In this document: positions 1-64,000 of the stretch, in pieces
Numbering within the stretch: the first letter of the stretch is position 1
Layout of the letters: each line of letters starts with the position of its first letter
Source of the DNA: a virus
Strand: one strand, 5' to 3'
Virus record (IMG/VR): IMGVR_UViG_3300009126_000404
Location: 32,001 to 96,000 of that record
DNA length: 64,000 nucleotides
The notes under the pieces: model-generated
What the model saw: the letters and a program-made list of their open reading frames with translations, nothing else
Told to the model about the DNA's origin: nothing
The model's database searches: none
Program-made: the position numbers and the translations under genes

Positions 1-1041
1 TGGGATAATGCACCAAAAGATAATTTTGAAGACGGAATTTATACAAAAGATATATCAAAAGAATTTATTTCTTCTTTGCCATCTTCACTGGCCAAGCAAG
101 TACTTACTGAATTAAAAAGCCCAGAAGCACACGAATTATTACTCCAACATTATAACATAGATTATAGTACTGGCTATAATGCTAGTCTTGTATTTGACTA
201 TTGTGACCCGGCAGGACTTAATGAAGAACACAATGATGCAGGTCCACGTAAAGACACTTTAACATTACAATATTATTTGCAAGTAGACGATGCATCAAGG
301 TCATTGTATTTAAATGATATGGACACAGGTGCCACATCTAGTGATGCAGTTATATTTAAAAGTCAACCTCACACGATGCATAGTTTTAAAGCTGGCCCAG
401 GAAAACGATTCAGTTTACGTTTACGTATAGGAACTAATATATTAAATCCATCAGTTATACAAAATAAAAGTAACAGCAAAATTGGTGTATTAATTGATTG
501 CAAAGATATGGAAAGTGATAGTTTGCATAAATTATTAGAAGTCAACTTAGGTGCAGTAACATATAGAAATTTAATTCAACATGGATTTAGCAATATTGTA
601 GTTTTTAGAGATCGTAATGATTTTAACGTAGCAAAAAACTTATTAAAAGAACATGGTGTAGAAAGAATACTACTAGTATTTGCTGGTGCAACTGTAAATG
701 AACAAACATTAGACGCAGTAATATCAGCAAAACACATAACAGCACCAGTTGACGGTGATACAGTACTTCGTCAATTTGTAGTATTTGATATTAATGATAG
801 TGAGTTTGATATAGTAGGCGATTATTTAGGTAATGTTAAAAACAAAATAACTCATGCTGACATGATGGATTTAGGTATTGCTGTATTACATCCTGACAAA
901 GAAACTGTAGATTTTTTAGGAGAAATTAGCGAATACATGATACCAAATGGATTAGATGATAATATGAGTGACTATGATAAACAACTAGCAAATATTATTA
1001 AAAAAAGAGTAAGTAAAATAGAATATGAAGACACAAGTTGA
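1..1041 (+). CDS. 5'-truncated protein: 2OG-Fe(II) oxygenase domain fused to an uncharacterised C-terminal domain
   Basis: Frame is open from base 1 (WDNAPKD...), so the true start is upstream of the window. HND (HxD), TLQYYL strand, distal H in HTMHS and RFS (RxS) fit the 2OG-Fe(II) fold. Confidence 0.6.
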   Translation, partial: WDNAPKDNFEDGIYTKDISKEFISSLPSSLAKQVLTELKSPEAHELLLQHYNIDYSTGYNASLVFDYCDPAGLNEEHNDAGPRKDTLTLQYYLQVDDASRSLYLNDMDTGATSSDAVIFKSQPHTMHSFKAGPGKRFSLRLRIGTNILNPSVIQNKSNSKIGVLIDCKDMESDSLHKLLEVNLGAVTYRNLIQHGFSNIVVFRDRNDFNVAKNLLKEHGVERILLVFAGATVNEQTLDAVISAKHITAPVDGDTVLRQFVVFDINDSEFDIVGDYLGNVKNKITHADMMDLGIAVLHPDKETVDFLGEISEYMIPNGLDDNMSDYDKQLANIIKKRVSKIEYEDTS

Positions 1042-1609
1042 AATTGAAATTTATGGATATGGTGGTGAATTAGTAATTGGGTCAATTACTAAAGCACAGT
1101 TTGATTATTGGCTTCCATTCATTGATAAAGGAGAAACAGAAGGATTAGATAGTCATTTATTTTGGGACCCATATGATGAAGGTGAAGGCAACCCAATTAC
1201 TGATGAAAAAGATTCTTGTTTTCTTGGATATTGGCATGATATGGACAATATAGCACACTCATGTGGTGCAGATTTAGATTCATGTACAGTTGTAGTAACA
1301 TCATTAGAAACAGGCGATGAAATATTTAAAACAGACGAACCTAATGTATCAGATACTGAACATTATGAAGATACTCAACTTGACCCAGGTTATTACTTTA
1401 AAGGATATGCTTATGAAAAAGGGCAATTTTTTCTTACAGAACTTGAAATAGAAGGTAAATTTGACCCTAATAAATTAACTGTAAGAATAAGCAATATTGA
1501 TGGCAATCATATCATTGATCAGGTAGAATATGACGGAGAATACCTAGAAAATGAAGGTGGAGGCACAAATGGGAAGGGTAATGACTATGAATTTGTCGAA
1601 ATTCCATAG
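1025..1609 (+). CDS. Acidic hypothetical phage protein
   Basis: 194-aa ORF overlapping the previous stop; D/E-rich; no catalytic motif recognised. Confidence 0.75.
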   Translation: MKTQVEIEIYGYGGELVIGSITKAQFDYWLPFIDKGETEGLDSHLFWDPYDEGEGNPITDEKDSCFLGYWHDMDNIAHSCGADLDSCTVVVTSLETGDEIFKTDEPNVSDTEHYEDTQLDPGYYFKGYAYEKGQFFLTELEIEGKFDPNKLTVRISNIDGNHIIDQVEYDGEYLENEGGGTNGKGNDYEFVEIP

Positions 1610-1637
1610 ATTTTACCTAAAAACCGATGTTTCTTGG

Positions 1638-1666
1638 TTGACAAATAACATATTTTCTGTTATTAT
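1638..1666 (+). promoter_or_regulatory. Sigma70-type promoter with extended -10
   Basis: TTGACA 1638-1643, 17-bp spacer, TGnTATTAT 1658-1666; AGGAGA RBS at 1691 before ATG 1702. Confidence 0.8.
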
Positions 1667-1701
1667 ATGTATACAATAACCATAAAAGTCAGGAGACTAC
1701 A

Positions 1702-4395
1702 ATGAAAAAACTTATTGCAACTGCGATAATGGGCATAGCAATTGCCTTTACGTCGCTTTCGGCATCTGCATATACAAGTTATTATGATGCAAATTGGTTC
1801 CAAAACATGGATCAAATGCGTCAAATTAATTTTGCAAAATCAGTCGTACGTAATTATCAGAACATTAATCAAAATTATGCAATTATCTTTGACAAATATT
1901 CTCGTTATAGCCATCTAAGTTGGTATAAAACTATTCAGACACGATATGAATGGCATTTAGGCGAAATCGCCAAGTACAATACTATTATTAATTCAGATAT
2001 TGCACCTAAAGTTGTACGTACTTATGTAGAAGAAGTACCTGGAACAATTATTAATCGTGGTACTATGATCACTACTACAGACAATAATGTTGTTGAAGAA
2101 CAAGATGGTAACACAATTCGAGAGTATGCAGTAATTACTGTTACTCGAACTACACCGGTTACAACTACATATTATACTAATTACAAAACTGTTAGTGTAT
2201 ATGATAACGGTAAAGAAACGTATCAAAACGATGTAAAAATTGATCGTAAAGAAACTATAAATGAAATTGATATACAAGTTGATCGTGAACTTATTAGAGA
2301 ATATGCTCTTGTTATTCCGGAAGAAAAAACGGAAGAACCAGACGCACCTACTATAATTGTATTTACAGAAGCAGAATATCTTGCTAGAGGTGATGTTAAC
2401 TACACAGTAAGTGACAGTTATTACAATGCCGTTAAAACAATGAACAGTAATATTAACGATAGTTACATTGAAAAGTTAGGTGGGTACTTTGGTAACAATC
2501 TAGATAAGATTGGAGCACCAGCGGCATGGTCTCGTGGATACACTGGTGAAGGTAGTATAATTGCAATCTTTGATACTGGTATTGACACAGACCATAGTGA
2601 GTTTGAAGATAGTATTATTGAAGCAAAATGTTTTACAAATGTATGTGAACGTGGACTTGGAACTGTAGAAGATGGTAACAGGTTTGGACACGGAACACAC
2701 GTGGCAGGTATTGCCGCGGCAAACTTAGATGGTGTTGGTACTACAGGTGTAGCCTATGATGCAGACTTACTTATTGGTAAACTTGCATACGATAGTGGGT
2801 ATTTCCAATTTGATAAAATACCTGAGGCAATGAAGTGGGCAGTAGAAAACGGTGCAGATGTAGTAAACATTAGTGCTGGTACAACTACAAGTTGGGCATA
2901 TCGAAACAGTCTTACAGAAATTAGCGAAGGTGTTTACTATGCAGACATGACATTTGGTGATTACAATGTTCTTGGATATAACCAAATATATTCTACAAAT
3001 GGCCATGGTACTGCAATGATTGAGTCAATGAAAGGTCACGAAACTGTAATGGTTCTTGCCGCTGGTAATGATCGACTTGCAGTGGCTAGTCAAGAATCAC
3101 ATATTGCTCTTGATTCTGAAATTGGTGATCGTGTACTTGTAGTTGGTATGTTTGACGAAAGGAAGAACAGCCTTAGTAAGTGGAGCAATGCGGCAGGAAC
3201 TATTTGTCGAGAACTTAATGATGATGGCACTTGTAAATCCGATGCTCTTATTAGCGATAGGTATATTATGGCACCTGGTGTATATATTGCGGCACCAACT
3301 AACAATGGTGAATATACAACACTCACAGGTACATCGATGGCGGCCCCTCATGTAGCAGGTGCAGTTGCAATTGTACATCAAATGTGGCCACATATGACTG
3401 GTGCTAACCTTACTAAACTTTTGCTTAACACGGCAGATACAGAAGTTATTACAAATTACGATCCTAATAAACATGGACAAGGTATGCTAGACTTAGATGA
3501 AGCAACACTACCACAAGGTGCTATTGGATTAGTTACCACAGGTAGAATTGATGATAATAGAGTTAATATAAGTGACAGTGGTGTAATTGCAATGAGTGGT
3601 AATGCAAACATTTCAGCATTAAGTTCAATGATGGTAGCTGATGAGTATGATAGAGATTATTACTTTGACGCTAATAACATGGTACAAACAATAGATACAA
3701 GGACAGCAAGTCCAACATTAGCGGCAATGCATGGCTTCGCTCCAGATTACTACTTAGGTTTTAATGGTGGTAGTATTATTCCTGTAACAAACTCAGGAAC
3801 ACATATTGCACTTAATGATAATAATAACAATGTAAGTATTATGCAAACTTGGAATAAACTTACAGTAGGACTTGTAAACGAATCAGATAGGTTCTTAGGT
3901 AACTTTGCAGATAATGAATTTATGAGAGTTAACAATTCTAATACTGCATATTTTGGATATAGTGATAGCATAGAGTTAAACAATGGTATAAGTGTATTTG
4001 GTAATGCAACAATAGGTGCTACACGACTTGATGTAGACAATAGTTCTATGCTTAAAAGTGCAGATGTTATGATGTCTAATAGTGCTACACTTGGTGTGTC
4101 ACAAACAACAGGTGGCAGTACATTTGGATTTGTAACAAGTATGCCAGTTAGTATTACAAGCGGTGACGCACACTTTAATATTCCTAGCAGTGTTACTCCT
4201 GAAGGTGATGTTGTAAGCACAGACATTAACAGTTCATTAAAGGCTGACAAGAGAGAAATTGATGTTGGAATATTTTATATAAATAGGATTACAGATACAT
4301 CTTCGTGGACGGCAAATGTTGAAATGCGAAATAATTATGCAGGTTTAGATGAAACACAAGTAACTGCAGGTATAACATATAGGTTAGCATTTTAA
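1702..4395 (+). CDS. Secreted subtilisin-like (S8) serine protease with putative C-terminal outer-membrane beta-barrel
   Basis: Signal peptide MKKLIATAIMGIAIAFTSLSASA; catalytic triad FDTGID, HGTHVAG, GTSMAAPHVAG; alternating beta-strand C-terminus ending ITYRLAF. Confidence 0.9.
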   Translation: MKKLIATAIMGIAIAFTSLSASAYTSYYDANWFQNMDQMRQINFAKSVVRNYQNINQNYAIIFDKYSRYSHLSWYKTIQTRYEWHLGEIAKYNTIINSDIAPKVVRTYVEEVPGTIINRGTMITTTDNNVVEEQDGNTIREYAVITVTRTTPVTTTYYTNYKTVSVYDNGKETYQNDVKIDRKETINEIDIQVDRELIREYALVIPEEKTEEPDAPTIIVFTEAEYLARGDVNYTVSDSYYNAVKTMNSNINDSYIEKLGGYFGNNLDKIGAPAAWSRGYTGEGSIIAIFDTGIDTDHSEFEDSIIEAKCFTNVCERGLGTVEDGNRFGHGTHVAGIAAANLDGVGTTGVAYDADLLIGKLAYDSGYFQFDKIPEAMKWAVENGADVVNISAGTTTSWAYRNSLTEISEGVYYADMTFGDYNVLGYNQIYSTNGHGTAMIESMKGHETVMVLAAGNDRLAVASQESHIALDSEIGDRVLVVGMFDERKNSLSKWSNAAGTICRELNDDGTCKSDALISDRYIMAPGVYIAAPTNNGEYTTLTGTSMAAPHVAGAVAIVHQMWPHMTGANLTKLLLNTADTEVITNYDPNKHGQGMLDLDEATLPQGAIGLVTTGRIDDNRVNISDSGVIAMSGNANISALSSMMVADEYDRDYYFDANNMVQTIDTRTASPTLAAMHGFAPDYYLGFNGGSIIPVTNSGTHIALNDNNNNVSIMQTWNKLTVGLVNESDRFLGNFADNEFMRVNNSNTAYFGYSDSIELNNGISVFGNATIGATRLDVDNSSMLKSADVMMSNSATLGVSQTTGGSTFGFVTSMPVSITSGDAHFNIPSSVTPEGDVVSTDINSSLKADKREIDVGIFYINRITDTSSWTANVEMRNNYAGLDETQVTAGITYRLAF

Positions 4396-5033
4396 TGGAA
4401 GTACAGTCAACACAAAACATTTATCAATTTCCAAAAGCAGTAACAATGGATACAGGAATATATAATAAACGAGGCAAACTTGAAGTCATTGCAGGACCCA
4501 TGTTTGCTGGTAAGAGCAGTGAGTTACTTAAACGACTACTCTTTATAGAACACGGTGGACATAAAGTGCTGGTGTTAAAACCGATTGTGGACGACAGATA
4601 TCATAGTGAAAACAAAGATGAAATCGTAACACATAATAAATTAAGACACCCAGCCGTATCAGTAATTGACTTAGAACTAGTCAAAGACAATTACACAATT
4701 AAACCATATAACTTTCATTCAGTGTTTATTGATGAAGTACAATTCTTTGATACAAATGAAACTGTATGGTTTGTAGAAGAAGGTTTACGTTCAGGCGTAA
4801 ACTTTGCAATAGCAGGTCTTGACCAAGACAGCAGAGGAGTGCCATTTGAAACTACCGCACGTATGCTATCATTAGCAGATGAAGTAGTTAAAATTAAAGC
4901 ATTCTGTACAGTATGCGGTATTGATGCTGGTAAAACACAAAGACTAAAAGCAACAAAAAACTCAGAGAGAGTAAAAATTGGTGGTGCTGAATCGTACGAA
5001 CCGAGGTGCCATGAACATTGGGAGCCCAAATAA
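4395..5033 (+). CDS. tdk: Thymidine kinase (TK1 type)
   Basis: GPMFAGKSSELL P-loop, IDEVQF, GLDQD, CxxC...RC zinc site. Confidence 0.95.
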   Translation: MEVQSTQNIYQFPKAVTMDTGIYNKRGKLEVIAGPMFAGKSSELLKRLLFIEHGGHKVLVLKPIVDDRYHSENKDEIVTHNKLRHPAVSVIDLELVKDNYTIKPYNFHSVFIDEVQFFDTNETVWFVEEGLRSGVNFAIAGLDQDSRGVPFETTARMLSLADEVVKIKAFCTVCGIDAGKTQRLKATKNSERVKIGGAESYEPRCHEHWEPK

Positions 5034-5034
5034 A

Positions 5035-5523
5035 ATGAAATACAAATACGTAAGTACAAAAGAGTATGTAGATCAGTTTCCTGTCGCTTATAGGCAATGG
5101 AAGGCTGATAGTCACTGTAACATTATTCATGGATACAGTTTTAGCATGAAGTTTTTCTTCGGTGCAAATGACCTGGATATTCGTAATTGGGTAGCAGATT
5201 ACGGAGGTATGAAAGAACTTAAACAAATGCTACAAGATCAATTTGATCATACACTATTAGTTGCATCAGATGACCCTCATATTGATTGGTATAAAGAAGC
5301 CGAGAAACGTGGCATTGCAAAACTAATTGAACTTCCAAAACTTGGGTGTGAAGGATTAGCAGATCAATTATACAAATATGTAAATGGAATATACATTCCA
5401 GATATGTGGGGGCAATCAGAAGCAAAACGACTATGGTGTTTCAGAGTAGAAGTACGTGAAACACAAACTAATATGGCATATAGAGAAGGTCATAGAGAAG
5501 ATAACGAAGATTTATTTGCATAG
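5035..5523 (+). CDS. queD: 6-carboxy-5,6,7,8-tetrahydropterin synthase (6-PTPS family)
   Basis: SHCNIIHGY (CxxxHG), QFDHTLL; start re-placed at ATG 5035, right after the tdk stop. Confidence 0.85.
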   Translation: MKYKYVSTKEYVDQFPVAYRQWKADSHCNIIHGYSFSMKFFFGANDLDIRNWVADYGGMKELKQMLQDQFDHTLLVASDDPHIDWYKEAEKRGIAKLIELPKLGCEGLADQLYKYVNGIYIPDMWGQSEAKRLWCFRVEVRETQTNMAYREGHREDNEDLFA

Positions 5524-5550
5524 GAGGTGGCATAAAAACTAAATACATAT

Positions 5551-6183
5551 ATGCTACTAAATAGCCCATTAGAAATAGAACTTACAACAAAATGCACTCT
5601 TGGATGCCCTGCTTGTCCACGTAATAATCCTGGAGAGAAAAAAGAAGATTGGGATGTAGGGCATATGGACACAGACCTTGCTAAAAGTTTCGCAAACGAT
5701 TCAGAAGACCGTTCCTATCTTTTTGTAGGATGTTATGGTGATCCAATATATCATCCAGACTTTATAGACATTGTACGATACTATGTGGATAGAAATAAGG
5801 TTCTTACTATCCATACTAATGGTAGTTTTAAAAAACAAAAATGGTGGGACGAATTAGCAAGTCTTAATTGGTCACGTAGGCAAATATTTAACTTTAGTGT
5901 AGATGGACTAGAAGAAACTAATCACTTATACAGAATTCGTGCAAACTGGAAATCCATTATGATGGGAATGAAAACAATGGGAGCACTTCCGTTAGATCGC
6001 AAACCTAATTTAGATTGGAAATATTTGGTATTTCCATACAACAAATATCAAGTAGAAGATGCAAGAAAACTTGCAAATAGTTTAGGAATGGATAGATTTC
6101 TTCCTGTTACAAGTGAAAGAAATATTAAAGATTATCATGCTGATGATCCAGAAATATATAGGTGGCCAAATGATAAAGCCTAG
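5551..6183 (+). CDS. Radical SAM protein (barrel only, no SPASM)
   Basis: CTLGCPAC (CxxxCxxC), GCYGDP, TNG, FSVDG. Confidence 0.9.
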   Translation: MLLNSPLEIELTTKCTLGCPACPRNNPGEKKEDWDVGHMDTDLAKSFANDSEDRSYLFVGCYGDPIYHPDFIDIVRYYVDRNKVLTIHTNGSFKKQKWWDELASLNWSRRQIFNFSVDGLEETNHLYRIRANWKSIMMGMKTMGALPLDRKPNLDWKYLVFPYNKYQVEDARKLANSLGMDRFLPVTSERNIKDYHADDPEIYRWPNDKA

Positions 6184-6490
6184 ATGTTTACTACACAACA
6201 TGCCTATGTTTTTATCTGCTGATAACAAATTAAAGCCTTGTTGTTTTTTAAATCCAATTGAAACATGGAATGAATTTAAAAAATGGGGAGAAGATAATGG
6301 GTTAGATGTAGACGGTGATTTGGATATAACAAAACATAATATAGAAACAATATTAAAAAGTAAAACATGGACTATGTTAATAGAGGGATTTAAAACAGGT
6401 AATACTCCAGAAGAGTGTCATCTTAAATGTGGGCCTGATAGTTATAGCAGTACAAATCAAACTTCCTTACATAGTGACTATAAAAAATAG
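6170..6490 (+). CDS. Stand-alone SPASM/twitch Fe-S domain protein
   Basis: RC...ADNKLKPCC...CHLKC cysteine pattern; ATG at 6170 overlaps the upstream radical SAM gene. Confidence 0.7.
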   Translation: MIKPRCLLHNMPMFLSADNKLKPCCFLNPIETWNEFKKWGEDNGLDVDGDLDITKHNIETILKSKTWTMLIEGFKTGNTPEECHLKCGPDSYSSTNQTSLHSDYKK

Positions 6491-6499
6491 GAAATTAAA

Positions 6500-7279
6500 A
6501 TGAACATAGCAATATTCGGTTGCGGGTTTGTTGGTGGAACAGTAGCAGACTTCTTAGAAGAAACATACCAAGGTAATAAAAATAAAATAGTAAGAGTTGA
6601 TCCATTACTCTATCCAGAACAAGATCCACAAGAAGCGATAGCAAATGCAGATGGTATTATAATTTGTGTACCTACTCCTAGCCTATACTTTGGTGGATGT
6701 GATGATAGTATAATTCAAAAAATTTTAAAACTATGTAACGAAAGCACTCCTATATTACTTAAAAGTACAGTAACACCAGATTTAATACAATCATACCCAG
6801 ACAATGTAGTTTATAATCCAGAGTTTTTAAGAGAAGCACATGCAAAAGAAGACTTTGAAAATCAACATACATTTATATTAGGATACAACGAAGAAGACAC
6901 TATTAGCGAAGTATACGCCAAATGGTGGGCTGGTTTATTTAATAAGGCTGATTGGGATGTAATTTATACAAATAGACGTACTGCAAGTATGATAAAATAC
7001 ACACATAATGCATGGTTGTCTACTAAAGTAGCATGGTTTCACGAGCTATATAGTGAATTACCACCAGGTGTTGACTATGACACTTTATGTAGTGCCTTGG
7101 GTAGATTTCCTACTATTGGCTCGACACATATGCAAGTGCCAAACAGTAATGGAACCCTAGGATATAGTGGTAAATGCTTTCCTAAGGACCTAAAAGCCTT
7201 GACAAAAGTGGTAAAACATAGTATACTTAATACAGTAAAAAAGACTAATGATAAACTTAATAACTCTAAAGGAGAATAA
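6500..7279 (+). CDS. ugd: UDP-glucose/GDP-mannose dehydrogenase family (short form)
   Basis: GCGFVG, CVPTP, KSTV, NPEFLRE, GYSGKCFPKD; the usual C-terminal UDP-binding domain is missing. Confidence 0.85.
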   Translation: MNIAIFGCGFVGGTVADFLEETYQGNKNKIVRVDPLLYPEQDPQEAIANADGIIICVPTPSLYFGGCDDSIIQKILKLCNESTPILLKSTVTPDLIQSYPDNVVYNPEFLREAHAKEDFENQHTFILGYNEEDTISEVYAKWWAGLFNKADWDVIYTNRRTASMIKYTHNAWLSTKVAWFHELYSELPPGVDYDTLCSALGRFPTIGSTHMQVPNSNGTLGYSGKCFPKDLKALTKVVKHSILNTVKKTNDKLNNSKGE

Positions 7280-7280
7280 A

Positions 7281-7760
7281 ATGAAATATATAGTAACACT
7301 GATTGCAAGTATGTTCTTGTTTTCTAATATAGCATATGCTGAAAATATGTACTCTGAAGCAGATGAAGTAAATGCTCATGTGAGACATTATTTTGAAAAT
7401 GTAGAAATACAAACAAAAGTTTCAAATAGAACTTGCCAAGAAATTGATATACCTATATACAAAGATGAGAAATCATCAACTGGTGAAGTACTAGGTGGTG
7501 CAATTATCGGTGGTGTAATTGGTAATCAAATTGGTAAGGGCAAAGGTAACGATGCCGCTACTATTTTAGGTGCAATTTTAGGTGCTGATTTTGCCAATAA
7601 AAAAGGCAATAAAACTATTGTTGGTTATAAAAGAACAACAGTATGTGAAGACAACCCTACATTTGTAACTGAAGTGAAAAAAGTATACACTCACAGTATA
7701 ATTAGGTTCCAACAAAACGGAAAACAGTATAATATTAAATTCATTAAACACGACCAATAG
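7281..7760 (+). CDS. Exported glycine-zipper 2TM domain protein
   Basis: Signal peptide MKYIVTLIASMFLFSNIAYA; LGGAIIGGVIGNQIGKGKGNDAATILGAILG; GGAG RBS. Confidence 0.8.
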   Translation: MKYIVTLIASMFLFSNIAYAENMYSEADEVNAHVRHYFENVEIQTKVSNRTCQEIDIPIYKDEKSSTGEVLGGAIIGGVIGNQIGKGKGNDAATILGAILGADFANKKGNKTIVGYKRTTVCEDNPTFVTEVKKVYTHSIIRFQQNGKQYNIKFIKHDQ

Positions 7761-7771
7761 AGGGCAATATC

Positions 7772-8671
7772 TTGCAAAAACTTAGATATAGTGAAGCATT
7801 CTATTCAGTACAAGGTGAAGGTAAATTCGTAGGAGTACCTAGTGTATTCCTACGTACATTTGGTTGTAACTTTCGTTGTATGAACTTTGGACTAAATAGG
7901 AATGAGCCTAGTCGTGCAGAAAAACATGCACAAGGCAATCGTTATAATGATGAAGTTAAACTTCTATTAGATAATAAAGTACATGAAACTACAACTAATT
8001 TTAATGACTTACCTATTATACATACAGGATGTGACACTTATGCAAGTATCTATCCAGAATTTAAACATTTTAATAAAGAAGGAACAGTAGATGAAGTAGT
8101 AGATCATCTATTAAGTCTAACACCAGAGGGTAAGTGGACTTGCGATAATGGCCAGGATATACATCTTATATTAACTGGTGGCGAACCGTTGTTAGGGTGG
8201 CAACGATTGTACGTCGATTTATTTAATCACCCACGTATGAAGGATTTAAAAAATGTTACATTTGAAACAAACACTACACAACACTTACACAAAGATCTTA
8301 AAGACTTTCTTAGTAATCAAGACAGATTACAGATCACATGGAGCTGTAGTCCTAAACTCTCCGTTAGTGGAGAATCTTGGAGCGATGCTATACTTCCTGA
8401 TGTTGCTACTGAGTATAGTAGCACTAATGGTAGTAGCATTTACCTTAAATTCGTTGTTGCTGATCGTCGTGATATTGATGAAGCTGGTAGAGCAGTTGAT
8501 GAATATCGTAAAGCAGGCTTGGAATGCCCTGTGTACCTTATGCCATTGGGTGGTAGATCAGAAGAATACAATCTTAACGTCAAAGAAGTCGCAGACATCT
8601 GTATGGAACGAGGGTGGAGATTCTCACCCAGATTACACATCAGCCTCTTCGGCAATGCATGGGGAACATAA
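7772..8671 (+). CDS. queE: 7-carboxy-7-deazaguanine synthase (radical SAM)
   Basis: FYSVQGEG..G.PSVFLRTFGCNFRC...GCDT, LTGGEP, ETN, SPKL, RLH; TTG start. Confidence 0.85.
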   Translation: MQKLRYSEAFYSVQGEGKFVGVPSVFLRTFGCNFRCMNFGLNRNEPSRAEKHAQGNRYNDEVKLLLDNKVHETTTNFNDLPIIHTGCDTYASIYPEFKHFNKEGTVDEVVDHLLSLTPEGKWTCDNGQDIHLILTGGEPLLGWQRLYVDLFNHPRMKDLKNVTFETNTTQHLHKDLKDFLSNQDRLQITWSCSPKLSVSGESWSDAILPDVATEYSSTNGSSIYLKFVVADRRDIDEAGRAVDEYRKAGLECPVYLMPLGGRSEEYNLNVKEVADICMERGWRFSPRLHISLFGNAWGT

Positions 8672-8694
8672 AGATCAAATGGAAAGGGCAAGAA

Positions 8695-8847
8695 ATGCAG
8701 GATTATAGAGAAGAACTCGCTAAAGAAATATACTATAATGGATATTATGCAAAAGAAATTCAAGCACAATATCCAAAGTTTGAAGATTATTTAAATTCAG
8801 AAGACTTTGATGAAGATGCACAAAGACTAAGAAACAAATTTGACTAA
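8695..8847 (+). CDS. Small acidic hypothetical protein (50 aa)
   Basis: ATG 8695 after GGAAAGG; coupled to the next ORF by an 8-bp overlap. Confidence 0.55.
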   Translation: MQDYREELAKEIYYNGYYAKEIQAQYPKFEDYLNSEDFDEDAQRLRNKFD

Positions 8848-9037
8848 ACAGGAGAAGTATATGACAAAAATGGATTTTGAATTTCAACAATGGATACAAC
8901 AAACATGGATGGAACATTTAGATGAAAAGTTTCATTGGAAAGAAAAAGTAGATTACACCCAAGAAGAGTGGCTTAAGAAGAATTTAGAGTTTTTAACTAA
9001 CAAGTTTCAAGAAACAAAGGAGAAAGCAAATGGCTAA
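8840..9037 (+). CDS. Small hypothetical protein
   Basis: 65-aa ORF in a translationally coupled run. Confidence 0.6.
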   Translation: MTKQEKYMTKMDFEFQQWIQQTWMEHLDEKFHWKEKVDYTQEEWLKKNLEFLTNKFQETKEKANG

Positions 9038-9239
9038 TATATACAGTGTTTTTAATGTACATACAAGAAAAGTTATCGCAGAAGGGTTTGATAAAAAAGC
9101 AGATGCTAAAGCCAAACGTGATGAACTTTGTAAAGACTCACATGACAAATGGGCTAAGAAAGTTAAAGATGATAAGGATTTAAGTAAACCATTTCCTTAT
9201 ATCGTAGTAAAAGGAACGGAACACCCAAGAGTACTATGA
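9030..9239 (+). CDS. Small basic hypothetical protein
   Basis: 69 aa; AAGGAG RBS; ATGA overlap with metK. Confidence 0.7.
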   Translation: MANIYSVFNVHTRKVIAEGFDKKADAKAKRDELCKDSHDKWAKKVKDDKDLSKPFPYIVVKGTEHPRVL

Positions 9240-10333
9240 AGCAAGGCAATTATATATTTACAAGCGAAAGTGTAAGTGCAGGACATCCTGACAAAGTAGC
9301 AGACCAAATTAGTGATGCATTAGTTGATGCAGGACTTAAAAATGGTGATGAAACAACACGAGTAGCGGTAGAAACATTAGTAACTACTAATATGGTAACA
9401 GTAGCAGGCGAAGTAAAAAACTTTAATGTTACTAAAGATCAAGTAGACGACATTATTCGTAACAAAGTTAAAGAAATTGGTTATGAACAAGATGGCTTCC
9501 ATTGGGAGAAATTAAAAATTCATAATTATATACATTCACAGAGCAAAGATATTGCTCTAGGAACAGATAGTTTTGGTGCAGGAGATCAAGGAATTATGTT
9601 TGGTTATGCTTGTAATGATAACGAAGCAATGATGCCAGCACCTATTTACTATGCACATAAGATTTTAAAAGAATTAGACAATAAGCGTCGAGGTGGATAT
9701 GAATATATGTTACCAGATGCAAAATCACAAATAAGTATTCAATATGAAGGCGGCGAGCCTAAACGTGTTGATCAAATAGTAGTATCACATCAACATACAA
9801 AAGGATTTGAACATAGTATTAAAATGCCGTGCAGAAATGCGGCTGAAAAAGTATTAGGAGATTTAGTAGATGAATCAACAAATTGGTATATTAACCCTAC
9901 AGGAATATTCGAAACTGGAGGACCAGATGGTGACACAGGCCTTACTGGCAGAAAAATTATTGTGGATACTTATGGTGGGTATGCTCCTCACGGTGGCGGT
10001 GCATTTAGTGGTAAAGATCCTACAAAAGTAGATAGAAGTGCGGCGTACATAGCACGTTGGTTAGCAAAGAATGTTGTAGCTGATGAAATGGCAGACTGGT
10101 GTAGTATCCAATTAAGTTATGCAATTGGTGTAAAAGAACCTACAAGCATTTATGTAGACTCAAATGGGCATAATAGAAGTATTCAAAAGTTTATTGAGGA
10201 AAATATAGACTTAACACCAAAAGGAATCATTGACAGATTTGGATTATTTAAGTATAATGAGTATAGTAAGAATTGTGTATATGGACACTTTGGCGACAAA
10301 GATGTACCATGGGAAAGGATAGGATGGAAATGA
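9236..10333 (+). CDS. metK: S-adenosylmethionine synthetase
   Basis: FTSESVSAGHPDK, GAGDQG, GGGAFSGKDPTKVDRS signatures. Confidence 0.97.
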   Translation: MKQGNYIFTSESVSAGHPDKVADQISDALVDAGLKNGDETTRVAVETLVTTNMVTVAGEVKNFNVTKDQVDDIIRNKVKEIGYEQDGFHWEKLKIHNYIHSQSKDIALGTDSFGAGDQGIMFGYACNDNEAMMPAPIYYAHKILKELDNKRRGGYEYMLPDAKSQISIQYEGGEPKRVDQIVVSHQHTKGFEHSIKMPCRNAAEKVLGDLVDESTNWYINPTGIFETGGPDGDTGLTGRKIIVDTYGGYAPHGGGAFSGKDPTKVDRSAAYIARWLAKNVVADEMADWCSIQLSYAIGVKEPTSIYVDSNGHNRSIQKFIEENIDLTPKGIIDRFGLFKYNEYSKNCVYGHFGDKDVPWERIGWK

Positions 10334-10605
10334 GCATGTTTGATAAATTAAAGAAAATAGTTTCAAAGAACGAAAAAGAGATTTCAGCAAAAGAGCAGGC
10401 AACTGCTCGTGGAGAAGCCTACGTTAAGGTACTTGATGTTAAATTCGACAAAGATAATCCAGGTGATGGATACTTTGAATTAGAATGGAATAAAATATTT
10501 GTAAAGAAGTTACTTGATGCAGGCTACAGTGGTGACAAAGATGACGAAATTGTTGATGCATGGTTTACAGGTCTTTGTAGACAAATAGCTGACGACCAAT
10601 CTTAA
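10330..10605 (+). CDS. Hypothetical phage protein
   Basis: ATG 10330 overlapping the metK stop; 91 aa. Confidence 0.7.
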   Translation: MSMFDKLKKIVSKNEKEISAKEQATARGEAYVKVLDVKFDKDNPGDGYFELEWNKIFVKKLLDAGYSGDKDDEIVDAWFTGLCRQIADDQS

Positions 10606-10620
10606 TACATAGGATAATAT

Positions 10621-11616
10621 ATGATGAGCTACATTTTAGTAGATGCGGCTAACATGTTTTTTAGAGCAAAGCATGTAGTACGTGGCAATGATATGCAAAC
10701 AAAAGTTGGCATGAGTTTTCACATCATGTTTAATAGTATTAATAAAGTATGGCGAGAACAAAAAGGTTCGCACGTTGTTCTATGTTTAGAAGGACGTAGT
10801 TGGCGTAAAGATGTTTATGAGCCTTATAAACGTAATAGGCAAGCCACACGTGATGCTCTTACAGAAAAAGAACAAGAAGAAGATAAAGCATTTTGGGAAG
10901 CCTTTGATGAGCTACAACAATTCTTTATTAATAAAACTAATTGCACGGTATTACAACACAATGATGTAGAAGCAGATGACTTTATTGCTCGTTGGATACA
11001 AAACCATCCTAATGATAAACATTGTATAGTAAGTAGTGATGGTGACTTCTATCAACTTATCAGTGAAAACGTTAGTCAGTATAATGGAATCATGGGTCAA
11101 CTAATTACACATGAAGGTGTATTTGACGATAAGGGCAATCCTATCATAGACAAGAAAACTAAAGAGCCAAAACAAATAGGTGACCCAGAATGGATATTGT
11201 TTGAAAAATGTATCCGTGGTGATACAAGTGATAATGTATTCAGTGCATTTCCAGGTGCTCGTAAAAAAGGCACTAAGAATAAAGTTGGTATGATGGAAGC
11301 CTTTGCAGATAAAGATAATAAAGGTTTTAATTGGAATAACTTTATGTTACAACGTTGGGTGGATCATGAGAATAATGAGCACCGTGTATTAGAAGATTAC
11401 GAACGTAATAAAATACTTATTGATCTTACACAACAACCAGATGAAATTAAAGAAAAACTAGATGGAGCTATTGTAGAACAAGTACAAAAAGAATCTAAAG
11501 CAAACGTAGGTATTCATTTTATGAGATTTTGTGGTAAATGGGATTTACAAAGAGTTGTCGATAAAGCACAAGACCATTCCAATTATTTAAATTCAAGTTA
11601 TGCCAATGCAAACTAA
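10621..11616 (+). CDS. rnh: T4 RNase H-like 5'-3' exonuclease (FEN/PIN fold)
   Basis: ILVDAANMFFR, EADDFIA, SSDGDFYQL, GDTSDNV acidic motifs. Confidence 0.88.
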   Translation: MMSYILVDAANMFFRAKHVVRGNDMQTKVGMSFHIMFNSINKVWREQKGSHVVLCLEGRSWRKDVYEPYKRNRQATRDALTEKEQEEDKAFWEAFDELQQFFINKTNCTVLQHNDVEADDFIARWIQNHPNDKHCIVSSDGDFYQLISENVSQYNGIMGQLITHEGVFDDKGNPIIDKKTKEPKQIGDPEWILFEKCIRGDTSDNVFSAFPGARKKGTKNKVGMMEAFADKDNKGFNWNNFMLQRWVDHENNEHRVLEDYERNKILIDLTQQPDEIKEKLDGAIVEQVQKESKANVGIHFMRFCGKWDLQRVVDKAQDHSNYLNSSYANAN

Positions 11617-11637
11617 TTCAGTACTGAAAGGTATAAC

Positions 11638-11799
11638 CTGACGATAGAAGACGGAATATTACTGTTTATTATAGGTATGTCAATAACAGTAATAGGATTT
11701 TACATTGCATACACTATAGGTTCACGAGAACTAGAAAAAAGAACTAAACCAAAATCAATAAATCCAATAGATGAGTTTAGGGAAAGATTAGAGAAATAA
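11638..11799 (+). CDS. 53-aa single-TM membrane protein, probable CTG start (absent from the ORF track)
   Basis: GAAAGGT RBS 5 nt before CTG; (M)TIEDGILLFIIGMSITVIGFYIAYTIG then a charged tail; fills the rnh-11802 gap. Confidence 0.5.
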   Translation: MTIEDGILLFIIGMSITVIGFYIAYTIGSRELEKRTKPKSINPIDEFRERLEK

Positions 11800-11801
11800 A
11801 T

Positions 11802-11996
11802 ATGGAAAAACTATATAGAGAGTTTGAAAAATTATCAATGAAACATGACCCATTAGCGTCAGCAGGAATAATGATGGCTCAAGCACTTAAAATTTATAAG
11901 GCTATATTATCTAAAGAAGAATATGATATGATGACTGAACATATATTAGAAAGTAGAGATGATATAGTACAACTTGAGAAGCCAACATTAAATTAA
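11802..11996 (+). CDS. Small hypothetical protein
   Basis: 64-aa ORF between co-oriented genes. Confidence 0.65.
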   Translation: MEKLYREFEKLSMKHDPLASAGIMMAQALKIYKAILSKEEYDMMTEHILESRDDIVQLEKPTLN

Positions 11997-12006
11997 TAGG
12001 TAATAA

Positions 12007-13452
12007 ATGAAAATTAATATTATAGGTGGTGGTACAAGTGGTTGGTGGACTGCTGGCTATCTAAGAAAAAATCATCCTGAGTTAGAAATAACACTAATAG
12101 AATCTCCTAGAATTCCTACACTCGGTGTAGGTGAAAGTACTCAGCCAAATGTTCGTGCGTTCTTTGAAGAATTAGAAATATCAGAAGCCGATTGGATTAA
12201 ATCATGTAGTGGTGTTAGAAAGCAGGGTAATATGAAATCTAACTTCAAACATGTCGGCGATGAACCTTTTAACTTTATGTTTATACACACTGGTTGGGAC
12301 GAATGGTTTCAAAAGTATAAAAAAGGTGAAGTAGAAAGAAACAGTATCTACGACCAATACAATCCGGATGACTGGAGAGGATTTGCATATCACATTGATG
12401 CTTTACAAGCATGGCAAATTGTAAAAGAATATACAAAAGATATTAATCATATATATGCAGAAGTAACCAGAGATACTCTCCCAGAAGCAGACTTACATAT
12501 AGACTGTACTGGATTTCGCCGGGCTCTTATACCAGATAAGACATTACATAGATATCCAGATACACTTAATAACTCTTGCGTTGTGAGACGAGTAGAAGAA
12601 GATACAAAAAATCATACTGAAACCATAGGGCGAGATTATGGATGGGAGTTTAACGTGTATCTAAGCGACAGGAGAGTCGGCTGTGGCTACGTTTTCAATC
12701 AAGACATGATAAGTGTAGACCAAGCAAAAGAAGAATATATGAAAAACAACGGACATAGAAAGTTCTTAAGTGATTTTCTACTGTTAGAATGGGAACCTGG
12801 TAGACTTGAACGTTCATGGCAAGGTGATACTGTAGCAGTAGGATTAAGCAGTGGATTTGTAGATCCATTGGAAGCCAACGCATTAAGTCTGCTTATTCAT
12901 CAAATTAGAACATTATCTAAGGTACTTCATAAACCTAACAGAGAAAAGATATACAATAGAGCAGTGGCAAAAGTACAGGATGAAGCCGCTCTCTTTATTT
13001 GGTGTCATTTTGCATGTTCTTCCCGAAATGATACACCATACTGGCAACATTATTATGCCCTTGATGGTGAATCAGTTTTATGGGACCGTGTTAGTAAAAA
13101 TACCAACTTAGAATTAAACATGTTTCCGTCTTACGTATACGAATACCTTGCTATATATTATGACCTTGTAAAAAGAGAATATAATAAAGATAATTTAGTC
13201 GAAAGACTTAGAAAGGAACAGTTAGTAGTTACATTTACTAAACTAAATGGTGATAAAAGAATTATGACTTGCACGTTAAATCCTAAATTTATTCCAGAAG
13301 ATCAAATGCCCAAATCTAATAAACCTACAAAAACTCTTAGTGAAAAACAATTAGAAAACATTGGTGTTTATGATATTAATGCAAAGGCTTGGCGTAGTTT
13401 TAAGGTTAATAGAGTTACTGATGTACAAACACATGAACAACTTAAAGATTAA
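12007..13452 (+). CDS. Tryptophan-halogenase-like flavoprotein fused to a C-terminal WYL_2/Sm-like SH3 domain
   Basis: GGGTSG, GVGEST, conserved Lys (GVRKQG), GFVDPLEA; last ~85 aa VTFTKLNGDKRIMTCTL...VYDINAKAWRSF. Confidence 0.8.
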   Translation: MKINIIGGGTSGWWTAGYLRKNHPELEITLIESPRIPTLGVGESTQPNVRAFFEELEISEADWIKSCSGVRKQGNMKSNFKHVGDEPFNFMFIHTGWDEWFQKYKKGEVERNSIYDQYNPDDWRGFAYHIDALQAWQIVKEYTKDINHIYAEVTRDTLPEADLHIDCTGFRRALIPDKTLHRYPDTLNNSCVVRRVEEDTKNHTETIGRDYGWEFNVYLSDRRVGCGYVFNQDMISVDQAKEEYMKNNGHRKFLSDFLLLEWEPGRLERSWQGDTVAVGLSSGFVDPLEANALSLLIHQIRTLSKVLHKPNREKIYNRAVAKVQDEAALFIWCHFACSSRNDTPYWQHYYALDGESVLWDRVSKNTNLELNMFPSYVYEYLAIYYDLVKREYNKDNLVERLRKEQLVVTFTKLNGDKRIMTCTLNPKFIPEDQMPKSNKPTKTLSEKQLENIGVYDINAKAWRSFKVNRVTDVQTHEQLKD

Positions 13453-13882
13453 AGAAATTATAAAAGAAAAATACTGGATAGTAGAAAGTCAATTCGGTAA
13501 AGTAGGTACCTTACGTAAAGTAGATAAAGGATATGAGTTCTTTGATCAGAATAATAACACTACAGAACTATTAAATAGCCTTACAGGCTTCAAATCCGTT
13601 AATACAGCAGAGATCGGTGGCGACCTGCAAGTGTATAAAGGGTTACCAACGAACACGAGTATTTTACACCCTGTAGAGCATGAAACATTGCCATTGTTTA
13701 AAAAAGCCAAAAATGGTAAAACTATATTTGTTGCAGGTTATTACATTTTAAAATACGAAGGTATGGGTTGGCAACATGCATTTTGTCCTAAATTAGAAAC
13801 CATAAATAAGTATGAGCATAGAGGACCATATTTCACAGAATGGGATATGAATTTAAACTTAAGAAAGGCAAAACAAGAATGA
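13433..13882 (+). CDS. Hypothetical phage protein
   Basis: Start re-placed at ATG 13433; coupled to both neighbours. Confidence 0.7.
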   Translation: MNNLKIKEIIKEKYWIVESQFGKVGTLRKVDKGYEFFDQNNNTTELLNSLTGFKSVNTAEIGGDLQVYKGLPTNTSILHPVEHETLPLFKKAKNGKTIFVAGYYILKYEGMGWQHAFCPKLETINKYEHRGPYFTEWDMNLNLRKAKQE

Positions 13883-14328
13883 ATATAAGATTTAGTTATG
13901 TAATAGGAACATTTTTACTTCTACTTTTAGTGCTACCAACATTTGCTTCAAGCAATGCTGAAGCACAACCAATGAATCCAAGTACATTATTAGAGACACC
14001 CAATGCAGTAGAAGACCAAACAGAACCAGAAGCTACTCCAGAAGATGTACCTCAAATATCTCAATGGAAATATTTAAATAGACAAATATTATGTAACACA
14101 ATACAAGTTATAAAAACTATATTAACAACTCGCGGTCAAGAGTTACTTGTAACAGGACATAAACCACCAGAATACGTACCAAGTGATCCATTTGACGCAA
14201 TTATTATTACTAGAAATCCGGAAACAATGGAATATACTATTCTAATAGTAAAAACTGATCAAAACCTAGCTTGTGTAATTGCATCTGGCACAAGTATGAA
14301 GACAATAGAAGAAATGGAACAAGAATAG
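13879..14328 (+). CDS. Exported hypothetical protein
   Basis: Signal peptide MNIRFSYVIGTFLLLLLVLPTFA; two Cys; ATGA overlap. Confidence 0.7.
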   Translation: MNIRFSYVIGTFLLLLLVLPTFASSNAEAQPMNPSTLLETPNAVEDQTEPEATPEDVPQISQWKYLNRQILCNTIQVIKTILTTRGQELLVTGHKPPEYVPSDPFDAIIITRNPETMEYTILIVKTDQNLACVIASGTSMKTIEEMEQE

Positions 14329-14372
14329 TTATGAATTAAACCATTAACTGGTGTTTTTTCGGCAAGTATTGC

Positions 14373-14378
14373 TAAATA
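14373..14378 (+). promoter_or_regulatory. Candidate T4-late-like promoter (TAAATA)
   Basis: GCTAAATACATG in the intergenic gap, 22 nt before ATG 14401, with AGGAGA RBS; the motif is common in AT-rich DNA. Confidence 0.4.
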
Positions 14379-14400
14379 CATGTAACAGGAGAAACATTTA

Positions 14401-14694
14401 ATGGCACGACCAAAACCTACAATTATACTTGATCAGGTAGATAAAAGTTATAATAGTGAACAAATTTTAAAAGCAGATGCGATATACGCAGTATATTACG
14501 AAGGGAATCCGATTAATTTAAGAACAATGAATACATTAGTAAATTATCCTGGTCCAAAATATAAGAAGGTAAGTTTCTCAAATAGTGGACATGCATTTAA
14601 CCTAGCAGATAGACTTAATAAAAAGTTTAATACTGACTTGTTTAGTGTAATGAAATTAATAAACGGTGAAACAGTCACGAGAGATTCAAAATAG
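14401..14694 (+). CDS. Hypothetical phage protein (MARPKP...)
   Basis: 97 aa; strong AGGAGA RBS. Confidence 0.8.
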   Translation: MARPKPTIILDQVDKSYNSEQILKADAIYAVYYEGNPINLRTMNTLVNYPGPKYKKVSFSNSGHAFNLADRLNKKFNTDLFSVMKLINGETVTRDSK

Positions 14695-14983
14695 TCAAGC
14701 TAAGTTAATTAGTTTGATAGAACGTGACAGTTTGAAACCGAAAGAAATATTTAAAAATACACATACTTTACGTTTAACAAAGTATGGAAAAAACTTATTA
14801 AGTAAAAAATATGACGCTTACCAATTTGAATCTCCAAAGTTAAGTGCCAAAAACCTTATTAACCTTTTACGAAAAATGAGATATCCTTACTATGTTGACA
14901 AGAGTATAATAGTTTTGTTTACAGAGAAAGATGCATTTGTAGTAAAACTAGCTGGAGCCCAAGGGTGGTTAGATGGCAAATAG
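14666..14983 (+). CDS. Basic hypothetical protein
   Basis: 105-aa ORF in a coupled run; start uncertain. Confidence 0.65.
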   Translation: MKQSREIQNSQAKLISLIERDSLKPKEIFKNTHTLRLTKYGKNLLSKKYDAYQFESPKLSAKNLINLLRKMRYPYYVDKSIIVLFTEKDAFVVKLAGAQGWLDGK

Positions 14984-15182
14984 AAATAATAAAGTAGAAA
15001 TACCAGATACCATAGTAGTACACTGTACTGATAATGATCAAGACGTAGAAGTGGAATACATATCTCAATACAACGATATAATAAGAACAAGTCTACAAGG
15101 AATACCATTAAACTTTAAACATCATAGAGCAAACATATACGTTGCAAACGCCCATGGTAGAGAATTTGTAATGAAATTATGA
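14973..15182 (+). CDS. Small hypothetical protein
   Basis: 69 aa; overlaps both neighbours. Confidence 0.65.
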   Translation: MANRNNKVEIPDTIVVHCTDNDQDVEVEYISQYNDIIRTSLQGIPLNFKHHRANIYVANAHGREFVMKL

Positions 15183-15487
15183 GCAAGTTAGACTTACATG
15201 GTTATAAAATTCATGATGCTTGGAAAGAGTTTTCTAAGCACGTAACTGAATGTTACTTTAATAATATTAAGCAAACTACAATAATTACAGGGCAAGGCAA
15301 AATAGCAGAAGAAATAATAGCATGGGTACATGCAAATCAATATTGTAAAACAGCTGAACGCAACGATAATAATAGTGGTGCAGTTGTAGTACATATCAGA
15401 AAAAATAAAGATAATCAAACGGCTAGTACTATAGAAAAGCCTAAAGTAGACTTATCGCCTTTATTAAAAAAATTTGGAAGTTATTAA
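15179..15487 (+). CDS. Stand-alone Smr (small MutS-related) domain protein
   Basis: KLDLHG, IITGQG, NSGAVVVHI motifs. Confidence 0.8.
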   Translation: MSKLDLHGYKIHDAWKEFSKHVTECYFNNIKQTTIITGQGKIAEEIIAWVHANQYCKTAERNDNNSGAVVVHIRKNKDNQTASTIEKPKVDLSPLLKKFGSY

Positions 15488-15488
15488 T

Positions 15489-16199
15489 ATGAAAAAGATG
15501 TTTACGTTTGAAACTATGAAAATAGGAATATTTGGCGATAGTTTTGCAGAAGATGATTATGACGAATCGTCACATGGGTGGGCGTGGCATGTTAGCAAAA
15601 ACCTCCCTAAAGCACATATAGATAATTATGGAAAAGGTGCATCAAGTATATACTTTACTTATAGTAAGTTCCTAAAAGAGCATACCAAGTATGATCGAGT
15701 TATTGTTTTTGGTACTGACATCAGTAGGTTATATCTTCCAGACATGCCAACACACTGGCGGATAAACCATGTATGTGGCCCTGGCCACTTTGATGAAGGA
15801 AGTGAAAGCTGGCTAAGATGGCAAGAAACTGGTACCTTCAACATTACCAATGTCCCTGATGAAATTAGAGAAGCAATAACCTTATATTACAAACATATTA
15901 TAAACTATGATCAAGAGAACAAAATGCGAGAGTTAATGATTACTGACATGCAAAAGTTAAGACCAGATATGCTATATTTTGATTGCTTTTATGAAACAAC
16001 ACGATTTTCAAAACATCTACCAATTGTAGAGATTTCAACTCTTGAAATTCCCGAATCATTTGGACAAGGGCCTTTCATAGATAACCGAAAAAATCATATG
16101 AATGAAGAAAATAATAGAATTTTTGGAGAAAAAGTTACAAATTGGATAAACACATCTCAATTTGAAATGAATATAACTGAATTTACTAAAGGAGACTAA
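15489..16199 (+). CDS. SGNH/GDSL-like hydrolase or acyltransferase
   Basis: IGIFGDSF block I, NYGKGASS block II, DNRKNH near the C-terminus; paralog of 47369-48196. Confidence 0.55.
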   Translation: MKKMFTFETMKIGIFGDSFAEDDYDESSHGWAWHVSKNLPKAHIDNYGKGASSIYFTYSKFLKEHTKYDRVIVFGTDISRLYLPDMPTHWRINHVCGPGHFDEGSESWLRWQETGTFNITNVPDEIREAITLYYKHIINYDQENKMRELMITDMQKLRPDMLYFDCFYETTRFSKHLPIVEISTLEIPESFGQGPFIDNRKNHMNEENNRIFGEKVTNWINTSQFEMNITEFTKGD

Positions 16200-16201
16200 T
16201 T

Positions 16202-16291
16202 ATGATACTTAAACATTTTATTATATTTTGGATAGTTATAATTACAATATGTATTGTGTTAGGAATATATAAAGAAGTTCTTATATTATGA
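16202..16291 (+). CDS. 29-aa transmembrane micropeptide (absent from the ORF track)
   Basis: AAAGGAG RBS; MILKHFIIFWIVIITICIVLGIYKEVLIL; ATGA overlap with the methyltransferase. Confidence 0.55.
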   Translation: MILKHFIIFWIVIITICIVLGIYKEVLIL

Positions 16292-17040
16292 GAATAAACA
16301 AAAAAATAACTAAAGATCTGACAAACTTTATACAAACGCGATATGGTATTAGTGTAGATGATTTTGAACATAAATTTCCAGAATTATTTAAAAGTTTTCT
16401 AAAATTACAATATTGGTTAGATGAAGTAGTATTGGAACGATATTTTAGCGACACACCTGCTAAAGATGGTGGCACTGATGGTACTTATTTTGATGGATGG
16501 AAACAAAAATTAAAATGGGATACTCGCAGAACAGGACAGCAATTACTAGATAAAATTAATGATATACAAGACCTAACTCCTGATGTTCCACTTAAAATAC
16601 TTGACGTTGGATGCGGTGAAAACGAATGGAAAAAGCATTTAGGTGCAAGAGTAATTGGAATAGATCCATATCACAGTAAAGCAGACTTTAAAATAGGAAT
16701 AGTAGAATATGCCGCAAATCGTACGGCATATCTCGACATAATACTAGCATTAGGCAGTATTAATTTTGGTGATAAAAAAGTAATAGAACAACAAATATCC
16801 AATATAGTAAAATTAGTAAAACCTGGTGGTAAAATCTTTTGGCGATGTAATCCAGGTATCACACATGATAATCCACATGCACAATGGATTGACTTTTTTC
16901 CATGGTCAGAAGAGTATATAAATGACGTAGCAAAACGTGTTAAATGTACTGTTAATGAAATTGGTTGGGATCACCCAGAAGACGATACCCCACCCGAATG
17001 GGGCAACAGACTATATAGCGAATGGACTAGAGATGAATGA
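16288..17040 (+). CDS. Class I SAM-dependent methyltransferase
   Basis: KILDVGCG motif I, IGIDPY, ALGSINF, KPGGKIF. Confidence 0.85.
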   Translation: MRINKKITKDLTNFIQTRYGISVDDFEHKFPELFKSFLKLQYWLDEVVLERYFSDTPAKDGGTDGTYFDGWKQKLKWDTRRTGQQLLDKINDIQDLTPDVPLKILDVGCGENEWKKHLGARVIGIDPYHSKADFKIGIVEYAANRTAYLDIILALGSINFGDKKVIEQQISNIVKLVKPGGKIFWRCNPGITHDNPHAQWIDFFPWSEEYINDVAKRVKCTVNEIGWDHPEDDTPPEWGNRLYSEWTRDE

Positions 17041-17846
17041 GCAGAATAGATTATGAATTATTCAGCGAAGAAGATTTTAATGCATGTTTGAGCTCTATTC
17101 GAGAAAAATACAGTTGCACTTTTAATTTTATTCCAAACGTAAGTATTTCAGAAGTACACAATAAATTTCCAGATGCTAGTAGGTCAGGCTCAGCATTTAA
17201 TACTGGTGTACCTGGTGGTTTTTATAAACTTATTAACAACTTAATTGACAGAATAATAGACAACGAAAATACATATTTGCAAATAAGTTATCCTCCTATT
17301 GATTTTAAAAAGCAAGATGCACTTAGAAATATATTAGATTTGTATATTATGTACAATAGTTATAACAAAGAATCATTAATGCCAATTGTAATAACACGAA
17401 CAAATGAATGGACTCTTATACATCCAGGAAATACAAGAGTAGCAATGGCACAATATAAAAAGTTTAAAGATTGTACTGTTGATGTAGTTTTAATAGATCA
17501 CTCTACTACACCCGTTAAAGACAATATAAGTTTTAATAACTTTCCTTATGGTATTATGCTAACTGAATGGCTGAATGATGAACATAGAAAAATAGAATTA
17601 TTTGCACCAAAAGAATTACATGAAATATTTTCTTACGGATTACTCAACGAATATCAAATAAAATATATAAATGACACTTTATTTTTAAATGATATTAAAG
17701 TAGTAAAACTTCATCATGCAGATAAGCATGTTGAATTCTTTAGTGGAGTATATAAAGATCTTAGAACAGAAGGATGTATGCCTGAAGATATTCAGCGAAG
17801 AATAGAAAACTCGCTAAATATTGTTAATGCAAATAAAAAGACTTAG
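17037..17846 (+). CDS. Hypothetical protein (weak ParB-like IHPGNTR motif)
   Basis: 269-aa ORF with ATGA overlap; function not established. Confidence 0.6.
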   Translation: MSRIDYELFSEEDFNACLSSIREKYSCTFNFIPNVSISEVHNKFPDASRSGSAFNTGVPGGFYKLINNLIDRIIDNENTYLQISYPPIDFKKQDALRNILDLYIMYNSYNKESLMPIVITRTNEWTLIHPGNTRVAMAQYKKFKDCTVDVVLIDHSTTPVKDNISFNNFPYGIMLTEWLNDEHRKIELFAPKELHEIFSYGLLNEYQIKYINDTLFLNDIKVVKLHHADKHVEFFSGVYKDLRTEGCMPEDIQRRIENSLNIVNANKKT

Positions 17847-18798
17847 TTTAGAAATATTCGGCGGATGTAATTTCTCCTGTAAAATGTGTCCACAAGGCAA
17901 AGATAACAACGGCCGACAACAAGATTTCTTAAAATTACTTCCATTTAAACTATTTGAAAAAATATTAGATGATGCCTCCCAATATGGAGTACAAGTAGTA
18001 AACATAGAAGGTAGCGGAGAAGCAACATTAAATAAACATATTGTAAAGTATATCGAAGCAGTTAAAAAAAGAGATATGCTACCTTTACTTTATACAAATG
18101 GGTTACTTGTAAAAGGTAAATTAATGCATGATATGTTTAATGCAGGATTATATATTTGTAGATTCAGTGATATTGGGTATGATGCAGAAACATATAAGAA
18201 CTGGATGCAAATAGATGCATTTAACACTATTATAAAACATGCAAACGAAGCACTTAATTATGTACAACAACAAAACATTGATGCAGTCATAAGCAGTTAT
18301 CATTTAATAATTGACAATGATCGTACTGAATGGGAAATAGAACAGTATAAAAAGAATTTTATTGAACCAGCAGGTACAGAAGCAGAAATATGGAAAATGC
18401 ATAATTGGGCAGGACAAATTGATAGTAATACCAGACAAGGTACAGTAAGTTCATGTGGTAGACCTTTTAGTCCAGACCTAACAATACGTGCAGGCGGATT
18501 AAATGGAAAAAATGGAGCAGTTGTTCCGTGCTGTCAAACAATGGGAGCACCAAAAGAAAGTAAAAGTGTATTAGGTCATTTGCAAGACAATACAATTGAA
18601 GAAATATTTAATGGTGAAGAATATAATAACCTTAGAGAAGCACATACAACTGGTAATTATGAACAAGTACCTTATTGTTTAGATTGTGACTTCTTAATAC
18701 ATGATCCGAATGTGTTAGTATATACAAATAATCCGGAACGTGTTAAAATAGGAAACATGAAGGCGACAGATATCAGCCTACGAGATCTAAGGTTTTAG
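17827..18798 (+). CDS. Radical SAM protein with C-terminal SPASM/twitch domain
   Basis: CNFSCKMC, GSGE, TNG; C-terminal CGRPF...VVPCC...CLDC. Confidence 0.9.
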   Translation: MQIKRLSLEIFGGCNFSCKMCPQGKDNNGRQQDFLKLLPFKLFEKILDDASQYGVQVVNIEGSGEATLNKHIVKYIEAVKKRDMLPLLYTNGLLVKGKLMHDMFNAGLYICRFSDIGYDAETYKNWMQIDAFNTIIKHANEALNYVQQQNIDAVISSYHLIIDNDRTEWEIEQYKKNFIEPAGTEAEIWKMHNWAGQIDSNTRQGTVSSCGRPFSPDLTIRAGGLNGKNGAVVPCCQTMGAPKESKSVLGHLQDNTIEEIFNGEEYNNLREAHTTGNYEQVPYCLDCDFLIHDPNVLVYTNNPERVKIGNMKATDISLRDLRF

Positions 18799-18844
18799 CG
18801 GTAAAATTAGTAAAACTAGAGTTTAATAAAAGCAGTAATAGTGG

Positions 18845-18900
18845 TAAATACATATAGTTTCCTATAGTTTGGAAACAAAACAGAAAAGGAAACTATATGT
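18845..18900 (+). promoter_or_regulatory. TAAATA box plus perfect 14-bp hairpin sequestering the htrA RBS and start codon
   Basis: ACATATAGTTTCCT (18850-18863) is the exact reverse complement of AGGAAACTATATGT (18887-18900); TAAATA at 18845-18850. Confidence 0.75.
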
Positions 18901-20192
18901 CCAAGAAAAAATTGAACAATGGTTTTGGTAAGAGTTTAAAGACATTCTTCAAAAAACCATTCGTGAAAACTGTTTCGCTTATTATAATAGCCGTTACGTT
19001 GAGTACGGTAATTAATTCTTATTATAGAACTATTCAAACAAGCATTCATAAGGGCATCGTATCATTATACGATACTTATCCAACATTCGCTGAAGGATTA
19101 TATGAAGTTAATGGATGGATACTTAATGGCAAAGAGTTTGATCAAGAACGTAAATCGAAAAAAGTAATATACGAAAACTTTTCTCGTGTTGTCGTTATGA
19201 GCGTTTTTGCTCCAGATAATCCAGAACTTAATGGAATGTCGGGTAGAGGAACAGGTTTTATAATAGATGTTGATGATGAATCTGCAACAATTGTTACAAA
19301 TTATCATGTTGTTGATGCATATTTAGAACAACCGGACATATTTACAATAGCAGTACAAACAGCCTCAGAAATGTGGTCATATGACGCAGAAATCATTGGT
19401 TATGACATGATAACTGATGTAGCTGTATTAAAAATCCAGAAAAAAGATAATGAAGAATGGGAACCTATAGAATGGGGCACAAATGAAGATTATTCCCAAG
19501 GCACACCTATTGTTGTTATAGGACATGGAATGAGTATGTCTTGGTCATCTACACAAGGTCACGTTGTATATAAAGATAGATATGGTATGCGTCCATACAA
19601 CTTAATGCTACAAATAGATGCAGTTGTTAACCAAGGTAATAGTGGTGGACCTGTATTTAATGATAATGGGCAATTTATTGGTCTTGTACAGAGTATATAC
19701 AGTCCAGGCAGGAAAATTCCTGGTTGGGATGGTGTAGGAATGGCAGTAAGTGTAGATCAAGTAAAAAGAAGTGTTGACTATATTCTTAGCCCACAATATG
19801 ATGCTAAAGGTTATGTACCGTATGTAGAATTTCCTTTTAGTCTTGGATCATTTAAATTTCCAGAAGTTAAAGACATAGAAAAAGAAGATAGGCGTTATGC
19901 TTATTTTGACTACCCAGAACCACCAGTAGCGGCGGCTGGACAACCACCAGTAGAAAAAGAAAAAACAGTAGGCGAATTAGCTGGTTTTGAACAAGGTGAT
20001 ATCTTATTAGAAATAAACGGTGAAACTATATATAATAGTTTTAAAGTATTACGTATGACAATTACGGCTTTTCCAGGAGATCTTTGGACAGTTAAAGTAA
20101 GGCGTGGTGAAGAAGAAATAGAAATTGAAGTGGCTATGAGAGAAATTGACATAAAAACACTGACAGATATCATAAAAAGACAGGGCATTTAA
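18897..20192 (+). CDS. htrA: HtrA/DegP-family membrane-anchored serine protease with PDZ domain
   Basis: N-terminal TM; triad TNYHV, DVAVL, GNSGGP; C-terminal GDILLEING PDZ. Confidence 0.9.
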   Translation: MSKKKLNNGFGKSLKTFFKKPFVKTVSLIIIAVTLSTVINSYYRTIQTSIHKGIVSLYDTYPTFAEGLYEVNGWILNGKEFDQERKSKKVIYENFSRVVVMSVFAPDNPELNGMSGRGTGFIIDVDDESATIVTNYHVVDAYLEQPDIFTIAVQTASEMWSYDAEIIGYDMITDVAVLKIQKKDNEEWEPIEWGTNEDYSQGTPIVVIGHGMSMSWSSTQGHVVYKDRYGMRPYNLMLQIDAVVNQGNSGGPVFNDNGQFIGLVQSIYSPGRKIPGWDGVGMAVSVDQVKRSVDYILSPQYDAKGYVPYVEFPFSLGSFKFPEVKDIEKEDRRYAYFDYPEPPVAAAGQPPVEKEKTVGELAGFEQGDILLEINGETIYNSFKVLRMTITAFPGDLWTVKVRRGEEEIEIEVAMREIDIKTLTDIIKRQGI

Positions 20193-20216
20193 CGTAATAA
20201 TTCACAATTTTACCAG

Positions 20217-20250
20217 AAAAATACTAAAAAAATACTAAAAAAATACTAAA
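20217..20250. repeat. Tandem 11-bp A-tract repeat (AAAAAAATACT x ~3)
   Basis: Units at 20217-20225 (partial), 20226-20236 and 20237-20247. Confidence 0.85.
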
Positions 20251-20274
20251 CCCTTGTAAAATAAGGGTTTTTTT
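20248..20274 (+). terminator. Rho-independent terminator after htrA
   Basis: AAACCCTT-GTAAAAT-AAGGGTTT stem followed by a T7 run. Confidence 0.8.
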
Positions 20275-20297
20275 ATGGCATTTTTAGCCTTAAAAGG

Positions 20298-20326
20298 TTG
20301 ACAAGTAAGACGTCTTACTGTATACT
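20298..20326 (+). promoter_or_regulatory. Sigma70 promoter with a perfect 16-bp palindrome in the spacer
   Basis: TTGACA 20298-20303, N17, TATACT 20321-20326; spacer AGTAAGAC|GTCTTACT 20304-20319. Confidence 0.85.
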
Positions 20327-20357
20327 ATAGTTATAAAGTTAGAAAAAGGAATATTAT

Positions 20358-20531
20358 ATGTTTAGAGTAACACTAGCAATTATAAGTTTAATACTAGCAA
20401 GTGCATGTATTGACGGACCTACAGGATATGAGAGTAATAACTGGTTAGGTTGTTTCCTATTCGGAATTAGCGGAATAGGATTATTTATTTGGGTAGCATT
20501 AGATGGCACCCTTGCTAAAATTAACAATTAA
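20358..20531 (+). CDS. 57-aa two-TM membrane protein (absent from the ORF track)
   Basis: AAGGAA RBS; MFRVTLAIISLILASAC...WLGCFLFGISGIGLFIWVAL. Confidence 0.65.
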   Translation: MFRVTLAIISLILASACIDGPTGYESNNWLGCFLFGISGIGLFIWVALDGTLAKINN

Positions 20532-20534
20532 ATG

Positions 20535-20563
20535 TTGACTAATACAAAAATTTGTATTACAAT
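20535..20563 (+). promoter_or_regulatory. Sigma70 promoter with an inverted repeat in the spacer
   Basis: TTGACT, N17, TACAAT; AATACAAA-AA-TTTGTATT at 20541-20558. Confidence 0.7.
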
Positions 20564-20631
20564 AGAAAGTAGCAGAAATGCCAAAGAAACAAAAGAAATC
20601 AATTTTACCATTAGAAGAAGGAAGTAAAAAT

Positions 20632-21756
20632 ATGAAAACTGCGATAAGTGATTCAAGAACAATTAAAATAAGCGAAGCGACCACTTTAATTACTAGGGCT
20701 TTTCAAAAGAAAAGACCTGTATTTTTATGGGGTCCTCCAGGAATTGGTAAATCAGAGTTAGTTAAAGAAATTGGCGACTCTGGTGTACTTGGTAAAACTC
20801 ATGTTATTGACATGCGTCTTGCTTTATTCGAACCTACTGATTTAAGAGGTTACCCTGTACCAGATATGGATTCAGGTGTTATGAAATGGTTACCACCAGC
20901 TGATCTACCAGATGCGAAGATGGCTAAAAAATACGATACAATAATTGTATTTTTAGATGAAATGAATTCAGCGGCACCAAGTGTACAAGCCGCAGGTTAC
21001 CAGTTAATCCTTAACAGACGTATTGGACAGTATGAACTTCCAGATAACGTTGTTATGATTGCCGCAGGTAATAGAGAAACAGATAAAGGTGTTACTTACA
21101 GAATGCCTAAACCACTTGAGAATAGATTTGTTCATTTTGAACTTAGAGTTGATTTTAACGATTGGTTAAATTGGGCTGTACTACATGAAGTTAATCCTGA
21201 TGTAGTTGGTTACTTGTCATTTGCAAAAGGTGACTTATACAATTTTGATCCTCAATCAAGTTCAAGAGGATTTGCAACACCGAGAGCTTGGACATTTACT
21301 TCAGAATTACTTGAAGGTGATGAACCAATGTCAGATTCTTTACAAACTGATATGGTAGCAGGTTGTGTTGGTGAAGGTATTGCCGTTAAGTTTATGGCAC
21401 ATAGAAAAATTGCAGGAGACCTTCCTGTTCCAGAAGATGTGTTAGATGCCAAAGTTAAAAAAATTGATACTACTGAGGTATCAGCCATGTATGCATTAGC
21501 AACATCACTATGTTATGAACTACGTGATAGATTTATTGCTGGTGAAAAAGCAGGTGCTGATAGTAAGGCAATGGAAAAATACCATAAGAGTTTTTCAAAC
21601 TTTATCAGTTTTATGATGGATAATATGGAAACTGAAATGGTTGTTATGGCATCAAGAATTGCAATGCAACAGTACAAGTTAGTACCTAAGCAGAAGAAAA
21701 TAGAAAGATTTGAAGAATACTTTTCTAGATATGGAAGATTGGTGCTGGACGCATAA
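20632..21756 (+). CDS. MoxR-like AAA+ ATPase
   Basis: LWGPPGIGKS Walker A, FLDEMN Walker B, AAGNR, NRFVH; start placed at ATG 20632 after AAGGAAG. Confidence 0.9.
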   Translation: MKTAISDSRTIKISEATTLITRAFQKKRPVFLWGPPGIGKSELVKEIGDSGVLGKTHVIDMRLALFEPTDLRGYPVPDMDSGVMKWLPPADLPDAKMAKKYDTIIVFLDEMNSAAPSVQAAGYQLILNRRIGQYELPDNVVMIAAGNRETDKGVTYRMPKPLENRFVHFELRVDFNDWLNWAVLHEVNPDVVGYLSFAKGDLYNFDPQSSSRGFATPRAWTFTSELLEGDEPMSDSLQTDMVAGCVGEGIAVKFMAHRKIAGDLPVPEDVLDAKVKKIDTTEVSAMYALATSLCYELRDRFIAGEKAGADSKAMEKYHKSFSNFISFMMDNMETEMVVMASRIAMQQYKLVPKQKKIERFEEYFSRYGRLVLDA

Positions 21757-22940
21757 TGAATACTAATATTAAAACTGCCGAAGAAAGAATTACACAGTCC
21801 AGAGTTAGGTTGTTATTAACTAAACCTTTCTTTGGACAACTGGCTGTAAGATTAAAACTTGAAGATGCAAGTTCATTTTTACCGACAGCGGCAACAGACG
21901 GTCGTAGATTTATGTTTAATAGAGATTTTATTAATTCTCTAAATGATGAAATGCTTGATTTCCTAGTAGGACACGAAGTGTTGCATTGTGTATTTGATCA
22001 TATGCAGGCACGTGGAGATCGTAAACCAATGCTTTATAATGCGGCGTGTGATTATAATATTAATATGACGCTTGTAGAACAAAATATTGGTAAGCCTATT
22101 ACAGAAGATAAACTGCAAGGTGGTAAAATATGTATGGACTGGAAATATAAAGGCTGGAACAGTTATGAGATTTATGATGATTTATTAAAAGATCAAGAAG
22201 ATCAAAAAGGCATGGATGTTCATATGGATGAATTAAGCGATGAACAAAAAGAGCAGGCTGGACAAGGTGCTGGTGATGAAATGTCTGAAGAAGAAAAGAA
22301 AGCATTAGCAGACGAAATTAAACAAGCCACAATCCAAGCGGCACAGGCCGCAGGCGAAGGAGTACCAGAATCAGTTAAGAGAATGATTAGTGAACTAATT
22401 GCACCTAAAATGGACTGGAGAGATATACTTAGAACTCAGTTAGAAAGTTCACTTAAAAACGATTTTACTTTTATGCGTCCTAGCAAACGTTCAGGAGAAG
22501 TTCTTTTTCCAGGTATGAATAAAGATGAAGAATTAAATATTGCCGTAGGTCTTGATACCTCAGGTAGTATTAGTAAAGATATGCTACGTGATTTCCTTAG
22601 CGAAGTACAAGGCATTATGGATCAATACAATAGTTATAAGGTTCATATATTTCAATTTGATACTGATGTATATGGTGCAGAAAATTTTACTAGTGATGAT
22701 GGGCGTTCAATGGCAGACTATCAACTTACAGGTGGCGGCGGAACTGATTTTGATGTAGTATTTAAGTATATGGAAGAACATAACATTGACCCAGATCAAT
22801 TAGTAATGTTCACAGATGGCTATCCTTGGGGTAGTTGGGGTAATGCAGAATACTGTGATACACTTTTTGTAATACACGGAGATACAAAAAGAAAAATTAA
22901 ATCTCCATTTGGAGTTACAGTACATTATGAAGCGTCTTAA
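21756..22940 (+). CDS. HEXXH metallopeptidase plus vWA domain protein (DUF2201-like), partner of the AAA ATPase
   Basis: TAATDG, HEVLH, DTSGS MIDAS, GGGGTDF, FTDG. Confidence 0.85.
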   Translation: MNTNIKTAEERITQSRVRLLLTKPFFGQLAVRLKLEDASSFLPTAATDGRRFMFNRDFINSLNDEMLDFLVGHEVLHCVFDHMQARGDRKPMLYNAACDYNINMTLVEQNIGKPITEDKLQGGKICMDWKYKGWNSYEIYDDLLKDQEDQKGMDVHMDELSDEQKEQAGQGAGDEMSEEEKKALADEIKQATIQAAQAAGEGVPESVKRMISELIAPKMDWRDILRTQLESSLKNDFTFMRPSKRSGEVLFPGMNKDEELNIAVGLDTSGSISKDMLRDFLSEVQGIMDQYNSYKVHIFQFDTDVYGAENFTSDDGRSMADYQLTGGGGTDFDVVFKYMEEHNIDPDQLVMFTDGYPWGSWGNAEYCDTLFVIHGDTKRKIKSPFGVTVHYEAS

Positions 22941-24147
22941 ACTATTAATTACATTACTTGCATTTACATTTACAACAAGTGTTAATGCTGGTAGTTTAGA
23001 ACCAAATCACTTAAAGCAAATTAAAATAGTAGACAACTGGTCGCCGGTAATTAACTTTGATGCTTTTAAAAAGATATCAAAAGAAATATCATACGACAAA
23101 GCAAACTACTATGCTATGGAATTTGATTTAGAGCAATGTATTACTCGTATTAAAACTGTAACACCATTTCCTAAAAACGATAAAACACACGAAGGTTGGT
23201 TTAAGTGTCAAGCATATATCAATAGTATAACAAAAGATAATATTAATCCATTAAAAGAAATATTACTTTCTTGGGCTACTAATCCAAAAGATGTAATGAC
23301 TCCAAAGATGTTACGGTCAAACGATTATAATGTATCAGGATATGATATTCCTAGTACATTGGGTACGTTTGGACAATTGTATGCAGTTTGGTACAATGAT
23401 TTTAATTATACTGCATCAGAACGTAAACTAGTTGATGCATATTTGTTAAGAAAACTAACAGAACAAACATTTCCAGTTATTGATGGAGGTTCAAAATCGT
23501 GTAGTATTTACGACCCATTGCAGGCAATGAGAAAAAACGTAGACACAAATACTTGTGGTAATATACGTACTAAAGTTGCATTGGCTGAAATCATGCTTGG
23601 GTTTAGATTTGAAAATCAAGCATTACTTGATAAAGGACATGACGATATTTACATAGTATTAAGCCAAGTTAATAAAGATGGAGTATGGGTAAACCAAGCG
23701 GCAAGAGGAGCAAATAATTTTAATTACTATATAGAATATTTAAACCATCTTAGTATTCTTACAGAAATTTACTATGCTCAAGGGTATGACTTTCTTGAAT
23801 TTACATTACCACACGGAGCAAAAGTACATCAAATATACAGCCATGGATATAAACTCTTAAAAGATCATACATATTTGGGTAAATGGGCCAGAGTAAACAA
23901 AGGTGCACTTTCTAATCCATATCGTAAGGTTAAGAATATGGATAGAGAAGATTGGATTAAAACATGCTATGCTGATTGTGGTTATAACAATCCTAATGAT
24001 GATGCAGAGTGGATTGCTTCACATACTCGTTATGTAAGTATATATCAGCCAGAACTTACTATTAAATTAGGGTATGTTAAGGGACAACTCACATCATCTT
24101 CAAACATATCAGTATCACCTGATAGACTTTATTGGGGGAACATTTGA
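22927..24147 (+). CDS. Exported protein, possible alginate-lyase-like (alpha/alpha) polysaccharide lyase
   Basis: Signal peptide MKRLKLLITLLAFTFTTSVNA; CGN...AARG..NFNYY..YL..L.IL.E...GYD pattern recalled from alginate lyase family. Confidence 0.4.
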   Translation: MKRLKLLITLLAFTFTTSVNAGSLEPNHLKQIKIVDNWSPVINFDAFKKISKEISYDKANYYAMEFDLEQCITRIKTVTPFPKNDKTHEGWFKCQAYINSITKDNINPLKEILLSWATNPKDVMTPKMLRSNDYNVSGYDIPSTLGTFGQLYAVWYNDFNYTASERKLVDAYLLRKLTEQTFPVIDGGSKSCSIYDPLQAMRKNVDTNTCGNIRTKVALAEIMLGFRFENQALLDKGHDDIYIVLSQVNKDGVWVNQAARGANNFNYYIEYLNHLSILTEIYYAQGYDFLEFTLPHGAKVHQIYSHGYKLLKDHTYLGKWARVNKGALSNPYRKVKNMDREDWIKTCYADCGYNNPNDDAEWIASHTRYVSIYQPELTIKLGYVKGQLTSSSNISVSPDRLYWGNI

Positions 24148-24176
24148 TAAAGAATTCATTAAAGGAGTATAGTAAC

Positions 24177-24533
24177 ATGGAAGACGGAGTTTTATACAAT
24201 TTAGGGTTAACACCTAAATTACAAGAAGAGGAGAAAGTGGATTTCTCCCTTTACAATCCAAATCAAAGGACCAATATAAGATTATATGGATTGAAATGTA
24301 AAGATTGGACTCCCTTAATGGTTATGGAATATAAGAAAAAATGGGCGCCAAAAAGCACACCAGTTGTAGTTAAATTTAATCATAATTACGAAGGTGCTCT
24401 TAAATGGTGTAGAAAGCATCTTTATCATCATACTTTTAATGCAGTAAAGTGGGCTAATCCAGATGATAGCCACACTTTTCATTTTGAAAATCCAGAAGAT
24501 GCAATGATTTTTAGGCTATCTTTTAAAGGTTAA
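24177..24533 (+). CDS. Hypothetical protein with C-terminal FEN.EDA.IF.L motif
   Basis: AAAGGAG RBS before ATG 24177. Confidence 0.7.
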   Translation: MEDGVLYNLGLTPKLQEEEKVDFSLYNPNQRTNIRLYGLKCKDWTPLMVMEYKKKWAPKSTPVVVKFNHNYEGALKWCRKHLYHHTFNAVKWANPDDSHTFHFENPEDAMIFRLSFKG

Positions 24534-24536
24534 TGG

Positions 24537-24565
24537 TTGACACGACTGTTAATTTATTATATAAT
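24537..24565 (+). promoter_or_regulatory. Consensus sigma70 promoter
   Basis: TTGACA-N17-TATAAT exact consensus. Confidence 0.85.
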
Positions 24566-24575
24566 ATAACATATT

Positions 24576-24923
24576 ATGGGAATGGTTAAAAAAGTGAAAA
24601 AAGAACAAACTAATAAAATAAAATTAGTTAGCAATGGCGGAAGCCTAAGTGAAACAGACTTGCAATTAATTGCAGGTACAGAATTAGTTGAAGCAATGAT
24701 GAGAAATAGAGTTGTTGTTGTAACTAATAACAATGATGTAGCCTGGAACGATCTGATGACAGATATAAAGGGGTTATACCATATTAGACCATTGGATAAG
24801 TCTAAGCAGATATATCAGCTATGGTTTGAACTAAAGGATGATATAGATCAATTTAATAAAAACCTTTATGTCAGCAAATTAAGTAATACAGCTCACGAAC
24901 CAACCCAAAAAACCGTCATTTAA
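24576..24923 (+). CDS. Hypothetical phage protein
   Basis: 115-aa ORF directly after the promoter. Confidence 0.7.
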   Translation: MGMVKKVKKEQTNKIKLVSNGGSLSETDLQLIAGTELVEAMMRNRVVVVTNNNDVAWNDLMTDIKGLYHIRPLDKSKQIYQLWFELKDDIDQFNKNLYVSKLSNTAHEPTQKTVI

Positions 24924-24928
24924 ACCGG

Positions 24929-24967
24929 TATAAATAAACATAGTACTTAATTAGCATAAATAAACAT
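24929..24967 (+). promoter_or_regulatory. Tandem candidate T4-late-like promoters
   Basis: TATAAATAAACAT (24929-24941) and ATAAATAAACAT (24956-24967), both intergenic. Confidence 0.55.
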
Positions 24968-24999
24968 GTAGTTTATATAATCTACCAAAGGAGATAAAC

Positions 25000-25281
25000 A
25001 TGGCAGAAAATACAAAAGTTAAAGAAGTTGTAGTAGAAGCACCAAAGAAACCAAATGTTGTAGAATTATCAATCCAAGATATTGTTCTTTCAGCAAATAT
25101 TATTGATCTTGCTACACAACGTGGCGCCTTTAAAGCGGCAGAAGCAGGTCAAGTAGGTGCGTGTTTTGAGAAGTTAGTAGCTTTTATCAAAGCAAATTCA
25201 CCACAACCACAACCTGAAGATAAAAAAGCAGATAAGAAAGATGCTAAATCTTCTAAGGAAAAAGAATCCTCTAAGGAGTAA
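25000..25281 (+). CDS. Hypothetical protein with a K/D/E-rich tail
   Basis: AAAGGAG RBS; 93 aa. Confidence 0.8.
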   Translation: MAENTKVKEVVVEAPKKPNVVELSIQDIVLSANIIDLATQRGAFKAAEAGQVGACFEKLVAFIKANSPQPQPEDKKADKKDAKSSKEKESSKE

Positions 25282-25284
25282 ATT

Positions 25285-25920
25285 ATGACAACAAACATAA
25301 AACATGTTGGAAAATTGTCCAACACAGGTAAAAAAGTAGTAGTGGTATTCAGAGAATTACCGGACGAACCAAATCAATGCTTAGTAGTAGATACTGATGC
25401 ACTTCCTGATTGGTTCCACGATGATATTATGAGTGCCGTAGAATCACCTAGTGCTCAGGCAAGTACTGATTTTTATCAGTATGCTGAACGTTCAGTTCTT
25501 ACTGATGGAACAAATATGTTACAGGCATTACATTCTACAGGTAGGTTGCAAAAAACACCTACTGACAATGTTAAAATGACACCTAACAATTCAATTGCAG
25601 TTGGATTAACGGAAATTAATAATATTGTACGTGAAGAAAATAGTGGTAAAGCAGTAGTTCAACCACCAACAGATGAAATTAATATGGCAGGTAAAGATCT
25701 TACACCTGCACCTAGTTCAGTTATGGAAAGTACTGCTAGAGCTAAAGACGGTCTTAACGATACTGATTTAGCCAAAAACTTATTAGCACAGGCTAAAGGA
25801 TATGAAACAGAAGCAAAGAGCTTAAAAGCTCAAGCATATGATTTAGCTCCTGGTTTAAAACCTGGCCCTAAAAAAGCAGTCGCTAAGACGGAACCTGAAG
25901 TTGAAACTGCTTCAGAATAA
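25285..25920 (+). CDS. Hypothetical phage protein
   Basis: AAGGAG RBS; 211 aa; coiled-coil and low-complexity tail. Confidence 0.8.
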   Translation: MTTNIKHVGKLSNTGKKVVVVFRELPDEPNQCLVVDTDALPDWFHDDIMSAVESPSAQASTDFYQYAERSVLTDGTNMLQALHSTGRLQKTPTDNVKMTPNNSIAVGLTEINNIVREENSGKAVVQPPTDEINMAGKDLTPAPSSVMESTARAKDGLNDTDLAKNLLAQAKGYETEAKSLKAQAYDLAPGLKPGPKKAVAKTEPEVETASE

Positions 25921-25929
25921 TTGTTTTAA

Positions 25930-25936
25930 ATAAATA
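25930..25936 (+). promoter_or_regulatory. Candidate T4-late-like promoter
   Basis: ATAAATA intergenic, 24 nt before ATG 25961 (AAAAGGA RBS); heads the first arm of the enzyme island. Confidence 0.45.
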
Positions 25937-25960
25937 CAATAACAATTAAAAGGAATCCAC

Positions 25961-26254
25961 ATGCCGATAGAACGAAAGGACAGATCATTTGATCTGATCT
26001 TTGACCAGGTATCTATGGATCATGTTCCAGCCCAATACATCAAAGAAGTTAGGGTAGATTTAGGTACTGGTGAAAGAATAATACTAACAAAAGCAGATCT
26101 TCTGTTGATTAAGAATAAATCAGCAGATGAGATCATCAAAGCTCTCACTGTTGACTCAATGTCTAACATCAGTTTAAAGTTAGACTACGCCGCTATTAAA
26201 AAAGATGTAATTCGCGGAGTAACCGGTTTCTTGGGAAAACACTTTGACAAATAA
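25961..26254 (+). CDS. Hypothetical phage protein
   Basis: 97 aa with RBS. Confidence 0.75.
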   Translation: MPIERKDRSFDLIFDQVSMDHVPAQYIKEVRVDLGTGERIILTKADLLLIKNKSADEIIKALTVDSMSNISLKLDYAAIKKDVIRGVTGFLGKHFDK

Positions 26255-26921
26255 TGTTTGGTTATGTGGAATACCAGGAAGTAGATGGAGCGGCATTGAT
26301 ATACAAATACGTTCCATTCTGCCTTGCGATAGAACAGACGAAACTCCTGAAAGAACTTTCTATCATAGAGCATATAACCCAAAAGACAAAAACAATGGTC
26401 ACCGAGGAAGTTATTGGGGACCTGGACAAGGGTGTGGTGAAGACTGGATAGACTTTAACCATTTAACAAAAGACAAAATTCAAACAGACATCAATAACGT
26501 ATTCTCTGGTACAGGGTATAGAGTTATTAAATGTCATTTCTTAGCAAGAAAATTCAACTTAGACTATATATGGAATAACTTTCCGGGCGATTACATTGTC
26601 CTAATATATAGAGAACCCCAAAAATCATTTGCATGGTGGAGCGAAGTCATGGACTTTGCCCCAGACCATTATCCTGACTATAGGCCTGGCTATACAGACT
26701 ATAACACTATGCGTAAATTGTTATGGAAAGAGTCAGCTAAAATTACAGATTTTGCAATACGTAAAGGACTTAAATTTAAACCTTATGACATAGCAGAGTT
26801 TGATCAATGGGAAGGATTTGATCATTCCAAGGCATTTGAATTTGACTTTGATAAGATAAATAACGTTAAGTACAACGATGTTTATATAGCATCAAGTCAA
26901 ATATCAAGACTGTTGGAGTAA
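26244..26921 (+). CDS. P-loop/sulfotransferase-like protein
   Basis: LCGIPGSRWSG loop after the first strand, IKCH, IVLIYR, resembling PAPS-binding folds; TTG start. Confidence 0.4.
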   Translation: MTNNVWLCGIPGSRWSGIDIQIRSILPCDRTDETPERTFYHRAYNPKDKNNGHRGSYWGPGQGCGEDWIDFNHLTKDKIQTDINNVFSGTGYRVIKCHFLARKFNLDYIWNNFPGDYIVLIYREPQKSFAWWSEVMDFAPDHYPDYRPGYTDYNTMRKLLWKESAKITDFAIRKGLKFKPYDIAEFDQWEGFDHSKAFEFDFDKINNVKYNDVYIASSQISRLLE

Positions 26922-26925
26922 ATTC

Positions 26926-27630
26926 ATGTCATCACCCTTTAAAACACCTTGGCACTTTGACAACTTTAAAGTAGACAACGAAGGTGAGTACGTTAAAATA
27001 ATAGGACAATTCCAAGGCGATTGGGATGATGATGTTAGAAATGCTAGGTTGTTAGGATTAAGTACAAAAAAATATAATAAACAATCATACGAACATGCGG
27101 CTAATAAACCATCAGCTAATCATGAAATGGAAGATGCTGAAAATTTATATGGACAACCAGATGCACCTATTTTTGAAAAAATGGATATAACTGACTATCC
27201 TGGTAAGTTACCTGCATTTGAAAAAATAATTGATTCTGTAAAAATTGATACAACAAAATCGTTTACATTTAAGTTTCACGATCAATTGCCAAACCAGCAA
27301 CTAATGTGGCACATTGATAATCTTCCTGGTAATCCTCGTAAGGAACGAGTAATTGATAATCCAGACTTTAAGTATCAAGATCCTAATATGGTTCGTTTTT
27401 TAATTATGTTAAATGATTGGGAGCCAGGACAAGTAGTACAGTTTGGCAGTATAGTTTATACCCAATGGAAAAAAGGAACTGCTATTACATGGGAATGGTC
27501 AACTTTACCACATATTACATGGAATGGATCATGGGAACGTAGACCAGCTTTACAATTAACAGGATATGCTACAGAAGCAACATGGAATCTTATTACAAAA
27601 GGAAATAAAGATTCTATATATAAAATTTAG
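26926..27630 (+). CDS. 2OG-Fe(II)/cupin oxygenase
   Basis: WHID (HxD), RFLIMLNDWEPG, LPH distal His, RPALQLTG. Confidence 0.7.
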   Translation: MSSPFKTPWHFDNFKVDNEGEYVKIIGQFQGDWDDDVRNARLLGLSTKKYNKQSYEHAANKPSANHEMEDAENLYGQPDAPIFEKMDITDYPGKLPAFEKIIDSVKIDTTKSFTFKFHDQLPNQQLMWHIDNLPGNPRKERVIDNPDFKYQDPNMVRFLIMLNDWEPGQVVQFGSIVYTQWKKGTAITWEWSTLPHITWNGSWERRPALQLTGYATEATWNLITKGNKDSIYKI

Positions 27631-27639
27631 AGAATAACT

Positions 27640-29061
27640 ATGGCAGAAAATAAATTACCAAGTGATACTTTTTGTATATTACCATGGATTCATTTAAGCA
27701 CTAGACCTGACGGAAGTATGAGAGTATGTTGTACTGCAAATGCAAGTGCTGTAGGAGCCACAAATGATAAACTATATGGTGGTAGAGTAGGAATTGTTAA
27801 AACTGATGATGGCATTCCAGCAAATCTTAATAACAGCGACTTAAACAGTTCATGGAATAATAGTTATATGCGGAATGTTCGTAACCAAATGTTAGCTGGT
27901 GGAAAACCTGCTAGTTGTTTAAAATGTTATAAAGAAGAAGCCGCAGGACATAGATCAAAAAGACAATGGGAAACAGATTATTGGATAAGAGATGGAATTG
28001 ATGTAGACGAACTTGTTAAAGAAACATACGAAGATGGGTCAACAGATAGCAAATTACGTTATATTGATATCCGTATGGGTACTAAATGCCAGCTAGGTTG
28101 TATTATGTGTAGTCCACATGATTCAAGTGGTTGGGTTAAAGATTGGAATGCATTATATCCACAAATTACAAATGAGTCATTAAAAGAAACAATGACCTGG
28201 GAAGATAAAGGTAAGCAGTTTGGTGCTAATTATAACTGGCATAAAAATAATCCTACATTTTGGACACAGTTTTACGCACAAATTCCTTACATTAGACAAT
28301 TATACTTTGCAGGTGGTGAATCAACTGTTATTGAAGAACATTACACAATACTATCTAAAGTTATTGAAATGGGTTATGCAGATCAAATTGAAGTACGTTA
28401 TAACTCAAATGGTGTTGAACTTCCTGATCGTTTACTAGAACTATGGTCACACTTCCAAAAAGTACGTTTCCATTATAGTATTGACAGCATTGGTGCAATG
28501 AATGATTATATTCGTTACCCAAGTGAATGGGAACATCAACTTGAGATGTTCAAACGTTTAGACACACAAACATCTAACAATGTAGAAGTTACAATTGCAT
28601 GTGCTGTAAATGCCTTAAACATTCATTACATTCCAGATTTCCTAAAATGGAAATTACAACATGGATTTAATAAAACAAATATGTGGCCATTTGGTGCAGG
28701 AGGTATTAACTACCACTTTGTATACTGGCCAGGACACTTAAACGTTAAGATACTTCCTAACGATTTCCTAGACAAAACAGAAGCCAAGTATGAAGAATTT
28801 ATTAAATGGTGGAAAGAGAATTGGGAACTAGGTGTTCCAAGTTGGCATAAAGGTAAAGTAGATTACCAAACATGGGAAAATGCAAGTTATGGTATTAAAC
28901 GTTTAAGAGGAATGATTAGTTTTGCTCGTAGTGAAGACTGGAGCAGACGACTTCCAGAATTTAGAGAATATATTAATAAACTAGACAAATTGCGTGGAAC
29001 AGATTTCCGTGCAACATTTCCTGATATGGCATACTTGTTAGACGAACCTGATGAAAAATAA
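27640..29061 (+). CDS. N-terminal twitch-domain radical SAM protein (1 of 15)
   Basis: FCILPW...VCC...CLKC, then CQLGCIMC, FAGGE. Confidence 0.92.
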   Translation: MAENKLPSDTFCILPWIHLSTRPDGSMRVCCTANASAVGATNDKLYGGRVGIVKTDDGIPANLNNSDLNSSWNNSYMRNVRNQMLAGGKPASCLKCYKEEAAGHRSKRQWETDYWIRDGIDVDELVKETYEDGSTDSKLRYIDIRMGTKCQLGCIMCSPHDSSGWVKDWNALYPQITNESLKETMTWEDKGKQFGANYNWHKNNPTFWTQFYAQIPYIRQLYFAGGESTVIEEHYTILSKVIEMGYADQIEVRYNSNGVELPDRLLELWSHFQKVRFHYSIDSIGAMNDYIRYPSEWEHQLEMFKRLDTQTSNNVEVTIACAVNALNIHYIPDFLKWKLQHGFNKTNMWPFGAGGINYHFVYWPGHLNVKILPNDFLDKTEAKYEEFIKWWKENWELGVPSWHKGKVDYQTWENASYGIKRLRGMISFARSEDWSRRLPEFREYINKLDKLRGTDFRATFPDMAYLLDEPDEK

Positions 29062-30295
29062 TAAAACAAACACACAATCTCTAGAAGATTTACCAACGAA
29101 AAGTTATTGCGTATTACCATGGACTGCAACAGCAATAGGAGCAGAAGGCCTAGTCGTGCCTTGTTGTAGATGGTTTTCTCAAGAAGATAGATGGATAGAT
29201 GATAATCCACCAAATATTGCAGACGGTCTTACAAACGCCAGAAACAGTGAATTTTTCCAAACAATAAGGCAACAAATGATTGACGGAGAACACCCAAGAG
29301 GTTGTAAGAGGTGTTGGGACGAAGAAGAAAAAGATGTAGGTAATAGAGCAATGCATAGAGTAGGTCAACAACAAAGATTTTCCGATGAGTCACCATATGG
29401 TAGAATAATCGAAATTACTGATAAGCCAGCCAAACTACGACATTTAGAAACTGGCATAAGTAGCCTTTGTAACTTTTCATGTGTAATGTGTATTCCGGAA
29501 AACAGTAGTATAATACATAGTATTCTAAAGCCAGGTAAAAAAATACCCAAAGGGTTTCACAAAGACAATGAAAACATTGATGATGATTTATCTGAATTAC
29601 AATTATTAAAATTAGTAGGTGGCGAACCTATGATTGAAGCGAAACACGATGAACTATTAGAAAAAATTATTGAATTAAATAATGACCCTGGAAATTTAGA
29701 AATACAGTATCATACTAATGTGAGTGTATTTCCAAGCAACAGAGTAATTAATTGTTGGAAGAAATTGAAAAAAGTTGAACTAGTGTTAAGTATAGATGGC
29801 ATTGGAAAATTAGCCACATTACAAAGACCAGGCAATTATAAGTGGCAAGATATAGAAGATACAATAAATAAATATATACAATTAACTAGTGAAGTTAACA
29901 TTGTATTTTCTACCAACGTTGTTCTTACTGCATTAAACATAGGACAGATAATAAATATATGTGAGTGGCTATATAATAAAGTAGAAAAACATACTTCAAT
30001 GGGTTTTGCTTTCCTACAACCAATTGATAAACAACCTTACTCAACTTATATAGATTTTAGAAATTTAAGCAAAGAAACAAAAGAACGAATAAAAAAAGAA
30101 TGGGCAGATTGGGAAGCCACTAATCCACCTGTATTAAACACTGTTTTAAAAGACCTACTAATAGACGCAAAAGGCTATATAGACGAAAAAGGAATTTTAA
30201 ACGAACCATTAACAAAAGAACTAATGTTAGAAAAACATCCTAATGCTAGATTATGGAAACACTTTAACGAAGATTTAACAAATTTGGAGATATAA
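29051..30295 (+). CDS. N-terminal twitch-domain radical SAM protein (2 of 15)
   Basis: YCVLPW...PCC...CKRC; CNFSCVMC; VGGEP. Confidence 0.9.
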   Translation: MKNNKTNTQSLEDLPTKSYCVLPWTATAIGAEGLVVPCCRWFSQEDRWIDDNPPNIADGLTNARNSEFFQTIRQQMIDGEHPRGCKRCWDEEEKDVGNRAMHRVGQQQRFSDESPYGRIIEITDKPAKLRHLETGISSLCNFSCVMCIPENSSIIHSILKPGKKIPKGFHKDNENIDDDLSELQLLKLVGGEPMIEAKHDELLEKIIELNNDPGNLEIQYHTNVSVFPSNRVINCWKKLKKVELVLSIDGIGKLATLQRPGNYKWQDIEDTINKYIQLTSEVNIVFSTNVVLTALNIGQIINICEWLYNKVEKHTSMGFAFLQPIDKQPYSTYIDFRNLSKETKERIKKEWADWEATNPPVLNTVLKDLLIDAKGYIDEKGILNEPLTKELMLEKHPNARLWKHFNEDLTNLEI

Positions 30296-30871
30296 ATGAA
30301 ATATTTACTAGTTGCACTTGAAACAGAGGTGCCAAACATTGAATTACCAGATGATTATACATTAATGATTACAGGCGTAGGTAAAGTAAATGCTACTGTA
30401 ATGGCTACTTTTGCAGCTCTCAACAAAGACTGCGAATGTATTATTAATTATGGAACAGCAGGAACTTTTAATCCTGATTTAGTTGGCAAACTATACAGAA
30501 TTAGCACAGTCAAACAGCGAGATATGGATGCTCGTCCAACATCACCATTAGGAATTACACCATACGAAAACACAAAATTTAATGGTGACTTGCAAATTTA
30601 CAAAGGAAGTAAATTTACATTAAGCACAGGCGATAACTTTGTAAAAGAAAAGCCTGAAATAAAAAGTGATTTCGTAGACATGGAAGGTTATGCTATCGCA
30701 AAAACAGCAGGTATGTTTAACAAGCCATGTATAATGCTAAAATATGCAAGTGACTTAGCTGATGAACAATCGCCAGAAGAATGGCAAGCCAATCAAGCCA
30801 AAGGAAAAGATATGTTTCTAGCATGGCTGTCAGATATGGAAAAGGAAATTCAAAAACTAAAAGATGAGTAA
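30296..30871 (+). CDS. mtnN: 5'-methylthioadenosine/S-adenosylhomocysteine nucleosidase (PNP_UDP family)
   Basis: GVGKVNA, INYGTAG, TGDNFV, DMEGYAIA, KYASD. Confidence 0.8.
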   Translation: MKYLLVALETEVPNIELPDDYTLMITGVGKVNATVMATFAALNKDCECIINYGTAGTFNPDLVGKLYRISTVKQRDMDARPTSPLGITPYENTKFNGDLQIYKGSKFTLSTGDNFVKEKPEIKSDFVDMEGYAIAKTAGMFNKPCIMLKYASDLADEQSPEEWQANQAKGKDMFLAWLSDMEKEIQKLKDE

Positions 30872-32126
30872 AAACGATTCAGGCTTTTGTGCATTACCAT
30901 TTGTGCAATATAGCACCTATAACGGAGGCCGTTTTAGGCTATGTTGTATGGCTAAGGAACCTAAAGAACTTGTTAATCAAGAAGAACTAGGCATAGATGG
31001 TACATGGAATCATAATTATATAAAAGATGTAAGACGTAGAATGACTGCTGGTGAGAAACTACCAGAATGTATTGAATGTCATCATTTAGAACGTAACGAC
31101 ATAATGAGCTCACGCCAATGGGAAAACAAAGTGTGGGCAGATGTTATTGACGATGTAGTAGCCAAGGCATCCGTTAATGATTGGGAGATTGATCAACCCT
31201 TACAATTTGATTTTAGACTTGGTAATTTATGCAATTTGCAGTGTCAAATGTGTAACAAAGAAGCATCTCACTTAGTGAGTGTGGAACGTGCGGCAATGGT
31301 ACAAAGCGGACTCGGAGCGAACCATCCTGATTGGGACGGCATGATTGCAGACAAAAAAGAAGCATTACTTCAACCAGGAATAGAATGGGAAAGTTTCGAA
31401 AGAATGCTACCATATGCTCGTAAGATAAAGTTAATAGGTGGTGAACCAACAGTAGCGGCTGATATGTTCAAGTTGTTAGATATTGCTACTGAAACTGGAC
31501 ATGCAGATCATATAGAATTAAGTTTTTATACAAACATTACTAATATGCAAGACAAATGGCTTAACCAGTTAGCCAAGTTTGAAAAAGTAATTGTTAATTG
31601 CTCATTGGAAGGAATGGGAGATATGAATGACTATCTAAGACCCCCTTCCAAATGGGCTTCTGTTTGGAATAACTTTGATAAGTTAGTAAAGTTTTCTGAT
31701 ACTAAAGAAGGTAAACGTATAAAGCCTCGGGTTACTACAGTAAACCAATTAACTAATGCATTACATACAACAAAATTTTGGAAGTATATGCATGATTACC
31801 AAATGACTAGTAATAGAGGTATTGGAATGAGTTCCAATCAATTAGTGGAGCCAAACTATTATAGTATGGCATATGCTCCTGATTGGTTAAAATGGGAACA
31901 ACGTGAGCAAATTTTAGAATTCCTCGACAGTATTAAAGATAGTCCACATTTTAAGCAGTACGAAGAACCTCTTATGGAAATTGTTAATTTTAGTCTTGAT
32001 CCTAAACACAAGTATGATCCTAAAGTTATACAACAATATATTAAAGTTACAGAGAATTATGATAAACATAGGGGACACGATATTAACAAAGTGTCACCAG
32101 AATTTTCTAGACTTAAAAATATTTAA
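30864..32126 (+). CDS. N-terminal twitch-domain radical SAM protein (3 of 15)
   Basis: FCALPF...LCC...CIEC; CNLQCQMC; IGGEP. Confidence 0.92.
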   Translation: MSKNDSGFCALPFVQYSTYNGGRFRLCCMAKEPKELVNQEELGIDGTWNHNYIKDVRRRMTAGEKLPECIECHHLERNDIMSSRQWENKVWADVIDDVVAKASVNDWEIDQPLQFDFRLGNLCNLQCQMCNKEASHLVSVERAAMVQSGLGANHPDWDGMIADKKEALLQPGIEWESFERMLPYARKIKLIGGEPTVAADMFKLLDIATETGHADHIELSFYTNITNMQDKWLNQLAKFEKVIVNCSLEGMGDMNDYLRPPSKWASVWNNFDKLVKFSDTKEGKRIKPRVTTVNQLTNALHTTKFWKYMHDYQMTSNRGIGMSSNQLVEPNYYSMAYAPDWLKWEQREQILEFLDSIKDSPHFKQYEEPLMEIVNFSLDPKHKYDPKVIQQYIKVTENYDKHRGHDINKVSPEFSRLKNI

Positions 32127-32943
32127 TACGTTCTGCTATACATAGCTCAGGTTTGAGCAAACTCTCATTTAATATATCAGCTTCAAAGCATTGTAACTTT
32201 GTGCCATATACAATTTGGTGTGTAATCCATTGTGCATTAAAGAACCAAATATCACCTGGATCAAATGTAATATAATGTAACGGGTGATGAAATTGATCCC
32301 ATTTCTGTTCGTTCCAAACACAACGATTACGAATTTCTGTTATAAAAGAATGTATATTTTCTTTATCAAGTTCACCTAATTTAAAGTCATCATAATATTC
32401 TTTATATAGTTGTTCTACGTCTGGACCAAATGTTAGTACTCTTGAACGTTTTTTGTCTAGTTGTACAAACATACGTATTTGTTGCTCGTTGCCAGTATGC
32501 TGTTCGTCTAGTTCATCTAAATGTAATTTATTTTCTACTAATGTATTATATCTATGACTAAGCATACGTTCACTTGTTTTATAATGTGGGAACAACATAT
32601 TAAATATTTCATTCCAGCCTTCTTGTGATTGTTTATGTTTTTTATGAAATACATCTATTTGTTCTTCAGTCCAATCACGTTCATCACGTAGTCTGTCACG
32701 TTTTTTAATATGACTATTATACCATGGCATAATCCATTTATTATCTGGAATAGTCCAATCTGGTAAGTCGTCATAGTATTCGTAGTCTAGGTTTGGTATA
32801 GTTAGATTCTTAATAACTACAGGCCAGCCGCTCTCAAAAGCAGTATACAGCCTATAATTGTCTTCTAAATCTTGGGTGTTAGCGTCGAATATATTGACGA
32901 TAAAATCATCTTTTGCTCTAATATCTTTAGCAATACGGGTCAT
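32113..32943 (-). CDS. Kdo-hydroxylase (KdoO)-like Fe/2OG oxygenase
   Basis: AFESGWPVV, LHLD (HxD), RMFVQLD..RSRV..FG, FDPGDIWFF...THQIVYG, resembling the recalled KdoO pattern. Confidence 0.55.
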   Translation of the reverse strand: MTRIAKDIRAKDDFIVNIFDANTQDLEDNYRLYTAFESGWPVVIKNLTIPNLDYEYYDDLPDWTIPDNKWIMPWYNSHIKKRDRLRDERDWTEEQIDVFHKKHKQSQEGWNEIFNMLFPHYKTSERMLSHRYNTLVENKLHLDELDEQHTGNEQQIRMFVQLDKKRSRVLTFGPDVEQLYKEYYDDFKLGELDKENIHSFITEIRNRCVWNEQKWDQFHHPLHYITFDPGDIWFFNAQWITHQIVYGTKLQCFEADILNESLLKPELCIAERIKYF

Positions 32944-32965
32944 ATAACCTCCATTAAATCTTTAG

Positions 32966-32985
32966 ATAAATACTAATATATTTAT
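32966..32985. promoter_or_regulatory. Inverted pair of ATAAATA boxes (candidate bidirectional late promoter)
   Basis: ATAAATA 32966-32972 (+) and TATTTAT 32979-32985 (-), 6 nt apart, between divergent genes. Confidence 0.55.
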
Positions 32986-33039
32986 GCAAGTAAATTCTGG
33001 GCGTCAACCATTAAATAATTCAAACATAAAAGAGAAAAT

Positions 33040-34125
33040 ATGACAAAAGCAGTTAACGTATGGAGTGAATTTCAACCACTTAAAAAAATAATACTTGGTG
33101 CACCGTTTCCACCTGAAACATTTGATTGGCATAAAGACGAGGAAACTCGTACTGTTATGCGTCAAATATTCAAAGAAACCGCAGAAGATATTGAAATACT
33201 TGCAAAATTATTAGAAGATAGAGGTATTGAGGTACTGCGTCCTAGTAATATTTTTACAATTACAGGTGAAGAACAAATACAATTACCTTGGATGCATTGT
33301 GGATTTCCTAACCACCCACTAATGCCACGCGATACATTAATGCCTTATGGTAACAGTATATTTGAATTATTTACAGGTAGCGATAATCGTTACTTTGAGA
33401 ATCTGGCTTACTATGATCATTGTTCGCAATGGTTTAAAGAAGGAGCCGATTGGGTTAGTATGCCAGGAGTATTAGTAGAGAGTGGTAAGAAATATGACCA
33501 CTTTGTTGCAAACGATCGAGTACTTTATCACGCGGCAAATATGATAAAGTGCGGACGCCATGTGTTATTCAGCCAGCCGTATGAGGGCGATAGCAAACGT
33601 GGTAGGGGTACGGAACTGGGCCGTGAATGGATCCAACGTGAAATAAAGTTGAGATATCCTAATACCGAATTTTTGGACATTCCAGTAGGAGGACACATCG
33701 ACGGCAAGATAGCTCTACTAAAACCTGGTGTACTAATGACTTGGAATAGAAATTGGGTACCTGATGAAATGAAGCATTGGCACATTATTGAAGTAGCAGA
33801 TGATTTTGATATGCCTGAAGACTTTCAACAAACTCGTAAACGTAGATTCCACAAAGACTATGTAAGCAAATGGTTAAGCCATTGGGTAGGTTGCCCAGAT
33901 GAAAGTGTGTTTGATGTTAACGTATTATCGTTAGATGAAAGCACTGTTATTTGTACAGGCAAAAATGAACAAGCATTTGCAGAAATGGAAGCACATGGAA
34001 TTGAACCAATATACTGGAACTTTAGACATCAGTACTTTTGGGACGGAGGCATACATTGCCTAACAAGCGATATTGTAAGAGAAGGCAATTGCAACGATTA
34101 CATAACTAACAAGAGATATTATTAA
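33040..34125 (+). CDS. Amidinotransferase (glycine/inosamine-phosphate amidinotransferase family)
   Basis: VNVWSEFQPLKKIILG, MPRD, HIDG, GGIHC catalytic Cys. Confidence 0.88.
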   Translation: MTKAVNVWSEFQPLKKIILGAPFPPETFDWHKDEETRTVMRQIFKETAEDIEILAKLLEDRGIEVLRPSNIFTITGEEQIQLPWMHCGFPNHPLMPRDTLMPYGNSIFELFTGSDNRYFENLAYYDHCSQWFKEGADWVSMPGVLVESGKKYDHFVANDRVLYHAANMIKCGRHVLFSQPYEGDSKRGRGTELGREWIQREIKLRYPNTEFLDIPVGGHIDGKIALLKPGVLMTWNRNWVPDEMKHWHIIEVADDFDMPEDFQQTRKRRFHKDYVSKWLSHWVGCPDESVFDVNVLSLDESTVICTGKNEQAFAEMEAHGIEPIYWNFRHQYFWDGGIHCLTSDIVREGNCNDYITNKRYY

Positions 34126-35225
34126 TGAACTGGTATAGACAAATACATAAACTACAAATAGACGTAACTAGTCACTGTAATGCAAGATGTGGTGCATGTA
34201 TAAGAAATATAAGTGGCGGGAAAACAAGACCTGGATTAAAACTATCTCATTTTGATCTTGATGTATGGAAAAGAATGGCAAGAGAAGATACCAAAGGTTG
34301 GTGGGTTAGACAATTAACATTAAATGGAAATTGGGGCGACCCGATGATGCACCCAGATTTAGTAGAAATGCTAGAATTTTGGATAGATCAACATCCAGAA
34401 AGTTTTATTTCAATTGCAACAAATGGAAGTATGCGTGGAACTCAATTTTGGGCAGACCTTGCTAAAGTATTAAGACAAGGTTCTCATCATAAAATTGATT
34501 TTGCTGTAGACGGAATGGAAGATACTCATCATTTATATAGAAGAAGAACCGTGTTTTCTAAATTAACAGAAAATATTAAAAGTTTCACTGACGCAGGTGG
34601 AAACGCAAATGTACAAATGACTATGTTTGAACATAACAAACATCAAATTGAAGAAGTTAAAGAATTATCAAGGCAGTTAGGAGTACGAGAGTTTGTCGCA
34701 AGAAGAAGTCACAGTGCAGAAATGCAAATTATAGATGAGGGTGAAGACTATCATATAAGTGGATATTATCCATCAAATGATAAAAATTATATTGTTGGAA
34801 CCGATAAACCGCAAATGTCAGCACGGTTTGAAGAAAATGACCATCCAGTAAGTGATAATAGAGATAGAATATGGCTAAGGGCAAATGACATATTTGAAGA
34901 ATTAAACGAAAATCATATACCAAGCAAATGTCCATGGAAGGACGAAGGTGAAGTACAAATTGATCCATGGGGTACTGTATGGCCGTGTTGTCATATAAGT
35001 TTATATGGTGGCGATAGGGCATCAGAATCTATGTCTATAGCTAGTGACTTTAGCCAAGAAGCAGAAGATGATAATTTAATTAATAAAGGTCAGAGAGATA
35101 ATAACTTACATGATAATTCGTTAAAAGATATATTAAACGGCTATTGGTTTAATGATATATTAAACAATGCAATAGAAAATGCAGATTGGAAAGTATGTAG
35201 AAAGAATTGTGGGGTGTGTAAATAA
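34125..35225 (+). CDS. Radical SAM protein with C-terminal SPASM/twitch (4 of 15)
   Basis: CNARCGAC, GNWGDP, TNG; KCPW...VWPCC...CRKNC. Confidence 0.92.
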   Translation: MNWYRQIHKLQIDVTSHCNARCGACIRNISGGKTRPGLKLSHFDLDVWKRMAREDTKGWWVRQLTLNGNWGDPMMHPDLVEMLEFWIDQHPESFISIATNGSMRGTQFWADLAKVLRQGSHHKIDFAVDGMEDTHHLYRRRTVFSKLTENIKSFTDAGGNANVQMTMFEHNKHQIEEVKELSRQLGVREFVARRSHSAEMQIIDEGEDYHISGYYPSNDKNYIVGTDKPQMSARFEENDHPVSDNRDRIWLRANDIFEELNENHIPSKCPWKDEGEVQIDPWGTVWPCCHISLYGGDRASESMSIASDFSQEAEDDNLINKGQRDNNLHDNSLKDILNGYWFNDILNNAIENADWKVCRKNCGVCK

Positions 35226-36475
35226 TGTACGTTAATCCAATGTTAAACGATACTCGCTATCCAACGTGCCTTGCACCTTGGAACGCATTGACTATTAAAT
35301 GGGGTGGTAATGTATTGCCGGACATTATCTATAATGGAAAATTTGGTAACATTACAAAACAAACATTACCTGAAATTTTGAATAGTGACGAAGCAGTAGC
35401 ATTAAGAAAGTCACACGCAGATAGAATAGTACCTAAGGCATGTTTGGCGTGTACTAAAAAAGAACAAAGCGGCAAAAGCCGTAGAATGTATTTTTGGGAT
35501 AAACTAGATGAAGATGTAAAACGTGGTAGTATTAAAAATACCGTAGACAGTAAGCCCGATATACGTTATTTAGACTTTACAATTAGTAATAAATGCAACC
35601 TAGCATGTATACATTGTAACCCATTTGTTAGCACAGGTTGGACCAAAGACGGAAAGAAATTAAACAAAGAAGCACCAGAATACTGGACTCAACAACAAAT
35701 TGGTTATCACGGTGTGGAAGATATGTCATTCCTTGATAACTTATTTGCAGACCCAGAATATTTTCGTAACTTACAGTGGGTAGCACTAAGAGGCGGCGAA
35801 CCTTTATATGATGAAAGTTGTAAAGCAATATTACAATGGTTTATTGATCAAGGACTAGCAAAAAACATTATGTTAGATATTAGTACAAATGCAACAGTAT
35901 TTGATGAAGATTTTCAAAAAATATTTAAACATTTTAAGCACATTGAATTACTTATTAGTATAGAAGCAGTTGACGAATTATATAGTGTAGTACGTGGTGG
36001 ACAATACACATTTGAAGATTTAGAAAGAAACATAGAAAAGTTTTACGAATACCCAAACATTGAAGTTGTGTTTGCCGTGACAGTTATGCTAACAAATGTA
36101 TTTGGGTTAGATAAAGTATGGAATTGGTTTAAAGAAAAACATGTACATAGAGCAAGTATAAGCATGAGCAACGTAGTAGTAAATCCTACATACCTCAATA
36201 TTGCATTCATGCCAGACGTATTAAAGTACATTATGTATGATAAATTACTACAGATTCCAGATCAAAGCATTTGGCCTAAAGGAAGTTATCATGCAGATGA
36301 AATACATTATCAAACAGGCATCCATGCTATTCGTGACGGATTACAAGTTGAAGTAGACGAAGCAGAACAAAAAAAGCAATGGAATTGGTTTGTTAAGTAT
36401 ACTGAAGACTTGGATAGATTACGTGGCACAGACACGTTTGCACTAATAAAGGAATTAAAATTATATAATGAATAA
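35225..36475 (+). CDS. N-terminal twitch-domain radical SAM protein (5 of 15)
   Basis: TCLAPW...CLAC; CNLACIHC; RGGEP. The usual CC pair is absent (VLPDI). Confidence 0.9.
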   Translation: MYVNPMLNDTRYPTCLAPWNALTIKWGGNVLPDIIYNGKFGNITKQTLPEILNSDEAVALRKSHADRIVPKACLACTKKEQSGKSRRMYFWDKLDEDVKRGSIKNTVDSKPDIRYLDFTISNKCNLACIHCNPFVSTGWTKDGKKLNKEAPEYWTQQQIGYHGVEDMSFLDNLFADPEYFRNLQWVALRGGEPLYDESCKAILQWFIDQGLAKNIMLDISTNATVFDEDFQKIFKHFKHIELLISIEAVDELYSVVRGGQYTFEDLERNIEKFYEYPNIEVVFAVTVMLTNVFGLDKVWNWFKEKHVHRASISMSNVVVNPTYLNIAFMPDVLKYIMYDKLLQIPDQSIWPKGSYHADEIHYQTGIHAIRDGLQVEVDEAEQKKQWNWFVKYTEDLDRLRGTDTFALIKELKLYNE

Positions 36476-37373
36476 CCCAGACTTTGGAAAAACAGGAAAC
36501 AGTGTATGGAACCAACCATATTTTGATTATTTAAATGAAACATTCTTTCCTAATATAGATATATCAACACTAGCTGATGAATCTAACATTATGTTGGATA
36601 GATATCAAGGATGGATTGAAAGCAGTAAACTAAACAAGTTTAATGGACTAGATGCATTTCCTTATCGTTTTGCAAGTGTAGGAACTACACAAACATTAGA
36701 TTGGTGGCATTACTATTGCTCAGTAAATAATCTTAACCTTAAAATGTTTAGAGGCGAGTACCCGTATAATAGAGATGTTTATATGCAAAAGAAAATAGAA
36801 TGGTCACATAGTATTGACGACATAGGATTAACACAAGGCGATGCAGTTTTAGTAAGTGTACCATTTAGTGGTACTGGGCGTGTTCCTGAAAGGTGGAACG
36901 ATATAATTAAAATATGTAATCAATTAAAAATTCCAGTACTAGTAGATTGTGCATGGTTTGGAACTTGTTTTGATATTGAAATAAATTTAGATGAACCGTG
37001 TATTAAAATGGTTGTGTTTAGTACTACAAAAGGATTAAGTTGTGGTAACTGGCGTAGTGGTATTGTATTCTCACGTATAAACGAAGGTAGTTTAGAAGTA
37101 CAAACAGATTGGAATCATGGAAATCATTTAGCGACAGCAATTGCTAACAGGCTTATGGAAAAATTTGGACCCGACACTATTCCTAAAAAATATTTAGATT
37201 CACATATTGCTGTATGTGAACATTATGGATTTGAAATGACAAACACAGTACATATTGCACTAGCACCAAAAGGACCTAAGTATGATGAGTTTCATAGAGA
37301 TGGAATATATAACAGAATTAATATTGCAAAAGCATTAAAACGTCACAAAACAAAAGGAAACTTTTATGAATAG
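36468..37373 (+). CDS. PLP-dependent fold-type-I enzyme (aminotransferase-like)
   Basis: VLVDCAWFG (Asp for pyridine N) and FSTTKG (Schiff-base Lys). Confidence 0.6.
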   Translation: MNNPDFGKTGNSVWNQPYFDYLNETFFPNIDISTLADESNIMLDRYQGWIESSKLNKFNGLDAFPYRFASVGTTQTLDWWHYYCSVNNLNLKMFRGEYPYNRDVYMQKKIEWSHSIDDIGLTQGDAVLVSVPFSGTGRVPERWNDIIKICNQLKIPVLVDCAWFGTCFDIEINLDEPCIKMVVFSTTKGLSCGNWRSGIVFSRINEGSLEVQTDWNHGNHLATAIANRLMEKFGPDTIPKKYLDSHIAVCEHYGFEMTNTVHIALAPKGPKYDEFHRDGIYNRINIAKALKRHKTKGNFYE

Positions 37374-38505
37374 ACTACCTAGTAATGCCTGTGCTTATCC
37401 ATTTAAAGCAGAGATGCTTATGCATGGACAACCTTCTACACCTTGTTGTAGATTCCATAATAGGTTTCTTACAGATAGAGGGTTTGATGAGATACGTGAA
37501 ACAATGATGCGTAACGAATGGCACCCTGGTTGTTATAAATGTAAGTCAGATGAAGAAATGAAAGGTAGCAGTATGAGAACTGAAGCTGATGAATTCTTTG
37601 ATGACTTTACAGATACAATACGTTTAGAATATTTAGAAATAACAGTAGGTAGGCTTTGTAACTTGGCTTGTTTAAGTTGCGGAAGTGACTTTAGCCACAC
37701 CTGGGATAAAGATGAACTTGCATTAGGTATTAGTGATGAGGCAAAAATAAAGAAGTTAAAGGAAGTACAAGAATACGACTTAGATAATTTAGACTTAGGT
37801 AAATTAGAGCATGTTAAGTTTATTAAAGTAACAGGTGGAGAACCATTTTTGCATAGACAGTTTTTAAACTTAGTCGTTAGATTAGCGGACAGCGGACTAG
37901 CAGGACAGATCGACTTAGAAATATTTACAAACTGTACATGGTATCCAGCAAAACTAGAATTAGATGCATTGTTAAAATTTAAACGTATACAACTAAGTCC
38001 TAGCATTGATGGAGTTGAAAGTACAAACGACCTTCTACGTTACCCTAGTAAATGGAATAAAATTGAGACTACACTTGACAAGTGGATAGAGCTTAAAGAC
38101 GCTACAGGACGCTTAAAAATAGCTACAGCCACCACTATAAGCGTCATTAACGCTCCACAGATGCATGAGTTTATACATTGGGCAAGAGTGCATAAAGGAA
38201 TAGGAGTAATGCTACAAACAGTATATGAACCTCATTATTTAAGTGTTGAGCATTGGAGCAATGAATATAGAAGATTATTAAAACTAACAATAGATCAACA
38301 ATACATGGGTTTTAATAAAAATAGCAATAAGTTTGATGCTAGTTATAAACTATTAAACAATTTGTGTTCTGTTGTAACTAATGCACAGAATGATAAAACA
38401 GAAGAATACATAATAGAGCTAAAAAGAATATTAGCACATCGTGGACAAGATATAAGCATGGCTCCTAAGTTTGCTAATATATTAAAGTATATGAATTATG
38501 ATTAA
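37366..38505 (+). CDS. N-terminal twitch-domain radical SAM protein (6 of 15)
   Basis: ACAYPF...PCC...CYKC; CNLACLSC; TGGEP. Confidence 0.9.
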   Translation: MNRLPSNACAYPFKAEMLMHGQPSTPCCRFHNRFLTDRGFDEIRETMMRNEWHPGCYKCKSDEEMKGSSMRTEADEFFDDFTDTIRLEYLEITVGRLCNLACLSCGSDFSHTWDKDELALGISDEAKIKKLKEVQEYDLDNLDLGKLEHVKFIKVTGGEPFLHRQFLNLVVRLADSGLAGQIDLEIFTNCTWYPAKLELDALLKFKRIQLSPSIDGVESTNDLLRYPSKWNKIETTLDKWIELKDATGRLKIATATTISVINAPQMHEFIHWARVHKGIGVMLQTVYEPHYLSVEHWSNEYRRLLKLTIDQQYMGFNKNSNKFDASYKLLNNLCSVVTNAQNDKTEEYIIELKRILAHRGQDISMAPKFANILKYMNYD

Positions 38506-39727
38506 TAAAGAAAAACTAAAACAAAGTAAAACATTTTGTATGTTACCATTTATGCATATCTACGGAACTGCAGGTGGAAACATAGTGCCTTGCTGTGAGG
38601 CGCAGGAGATACCATTGAATAAGAAGAATGAAAGTGCTCTGGATAGTTGGAATAATGAAAACTACCGAGAGCTAAGACGTGCTCTGGCATCGGACGAAAG
38701 ACCAGAACGCTGTAACGTGTGCTGGCACAACGAGGATAGTGGCATTGTGAGCAATCGTCAACAATGGGAAGATGACAATTGGGATGAATTTGCCAATGTC
38801 ATAGAAGTTAATGATGACTATAGTGTTAACAATAGCCCTAAGTGGATTGAACTCAAAGTTAGTAACTTCTGTAACCTAAAGTGCATTATGTGTAGCACAC
38901 ACAGCTCTTACAAACGTGTTAAGGATTTAGATATAATAACAAAGTATCAAGAAGCTGGGCACGAAACTAGATTACTAAGGCCAACAACACTATTTGACAG
39001 TTTAAATGAATGGCCCGAACTATGGGACCATGTTCATACATTACAATTTACAGGTGGTGAGCCTATTATTAATAAAGAGCATTATGACTTATTAGATTCT
39101 ATACCTCAGCAATTAAAGAAAAATATTAAATTACGTTATGCTAGTAATTTAAGTTATATAAAATTTAAACAATATGATTTAGTTAAAATTTGGAATGAAT
39201 TTAAAAGTGTAAATATTAAAGTAAGTATGGACGGTATTAAAGGTGTGTATAACTTTATACGCCAAGATGGTGATTGGGATAATGTATATGCTAATATGCT
39301 GGTCCTTAACGCCGAACCAACAATAGACGTAGCGGCTGGTATTACAATACAAGCACATAATATATTTCACTTACCAGAGTTTTATACATTTTGGAAAAAC
39401 AGTGAAGTTGATTTGAGATTTATTACTGCTAACATTTTGCAAACACCTAGATACTTAGCACCAAGTGTCTGGCCAGCAGAATACAGAGAAGCAATTATTA
39501 ATAAGTTAAAAAGTGCATTAAATGAACATCCAGAAATGCAAAAGTTTATAACGTATATGGAAAACAACCAGCCTAACATACGTGACTATGCAAAGATGAG
39601 AAAATATAATAGAGATTTAGAAGAAAGATACCCAAAGGATATAACATTAAAATCAATGGTAAATGACCATTTGGGTATGCAACCAGAAGATATGAAAGCA
39701 GTACATGAAAGGCTAACAAATGATTAA
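38498..39727 (+). CDS. N-terminal twitch-domain radical SAM protein (7 of 15)
   Basis: FCMLPF...PCC...CNVC; CNLKCIMC; TGGEP. Confidence 0.92.
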   Translation: MINKEKLKQSKTFCMLPFMHIYGTAGGNIVPCCEAQEIPLNKKNESALDSWNNENYRELRRALASDERPERCNVCWHNEDSGIVSNRQQWEDDNWDEFANVIEVNDDYSVNNSPKWIELKVSNFCNLKCIMCSTHSSYKRVKDLDIITKYQEAGHETRLLRPTTLFDSLNEWPELWDHVHTLQFTGGEPIINKEHYDLLDSIPQQLKKNIKLRYASNLSYIKFKQYDLVKIWNEFKSVNIKVSMDGIKGVYNFIRQDGDWDNVYANMLVLNAEPTIDVAAGITIQAHNIFHLPEFYTFWKNSEVDLRFITANILQTPRYLAPSVWPAEYREAIINKLKSALNEHPEMQKFITYMENNQPNIRDYAKMRKYNRDLEERYPKDITLKSMVNDHLGMQPEDMKAVHERLTND

Positions 39728-40001
39728 AGTATTTTTTATAGCAAAGATTAAAAATTTTAACGATGACTATTATGATTATAGTAAACGGGTCAGAGAAAAA
39801 GCAGAAACACTTCCTGGCTTCATTGATATAATATCTGAAGAAAAAGATGATGTTGAAATAACAATTAGCTCATGGAAAACTAAAGAAGATGTTGAAGCCT
39901 GGAGAAAAGATCCTTTACACATGGAAGCAAAAGCAAGAGCACATGAGTGGTATTATTGGGTTAAAGGAATACATGTAGAGGCAGTAGATGAAAAAAGGTG
40001 A
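39720..40001 (+). CDS. Antibiotic biosynthesis monooxygenase (ABM) family protein
   Basis: LPGFI...ITISSWKTKEDVEAWRKDPLH..A....EWY. Confidence 0.8.
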   Translation: MIKVFFIAKIKNFNDDYYDYSKRVREKAETLPGFIDIISEEKDDVEITISSWKTKEDVEAWRKDPLHMEAKARAHEWYYWVKGIHVEAVDEKR

Positions 40002-41274
40002 GAAGGATTGGGATTATCAATTTGTTAGTGACTGTGAAGTTGTAAATGTTTTTATACCAAAAAACACACACCTTAGCGGACATGAAGAATTAAAACAAAA
40101 ACTACAAATGCTACAGCAAGTAGAGTGTGACAATCACTTGACTTCTAGCATAGTGAATTTGTATAATACTAGTAGCATTGAATGGATAGAACATGTTAGA
40201 AAAATGGGACACAAATATGTTGCATTTTGGTTCGACGGATGCTGGCCTAAAACGGATGGACTTGAAAAGAAAATATTAAACTATATAAAACGTTTGGAAA
40301 AGAAAGACTGGATTACAGCAGTACATCCAAAGTTTTTAGATAGTTTAATGTTGTTGAATATAGATGAATTTATTGCCTGGCCAGCTAAAGCACCTAACTT
40401 TGGAAATTATGAGTTTTGGGCGGAAAATTGGATAAGTGATTGTACTGTAGAATTAAGTCTAACAATACAAAGAAACATTGTAGTAGGTGCTCCACAAACA
40501 GATCCACAGAACTTTTTAAATGGGTTAATGGGTAAAAAGTACACAGATCACACGATAGCAAGAGGGGCCAGAGTTATTATTAAACGTAAGAATATACCCA
40601 GTAGCCCTGTATATTTTGTTAATACAGAGCCAAGTAGTCCTAAGGTAGCAGAACACATAAAAAACACGGTATTTAAGCAATATGTGGGTGCTACAGCCGG
40701 GTTTAAACTGCTATATTACGCATATACGTACGGTTTAGATATAGATAGTACAAAGTTCGTATGGTACGATTTTGACGCACACAGCATTGAATTTAAGCGT
40801 CTAATGGTGGAAAAATGGGACGGAAATGACTATCCAACGTTTGTTAAACAATGGTGTGAAGATAACCCTGATGCAAATACACAATTATTGCGATTTGTGA
40901 GTAAACAATGGTTAAATATAGTAGAACAGTTCGGTGGTATGGATAACTGGCTGGATTTTTGGATACAAGTAAAACTATGTAAACATGAATTTTTAAAGGT
41001 AGATCTTGTCCAAGATCATGACAAAATAACAAAATTATTAGACAATAATTCAAGTACGTTTTTCTGGGCAAGTAACATATACAGTTATGTATTATTAAAA
41101 GTTATGAGTGAACCATTTACACTAGAAAACAGTTTTGCTAATCTAATAACAAGATTACAAGAAATAAACAAATGCTGGTTTTCAGGTACAGACCCCAATG
41201 ATAATGATTTAACCTGTGATGTAAAATGGGTACTTGGATACAGTACAAATGATAGTATAGGAACAGGAATATAA
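39988..41274 (+). CDS. Two-domain hypothetical protein, paralog of the next gene
   Basis: FW.DG.W, Y..NTE, WDG.D, DL, SNIY motifs shared with 41274-42677. Confidence 0.7.
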   Translation: MKKGEKDWDYQFVSDCEVVNVFIPKNTHLSGHEELKQKLQMLQQVECDNHLTSSIVNLYNTSSIEWIEHVRKMGHKYVAFWFDGCWPKTDGLEKKILNYIKRLEKKDWITAVHPKFLDSLMLLNIDEFIAWPAKAPNFGNYEFWAENWISDCTVELSLTIQRNIVVGAPQTDPQNFLNGLMGKKYTDHTIARGARVIIKRKNIPSSPVYFVNTEPSSPKVAEHIKNTVFKQYVGATAGFKLLYYAYTYGLDIDSTKFVWYDFDAHSIEFKRLMVEKWDGNDYPTFVKQWCEDNPDANTQLLRFVSKQWLNIVEQFGGMDNWLDFWIQVKLCKHEFLKVDLVQDHDKITKLLDNNSSTFFWASNIYSYVLLKVMSEPFTLENSFANLITRLQEINKCWFSGTDPNDNDLTCDVKWVLGYSTNDSIGTGI

Positions 41275-42677
41275 TGGCATCAGAATCAAAACTAACAATA
41301 AGAGAAAAAGAGATATGCCACATATCACTGGAAGGTGTAATGTGTAGAGAGCTTGAAGAAAAAGCATCTGATGATTATATATCTGTGTTAAAAATGGCAA
41401 CTGATTGGAATATAAATCTTAGTACAAATGGGTCTTATATACATAGAGTTATAATAGAACAAATAGATTCAGTACTATTAGATTTAAAACACCTTGGGTT
41501 TAAAGTAGCGGTATTTTGGGCAGAAGGCAGTTGGCCAGATGATAATGATATTGACAAAGAAATATTAAAATCAGTTAAAGAATGGGATAAAGAAGAATGG
41601 GGCTGTGCAGGACATATTTTAGATAGGCCGGGCAGATGTAGACCTACGTTCCACCATCAATGTGTTATTGTTAATTTACGAAAACTTACAAAAAGTATAC
41701 AATGTCCTGTACCTCTATATGAAGCAAGTAAAGAGCACTTTCATGATGACTATACTCCTAAATGGATTAAACCAGTATCAGAAAAATATTTACCAGATAG
41801 TAATTGGAAAAGTTACGAAGAAGCGAAGAAGCCATATAACTTGTTTAACTGTTTCTTACGAACATCATTGGAATATGGACTAAAAGTTTTTAACGTAGAT
41901 TATAATATACGAGGTCTTAAAGTATGCACATATCCTGAAGATGACATTGAATGGACAGAGGGTGAAATATTTAAAAAGTATCTTCATGCAGATAGTATAT
42001 ACGACATACAAGATAACTATCCAGATAAGAAACCTTTACTTGAATTTAAAATACAAGATTCGGCTGTTTTATATGTTCTTAATACCGAGACAGTACCACA
42101 TGTAATTGTAGATGATATACAAGTAATGGTATGCCCATGTAGTGGATTACATCAATTTAAATATATGGAACCAAGTCTTAATGTCATGGAAAAAGTAATA
42201 TGGGCAGACTACAGTCCATACGCAGTTAAGTGGATGGAAATATTAGTATACGAATGGGATGGAAAAGATTTCCATAAGTTTTTTGAAAATAATAAGAGTA
42301 GACTGAACTTTGACGGCACTTGTCATTATGGTTTTGGAACCTGGGAAAAGTTTTTAGATAGCTTTGAAAACGAAAACAAATGGTTATCAGTATGGAGTAA
42401 AATAAGAAATTTAGAACATCAATTTGAAGTAGTTGATCTTATTAATGATTATGATAAGATTGTAGAAATGATACCACATAATAAAAATGTTTTATTACAA
42501 TGTAGTAATATATTCTTATATGAATCAAACTATTTTAATAAAGGACTTCAAACAACTTTTAATGGAATAGATTATGTAAGAAAAGTACAAAGTATTTCAA
42601 ATATAGTTTATCTTAATGGCGACCTAAATGGAAATTACTATAATATGACAAATATAAACAGGCAGAAATGGATATGA
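41274..42677 (+). CDS. Two-domain hypothetical protein, paralog of the previous gene
   Basis: FWAEGSW, YVLNTE, WDGKD, VVDL, SNIF. Confidence 0.7.
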   Translation: MASESKLTIREKEICHISLEGVMCRELEEKASDDYISVLKMATDWNINLSTNGSYIHRVIIEQIDSVLLDLKHLGFKVAVFWAEGSWPDDNDIDKEILKSVKEWDKEEWGCAGHILDRPGRCRPTFHHQCVIVNLRKLTKSIQCPVPLYEASKEHFHDDYTPKWIKPVSEKYLPDSNWKSYEEAKKPYNLFNCFLRTSLEYGLKVFNVDYNIRGLKVCTYPEDDIEWTEGEIFKKYLHADSIYDIQDNYPDKKPLLEFKIQDSAVLYVLNTETVPHVIVDDIQVMVCPCSGLHQFKYMEPSLNVMEKVIWADYSPYAVKWMEILVYEWDGKDFHKFFENNKSRLNFDGTCHYGFGTWEKFLDSFENENKWLSVWSKIRNLEHQFEVVDLINDYDKIVEMIPHNKNVLLQCSNIFLYESNYFNKGLQTTFNGIDYVRKVQSISNIVYLNGDLNGNYYNMTNINRQKWI

Positions 42678-43438
42678 TAAACTATAATAGATTAGCATAC
42701 TACGAAGAAGCAAATACTGAAACTATAGAACATTTTGAAACATGGGAAAACATAGATGGTTACTTTGACCGTAACCCAGCAGTAGCAGATAAGTATCAAC
42801 TTCCAAGTAATGGTAACATTAATAATATTATGGATAATACAAATGTGCCATGGGTTCATATTCCAGAAATACCAGTACCGTGGAAAGATATACAGAAAGA
42901 AGCAATGCATTTATTAGAAACAGAATGTTTTAGTTTGCATAGAGCAAACAGTGGCGGAGGTTGGTTAAGTCTATGTATTCATGGAATGAGTAGTGTACAT
43001 ACTAACGTTCCTGAAGATTACAATTTACCAGATAGTGCAGAAGAGGATCTAAGCACTTGGACTGATATTGCAAAATTTTGTCCAATAACAAAAACATGGA
43101 TGGAAGACGAGATGTTATATGATAAATTTACTCGTGTTAGATTTATGGCAGTGTTGCCAGGCGGATGGATTATGCCACATAGTGACACTGATAGACTAGC
43201 AGGATTAGGAGCCACTAATGTAGCAATTAATAACCCAGATGGTTGTGCGTTAGTTATGGAAGAATATGGCACGATGCCATTTACACCGGGTAGTGTTTTT
43301 AAAATAAACACAGGACATGTACACTCGGTATGGAATCGCAGTGACGAACCTCGAATACATATGATATTTGATGGTGATACAAGTGATGAATTTAAAAATA
43401 AAGTGAATGAGAATTATGCCAAAATGTTTAATGTTTAA
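42668..43438 (+). CDS. Aspartyl/asparaginyl beta-hydroxylase-like 2OG-Fe(II) oxygenase
   Basis: RVRFM..LPGGWI.PHSD, INTGHVHSVWN.S..PRIHMI. Confidence 0.8.
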   Translation: MDMINYNRLAYYEEANTETIEHFETWENIDGYFDRNPAVADKYQLPSNGNINNIMDNTNVPWVHIPEIPVPWKDIQKEAMHLLETECFSLHRANSGGGWLSLCIHGMSSVHTNVPEDYNLPDSAEEDLSTWTDIAKFCPITKTWMEDEMLYDKFTRVRFMAVLPGGWIMPHSDTDRLAGLGATNVAINNPDGCALVMEEYGTMPFTPGSVFKINTGHVHSVWNRSDEPRIHMIFDGDTSDEFKNKVNENYAKMFNV

Positions 43439-44468
43439 AAATGGAATGACTATAGGTCCTATTGGTAACGTTAGGCCTTGTTGTATGTATATAAACACAG
43501 ATATCAGACAACGATATAATGAACATGGTTGGCGGGAAAAGTTTGACGAATTATATGAACAAAGTCTCGATAAATGGTTGCCTAACTGTTATGAATGTAA
43601 AGCAGAAGAAGATCGAGGAAAACAAAGTTTAAGACAACGAGCAAATGAATGGTTTGATGGAGAAGAAGGAATACAATATTGGGATTTAAAATTACATAAC
43701 ACTTGTAATCTTACTTGTGTAATGTGTAATCCAGTAAGCAGTAGTAAGTGGCAAAAGTTAGTTACTGAAAACCCAGACGAAGAATGGTTAGATATTGTAA
43801 AAAAAGACGCTAAGATGAAAACAGGGTGGCATAAAAATATACTTCCATTAATTATGGAACGACTTTATGACACAAAATATTTAAAATTTACAGGTGGTGA
43901 GCCTTTATTAATTCCACACGTAAGAAAGATTATTAAACGTTTATATGACGATGGAATATCTCCAGGTGTGCATTTAAGTATTATTACTAATGGTACTATT
44001 CCAATAGATGAAGAAATGTTAAAAATGCTATTAACATTTAAACAGGTTTCTTTATTAGTAAGTATAGATGGTATTGAAGATAGATTTGAATATATTAGAG
44101 CAGGTGCTAATTGGAAAGAAGTAGAAACAAACTTGAAAGAATTTAGTAATATCTCAAAACAAAATAATAATTTTGCTCTATGTATACTTTACTTGCCTAT
44201 GACAATAAATGCGGCACAAAATGAGACATCAGCACAATGGGCAAAAGATCTCGACATTACATTTTCTAAAAGTGTAGAAATTTATAAACCTGAATATTTG
44301 ACTTATCGTAGTTTAAACAATAAACTAAGAGAAAGATACAATATAAAAACTGATTATGAATATGATGAGAACGTATTTAAGGAGTTACTTAAACACATGG
44401 AAATTAAAGATAGATTAATGGGTACTAACTTTAGAAGTGCCTGTCCGGAGTTATTTGAAGATGAGTAA
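43416..44468 (+). CDS. N-terminal twitch-domain radical SAM protein (8 of 15)
   Basis: KC...RPCC...CYEC; CNLTCVMC; TGGEP. Confidence 0.9.
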   Translation: MPKCLMFKNGMTIGPIGNVRPCCMYINTDIRQRYNEHGWREKFDELYEQSLDKWLPNCYECKAEEDRGKQSLRQRANEWFDGEEGIQYWDLKLHNTCNLTCVMCNPVSSSKWQKLVTENPDEEWLDIVKKDAKMKTGWHKNILPLIMERLYDTKYLKFTGGEPLLIPHVRKIIKRLYDDGISPGVHLSIITNGTIPIDEEMLKMLLTFKQVSLLVSIDGIEDRFEYIRAGANWKEVETNLKEFSNISKQNNNFALCILYLPMTINAAQNETSAQWAKDLDITFSKSVEIYKPEYLTYRSLNNKLRERYNIKTDYEYDENVFKELLKHMEIKDRLMGTNFRSACPELFEDE

Positions 44469-45678
44469 AAAATTACCAAGCGATACATTTTGTGTATTAC
44501 CGTTTATGCACGTAGCAGTTAATCCTGGCGGAGGGTTTCGTGTGTGTTGTAACAGTAACCCACAAAACAATAAAGTATTAAAAGATGATGGCAGTGGAAA
44601 AGCATATCGTATATTTAAAGATGATGTCAACGAGATGTGGAGCAGTCAATGGATGAAAGATATTCGTAAACAATTCATAGATGGAGAACGTCCAAAAACA
44701 TGTCAACGTTGTTTCCGTGAAGAAGATGCAGGCATACGTAGTCCACGTATTGGATACAATGAAAAGTGGTATAAAAAAGATGTAAAAGTAGCAGAAGAAA
44801 TTCCATTAGATATACGTTATGTAGATTTACGTTTAGGCAACTTATGTAACTTAAAATGTCGTATGTGCAATCCGTGGAGTAGTAGTATGTGGGTTAAGGA
44901 TTGGAATAAAGTAACAGGTACAGCAAAACTTGAACCAAACGATCCATTAAACAAAGAACAATTAGAATGGTTAGATGTTATGCAACAGTGGCCAGATCGT
45001 GAACAAACAGGATTAAACTTTGTTGAAATTGCACACACCATTGAAGAAATTTATTTAACTGGCGGAGAACCCACACTTGCTGTAAGTCAATATGCATTAT
45101 TTGATTATTGTATTAAAAACGATTTAGCAGGTAACATTAGATTAAAATATAATACTAACCTTACAAATATTCCACAAAAAATGATAGATTACTGGAAACA
45201 CTTTAAAGGAGTACAACTTAATACAAGTATTGATGCAACTGGTGCCAGAGATAGATATGTTCGCTATCCAAGTAACTGGGCTAAAATAGAAGAAAACTTT
45301 GACAAGTTAAATGCACTACCAAACGTATATATTCAAGTACATTGTACAGTACAAGTATTAAACATGTGTGCAATGAGTGAACTGTTTGATTGGACACGTA
45401 GTAAGGGTGTTCCCGATAAAGATATATATTTGAATATTCTTAATCATCCAGAAATGTATAACATTCGCACATTACCATTAATGTTAAAACAAATAGCAGA
45501 AGATCGTTTACAACCTTACTTGGATATTCCAAAAGTAGCAGATACAATAAAATATATGTGGGCTGAGAACTGGTATGAAGATAAGTGGCAAGAATTTATT
45601 GATTATAATAAGAAAACAGATGAATTACAAAAAGGTAATTTACTAGATGTATGTCCGGAGTTCAAACCTTATGTCTAA
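44461..45678 (+). CDS. N-terminal twitch-domain radical SAM protein (9 of 15)
   Basis: FCVLPF...VCC...CQRC; CNLKCRMC; TGGEP. Confidence 0.92.
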   Translation: MSKKLPSDTFCVLPFMHVAVNPGGGFRVCCNSNPQNNKVLKDDGSGKAYRIFKDDVNEMWSSQWMKDIRKQFIDGERPKTCQRCFREEDAGIRSPRIGYNEKWYKKDVKVAEEIPLDIRYVDLRLGNLCNLKCRMCNPWSSSMWVKDWNKVTGTAKLEPNDPLNKEQLEWLDVMQQWPDREQTGLNFVEIAHTIEEIYLTGGEPTLAVSQYALFDYCIKNDLAGNIRLKYNTNLTNIPQKMIDYWKHFKGVQLNTSIDATGARDRYVRYPSNWAKIEENFDKLNALPNVYIQVHCTVQVLNMCAMSELFDWTRSKGVPDKDIYLNILNHPEMYNIRTLPLMLKQIAEDRLQPYLDIPKVADTIKYMWAENWYEDKWQEFIDYNKKTDELQKGNLLDVCPEFKPYV

Positions 45679-46813
45679 AACATATTGCAACGAACCATGG
45701 AAAACAATTCACTATGATAATATTGGATCATTGGGACCTTGTTGTACATACAGAGGCAAAAGAGATAAAAGTCTAGAAAGCGTACAAGATTATTTAAACA
45801 GTGATTGGTTAAAAGAACTTAAACGTAAAATGCTTAATAACGAAAGAGATGAAGGTTGCTATAACTGTTGGGTTAAAGAAGATAAAGGTGAAGATAGTCA
45901 ACGTTTACAACAAAATAGAAAAGACGGCGTATTAACTGAAACAGACATAAAAAGAGTTTGGTTAAGTTTTGGAAACATATGCAATAAAAATTGCAATATA
46001 TGTAGGCCAGCTAGAAGTAGTATAATAGCAAAAGAATATAAAAAATTAGGCAGTGATCATGAGATATATTCTATAGATAAAGATCCTGCAATATTACAAA
46101 AAGATTTTAGTGGTATATATTTGGACAAATGGGAAAATTATATAGATGCATTAGACAATGCTCACACAATAAACTTAGATGGCGGCGAACCATTTTTTAC
46201 AAAGCAGTGTACAACTATATTAGAGACTCTTATTAAAAAAGGATCTACTAATAAGAAAATAAAATTCTCAACAAACGGAAGTGCAAATGAAAAACATTAC
46301 AAACTACTGAAACAATTTAAACAAGTAGATTTTGGTCTTAGCATAGATGGAATAAGAGAATTATACAGTTTAGTAAGAAGCCCACATCATTGGAATTGGT
46401 GGGAAAAACAACATAGACTAATGGAACAACAAACTAACCTAAGTTGGACTTATCTTGCAGTAGTGCATTGTTTTAACATACATCAACTACCAGAAATGAT
46501 AAGATATTTTATTAAAAATAATCCAAATACAGATTCAAGGTTTCATTTTACAACTATTGTATCAAGACCATATTTAGGTACACATATTGTTCCTAATTAT
46601 ATAATAGAACAAACAATAAAAGAACTCGACTTATTGGAAGGCCAATTACATAAAAAAGAACAAGTAAATATTAATAATGTTAGGCACCACTTAGTGTATA
46701 GTATATTAAATAAATCAACGGAAGATGAGATTAATTTTAAAAAATTTGTAGACATATTTGGTCCTATTAAAAAGTTAGATTATCAAAGTTATTTGCCATG
46801 GAGTATTAAATGA
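45671..46813 (+). CDS. N-terminal twitch-domain radical SAM protein (10 of 15)
   Basis: YCNEPW...PCC...CYNC; CNKNCNIC; DGGEP. Confidence 0.9.
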   Translation: MSKTYCNEPWKTIHYDNIGSLGPCCTYRGKRDKSLESVQDYLNSDWLKELKRKMLNNERDEGCYNCWVKEDKGEDSQRLQQNRKDGVLTETDIKRVWLSFGNICNKNCNICRPARSSIIAKEYKKLGSDHEIYSIDKDPAILQKDFSGIYLDKWENYIDALDNAHTINLDGGEPFFTKQCTTILETLIKKGSTNKKIKFSTNGSANEKHYKLLKQFKQVDFGLSIDGIRELYSLVRSPHHWNWWEKQHRLMEQQTNLSWTYLAVVHCFNIHQLPEMIRYFIKNNPNTDSRFHFTTIVSRPYLGTHIVPNYIIEQTIKELDLLEGQLHKKEQVNINNVRHHLVYSILNKSTEDEINFKKFVDIFGPIKKLDYQSYLPWSIK

Positions 46814-47376
46814 AAAGCATAATATGTACAGGAAATCCAGAATTTGGCGTAGCAAGTGCAATAGCTGAACGTTGGCCAGAAACAGAATTTGTTAGTAGAA
46901 CTAATTGGGATTACGATTTAACACAAGATAGTTATAAAAAGAAACTAGCAGAAAAGGCTCTTAATTATGACGTCTTTATTAACGGATCTGCACTATGGCA
47001 GTACCATCAAACTTTGCTACTAGATGTAGTCTATAAAACCGCCCAAACCAATCGCAAAAGACTACATATAGTATGTTTAGGTAGTACAACAGACAGAGCT
47101 ACTAAAGGCTCTGATTGGCATTATCAGCAAGAAAAGAAGGCTTTACGTAGTACAAGCAATGCATTAGGCTTAAAAAGCATATGGGCTGGTGGTCCTAAGG
47201 TTAGTTATATTACATTTGGTACATTAGAAAACAATGCACACAAACACCCTGGTCGAAAAGTAATGAAATTAAACGATGCTGTAGATATGATTGAATATGT
47301 AATTAATATGCCATATCATTTAAATGTAAATGAACTTAGCATTGACCCTATACAAACGGAGTGGCCAAATGAATAA
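46810..47376 (+). CDS. Short-chain dehydrogenase/reductase (compact)
   Basis: TGNPEFG, DVFIN, YQQEK (YxxxK). Confidence 0.7.
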   Translation: MKSIICTGNPEFGVASAIAERWPETEFVSRTNWDYDLTQDSYKKKLAEKALNYDVFINGSALWQYHQTLLLDVVYKTAQTNRKRLHIVCLGSTTDRATKGSDWHYQQEKKALRSTSNALGLKSIWAGGPKVSYITFGTLENNAHKHPGRKVMKLNDAVDMIEYVINMPYHLNVNELSIDPIQTEWPNE

Positions 47377-48196
47377 AATAGGAATATTTGGTGATAGTTT
47401 TGCTGTACCTGATGTAAGGGCGAAATGGGATGGAAATATTGTTAAGATTTCTAATGTTAATTGGATGGAATTAATAGGAGCACAAACATATGCCTATGGC
47501 GGTACTGATGTAGCATATAGTTTTTTAGAATTTGAAAAGCATCATAGTAAATATGATCAAGTTATTTTTGTATTAACTAATCCAGGCAGCAGAATAACTC
47601 TCAAACATCGCGACTTTATACTAAATTCATGTGATCAAGAGTATAGCATTAGAGCCATAGAAAGATTAAAGAAATCAGATGACTATGATCCTATACTTAA
47701 TCATATACATTTATCTTTAATTGAATGGCACAAAATGCAAACACTTGACGCTTTTGCAGAAAGAGAAACTTTATTTTGTAATTTAATGGTAGCACGAATA
47801 AAACAATTAAGACCAGATGTTAAATTTATACAAGCATTTGCTTGGAATAATATTGAACACATTGGCGACAATAAATATATTCCTTCTACTAGTTGTTTAG
47901 TTGACATTACCCATTACGAAAATAAAATATTTAATTGGGAACATCCTACATCAGAAAATAGTGGATGGTATTGCTCTGATAAAAAAGGGGATATTAGAAT
48001 TGGGCATATAACATGTGAGTCACATGTAATTTTAGCAGAACTAATTAAAAAATGGCTAAAAACTGATAAAATGTTTTTTGACTTTGATATAAAAGAATTT
48101 CATAATATTAAACCTGACGAGAAGCTATACAATACGGCTTTTCATAAAAGTTATGAAGACTGGTTAGCATATTGTAAGGAGCATAAAAATGAGTAA
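47369..48196 (+). CDS. SGNH/GDSL-like hydrolase or acyltransferase
   Basis: IGIFGDSF, YAYGGTD, DIRIGH; paralog of 15489-16199. Confidence 0.55.
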   Translation: MNKIGIFGDSFAVPDVRAKWDGNIVKISNVNWMELIGAQTYAYGGTDVAYSFLEFEKHHSKYDQVIFVLTNPGSRITLKHRDFILNSCDQEYSIRAIERLKKSDDYDPILNHIHLSLIEWHKMQTLDAFAERETLFCNLMVARIKQLRPDVKFIQAFAWNNIEHIGDNKYIPSTSCLVDITHYENKIFNWEHPTSENSGWYCSDKKGDIRIGHITCESHVILAELIKKWLKTDKMFFDFDIKEFHNIKPDEKLYNTAFHKSYEDWLAYCKEHKNE

Positions 48197-49343
48197 ATTT
48201 TGTTATATGCCTTGGAATGCAATCACGTTAACCGCTAATGGTGATATTAAACCATGTTGCCAATTTAGTAATAAAGGACGTATGCCTAATACTGAGCATA
48301 ATACAATAATGGAAAATTTTAATAGTGAACGTATGCAAGGATTACGCAAAGATTTCCTACAAGGTATAGAAAACAATGCATGTAATAGTTGTTGGGAGAG
48401 AGAAGATTTAGTAGGCCAAAGTAGACGCTTATGGTTTAACAAAAAGTTTCTCAATAATGAACCTAAGCCAACTACACATGATGTACCAAACCCTACATTC
48501 TATCAAGCAGATATTAACTTGTCAAATGTATGTAATTTAAAATGTCGTATGTGTGGAAGTTGGGCAAGTAACAGTTGGTTTGAAGAAGAATTAGCGTTAG
48601 CCAAAATAGACAAGCGTTATGAAAAGAATACACGTCCTGTTCCATTACAACAATATGAATTAGAAGATTTACGTAATATGCTACCTCATTTAAAGAAAGT
48701 AAAACGTATAGACTTTAAGGGTGGCGAACCAATGATGGCAAAACATCATAATCAATTTTTGGAATGGCTAATTGAAGAAGATATGACTGACGTAGAATTA
48801 TTCTACACTACAAATGGTACAGTACAAAATCCTAAGATTTTAAAATTATTAAGCAACTTTAAACGTGTCAGCATATGTTTCAGTATAGAAGGCACAGGTG
48901 ATTTATATAGTTATATAAGAGGTGGAAAATATACTATAGAAGATTTTGAAAACACACTAGCAGTATATGATAAATTAGAAAACGTACAAATAATGTTTAA
49001 TGTAACATTGCAAAATTATAACGTTTTCAACTTACCAGACTTGCATTTTTTCTTACATGATTTGGAAGATAAATATGATAGAGTAAGTGCAAATAACAGT
49101 TTCACTACTATCTGTAACAAACCAGCATATTTAAGTCCAATGAATTTACCCGATGATTTAAGAGATAAAGCAATTGGAAGATTATCTTTGTTTAGTGATT
49201 TTGAAAAGTTAGTTGAAAGTATGAAACAAAGAACATTTAATCCAGAGCTATGGGAAGTGTTTATTAACTTTACAAATGATTTGGATAAAATGCGAGGAGA
49301 TAGTGTAGTGAAAGCAGTACCACAACTAAAGGAACATTTTTAA
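48189..49343 (+). CDS. N-terminal twitch-domain radical SAM protein (11 of 15)
   Basis: FCYMPW...PCC...CNSC; CNLKCRMC; KGGEP. Confidence 0.92.
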   Translation: MSKFCYMPWNAITLTANGDIKPCCQFSNKGRMPNTEHNTIMENFNSERMQGLRKDFLQGIENNACNSCWEREDLVGQSRRLWFNKKFLNNEPKPTTHDVPNPTFYQADINLSNVCNLKCRMCGSWASNSWFEEELALAKIDKRYEKNTRPVPLQQYELEDLRNMLPHLKKVKRIDFKGGEPMMAKHHNQFLEWLIEEDMTDVELFYTTNGTVQNPKILKLLSNFKRVSICFSIEGTGDLYSYIRGGKYTIEDFENTLAVYDKLENVQIMFNVTLQNYNVFNLPDLHFFLHDLEDKYDRVSANNSFTTICNKPAYLSPMNLPDDLRDKAIGRLSLFSDFEKLVESMKQRTFNPELWEVFINFTNDLDKMRGDSVVKAVPQLKEHF

Positions 49344-50059
49344 TGTTAGTAGGTATAGAAGATAATTTTGCACCCAAAGACGAACTACTTCGTGTAGAAT
49401 GGAACTTGGGTAAACGTTGTAACTATAACTGTAGTTATTGTGGTAATGAATTACACAATAAAACCAGCGACCATATGAGTTGGGAAGTATACACAGGCAC
49501 AATAGATAAAATTGTGGAAGCATCTAATGGTAAGAAAATTAAAATAAGTTTTACTGGTGGTGAACCTTTTGTACATCCTAAGTTTATTGATATGCTAAAG
49601 TACGCTAAAGAAAATGGAGTGTATCGTTGCAGTGTAACTACTAATGGAAGTCCGCCTCCTAAAATATATAAGAAAGCATTAAAATATTTACATTATGTTA
49701 TAATCAGCTATCATTTCGAATTTGCATCTCACGATAAAGTTATTAATAATATTACAGGTATGTGGGAAGAAATACAAGAATACAGAGCCAAAGATCAATA
49801 CAAAGGTATGCACGTACACATTATGGCATTACCTGGGCACATGAAAGAATGGAAAGAAATTATAAACGAATTAAAAGAATGTGGAGTAGAATATACAGTT
49901 AGAAAAATTAGGCCACGTGTTAATGAAGACCGCACAGGATGGAATAAACCATATGCTGACGGTATGCTAGGGCAACATCCCAAGCATGAAGAAACTGAAA
50001 AGTTTGCTGGACAATATTATAGTGCAGAAGAAGAAAAATGGTTAAACGAAAATGTCTGA
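49343..50059 (+). CDS. Radical SAM barrel without SPASM (12 of 15); N-half of a split gene
   Basis: WNLGKRCNYNCSYC, FTGGEP, TTNG, ISYH; collinear with the N-part of 52852-54021. Confidence 0.88.
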   Translation: MLVGIEDNFAPKDELLRVEWNLGKRCNYNCSYCGNELHNKTSDHMSWEVYTGTIDKIVEASNGKKIKISFTGGEPFVHPKFIDMLKYAKENGVYRCSVTTNGSPPPKIYKKALKYLHYVIISYHFEFASHDKVINNITGMWEEIQEYRAKDQYKGMHVHIMALPGHMKEWKEIINELKECGVEYTVRKIRPRVNEDRTGWNKPYADGMLGQHPKHEETEKFAGQYYSAEEEKWLNENV

Positions 50060-51242
50060 AGATAAAGTAAGAGAGTGGTTAATGAAACCCGGTAATAATT
50101 TTTGTGCGTTGCCATTTACACATATGGCAATAGAAGCCAATGGCGATATAAGACCTTGTTGTATGGGCGATGAATTTGATTTAAACATTAGAAATAAAAC
50201 AATACAACAAGTATACAACGACCCAATAAGACTACAATTTGTAGACAGTTTTAAACGCAACGAACAACATCCTGCATGTCATCAATGTTGGAAAGATCCA
50301 GAAATAAGAACTACTTTTTCAACATCATCTGTTGCTATGGAAGTAACAAAACAAGCAATGAATGGAATAACACCTAAGCATGAATTAAAATGGTTAGAAA
50401 TTAAACCAGGAAATAGATGTAACTTAAAATGTAGAATATGTGGAGTACATAATAGTAGTACCTGGGCAAAAGATACTGCGGCAATGGAAGAGCCCAAAGT
50501 AAAGTTTAAAAACAGCGAGTCATTTAAATATACACAATCGTGTGATTGGATCGATGATCCAAAATTTTGGAATGATGTAAATCAATTAGAATCATTAGAG
50601 TACTTACATTTTATGGGTGGCGAGCCGTTTATGGTTCCTGAGCATTTTCAATTAATAGAACGTTTAGTAAACGATCCTGACATTGATACTAGTAATATTA
50701 TAATAGGATACAATACAAACGGAACATATTTTCCTAGCAAAGAAAACTTTGAACTATACAAGAATTTTAAGCAAGTAAAATTTGCAATAAGCATAGATGA
50801 TATTAATGAGAGATTTAACTATCAGCGTAAATTAGCTGAGTGGGAAGAAGTAAAAAATAATATTAAGAATTTTCAAAAATTAGATAAAAGCCAATATCTT
50901 GCACATTTGGATCCTACTATAAGTATATTTAATATATTTTATTTAAATGAGATTTGTACAGAATTTAATAATTTAGGATATTATGGTTTTACTAACCAAC
51001 GACATTTTGTAAATAGTGGTCCTGATTGTATTCATACGCTACCTCAATATATAAAAGACATTATTACAGAAAAGTATAAAGACAGTGATAACATATGGAT
51101 TAAACGAGCCGTAAACTATATGAATAGTCAAAAATCAGATTATAGCTTATGGGAGGATTTTAAAATAAAGACTAATAAATTAGATTTATTAAGAAAAGAA
51201 AACTTCCAACATACATTTAAGGAATTTTATGAGCAATTTTAA
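50052..51242 (+). CDS. N-terminal twitch-domain radical SAM protein (13 of 15)
   Basis: FCALPF...PCC...CHQC; CNLKCRIC; MGGEP. Confidence 0.92.
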   Translation: MSEDKVREWLMKPGNNFCALPFTHMAIEANGDIRPCCMGDEFDLNIRNKTIQQVYNDPIRLQFVDSFKRNEQHPACHQCWKDPEIRTTFSTSSVAMEVTKQAMNGITPKHELKWLEIKPGNRCNLKCRICGVHNSSTWAKDTAAMEEPKVKFKNSESFKYTQSCDWIDDPKFWNDVNQLESLEYLHFMGGEPFMVPEHFQLIERLVNDPDIDTSNIIIGYNTNGTYFPSKENFELYKNFKQVKFAISIDDINERFNYQRKLAEWEEVKNNIKNFQKLDKSQYLAHLDPTISIFNIFYLNEICTEFNNLGYYGFTNQRHFVNSGPDCIHTLPQYIKDIITEKYKDSDNIWIKRAVNYMNSQKSDYSLWEDFKIKTNKLDLLRKENFQHTFKEFYEQF

Positions 51243-51558
51243 AAATATTATTGTACACTATAAAGATGGTACAAGCAAAGAAGATAACGTAAACAGTGTC
51301 ATGGCACGTGATGAAAATGACTTCCGTGGTTGGGAATGTTGGGCAGGTGTACAAAATATTACTATCAGTAATACAGGTGATGTGTTTAGAGCTATATGTA
51401 AAGTAGGAGGCAAACTAGGAAACATTTATGATGGATTCGAAATGCCAAAAGAAACTATTATATGTAATAAGCCTAGATGCATATGTGCGGCAGATGTGCA
51501 ACTATCAAAAGCATTGCCAGATCATGTACATAGATTAAGAGTAGGTAAAGATGGATAA
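51229..51558 (+). CDS. Stand-alone SPASM/twitch domain; C-half of the split gene
   Basis: FRGWECWAG...GDV...C...LGNI...CNKPRCICAAD, collinear with the C-terminus of 52852-54021. Confidence 0.8.
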   Translation: MSNFKNIIVHYKDGTSKEDNVNSVMARDENDFRGWECWAGVQNITISNTGDVFRAICKVGGKLGNIYDGFEMPKETIICNKPRCICAADVQLSKALPDHVHRLRVGKDG

Positions 51559-52855
51559 TTATAAACAATTTTATGATCACGCAGTAGGTAAGTTAAAAGG
51601 TTTACCAGTAGATAAAAATACATTTTGTCCATTACCGTTTGTTCATGTAAGCACTACACCACATGGTGAAGTAAAACTATGCTGTAGATCTCGCCCACCA
51701 AAAGGAGGAAAAAATGTGAATAATCCTAATGTCAAAGATGATAACTTTGATCTTAAAGATTATTGGCATAGTGAGTATATGAATGAAATACGAGATGATC
51801 TTATATTAGGAAATAAACCACAACAATGTCAGAATTGTTGGAAGATGGAAGATATGGATATTGTTAGTCTACGATTAAACAAGCTCACTGATTTAATGGG
51901 CAATAAAACTTATATAAAAAATATAAAACATTACTTAAAGCATAGAGAAGTTGAATTTAAAATTCCTCTTATTGAACTTAAATTAAGTAATGTATGTAAT
52001 TTTAAATGTCGTATGTGCTGGCCAAAAGATAGTTCAAAATGGATGCAAGATTGGGATAAATTAAAAAAATTCTACGATAAAAAAGATCAAACCTTTATTG
52101 AAACAATTATAGATGCAAACGACTTAAGAACAACTAGAGTAATGAATTTATATGAAAAAGATGAACAATTTGTTGGACACTTAGTTGAGCTCATGGAACA
52201 TATTGAAGAACTTGAATTTGCTGGTGGCGAACCTCTAATGGATCCAATCCATTATCGTATATTAGATAGCATACCTCATCCTGAAAATGTAACTTTAAAA
52301 TATAGTACAAATCTAAGCATTATGAAAATGGGTAAACATAGTATAATAGACTTATGGAAGAAATTTAAAAGTATTAAACTCACTATTAGCATAGACGGAT
52401 ATAAGGAACTTAATACTAAAATAAGAAGAGGTTCTGATTGGGACCTGTTAAAAAAGAACATTAAACTTGTAAAAGAGAATTTAGACAATTTAGACGTTAT
52501 TAAAGGAACCACGTGTATAAGTGGAATGAATGCACAAGAATTAGGTAAAACAGCAGAAGCAATTGAGTTTGAATTAGGCATATTATGGCATACAAGCCGT
52601 ATGCAAAGCCCGGATTTCCTACATGCAAATGTTCTGAGCCCTATACAGCTGAAAGAAGGAATAGACGGCTTAAAACGGGTATTTGATAGCTTAAACACGG
52701 CGAAAAACCGCCAATCTGCTGGACGCTTTATGTTAGAAGCTCACTTAAATGGAGCTATTAGTTGGCTACAATCATGCATAGATAATAACAAACATACAGA
52801 GAAATATGAGCAATTTTTAAAGTTTAATAACACGATAGAGGATATGGATAAATGA
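51551..52855 (+). CDS. N-terminal twitch-domain radical SAM protein (14 of 15)
   Basis: FCPLPF...LCC...CQNC; CNFKCRMC; AGGEP. Confidence 0.92.
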   Translation: MDNYKQFYDHAVGKLKGLPVDKNTFCPLPFVHVSTTPHGEVKLCCRSRPPKGGKNVNNPNVKDDNFDLKDYWHSEYMNEIRDDLILGNKPQQCQNCWKMEDMDIVSLRLNKLTDLMGNKTYIKNIKHYLKHREVEFKIPLIELKLSNVCNFKCRMCWPKDSSKWMQDWDKLKKFYDKKDQTFIETIIDANDLRTTRVMNLYEKDEQFVGHLVELMEHIEELEFAGGEPLMDPIHYRILDSIPHPENVTLKYSTNLSIMKMGKHSIIDLWKKFKSIKLTISIDGYKELNTKIRRGSDWDLLKKNIKLVKENLDNLDVIKGTTCISGMNAQELGKTAEAIEFELGILWHTSRMQSPDFLHANVLSPIQLKEGIDGLKRVFDSLNTAKNRQSAGRFMLEAHLNGAISWLQSCIDNNKHTEKYEQFLKFNNTIEDMDK

Positions 52856-54021
52856 CAGATAAAGACTTAAAATGGAGTGAATACGATTTTACCGCTACAC
52901 CGTATGATGATATTGTACGAGTAGGGCAACGTACAATGCTGTACCGTGATTTATTTACAGTTAGTTGGTTGTTAGGTAGATTCTGTAATTATAAATGTTC
53001 TTATTGTTGGCCTTATGCTAGAAGTGATAGGAAAGACCATAGACCAACTAAACTTAATTTAAAAACTATTGATGAAATAAAAAGACAAGCACGTGAACGT
53101 GGTTTTAATAGTTTTCATTTTAGTTTAAGTGGAGGTGAGCCAACGTTCCATCCAGGTTATCTTGATATGCTTAAACATCTAAGCGATGATGTACACAATA
53201 CAAATTATACAAGTGTGCATATGACTTCAAACTGTAGCCGTAACATGAAATGGTTCCAAACATATGTAGAATATGCGGCTAAGTTTCACCGTGCAAGTAT
53301 TACAGCAAGTTTACATACAGAGCATGTTAATACACCTAAAAAAATGCAAGACTTTGCAGACAAGTTAATATTTTGCCAAGAACATGACGTGCAGGTTACA
53401 ATTAATCAAGTTATGGTTCCAAATTGGTTTGATAGAGATTGGGAAAATGCATTGTTCTTTCATAATCAAGGAATCAATGTAACACTTAAACCTCAATCAG
53501 ATCCTACTGCAAGTAAAATTGTAGATGGGTATACTGATGAGATGTTAAAAAGATTACATAACGGAATGCCACAACGTGGATACACAGAAGTTAAAGCAAA
53601 ACAAACACAATTAGTAAAACGTCCTAAGCCAGAATTTGAAATTGACTATGATGATGAATATAGAAAACAAAGTGCTAATGTTCCTTGGCATATGCAAATA
53701 GAATTTAGAGATAGCAAAGGTAAACCTTGGTATATGGACCAAGCAGAACGATTCAATGCTTTTAATTTTAATAACTTTAAAGGTTGGGAATGTAGTTCTG
53801 GTTATCGTAGTATAATTATTAGAGAACCCGATGGAAGTGTAAAACGTTCATACAGTTGTATGGATCAACCTTTAGGGAATATTGAAACAGGATTTAAATT
53901 GTTTGATGGCCCTACTAAATGTATAACTGGTGCTTGTGTTTCAAGTGCTGATAGTAAAATACCAAAAAGAGCACCTGGAACTAAAATGGGATTGTGGCCG
54001 GGAGATAAATCATTTGGATAA
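52852..54021 (+). CDS. Radical SAM protein with C-terminal SPASM/twitch (15 of 15)
   Basis: WLLGRFCNYKCSYC, SGGEP; GWECSSG...SC...LGNI...CITGACVSSAD. Confidence 0.92.
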   Translation: MTDKDLKWSEYDFTATPYDDIVRVGQRTMLYRDLFTVSWLLGRFCNYKCSYCWPYARSDRKDHRPTKLNLKTIDEIKRQARERGFNSFHFSLSGGEPTFHPGYLDMLKHLSDDVHNTNYTSVHMTSNCSRNMKWFQTYVEYAAKFHRASITASLHTEHVNTPKKMQDFADKLIFCQEHDVQVTINQVMVPNWFDRDWENALFFHNQGINVTLKPQSDPTASKIVDGYTDEMLKRLHNGMPQRGYTEVKAKQTQLVKRPKPEFEIDYDDEYRKQSANVPWHMQIEFRDSKGKPWYMDQAERFNAFNFNNFKGWECSSGYRSIIIREPDGSVKRSYSCMDQPLGNIETGFKLFDGPTKCITGACVSSADSKIPKRAPGTKMGLWPGDKSFG

Positions 54022-54271
54022 AGAATGGAAAGATTTTATTGATACACAAAGACGAGGTGAGAATTGGGACCGATCTTCAATCTACGCTGTTGGATTTCCT
54101 AAGGAAATAAGAAAATGGACATGGTTACCAAAACGTATGACTAGTAAAAAAATTGTATGGATTGGATATTATTATGAGATTTTTAAAACTTTTAGTACAG
54201 GTAAATCTGAATATTGGCTTAGAACTAAGTATTCAGAACATGAATATTTTTTTAAGAAATTAAAGAATTAA
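54014..54271 (+). CDS. Hypothetical Trp/Tyr-rich protein
   Basis: TTG start at 54014 with GGAGA RBS, 8-bp overlap with the upstream stop. Confidence 0.6.
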   Translation: MDKEWKDFIDTQRRGENWDRSSIYAVGFPKEIRKWTWLPKRMTSKKIVWIGYYYEIFKTFSTGKSEYWLRTKYSEHEYFFKKLKN

Positions 54272-54723
54272 ATTTGTGTCCAGGCTTTTTTAGCCCAACC
54301 GTTTTCTTGAGCCCAACGTACGAATAATCCTACTTCCATCCCATTCGCTTCTATTTCCCAAGGTAAATCCCAATAGTCAGTTTTCTCAGGTACAGAAGTG
54401 CCTTTCCACTTATAATATTTTTCATCGTGAACCCAATCGTTCATTTCATTACGTGCATATTGCTTTACGTGAACCATTTCGTGTGCAACAGTTTCGAGCA
54501 TTTTACGTAAACCTTGATTATTACTAATTTCTATTTCAAAATCTCTAGGTGAATTACGTAAACAATAGCCATCTGCATCTTCTTTTTTCTCTATATTTTT
54601 AATTTGAACTTCTATTTCTAAAGTTCGCATTCTAGGCATTAACTTATTAATGCAGTATTCTACCATTGAATGAACTTTTTCTTGCTGGCTTTTAGTGCCA
54701 CCCGTCACTTCGATGTAGTTCAT
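54268..54723 (-). CDS. HEXXH zinc metallopeptidase (SprT-like)
   Basis: TVAHEMVHVKQY...PWEIEA. Confidence 0.75.
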   Translation of the reverse strand: MNYIEVTGGTKSQQEKVHSMVEYCINKLMPRMRTLEIEVQIKNIEKKEDADGYCLRNSPRDFEIEISNNQGLRKMLETVAHEMVHVKQYARNEMNDWVHDEKYYKWKGTSVPEKTDYWDLPWEIEANGMEVGLFVRWAQENGWAKKAWTQI

Positions 54724-54728
54724 ATTGC

Positions 54729-54944
54729 TTATCTCTCAAGAACTAGATATTCACCAAAATAATTATCAAAAACTTGAACTAAGTTTTCGTAATCTCCCTC
54801 TGACATTTCTGTTATAATAGTTTTGTAATCTAAACCAAGTTCTTTTCCATATCTTTTAGCATAAGCCATTAAGGCAAATGCATTGCCATCTGGACCAGTT
54901 AAATCTATAACTATCTCATTTTGTGGTTGTTTTTCTCTAATCAT
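54729..54944 (-). CDS. Small hypothetical phage protein
   Basis: 71 aa; IDLTGPDGNAFALM; AAAGGA RBS. Confidence 0.75.
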   Translation of the reverse strand: MIREKQPQNEIVIDLTGPDGNAFALMAYAKRYGKELGLDYKTIITEMSEGDYENLVQVFDNYFGEYLVLER

Positions 54945-54976
54945 TTTAACCGTCCTTTTTTAATTTCTATACTACT

Positions 54977-55005
54977 ATTATAACAAGATTTCTTGGCTAT
55001 GTCAA
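54977..55005 (-). promoter_or_regulatory. Consensus sigma70 promoter with extended -10 and spacer palindrome
   Basis: Minus strand TTGACA-N17-TATAAT, TGT before -10, CAAGA-AA-TCTTG in the spacer. Confidence 0.85.
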
Positions 55006-55018
55006 CCTGTTTAATCAC

Positions 55019-55045
55019 AAAAAAACCCTTGTATATCAAGGGCTT
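55019..55045 (-). terminator. Rho-independent terminator after the MotA/ExbB triad
   Basis: Minus strand AAGCCCTTG-ATATA-CAAGGG followed by T7. Confidence 0.75.
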
Positions 55046-55211
55046 CTAAATTAAATCATGCTTTAAAATATATATCCAAGCTCTAGCCTGTTCTTTTGTA
55101 TATCCATTTTGACGCATATGCCTATATATTCTGCAAATGTGCATATCACCAGTTCCTAGGGCTTAGTAACCTGTATTCGTTCATCTTGGTAGATAATGTC
55201 TCTGTAGACTC

Positions 55212-55796
55212 TCATGGTATATCATTGTCATTATAATTACGAGGTCTATTTTCGCCTTCATCTGGCTGATCATGTATATTTTCTATCATTCTATGGTCTA
55301 CACCACTATTTTCTAATGTTTGTTTTTTCTCTGGTAATGGATGACGTTCAATATCATCAAAATGTATTCTATTAGGATCATGTGATAAATCTCCTGTATC
55401 AGGCTCTCCCTTTTTGAACTCTCCTTCCATTCGCTGACCTTTCATCATTGCTTTCAGTAATCTATCCATTTCTTTAGCATTGGCAGTTGTATAAGGTATA
55501 ACATAATATGTAGGTTCTGTTTCACCAAGATGTCTTACTGTAAAGAAGATTTCTGGTTTTTGCACTTCTACCCATACAACTTCTACGTTGCCCTCGGGTA
55601 GGCTATTAATAGGAGTTCCTTGTAATGCAAATAGTGTATAACTAGTATATATACTAGCCACTAACGCAAGTGGAATAAGAAAAAATGTTAAAACATTGTT
55701 TTTTCCTAATTGTATTAACGCATATACAGTAAGTACCGCCAATGCAAAAAGCAAACCTATAGATCCATAAATCATATTTCCAGTAAGTATATCCAT
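55212..55796 (-). CDS. Two-TM membrane protein, third member of the ExbB/ExbD-like triad
   Basis: Two N-terminal hydrophobic helices, then a soluble domain. Confidence 0.7.
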   Translation of the reverse strand: MDILTGNMIYGSIGLLFALAVLTVYALIQLGKNNVLTFFLIPLALVASIYTSYTLFALQGTPINSLPEGNVEVVWVEVQKPEIFFTVRHLGETEPTYYVIPYTTANAKEMDRLLKAMMKGQRMEGEFKKGEPDTGDLSHDPNRIHFDDIERHPLPEKKQTLENSGVDHRMIENIHDQPDEGENRPRNYNDNDIP

Positions 55797-55798
55797 TA

Positions 55799-56473
55799 TT
55801 ATTCTCCGCCTACTCCATAGGTTCCTATATAATCTGCATCTACACTTTCTCTACTATGTCCTCTAGTTGGTACTACATCTTTAAAATGTTTAAATATTGA
55901 CCTTACTCTGCCATTAGCTTCTACTGTAAATGCTGGCAATCTATTTATTTCTCTATCCACCATAAGTACTCCACTTAAACTATATAGTTGTCTAAATGGA
56001 TTAACTTTTATAACTGTAACTGTATAAGGAATAGATATTTCTTTTTTATGATATGCATGTACTACAACAAAATAATCACCAGGTACAATACCTCTAATAG
56101 TTGTAGTTTCTCTATTTACCTTAACAATATGTGTAACACCGTCAATAACAATTTTGTCATTTGTTGTACCTAAATCATCTCTGTCTAAATGTAATGGTGT
56201 GTTTTCTCTATTGCTAAATCCTACTGGAAGTTTATCGTCCAACTGGACCCATAAATCCACATCATCTGTAGCATCCTCGTCCCATTCAAGCACAATAATA
56301 AATTCTGCTTTAACTGGAATATCTGCTTTTTTTGCTATAGGATTAATAAGAAGAAATGCTATAACAAATAGCATAACAAAGCCAATTAAAACATTAAATA
56401 AAAGATCATTAAATGCTAAGTTAGAACCTGTTCGTCTTTTTTTTCCTGAAAAGAAGTTTTCGTCTTTATGCAT
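55799..56473 (-). CDS. ExbD/MotB-like single-TM protein with a YfaP-like soluble domain
   Basis: Short N-terminus, TM beginning AFNDLLFN (intramembrane Asp), DDVDLWV...LDRDDLG. Confidence 0.6.
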   Translation of the reverse strand: MHKDENFFSGKKRRTGSNLAFNDLLFNVLIGFVMLFVIAFLLINPIAKKADIPVKAEFIIVLEWDEDATDDVDLWVQLDDKLPVGFSNRENTPLHLDRDDLGTTNDKIVIDGVTHIVKVNRETTTIRGIVPGDYFVVVHAYHKKEISIPYTVTVIKVNPFRQLYSLSGVLMVDREINRLPAFTVEANGRVRSIFKHFKDVVPTRGHSRESVDADYIGTYGVGGE

Positions 56474-56906
56474 ATTCTTGCTCTTGTATAATTACTTGCA
56501 CTTTAACACCCAAACTGGCTACCAAGCCACATAATGTTGTTAATAGAGCAGTACTCATACCAGCCGCCATGTCAATAATAACCCGTTTCATGCTTTCTAC
56601 ATTATTAGGGTCTATCTCAGTAAAACTACTGCCAAGCATAAGCATGAAACCAACAACGGTTCCTATCATACCAACGGTCATACATGACTCGCCAATGAAC
56701 CATGGGGTTTCAAAATCATTTCTATCTTTGAAACTTCTGTAGCCGATACTTGCTGTTGCAATTAGCCACATTGTCATAATAACAAAACTTAGTCTTGTTA
56801 TGTCATGTTCTAGAAGGAACGGTATTGCATTATAATAAACTGCGGTTCCAAATCCGATTAACTGCATGACAACAATCAACCACCAAACTAAAAATCTCTT
56901 CTTCAT
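56466..56906 (-). CDS. MotA/TolQ/ExbB proton-channel family protein
   Basis: GMIGTVVG and GMSTALLTTLCG helices; four hydrophobic segments; GAGAGGAAG RBS. Confidence 0.82.
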   Translation of the reverse strand: MKKRFLVWWLIVVMQLIGFGTAVYYNAIPFLLEHDITRLSFVIMTMWLIATASIGYRSFKDRNDFETPWFIGESCMTVGMIGTVVGFMLMLGSSFTEIDPNNVESMKRVIIDMAAGMSTALLTTLCGLVASLGVKVQVIIQEQEYA

Positions 56907-56944
56907 TCAACTTCCTCTCATTTAAAAGTAACTTTAGTTACTAA

Positions 56945-56951
56945 TATTTAT
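56945..56951 (-). promoter_or_regulatory. Candidate T4-late-like promoter for the MotA/ExbB triad
   Basis: Minus-strand GATAAATA 39 nt upstream of the ATG, followed by an AGTAAC-TAAA-GTTACT hairpin (56927-56942). Confidence 0.45.
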
Positions 56952-56952
56952 C

Positions 56953-57198
56953 TTATACTTCTTTAGATAAACGAAAAAGCATTGCCTGTTCTTCCTCAAA
57001 CAGTAAATAAACTTGAACAAATGCACTTTGGTCGACACACGTATCAAAGTCTTTATATCTACTAGTTTCAGTAAATATTACTCTTTTAGGTTGATATTCT
57101 TTTACTAATTGCTGTACTTGTTCTATTGTTCCTGAGACCTTGTATGATATTTGCTCTCCAAAGTATTCTAAACTTTTATCAATTTTTATTGGCCTCAT
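56953..57198 (-). CDS. Small hypothetical protein (FEEEQAMLFRL motif)
   Basis: 81 aa; C-terminus resembles that of 24177-24533. Confidence 0.65.
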   Translation of the reverse strand: MRPIKIDKSLEYFGEQISYKVSGTIEQVQQLVKEYQPKRVIFTETSRYKDFDTCVDQSAFVQVYLLFEEEQAMLFRLSKEV

Positions 57199-58144
57199 TA
57201 CACAATATATTCGTTAAAAAATCGCTTCTAGTAATTATTTTCAATCTATCTTTTGTATCAGCTTTAACAAATATATCATGGAACTCTTCGAGTAATTCGA
57301 GGTTCGGTGAAATCTCTAAGCTGTCACATACGTATTTATAGTATTCAGTACCGGTATTAACATTAGCTGTTAACTCATTTACTTCAAATAATATGACATT
57401 GCTTATCTCTGAAAAATCGTCAATATTCCCTACTGACAAAAATTCTTTGGTGAAAAGGTTTACACCTTCTTCTATTGTGTAATCAAGACCACGCTCTAAC
57501 GCCATATTACATAACGCAATTGGCTTGTCCTTGATAAAGTTGGCTGCCTGACTAGGCTTCCGATGTGATATTTTTCTCCCCATTTTAGACAAAAACATAT
57601 CAAATGATGTATATGTATCTTGATCTAAATTATAACGGAAAGTTAACTTTCCTAGATTATCTTCATTAATAATAGTGGTATTATCTGGATTATACCTAAC
57701 ATTATGATCATATATGTATAATGGGCGTGGTTGCTTTGTAAAATACATACATTGATTAGGGTGTTTAGTTGCTAAGTTACCTATTTCGACACTACCAGGT
57801 AAACAAAATTTAAAATCACTATTTAATATAGGTTCATTTTCTATATCTGTACAATCACTTAATAATTCTTTTAATAATTCTAAATAATTTTCGTGGTTTA
57901 TTGTGTCCGCATAATTAGGTAATAAATTAACAATACCAACTACTCTCTCTGCATTCTGATCAGCATTGCTAATCATTAGCTCTTTATTTCTATATAGAAA
58001 GCATCTTTGTTCTGCTATTTCATTTAGGTGTTGTGGGAACGCTCCTACCTCTTCTGAATAGGTCAATAAGTGTTGTAATATACTTGATTGACCACATGTA
58101 TCTTTGTAGTTTACATTAAGTAAAAGGTTAGGTATTTTTTCCAT
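57179..58144 (-). CDS. Hypothetical protein
   Basis: 321-aa ORF coupled to the clamp loader gene. Confidence 0.75.
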   Translation of the reverse strand: MEKIPNLLLNVNYKDTCGQSSILQHLLTYSEEVGAFPQHLNEIAEQRCFLYRNKELMISNADQNAERVVGIVNLLPNYADTINHENYLELLKELLSDCTDIENEPILNSDFKFCLPGSVEIGNLATKHPNQCMYFTKQPRPLYIYDHNVRYNPDNTTIINEDNLGKLTFRYNLDQDTYTSFDMFLSKMGRKISHRKPSQAANFIKDKPIALCNMALERGLDYTIEEGVNLFTKEFLSVGNIDDFSEISNVILFEVNELTANVNTGTEYYKYVCDSLEISPNLELLEEFHDIFVKADTKDRLKIITRSDFLTNILCNEANKN

Positions 58145-59063
58145 TTAGTGTTCTTGCAATTTCTACCATAGTAGCACTTAGATTAATCTCTGGATCTGCT
58201 ACTTGAGTATGTTTAATCATACCCTCTCTAATTGCTAGTACACAACTATCATATTGGAAATTATCATTAGTATACAAATCTAAGTTTCTGTATAACCATG
58301 TAAATATCTCATTGTACTCGTCTGCTCTAGCACTTCCAATAATAAGTTTACGTGCATCTTGTATTTTTCCTTCTTTGAATAATTCTACCATTTTAACACG
58401 CCATTCTGCTGTATTACTACCATCTTCTGGTAGAGTGAGCTCATTATCAATAACACTCATTTGTACTGTATTAATAGTTTTACGTAAATCAGGATAATTA
58501 GCACGAACCATTGCATCTAATGTATCTATATCAAACTTAACATTATTTTCTGCTAAAATTTCACCTACTCTAACAGTAAAATCAGTTTGATCTAATTGTT
58601 CTATATGGAATCCTTGACATCTACTATGCAATGCTGGAATAATCATGTTGGGCCAATTACAAGTTAAGATAAACCTTACACTTGCATGATATTGTTCCAT
58701 TACACCACGTAATGCCGCTTGACCTTCTGGACTAATATGATCGGCCTCATCAAGTAGAATGATCTTAAAGTCACCCCATGGCATAGTTTCACTAAATGCA
58801 CTAATTCTTTTACGAATCATTTCAACACCGTTATCACGACTCGCATTAATATACAGTACATCAGCACCTTCTACTTTAAGTTCTGATATAAGTACCTTTG
58901 CTAGTGTTGTTTTACCTGTACCTGGACTACCACTAAAAAGTAAATGTGGAATGCCTCCATCATCTATCCAACTCTGTACTTGTTTACGTTGTGAATTGTC
59001 TCTAAAGACATATTCTTCGACCTTATTCGGTCTATACTTCTCAACCCACAAATCAGTTGCCAT
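58128..59063 (-). CDS. Sliding-clamp loader small subunit (RFC/T4 gp44-like AAA+)
   Basis: WVEKYRP, GSPGTGKTT, INAS..NG, ILLDEAD, SRC motif. Confidence 0.93.
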   Translation of the reverse strand: MATDLWVEKYRPNKVEEYVFRDNSQRKQVQSWIDDGGIPHLLFSGSPGTGKTTLAKVLISELKVEGADVLYINASRDNGVEMIRKRISAFSETMPWGDFKIILLDEADHISPEGQAALRGVMEQYHASVRFILTCNWPNMIIPALHSRCQGFHIEQLDQTDFTVRVGEILAENNVKFDIDTLDAMVRANYPDLRKTINTVQMSVIDNELTLPEDGSNTAEWRVKMVELFKEGKIQDARKLIIGSARADEYNEIFTWLYRNLDLYTNDNFQYDSCVLAIREGMIKHTQVADPEINLSATMVEIARTLNGKNT

Positions 59064-59066
59064 TAA

Positions 59067-59579
59067 TTATTCCTCTTTTTGCTTGGTATATTTAATATTC
59101 ATTGTTTCATATTTCTCAAAAGGTTGATGAATCCAAGGTGACCCTTTTAAGTAATCTACTGCATAATATGGTTTAAATTTTGATACTGCTTTTGACCATA
59201 TAACCGCTGTTCTAACTTCTTCCATATAAAACCCATAATAATGTTCAAGCCATTCGAGAGTTTTCTCAAGTGTTACACCTGAATCTGCTAAATCATCTAC
59301 TAATAAAACTCTTGAACCTATATTAGGTGTTGTTTTTGCAAGATCTCTGCTAAATGTAATACCACCTTGCTTATCTTTAATACCTGTACCGCTGTATGAT
59401 TCAACTGAAATTATTGCTAATGGTACATCAAAAATACGAGCTAGTACATCTCCCACTCTTAGTCCACCTTTTGCTATACAAACTATTTGATTAAAGTTAT
59501 ATCCATCAGTATGGATTTGCATTGCTAACTCTTCTACTTTTTTATTATATTCATCCCATGTCACATATAAATCTGCCAT
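59067..59579 (-). CDS. Purine phosphoribosyltransferase (type I PRTase)
   Basis: IAKGG, VLLVDDLADSGVT PRPP-binding loop. Confidence 0.88.
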   Translation of the reverse strand: MADLYVTWDEYNKKVEELAMQIHTDGYNFNQIVCIAKGGLRVGDVLARIFDVPLAIISVESYSGTGIKDKQGGITFSRDLAKTTPNIGSRVLLVDDLADSGVTLEKTLEWLEHYYGFYMEEVRTAVIWSKAVSKFKPYYAVDYLKGSPWIHQPFEKYETMNIKYTKQKEE

Positions 59580-59588
59580 GTCTATCTC

Positions 59589-59729
59589 CTACAATAGTTT
59601 ACCTATTTCTATTCCAACAACTAATCCGATTCCACCAACCAGAAGTAGCATCATTTGATTTAATTGTTTATGAATCTTACGAATTTTAGTCATTGTATTA
59701 TCTAAATCTTTAAATTTATCTTCAGTCAT
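59589..59729 (-). CDS. 46-aa coiled-coil plus C-terminal TM protein (absent from the ORF track)
   Basis: AAGGAGAGG RBS; MTEDKFKDL...LLLVGGIGLVVGIEIGKLL. Confidence 0.65.
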   Translation of the reverse strand: MTEDKFKDLDNTMTKIRKIHKQLNQMMLLLVGGIGLVVGIEIGKLL

Positions 59730-59743
59730 ATACCTCTCCTTAG

Positions 59744-59923
59744 TTAAATTATGCCGTTTTCCCAATTCTCAGCACAATCTTCTGCGTAACGTTTACTATG
59801 ATCACCCATTGATCTTTCTTCTACCAATTCGTCACCCACATACATTTTTACAACATAATGTGTTTCTTCAACTATTACTGCCTTACGATCTTTTGTTTTA
59901 AATTTTATTGGTCCAGTTTTCAT
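59744..59923 (-). CDS. 59-aa hypothetical protein (absent from the ORF track)
   Basis: MKTGPIKF...HSKRYAEDCAENWENGII; ATGA-type overlap with the upstream gene. Confidence 0.65.
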   Translation of the reverse strand: MKTGPIKFKTKDRKAVIVEETHYVVKMYVGDELVEERSMGDHSKRYAEDCAENWENGII

Positions 59924-60147
59924 TTCTTATTCCCTTTAAATAAACCTGGAAATACTTTTTCTATAAGTTCCATCATACCCATAATTGCAACTACTGCCCA
60001 ACCTACAGGGCCTGCAAAAAATAAATATGTAAATATTTGCCATGTTTTTGCATCTTTGCCTACAGTTCTTTTAGCAATCATCATAGCAATTATGAACCAT
60101 AACAACATTGCACTCACAATACATATAACTTGAAAAATTAATTCCAT
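59920..60147 (-). CDS. Small two-TM membrane protein
   Basis: 75 aa hydrophobic; AAGGA RBS. Confidence 0.7.
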   Translation of the reverse strand: MELIFQVICIVSAMLLWFIIAMMIAKRTVGKDAKTWQIFTYLFFAGPVGWAVVAIMGMMELIEKVFPGLFKGNKK

Positions 60148-60157
60148 ATTCTATTCC

Positions 60158-61126
60158 TTATACTTTCTGTGTAAACAAACTGCTTACACTCTCTTCGTTT
60201 GATACTCGCCTAATGGCTTCACCAAACATTGTTGCCACACTTACCATTCGTGTTTTCTTACAATCATTAGGACATCTAAAATCAATACTGTCCGTGATTA
60301 CTAATTCTTCCAATACACTTTTCTCAACTCTTTGACATGCTTCACCAGTTAAAACACCATGTGTAATATATGCTCTTACACTTAATGCACCAGCATCTAT
60401 AATTGCCTTTGCCGCATTACATAATGTTCCACCACTGTCAACAATATCATCAACTATTACTGCATGACAATCTTCCACGTCACCAATAATATTCATAACT
60501 TCACTAACACCCGGTCTAGCTCTACGTTTATCAACAATAGCAATATCTCCACCAAATACTTCAGCGAACTTACGAGCTCTCATAGTACCGCCTGCATCAG
60601 GTGAAACAAATACTGTTTCGAGGTTTTTTATACTAGTTTTTTCTTTCATGCCAAAGGCTTTTTTAATATCCTTTGCAAATGAAATTCTACTAGTTAAGTC
60701 GTCTACAGGAATATCAAAAAATCCTTGGATTTGCCCTGCATGTAAATCCATTGTAAGTATTCTATTTGCACCTGCTTTAGTTATTAAATTAGCAATAAGT
60801 TTTGCTGTAATTGGTGTACGACTTGCACTTTTACGATCTTGTCTAGCATATCCGTAATATGGTATCACTGCGGTAATACGTTTAGCACTACTACGTTTAG
60901 CGGCATCAATCATAATTAATAATTCCATTAAATTATCATTTGCTGGTGCACTAATTGATTGTATTATAAAAACATCTTCACCACGTATATTTTGTAAAAA
61001 TTCTACACTACTTTCGCCATCTGCAAAGGCTTTGATTTCTGCAGGAACAAGGGTCGCAAAACAATACTCGGCAATTTTTTCTGCCATTACTATATTACTA
61101 TTTCCGGATATTATCTTTATTTTCAT
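60158..61126 (-). CDS. prs: Ribose-phosphate pyrophosphokinase
   Basis: FADGE, IPYYGYARQDRK, MDLHAGQIQGFF, VSPDAGG, IVDDIVDSGGT. Confidence 0.97.
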   Translation of the reverse strand: MKIKIISGNSNIVMAEKIAEYCFATLVPAEIKAFADGESSVEFLQNIRGEDVFIIQSISAPANDNLMELLIMIDAAKRSSAKRITAVIPYYGYARQDRKSASRTPITAKLIANLITKAGANRILTMDLHAGQIQGFFDIPVDDLTSRISFAKDIKKAFGMKEKTSIKNLETVFVSPDAGGTMRARKFAEVFGGDIAIVDKRRARPGVSEVMNIIGDVEDCHAVIVDDIVDSGGTLCNAAKAIIDAGALSVRAYITHGVLTGEACQRVEKSVLEELVITDSIDFRCPNDCKKTRMVSVATMFGEAIRRVSNEESVSSLFTQKV

Positions 61127-61148
61127 TTAAATTCCGTTTTATTATATT

Positions 61149-61177
61149 ATAATACTATAAATTATATGATTTGTCAA
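61149..61177 (-). promoter_or_regulatory. Sigma70 promoter for prs
   Basis: Minus strand TTGACA-N17-TATTAT. Confidence 0.75.
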
Positions 61178-61186
61178 TAAGATTAA

Positions 61187-61828
61187 TTAATAAGTGTCCA
61201 CAATGGCATCTGCGATTCCGTGCTTAACAGCTTCTTCTGCCGTTAACCAAACGTCTTCAGCTGGTAGTAATATCTCACGTATTTTCTTTTCAGTCATGCC
61301 AGTACATTTTTTATAATGTTCTACCATACGTTTTGATGAAAGTTCAAACTCTTTGACACGTGCAAACAATTCATGTTCTTTACCACCTGAACCCCAACTA
61401 TATTGATGTGATAATATACTTGTGTTTCTTGTTAGCACACGCTTACCTTTTTGTCCTGACATAAATGTAAGAATTCCACATGATGCAATCATTCCTAAGC
61501 CTACAGTTTTAATAGGTAGTGCTGAGCCTTTCATTACATCAATTAAACCAAATGCGGCATGTACACTACCACCTGGGCTATTAATAATAAGGGTAAGCAT
61601 TTTCGGACGTTCGCTATCCGGTAGTAAATTCTTTTCTATAATCCATGCCACTACTGGCTTGGTTGATTCATATGTAAAATTGTCGGCAAAATAATAAATG
61701 CCTGATTCGTATAATACCTGTCCTGGTTGTTTTGGTGGCATCGGCAATGAATTAGGTTGAGCACCACCACCTTCTTCTAATGCTTGTCCCATTTCTCCAA
61801 TTGCTTTATGTAATTTTTCAATATTCAT
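61187..61828 (-). CDS. clpP: ClpP-family serine protease
   Basis: INSPGG, GMIASCG (Ser), ILSHQ (His), EDVWLTA.EA (Asp). Confidence 0.9.
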   Translation of the reverse strand: MNIEKLHKAIGEMGQALEEGGGAQPNSLPMPPKQPGQVLYESGIYYFADNFTYESTKPVVAWIIEKNLLPDSERPKMLTLIINSPGGSVHAAFGLIDVMKGSALPIKTVGLGMIASCGILTFMSGQKGKRVLTRNTSILSHQYSWGSGGKEHELFARVKEFELSSKRMVEHYKKCTGMTEKKIREILLPAEDVWLTAEEAVKHGIADAIVDTY

Positions 61829-61831
61829 TTA

Positions 61832-62203
61832 TTATCCTCTCGTTGTGTCGCCCGATGGGCGTTTAGGAATCACTTTACCAGTAACCTGTAACTTTTCATC
61901 ATCCATTGGATTAGTTTCTGATTCTAGTAGGCAATCCTCATTGTCTAGCAAGTAAAGTTTTAAATCATCATCTACTTGCATTCCGTTACTCCAACGTCCA
62001 TGATCAACAAGGACGTACTTTCCTTTTGTAATCCAATCGATGTCATTTCCTACACTGTATACTTTAAACCAACGTGGCCTTACAGCATTTTCTTGTCCAT
62101 CATTTTCAGTAATGATAATCCCACCTGCAGTTTTTTTCTCACCCGGTTTGTCTACCATCTCTGCTAAGATTTTATCTCGCATTGCTCTTATTACTCTAGT
62201 CAT
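61832..62203 (-). CDS. groES: Phage co-chaperonin GroES (Cpn10)
   Basis: RAMRDKIL, KTAGGII mobile loop, VYSVG...G.YVL. Confidence 0.8.
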   Translation of the reverse strand: MTRVIRAMRDKILAEMVDKPGEKKTAGGIIITENDGQENAVRPRWFKVYSVGNDIDWITKGKYVLVDHGRWSNGMQVDDDLKLYLLDNEDCLLESETNPMDDEKLQVTGKVIPKRPSGDTTRG

Positions 62204-62214
62204 GTTCCCTCCAA

Positions 62215-62637
62215 TTACTGATTAATATCTTCCATACTACCATCACTGTACTCTACTTCAAAATATTGAGTACCGTCATCTCTAGTACGTCCTCTACGAC
62301 TTACTTCTGTAACTGGTTCTTTTGTTTTTGGTGTTGCTTTTGCTTTTGGTGTTGCTTGTTTCTTTGGAGCTGGTTTAGGTGGTTCAACAGTTTTCTTCTT
62401 TTCTGCTACTGTTTCATCTTCCTTAATGCTAATTTTTTCAGTGTCTGCTCCAGGTACATTATCTTTATAGAACTCTTTTGAAATCTTCTCTCTGGAGATA
62501 GTAACATTTCCTCTATTATCAATAATATCACCTCGAGCATTCATATTTAAATTGCTTACAGCTCTTGTGTCTTCGTGTTTCGCTGCCAGAGCACCCATGT
62601 CTAACATGCGACCCTTGGCGGTTTTAACTCTTTTCAT
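62215..62637 (-). CDS. Hypothetical phage protein
   Basis: KTAKGRMLDM..L...NARGD; K/P/A-rich linker; GGAGGG RBS. Confidence 0.8.
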   Translation of the reverse strand: MKRVKTAKGRMLDMGALAAKHEDTRAVSNLNMNARGDIIDNRGNVTISREKISKEFYKDNVPGADTEKISIKEDETVAEKKKTVEPPKPAPKKQATPKAKATPKTKEPVTEVSRRGRTRDDGTQYFEVEYSDGSMEDINQ

Positions 62638-63140
62638 TTTAAAAACTCCTTGATATCAAGTTCGTATTTAATGCTGTCTATATGATGTATACCCAGCAAA
62701 TACAGACAGTAACTAGCTACACTACTGCCTCTTCCTACACCTAATACAATGTTATTTTTTTCACATGTCTCTACTAAGTATAGTAAAAATTTCAGCACAA
62801 TAATCATACCGCGTTTTTCATATTCAATAAGTTCGGTATAAACCCTGTCACGTTGTTGTGCTGATGTACAACGTTCCATTAACCATTCTTGTATATTTAT
62901 AGCCATATACTCGTTTGGCATATTCCATTTACGCAAACAATCTTCTACATATGTACTAGTTGTATTTTGCGGTTTTGCGTCAATAAACTGGTCTAAATCA
63001 AATGATTGGCACCATTCGTTATATATATTTATTGGTTTTGTATCTTCTACTACAACATCTGTTACATTGTTGCCAGATAACCACCCTTTAATAATATCCT
63101 GCTCAGATACTACATATTGCTTGTTTTTATTCATTTGCAT
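62634..63140 (-). CDS. dnaE: Stand-alone fragment of DNA polymerase III alpha (DnaE)
   Basis: R...EL..Y...G...VGRGSSVAS..LY.LGI..ID..KY.L...EFL; ends before the catalytic PDIDxD motif. Confidence 0.8.
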   Translation of the reverse strand: MQMNKNKQYVVSEQDIIKGWLSGNNVTDVVVEDTKPINIYNEWCQSFDLDQFIDAKPQNTTSTYVEDCLRKWNMPNEYMAINIQEWLMERCTSAQQRDRVYTELIEYEKRGMIIVLKFLLYLVETCEKNNIVLGVGRGSSVASYCLYLLGIHHIDSIKYELDIKEFLK

Positions 63141-63152
63141 TCCACTATTATA

Positions 63153-63542
63153 TTACTTTTTCTTGTAAAAGTCAAGTATTTCATCTATTGATTTAGCCTT
63201 ATATGCGGCAAGTATCTTTTTTACGTCTGCTTTAGGCTTAGCCTTAAAATCAGCAAGTATTTTATCTACATTTGGGTTAGTTACAAGATCAGGAGGTATT
63301 GCTATTTCACCTAATTCTAAAACAGTACCATCTTCTTTTTCATTTTTCTTATACGCTTCACTTTCAGCTAATTGCATTTTATGATCTCTGATTAATGCTA
63401 TAAAAATATTAATCTGATCAATAAGTCCTTCTCCCATATGAGCCCTACTAGCCGCTAATACTCTTTTAAGCATTTGCTTCTCAAACTCAATGGTTTCTTC
63501 TAGGTTTAAATCTTCAAGTGGTTTGCCTTTGTAATCTATCAT
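63153..63542 (-). CDS. Hypothetical protein with duplicated KILA.(F/Y)KAK motif
   Basis: 129 aa; VDKILADFKAK / VKKILAAYKAK. Confidence 0.7.
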   Translation of the reverse strand: MIDYKGKPLEDLNLEETIEFEKQMLKRVLAASRAHMGEGLIDQINIFIALIRDHKMQLAESEAYKKNEKEDGTVLELGEIAIPPDLVTNPNVDKILADFKAKPKADVKKILAAYKAKSIDEILDFYKKK

Positions 63543-63545
63543 AAT

Positions 63546-63998
63546 TTAAATATTAGCATATATATCATCATGCACTCTTTGTACATAATCATTCCAATTA
63601 GCCAACGGTTGTTCATCTAAAAACTCTAACATTAGTTTATACTCTTTTTCATCATTTGTCAATATTTTTCCAATATCTACGTAATGAACTGGAACACTTG
63701 ATTGTTCAAGATAAGGCTTTAGTTCAATACCTTCTCTAAAACAATTAAAGTTGCCATATAAATTTTCTTTCCATTCTGGCCTAATTACAGGCATTCTTTT
63801 TAACATTTTATCCATTAGTATTCCTGATTCAGAAGTAACTACAATAACCTTTTCACATTGTGTATCTTTTAGTAATTGTTCATATTGCTCTTCATATTTG
63901 TGTAAACAATGTGCTGGAAATATTTTTAAATTAACTTTACCTTTTTGTGGAGGAGTAAAAGAATCTCCAATTGTCCATTCGCTACCTAAAACACCGTA
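63546..63998 (-). CDS. 5'-truncated hypothetical protein
   Basis: The frame of the listed 89-aa ORF stays open to the window end (YGVLGSEW...GILMDKML), so the real start is outside the window. Confidence 0.7.
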   Translation of the reverse strand, partial: YGVLGSEWTIGDSFTPPQKGKVNLKIFPAHCLHKYEEQYEQLLKDTQCEKVIVVTSESGILMDKMLKRMPVIRPEWKENLYGNFNCFREGIELKPYLEQSSVPVHYVDIGKILTNDEKEYKLMLEFLDEQPLANWNDYVQRVHDDIYANI

Positions 63999-64000
63999 GT

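Follow-up and report, generated by a model that had tools for sequence, protein, structure and literature searches.

A radical SAM gene block on a jumbo phage fragment

The window analysed here is a 64,000-nucleotide stretch (positions 32,001 to 96,000) of the 184-kb IMG/VR virus record IMGVR_UViG_3300009126_000404. The record carries a family-B DNA polymerase closest to those of Atu_ph07, Phosso and other 350-490-kb jumbo phages, which are also its nearest isolates. The source is a fragment of an uncultured marine giant (jumbo) phage and the genes are, as a preliminary description had claimed, phage-borne and intact. Within positions 27640-54021 of the window (~26 kb, the block), we find 15 radical SAM open reading frames (ORFs), each with a CxxxCxxC motif and a PF04055 match (Table 1), in agreement with the earlier count; for the gene at 27640 (genes are named by their left coordinate) the PF04055 score of 26.2 bits lies under the Pfam cut-off of 29.5. 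The array reaches past this interval and the block is part of the whole system, the whole record holding 18 genes of the N-terminal-twitch family (N_Twi) and 26 CxxxCxxC proteins. The ORF at 6113-6490 has a twitch-like Cys motif, and copies of the 5551/6113 pair are found by synteny within the array of three relatives.

Also present in the record are a GT-B glycosyltransferase, a GalE-like epimerase, a Cupin_2 protein and a UDP-glucose-dehydrogenase-like protein, and the phage encodes ferredoxin- and rubredoxin-like proteins. The window also holds PTPS/QueD, a short radical SAM enzyme and a thymidine kinase, and genes for a subtilase and a DegP-like protease are found upstream. The late-like promoters proposed earlier are not supported: TATAAATA occurs four times in the window, below the shuffle counts, and never inside the block, and sigma-70-like sites are at chance level.

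Table 1. Features of the block and associated genes in the window (positions in the window; N_Twi scores are for NF033640)
Position	Strand	Feature	Length (aa)	Evidence
5551..6490	+	Short radical SAM core (5551-6183) and overlapping ORF (6113-6490)		PF04055 37 bits
9236..10333	+	SAM synthetase MetK, support gene outside block		phmmer vs PDB, 6.5e-99
17821..18798	+	Further radical SAM/SPASM protein, upstream of block	325	PF13186 41.5, PF04055 34.6 bits
27640..29061	+	N_Twi paralog	473	413.5 bits, top family-model match
29051..30295	+	N_Twi paralog	414	223 bits
30296..30871	+	MTA/SAH (5'-deoxyadenosine) nucleosidase-type purine nucleosidase		PF01048 55.3 bits
30864..32126	+	N_Twi paralog	420	287.6 bits
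32113..32943	-	Divergent KdoO-like Fe(II)/2-oxoglutarate dioxygenase	276	Atlas features 0.96 to PF11004 clusters
33040..34125	+	Amidinotransferase, HsvA/SxtG/StrB1/AGAT type	361	Profile vs PDB, E 3.4e-31 to 2.6e-22
34125..35225	+	Radical SAM with C-terminal SPASM-type domain	366	PF04055 40 bits
35225..36475	+	N_Twi paralog, core member	416	253.4 bits; synteny
36468..37373	+	Short PLP-dependent class I/II aminotransferase-like protein	301	PF00155 24 bits vs 19.7 cut-off
37366..38505	+	N_Twi paralog	379	210.5 bits
38498..39727	+	N_Twi paralog	409	313.9 bits
39720..40001	+	Small ABM/DUF3291-like protein	93	Pfam matches under cut-off
39988..41274	+	Virus-only two-domain protein, paralog 1	428	BLASTP to 41274, E 1e-17
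41274..42677	+	Virus-only two-domain protein, paralog 2	467	Model pLDDT 84.5
42668..43438	+	Fe(II)/2OG hydroxylase, Asp/Asn beta-hydroxylase family	256	PF05118 49.4 bits vs 22.6
43407..44468	+	N_Twi paralog	353	194 bits
44437..45678	+	N_Twi paralog	413	385.4 bits
45647..46813	+	N_Twi paralog, variable member	388	218.9 bits; synteny
46810..47376	+	Short SDR-like oxidoreductase, core member	188	TGNPEFGVA, S92...Y105xxxK109 motifs
47330..48196	+	FGDSF (GDSL/SGNH-like) motif protein	288	Motif only
48189..49343	+	N_Twi paralog	384	300.1 bits
49343..50059	+	Short radical SAM core without auxiliary domain	238	PF04055 64 bits; Fer4_12
50052..51242	+	N_Twi paralog	396	265.2 bits
51229..51558	+	Stand-alone Cys-rich domain	109	Weak STM4011 radical SAM C-terminal match
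51551..52855	+	N_Twi paralog	434	298.5 bits
52852..54021	+	Radical SAM with conserved C-terminal four-Cys domain	389	PF04055 52.9 bits

An old set of radical SAM paralogs

Twelve of the 15 radical SAM proteins pass the cut-off (170 bits) of NCBIfam NF033640 (N_Twi_rSAM), with 194-413.5 bits, and this family had been named correctly; in the whole record 18 genes exceed the same cut-off. As in the family at large, a Cys domain precedes the radical SAM core; the family itself has no assigned function, and here 18 old paralogs lie on one phage fragment. All 18 N_Twi paralogs of the record keep GGE, CxxxCxxC, the CxxC pair and the outer twitch Cys without exception, along with several further core residues; the central CC pair is present in 16 of them. 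The sequence motifs first given for the block apply in part: C..P[WF]...CC...CxxC is literal in 10 of its 12 N_Twi genes but not in the other two, and the D..[RK]G of the shared C-terminal tail is literal in four, with looser forms in some others.

Over its positions 6-73, the N_Twi profile matches residues 166-256 of BtrN, its twitch domain (E about 1e-6), consistent with the homology suggested previously. However, in BtrN (the butirosin 2-deoxy-scyllo-inosamine dehydrogenase) the twitch is C-terminal rather than N-terminal, and BtrN is not the best match of the N_Twi core. The top PDB matches of the core are the peptide/protein maturases TvgB (8VPO; PMC10878394), SkfB, anSME and CteB, which also have an auxiliary Fe-S domain, but at the C-terminus; the sugar-nucleoside enzyme BlsE matches too, ranked below them.

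The paralogs are old and divergent, as described before, and not recent duplicates: they are mutually 17-34% identical, each has its own orthologue clade in the tree, and dN/dS against related jumbo-phage orthologues (0.03-0.38) indicates purifying selection. Orthologues of 35225 are 62-94% identical, 29051 and the copy at G000 19430 share 52% identity in the identity matrix, and database relatives of 44437 show 50-90% identity among the 120 listed of 1313. A synteny check in related jumbo phages recovered the same gene order in about 20 IMG/VR contigs and one 322-kb contig, with 32113 at the left edge of the conserved core and 52852 at its right edge.

Altogether, the radical SAM set is best read as old and functionally distinct, comprising the N-terminal-twitch family and three other types. 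In 34125, the SPASM match scores 20.5 bits, under cut-off, and a second CxxxCxxC lies at residue 358; in the alignment of 52852, C314, C336, C357 and C362 are invariant. The 109-aa ORF 51229 (dN/dS 0.03-0.07) resembles by eye the C-terminal Cys domain of the 52852 alignment and is probably a detached auxiliary Fe-S domain rather than a precursor peptide.

Partner enzymes

The tailoring enzymes named in the preliminary description are supported to different degrees. The amidinotransferase is confirmed by profile matches to HsvA, SxtG, StrB1 and AGAT in the PDB; its C-terminal GGxHC motif is kept, H339 and C340 are invariant, and dN/dS is 0.05-0.07. The Fe/2OG oxygenase 42668 matches PF05118 above its cut-off. 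The MtnN assignment stands at the level of PF01048, but 30296 falls under NCBIfam equivalog cut-offs (PRK05634 97.5 bits against 129); this nucleosidase probably clears the radical SAM by-product. The PLP assignment is weak, with PF00155 close to its cut-off and an S-x-T-K...R motif (S-T-T-K...R, K188 invariant) pointing the same way. The SDR-like protein has the TGxxxGxA and S...YxxxK motifs and orthologues of 70-90% identity, but SDR matches in the PDB are weak. An ABM/DUF3291 resemblance is seen for 39720, though under the Pfam cut-offs, and the gene is present in few relatives only. For the SGNH-like protein 47330 the FGDSF motif stands, but no family match was obtained, nor was the gene found in the relatives.

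The remaining oxygenase, 32113, has an invariant H141xD143...H242. Its profile (A8) finds distant relatives, nine of ten tested matching PF11004 only; the PF11004 model run on 32113 gave no direct match, the KdoO link being transitive only. In the model of 41274, residues 10-260 match GT-A chains (VIA Z 8-10.4, middling) and residues 260-465 match methyltransferases (VIA Z 8-11.7); we accordingly describe the prediction as an N-terminal GT-A-like fold and a C-terminal class I SAM-methyltransferase-like fold. When 39988 is aligned with this modelled paralog, G291 and D312 are invariant, and no invariant DxD-type acidic motif appears in the GT-A-like domain of the pair.

Counterparts in Bdellovibrionota and other phages

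Part of the set occurs in Bdellovibrionota chromosomes, and the system is therefore not phage-specific. A genome scan found orthologues of 27640 at 55-66% identity; aligned proteins are 58-67% identical to 52852, homologues of 36468 reach 31-43% at 14 loci (about 25-43% for cellular homologues of 36468 and 46810 taken together), and the radical SAM gene at G000 18339 likewise has homologues in the clusters. Clusters of this kind, such as that of Bdellovibrio sp. HCB2-146 (GCA_047345725.1), share homologues of 27640, 52852, the G000 18339 gene and the PLP-like and SDR-like proteins. The clusters hold 4-10 radical SAM genes each, interleaved with GT2 glycosyltransferases, PMT_2 GT-C, acetyltransferase and FAD oxidase genes. 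Three genomes were tested for the GT2 association, of which two show it clearly and one only weakly; one genome has 5 of its 11 GT2 genes within a 36-kb N_Twi block. N_Twi genes number 7-12 per 3-4 Mb Bdellovibrionota genome, against 18 on the phage fragment. The phage amidinotransferase, its KdoO-like dioxygenase and the two GT-A/methyltransferase-fold proteins were not found in bona fide Bdellovibrionota clusters. The preliminary description was unaware of this sharing, of the array beyond the block and of the conserved order in the jumbo-phage clade.

Campylobacter phages CP220 and CPt10 carry a module of radical SAM and 'glycine amidinotransferase' genes (Timms et al., 2010; PMC2853527). 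These too are large phages, with 11-12 radical SAM genes, five of them clustered round the amidinotransferase (24% identical to 33040). In CP220, the amidinotransferase and radical SAM genes adjoin two GT-A genes and a PAP2 phosphatase, and in cyanophage S-SCSM2R the amidinotransferase adjoins KdsA/KdsB and 2OG oxygenases, both parallels for a carbohydrate substrate. Host and phage lineage differ, however, and the CP220 radical SAM proteins are non-N_Twi, with core-only matches of at most 31 bits. Two papers on marine T4-like environmental genomes and pelagimyophages (PMC5332604; PMC7029224), likewise large uncultured marine phages rich in radical SAM genes, also describe radical SAM cassettes of unassigned function. 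One reports 12 such genes in a genome of 183 kb, the other places cassettes in the host-recognition cluster, and neither goes beyond counts; the present record differs in its polymerase, which is nearest to those of jumbo phages.

Candidate substrates

Our leading but tentative reading is a pathway in which radical chemistry tailors a carbohydrate-type substrate in several steps, the substrate being a sugar nucleotide or a glycoconjugate-borne sugar. Sugar/amine tailoring fits best because of the amidinotransferase, the PLP-like and SDR-like proteins, the KdoO-like and PF05118 oxygenases, the GT-A/methyltransferase paralogs and the GT2 neighbours of the cellular genes; this much of the assembly line first envisaged is retained, but neither its late-type promoters nor a link to the virion or the host surface found support. 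The sequences establish the family of each gene, intact catalytic motifs, a fixed order, purifying selection and cellular relatives adjoining GT2 genes, whereas the substrate class, each reaction, the step order and the destination of the product (host envelope, virion or free compound) are inferred. Oxidation or rearrangement of sugar carbons would fall to the radical SAM and SDR-like enzymes, in the manner of BtrN on its aminocyclitol; the PLP aminotransferase-like protein would add an amine, and the StrB1/HsvA-type amidinotransferase would convert an amine to a guanidino group. Hydroxylation could be the work of the KdoO-like and PF05118 dioxygenases, and the two GT-A/methyltransferase-fold proteins could transfer or methylate. 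MetK would supply SAM, the nucleosidase would remove inhibitory 5'-deoxyadenosine, and the ferredoxin- and rubredoxin-like proteins are possible electron donors. The order oxidise, transaminate, amidinate of StrB1/streptidine-type aminocyclitol logic suits the gene set, and the amidinotransferase matches StrB1; aminoglycoside genes (inositol or 2-DOI synthase, kinase, other) were not seen here.

The two halves of this argument rest on different genes, because the bona fide Bdellovibrionota clusters yielded no amidinotransferase, no KdoO-like protein and no GT-A/methyltransferase pair. The proposed search of the rest of the record for glycosyltransferases returned the GT-B, but Pfam detected no GT2, no KdsA and no KdsB in the 184-kb fragment, which counts against a carbohydrate, as does the frequent occurrence of PF05118 hydroxylases and SPASM/twitch enzymes in RiPP pathways too. 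The missing acidic motif and middling fold scores of the GT-A-like domain, the transitive KdoO link and the weak GT2 association in the third genome weigh on the same side.

Indeed, a peptide or protein substrate, although unlikely, competes seriously with this reading, since the nearest cores of known structure (TvgB, SkfB, anSME and CteB) belong to RiPP/protein maturases. The radical SAM enzymes would then install thioether, C-C or other cross-links or epimerise a target encoded elsewhere in phage or host (virion protein, secreted peptide or host protein), with the hydroxylase, methyltransferase-like and other enzymes as RiPP-style tailoring steps. Sub-threshold NCBIfam matches are mainly to peptide maturases, PF05118 is a protein and peptide hydroxylase family, the two proteases upstream would fit, and cross-linking of a Cys-rich protein by a SPASM radical SAM enzyme, described in 2026 (PMC13692751), offers a precedent. 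Such maturases, however, have an adjacent precursor gene and often an RRE, whereas the block, the record and the three annotated cellular clusters yielded neither a small precursor-like gene nor a protein with Cys repeats, extending the absence noted at first. In addition, the 109-aa ORF is probably an Fe-S-type domain, the N-terminus of the paralogs is a twitch domain and not an RRE-type recognition element, and a small-molecule-type amidinotransferase and GT2 neighbours fit poorly.

The same amidinotransferase, whose nearest matches HsvA, SxtG and StrB1 all work on small molecules, favours a free compound made in infection (a guanidino aminocyclitol, aminoglycoside-like or nucleoside-like) that serves as antibiotic, signal or metabolic effector and not to decorate a surface, a reading which we hold to be somewhat less likely again. 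The twitch is homologous to that of BtrN, the core matches BlsE too, PLP, SDR-like and methyltransferase-like partners suit such pathways, and no polyprenyl-linked assembly/export genes were seen in the fragment. On the other hand, we saw neither an exporter nor a resistance gene nor any scaffold-forming enzyme (cyclase, NRPS, PKS), the GT2 and GT-C genes around the cellular counterparts suggest polymers or glycoconjugates, and we know of no small-molecule pathway with this many radical SAM steps.

Hypermodification of DNA or its nucleotide precursors, through elaboration of the 7-deazaguanine made by the nearby QueD/QueE-type genes or PLP and radical SAM hypermodification of thymidine, is improbable. 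PTPS/QueD, the short radical SAM enzyme and thymidine kinase do share the window, the 5551/6113 pair has its copies within the array of three relatives, and thymidine hypermodification, as Lee and colleagues are said to have reported in 2018, uses a PLP enzyme and a radical SAM enzyme. But known clusters have one radical SAM enzyme against 15 here, the block itself contains no gene for a DNA-binding protein, kinase or transglycosylase, and the Bdellovibrionota counterparts are chromosomal and sit among glycosyltransferases. Least probable is a lipid, i.e., host membrane or lipid A acyl chains (compare Tes/GDGT-MAS) with the KdoO-like and PF05118 proteins acting on Kdo2-lipid A: KdoO acts on Kdo2-lipid A, LpxO (presumably a PF05118 member) on lipid A, and GDGT-MAS (7tol) and Tes are among the N_Twi profile PDB matches and the weak NCBIfam matches, respectively, but these matches are weak with many others equally good, and we know of no lipid precedent for amidinotransferase and PLP steps.

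Radical SAM cassettes, their function unassigned, have already been noted in marine and Campylobacter phages; the block described here is best read as a single conserved pathway of operon-like organisation in a marine jumbo phage.

Phage origin of the record

The virus record is a single IMG/VR record of 183,842 bp with a GC content of 33%, in which the window occupies positions 32001-96000. CheckV estimates that it represents 51% of the genome. The record encodes a family-B DNA polymerase that, among isolates, comes closest to those of Agrobacterium phage Atu_ph07 and Sinorhizobium phage Phosso (48% identity) and next to those of Vibrio, Yersinia and Escherichia jumbo phages of 350-380 kb. 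The record also carries tRNAs and a permuted tmRNA. Judged by its genes, the record is a fragment of a jumbo phage and not a cellular island. The possibility that a cellular island had been mis-called as virus was rejected given the phage polymerase and other phage-type genes on the record, and is further countered by the recurrence of the cluster on contigs of jumbo-phage size, up to about 350 kb (cluster-gene orthologues lie on contigs as long as about 322 and 349 kb).

The tmRNA was called by ARAGORN as a two-piece gene with the tag ANNNYEPEMAMAA, and eight tRNA genes were called in the scanned parts of the record, which lie outside the window. An Rfam scan of the window at gathering thresholds gave no match. 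Five related contigs (L034, L035, L038, L080 and L086) are deposited as 'bacterium', Crocinitomicaceae, Rickettsiales or Chloroflexota MAGs. All five carry the phage-type version of the cluster, GC is 27-35% in the four that were checked, and one contig is 322 kb and another 349 kb long; they are apparently jumbo-phage contigs that binning placed in bacterial MAGs. Several auxiliary genes are spread upstream of the block (Table).

Composition of the radical SAM array

Between 27640 and 54271 (bare numbers are ORF start positions in the window), the ORF listing contains 27 tightly packed or overlapping genes, all on the plus strand except 32113-32943; the GC skew flips at about 54 kb. Pfam and NCBIfam scans identified 15 radical SAM proteins in the block, the number given in the preliminary description. 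All 15 contain CxxxCxxC and match PF04055, 27640 doing so under the gathering score. Twelve of the block ORFs pass the curated cut-off (170 bits, whole-protein score) of NF033640, the N_Twi_rSAM family of radical SAM proteins with an N-terminal twitch domain, scoring 194-413.5 bits; in the whole record 18 genes do so.

Alignment of these 18 N_Twi paralogs showed no variation at the first twitch Cys, the CxxC pair, CxxxCxxC, GGE or a number of other core residues; the central CC pair of the twitch domain is present in 16. Positions 6-73 of their profile align with BtrN over its twitch domain (residues 166-256; E about 1e-6), so that the N-terminal twitch of the twelve, first recognized as a motif, now stands as tested homology. 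The C-terminal tail described as common to them holds only in part, with D..[RK]G found literally in 4 of 12.

The array extends beyond the block: the whole record encodes 26 CxxxCxxC proteins, and a second cluster lies ahead of the window (Table). About one in ten genes on this 184-kb phage fragment is a radical SAM enzyme. Elsewhere in the window, a radical SAM core (5551) is overlapped by an ORF (6113) whose product has a twitch-like C..(n)..PCC motif; on the strength of this motif the two look like a split pair, core then twitch. The same two-ORF pair is also found inside the radical SAM array of three relatives (L013, L015 and L016). Within the block, the stand-alone domain 51229 may be a detached auxiliary Fe-S domain of the short protein 49343.

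Table. Features of the window and of the virus record. Single numbers are ORF starts; record coordinates refer to the whole virus record.
Location	Feature	Details
Window 1702-4395	Subtilase	897 aa; upstream auxiliary gene
Window 5551-6183	Radical SAM core	210 aa
Window 6113-6490	ORF with twitch-like motif	
Window 9236	MetK	
Window 12007-13452	Tryptophan-halogenase fused to WYL_2 domain	Upstream auxiliary gene
Window 18897-20192	DegP-like trypsin/PDZ protease	Upstream auxiliary gene
Window 22909-24147	Alginate-lyase-like protein	Upstream auxiliary gene
Window 30296	PNP_UDP_1 nucleosidase, nearest to MTA/SAH nucleosidases	PF01048, 55 bits
Window 33040	Amidinotransferase	Profile versus HsvA, SxtG, StrB1, AGAT: E 3.4e-31 (HsvA) to 2.6e-22 (AGAT)
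Window 34125	Radical SAM core + C-terminal SPASM-type domain	Non-N_Twi
Window 36468	PLP class I/II aminotransferase-like, short	301 aa; PF00155, 24 bits versus 19.7
Window 39988, 41274	Paralogs (E 1e-17)	Family almost confined to viral records in Atlas
Window 42668	Fe/2OG hydroxylase, Asp/Asn beta-hydroxylase family	PF05118, 49.4 bits versus gathering score 22.6
Window 46810	SDR-like	188 aa; TGxxxGxA and S...YxxxK motifs, both invariant
Window 49343-50059	Radical SAM core only	238 aa; non-N_Twi
Window 51229-51558	Stand-alone Cys-rich domain	109 aa; resembles C-terminal domain of 52852
Window 52852	Radical SAM core + conserved C-terminal four-Cys domain	Non-N_Twi
Record 315-500	Small Cys-rich protein	Rubredoxin-like motif
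Record 15295-23343	Second radical SAM cluster, ahead of the window (L115)	
Record 15295, 15986	Unknown genes	Second cluster
Record 17663	Cupin_2 protein	Second cluster
Record 18339	Radical SAM	Second cluster
Record 19430, 20963, 22180	N_Twi genes	Second cluster
Record 99272-99622 (-)	Small Cys-rich protein	2x[4Fe-4S] ferredoxin-like motif
Record 148790-149131 (-)	Small Cys-rich protein	2Fe-2S ferredoxin-like motif
Record about 154.8 kb	Permuted tmRNA	L009:18779-19209 (-)

Partner enzymes

The amidinotransferase proposed in the preliminary description was borne out by homology over the fold of 33040 and by a conserved C-terminal GGxHC motif, in which H339 and the catalytic C340 are invariant. 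For 36468, the PF00155 match spans 78 residues only, K188 is invariant in an S-T-T-K...R motif, and a PDB profile search found nothing. PDB matches of the SDR-like 46810 were weak only (E 0.045-0.4), and no Pfam family matched it.

ORF 32113 has no Pfam match at all; hmmscan gave no PF11004 hit, nor did one appear when the whole record was searched at E values up to 10. Its Atlas features score 0.96 to Kdo hydroxylase clusters. An exhaustive profile search with the alignment of its family returned 131 relatives; nine of ten tested distant relatives match only PF11004, five of them above the cut-off. Given this link through intermediates, the Atlas features and the invariant HxD...H iron triad (H141, D143, H242), we read 32113 as a divergent member of the KdoO superfamily, a kinship that does not imply Kdo as substrate. 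Its fold, predicted from a 6-sequence alignment, was poor (pLDDT 51).

The model of 41274 (pLDDT 84.5) combines a GT-A-like N-domain with a class I methyltransferase-like C-domain. VIA Z scores were 8-10.4 against many GT-A chains (residues 10-260) and 8-11.7 for the C-domain, with Foldseek E values for the GT-A fold of 2.5e-3 or weaker. The Gly and Asp characteristic of SAM sites do not vary in the 39988/41274 alignment, which contains no invariant DxD and no invariant acidic pair. PDB profile searches with this family and with 32113 found nothing meaningful by sequence. The nucleosidase 30296 scored below the cut-off of all NCBIfam nucleosidase models (best PRK05634, 97.5 versus 129). Three small Cys-rich proteins (Table), assigned from motifs only, are possible electron donors for the radical SAM enzymes.

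Gene order, divergence and selection

The N_Twi paralogs are mutually 17-34% identical, save two pairs at about 52%, whereas orthologues of single paralogs are found in many marine contigs, mostly at 60-94% identity (down to about 35% for 43407 and 45647 in more distant relatives). In a maximum-likelihood tree, each paralog that has orthologues among the nine sampled relatives forms its own clade on a long stem, and paralogs confined to the record have long branches of their own. These are divergent paralogs, as had been proposed, and recent tandem duplication in situ is rejected given their low mutual identity and separate orthologue clades.

The same gene order was found in 20 related IMG/VR loci, one Tara scaffold and one NCBI contig, bearing out the synteny for which the preliminary description had suggested searching related jumbo phages. 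More specifically, the fixed order runs 32113(-), 33040, 34125, 35225, 36468, 37366, 38498, 39988, 41274, 42668, 43407, 44437, 46810, ..., 52852, while 27640-30864, 45647, 47330 and 48189-51551 vary among relatives. A locus search with the single protein P0155 gave no viral relative; alignments smaller than that of the 18 paralogs did find loci.

For every gene compared with two relatives, dN/dS (Nei-Gojobori) was 0.03-0.38. Degenerate motifs or a dN/dS near 1 had been named in advance as signs against a working system; with motifs intact and dN/dS low, the result favours function, and decaying genes are rejected. The late-like promoters previously suggested did not hold up: the T4 late motif TATAAATA is missing from the block and under-represented in the window, and scans for sigma-70 promoters and terminators stayed at chance level.

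Counterparts in Bdellovibrionota

A scan of one genome per prokaryotic species yielded 325 relatives of the 27640-type paralog, the best of which (55-66% identity) come mostly from Bdellovibrionota, with complete chromosomes and the isolate Bdellovibrio sp. HCB2-146 among them. There the 27640 orthologue lies in clusters that number 4-10 radical SAM genes, along with homologues of 52852 (58-67%), of the radical SAM protein at 18339 of the record, and of the PLP-like and SDR-like proteins. Of 121 genomes sampled from the seed genome's phylum, presumed to be Bdellovibrionota, 26 contained N_Twi, in up to 11 copies; the seed genome aside, none of 200 sampled from the class presumed to be Alphaproteobacteria did. 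The genes at 15295, 15986 and 18339 of the record are found alongside the 27640 orthologue in 21-52 of 76 cellular loci.

In three annotated cellular loci the radical SAM genes are interleaved with GT2 glycosyltransferases, a PMT_2 GT-C protein, an acetyltransferase and FAD oxidases. Five of 11 GT2 genes lie inside the 36-kb N_Twi block of the first genome and two of 12 adjoin that of the second; the link is weak in the third. No bona fide cellular cluster was found to contain the amidinotransferase, the KdoO-like protein or the GT-A/methyltransferase pair. About 2 kb off the end of the N_Twi/GT2 cluster of HCB2-146, and some 6 kb from the 27640 orthologue, lies a 1959-aa protein (L113:17278-21377) that has a Peptidase_S74 (tailspike/fibre chaperone) domain.

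Discussion

Radical SAM enzymes catalyse reactions that are difficult by other routes. To our knowledge, no characterised pathway strings together a dozen or more of them, and we know of no studied member of the N-terminal-twitch family. The gene family is already known, and so are arrays of this kind; the system itself is undescribed. A 183-kb T4-like marine genome carries 12 radical SAM genes (Nishimura et al., 2017; PMC5332604), pelagimyophages carry radical SAM cassettes (Zaragoza-Solas et al., 2020; PMC7029224), and Campylobacter phages CP220 and CPt10 have 11-12 such genes, five of them around a putative amidinotransferase (Timms et al., 2010; PMC2853527); none of these studies assigned the genes a function. 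In CP220 the amidinotransferase/radical SAM module adjoins two GT-A genes and a PAP2 phosphatase, and in cyanophage S-SCSM2R the amidinotransferase adjoins KdsA/KdsB and 2OG oxygenases. Unlike the block's twelve, the radical SAM proteins of these two phages are non-N_Twi.

The best-supported reading, which we put forward tentatively, is a multi-step tailoring pathway whose substrate would be of carbohydrate type. Four lines point to this substrate class: the families to which the enzymes belong, the fold of 41274, the GT2 adjacency of the cellular counterparts, and the sugar genes next to the amidinotransferase in two cultured phages. The earlier interpretation is supported in part, without its late-like promoters. 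In such a pathway, radical SAM and SDR-like enzymes would perform oxidation or rearrangement, accompanied by an amination, an amidination yielding a guanidino group, a hydroxylation and a methylation or transfer step; SAM supply and removal of 5'-deoxyadenosine, both phage-encoded, would support it. Counting against a carbohydrate, KdsA, KdsB and GT2 Pfam models had no match in the record, where the preliminary description had advised a search for glycosyltransferases; the record being an estimated 51% of the genome, this does not mean absence from the phage.

Modification of a peptide or protein is the most serious of the rival readings, though on balance somewhat unlikely. It draws on the nearest solved cores to the N_Twi core, the peptide or protein maturases TvgB, SkfB and anSME, which also count against the carbohydrate reading. 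RiPP clusters, however, are recognized by a precursor gene beside the maturases, and the block, as had been noted, contains no precursor-like, small Cys-rich or Cys-repeat ORF, with the proviso that small genes can escape detection; nor is a precursor gene annotated in the three cellular clusters. ORF 51229 was considered as a precursor peptide and rejected as an Fe-S-type domain. We regard a free guanidino small molecule as an improbable product, hypermodification of DNA or nucleotides as a long shot, and lipid modification as the most doubtful.

The carbohydrate-type reading can be joined with the cellular counterparts into one account, which is speculative and to which we assign a low probability. 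The N-terminal-twitch family would be a toolkit for radical editing of sugars, each paralog contributing a C-H activation of its own to a glycan or sugar nucleotide and, with the amidinotransferase, oxygenases and methyltransferase-like proteins, yielding an undescribed guanidino-bearing, heavily rewritten surface sugar. This chemistry would be common to jumbo phages and Bdellovibrio-like predators, both killers of Gram-negative cells, and would mask or remodel the envelope or virion surface.

Given that each radical SAM gene is individually conserved and that SAM synthesis and by-product removal are phage-borne, the phage, to judge from its gene content, clearly pays for radical SAM chemistry during infection of an aerobic marine host. 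Were the substrate a protein or peptide, the array would represent a new class of phage-driven post-translational modification. Cultivable Bdellovibrio-like bacteria with a partial counterpart offer a tractable route to the product. Once identified, it would reveal what changes an abundant group of ocean phages makes to its host or virion, and new enzyme reactions would probably come to light.
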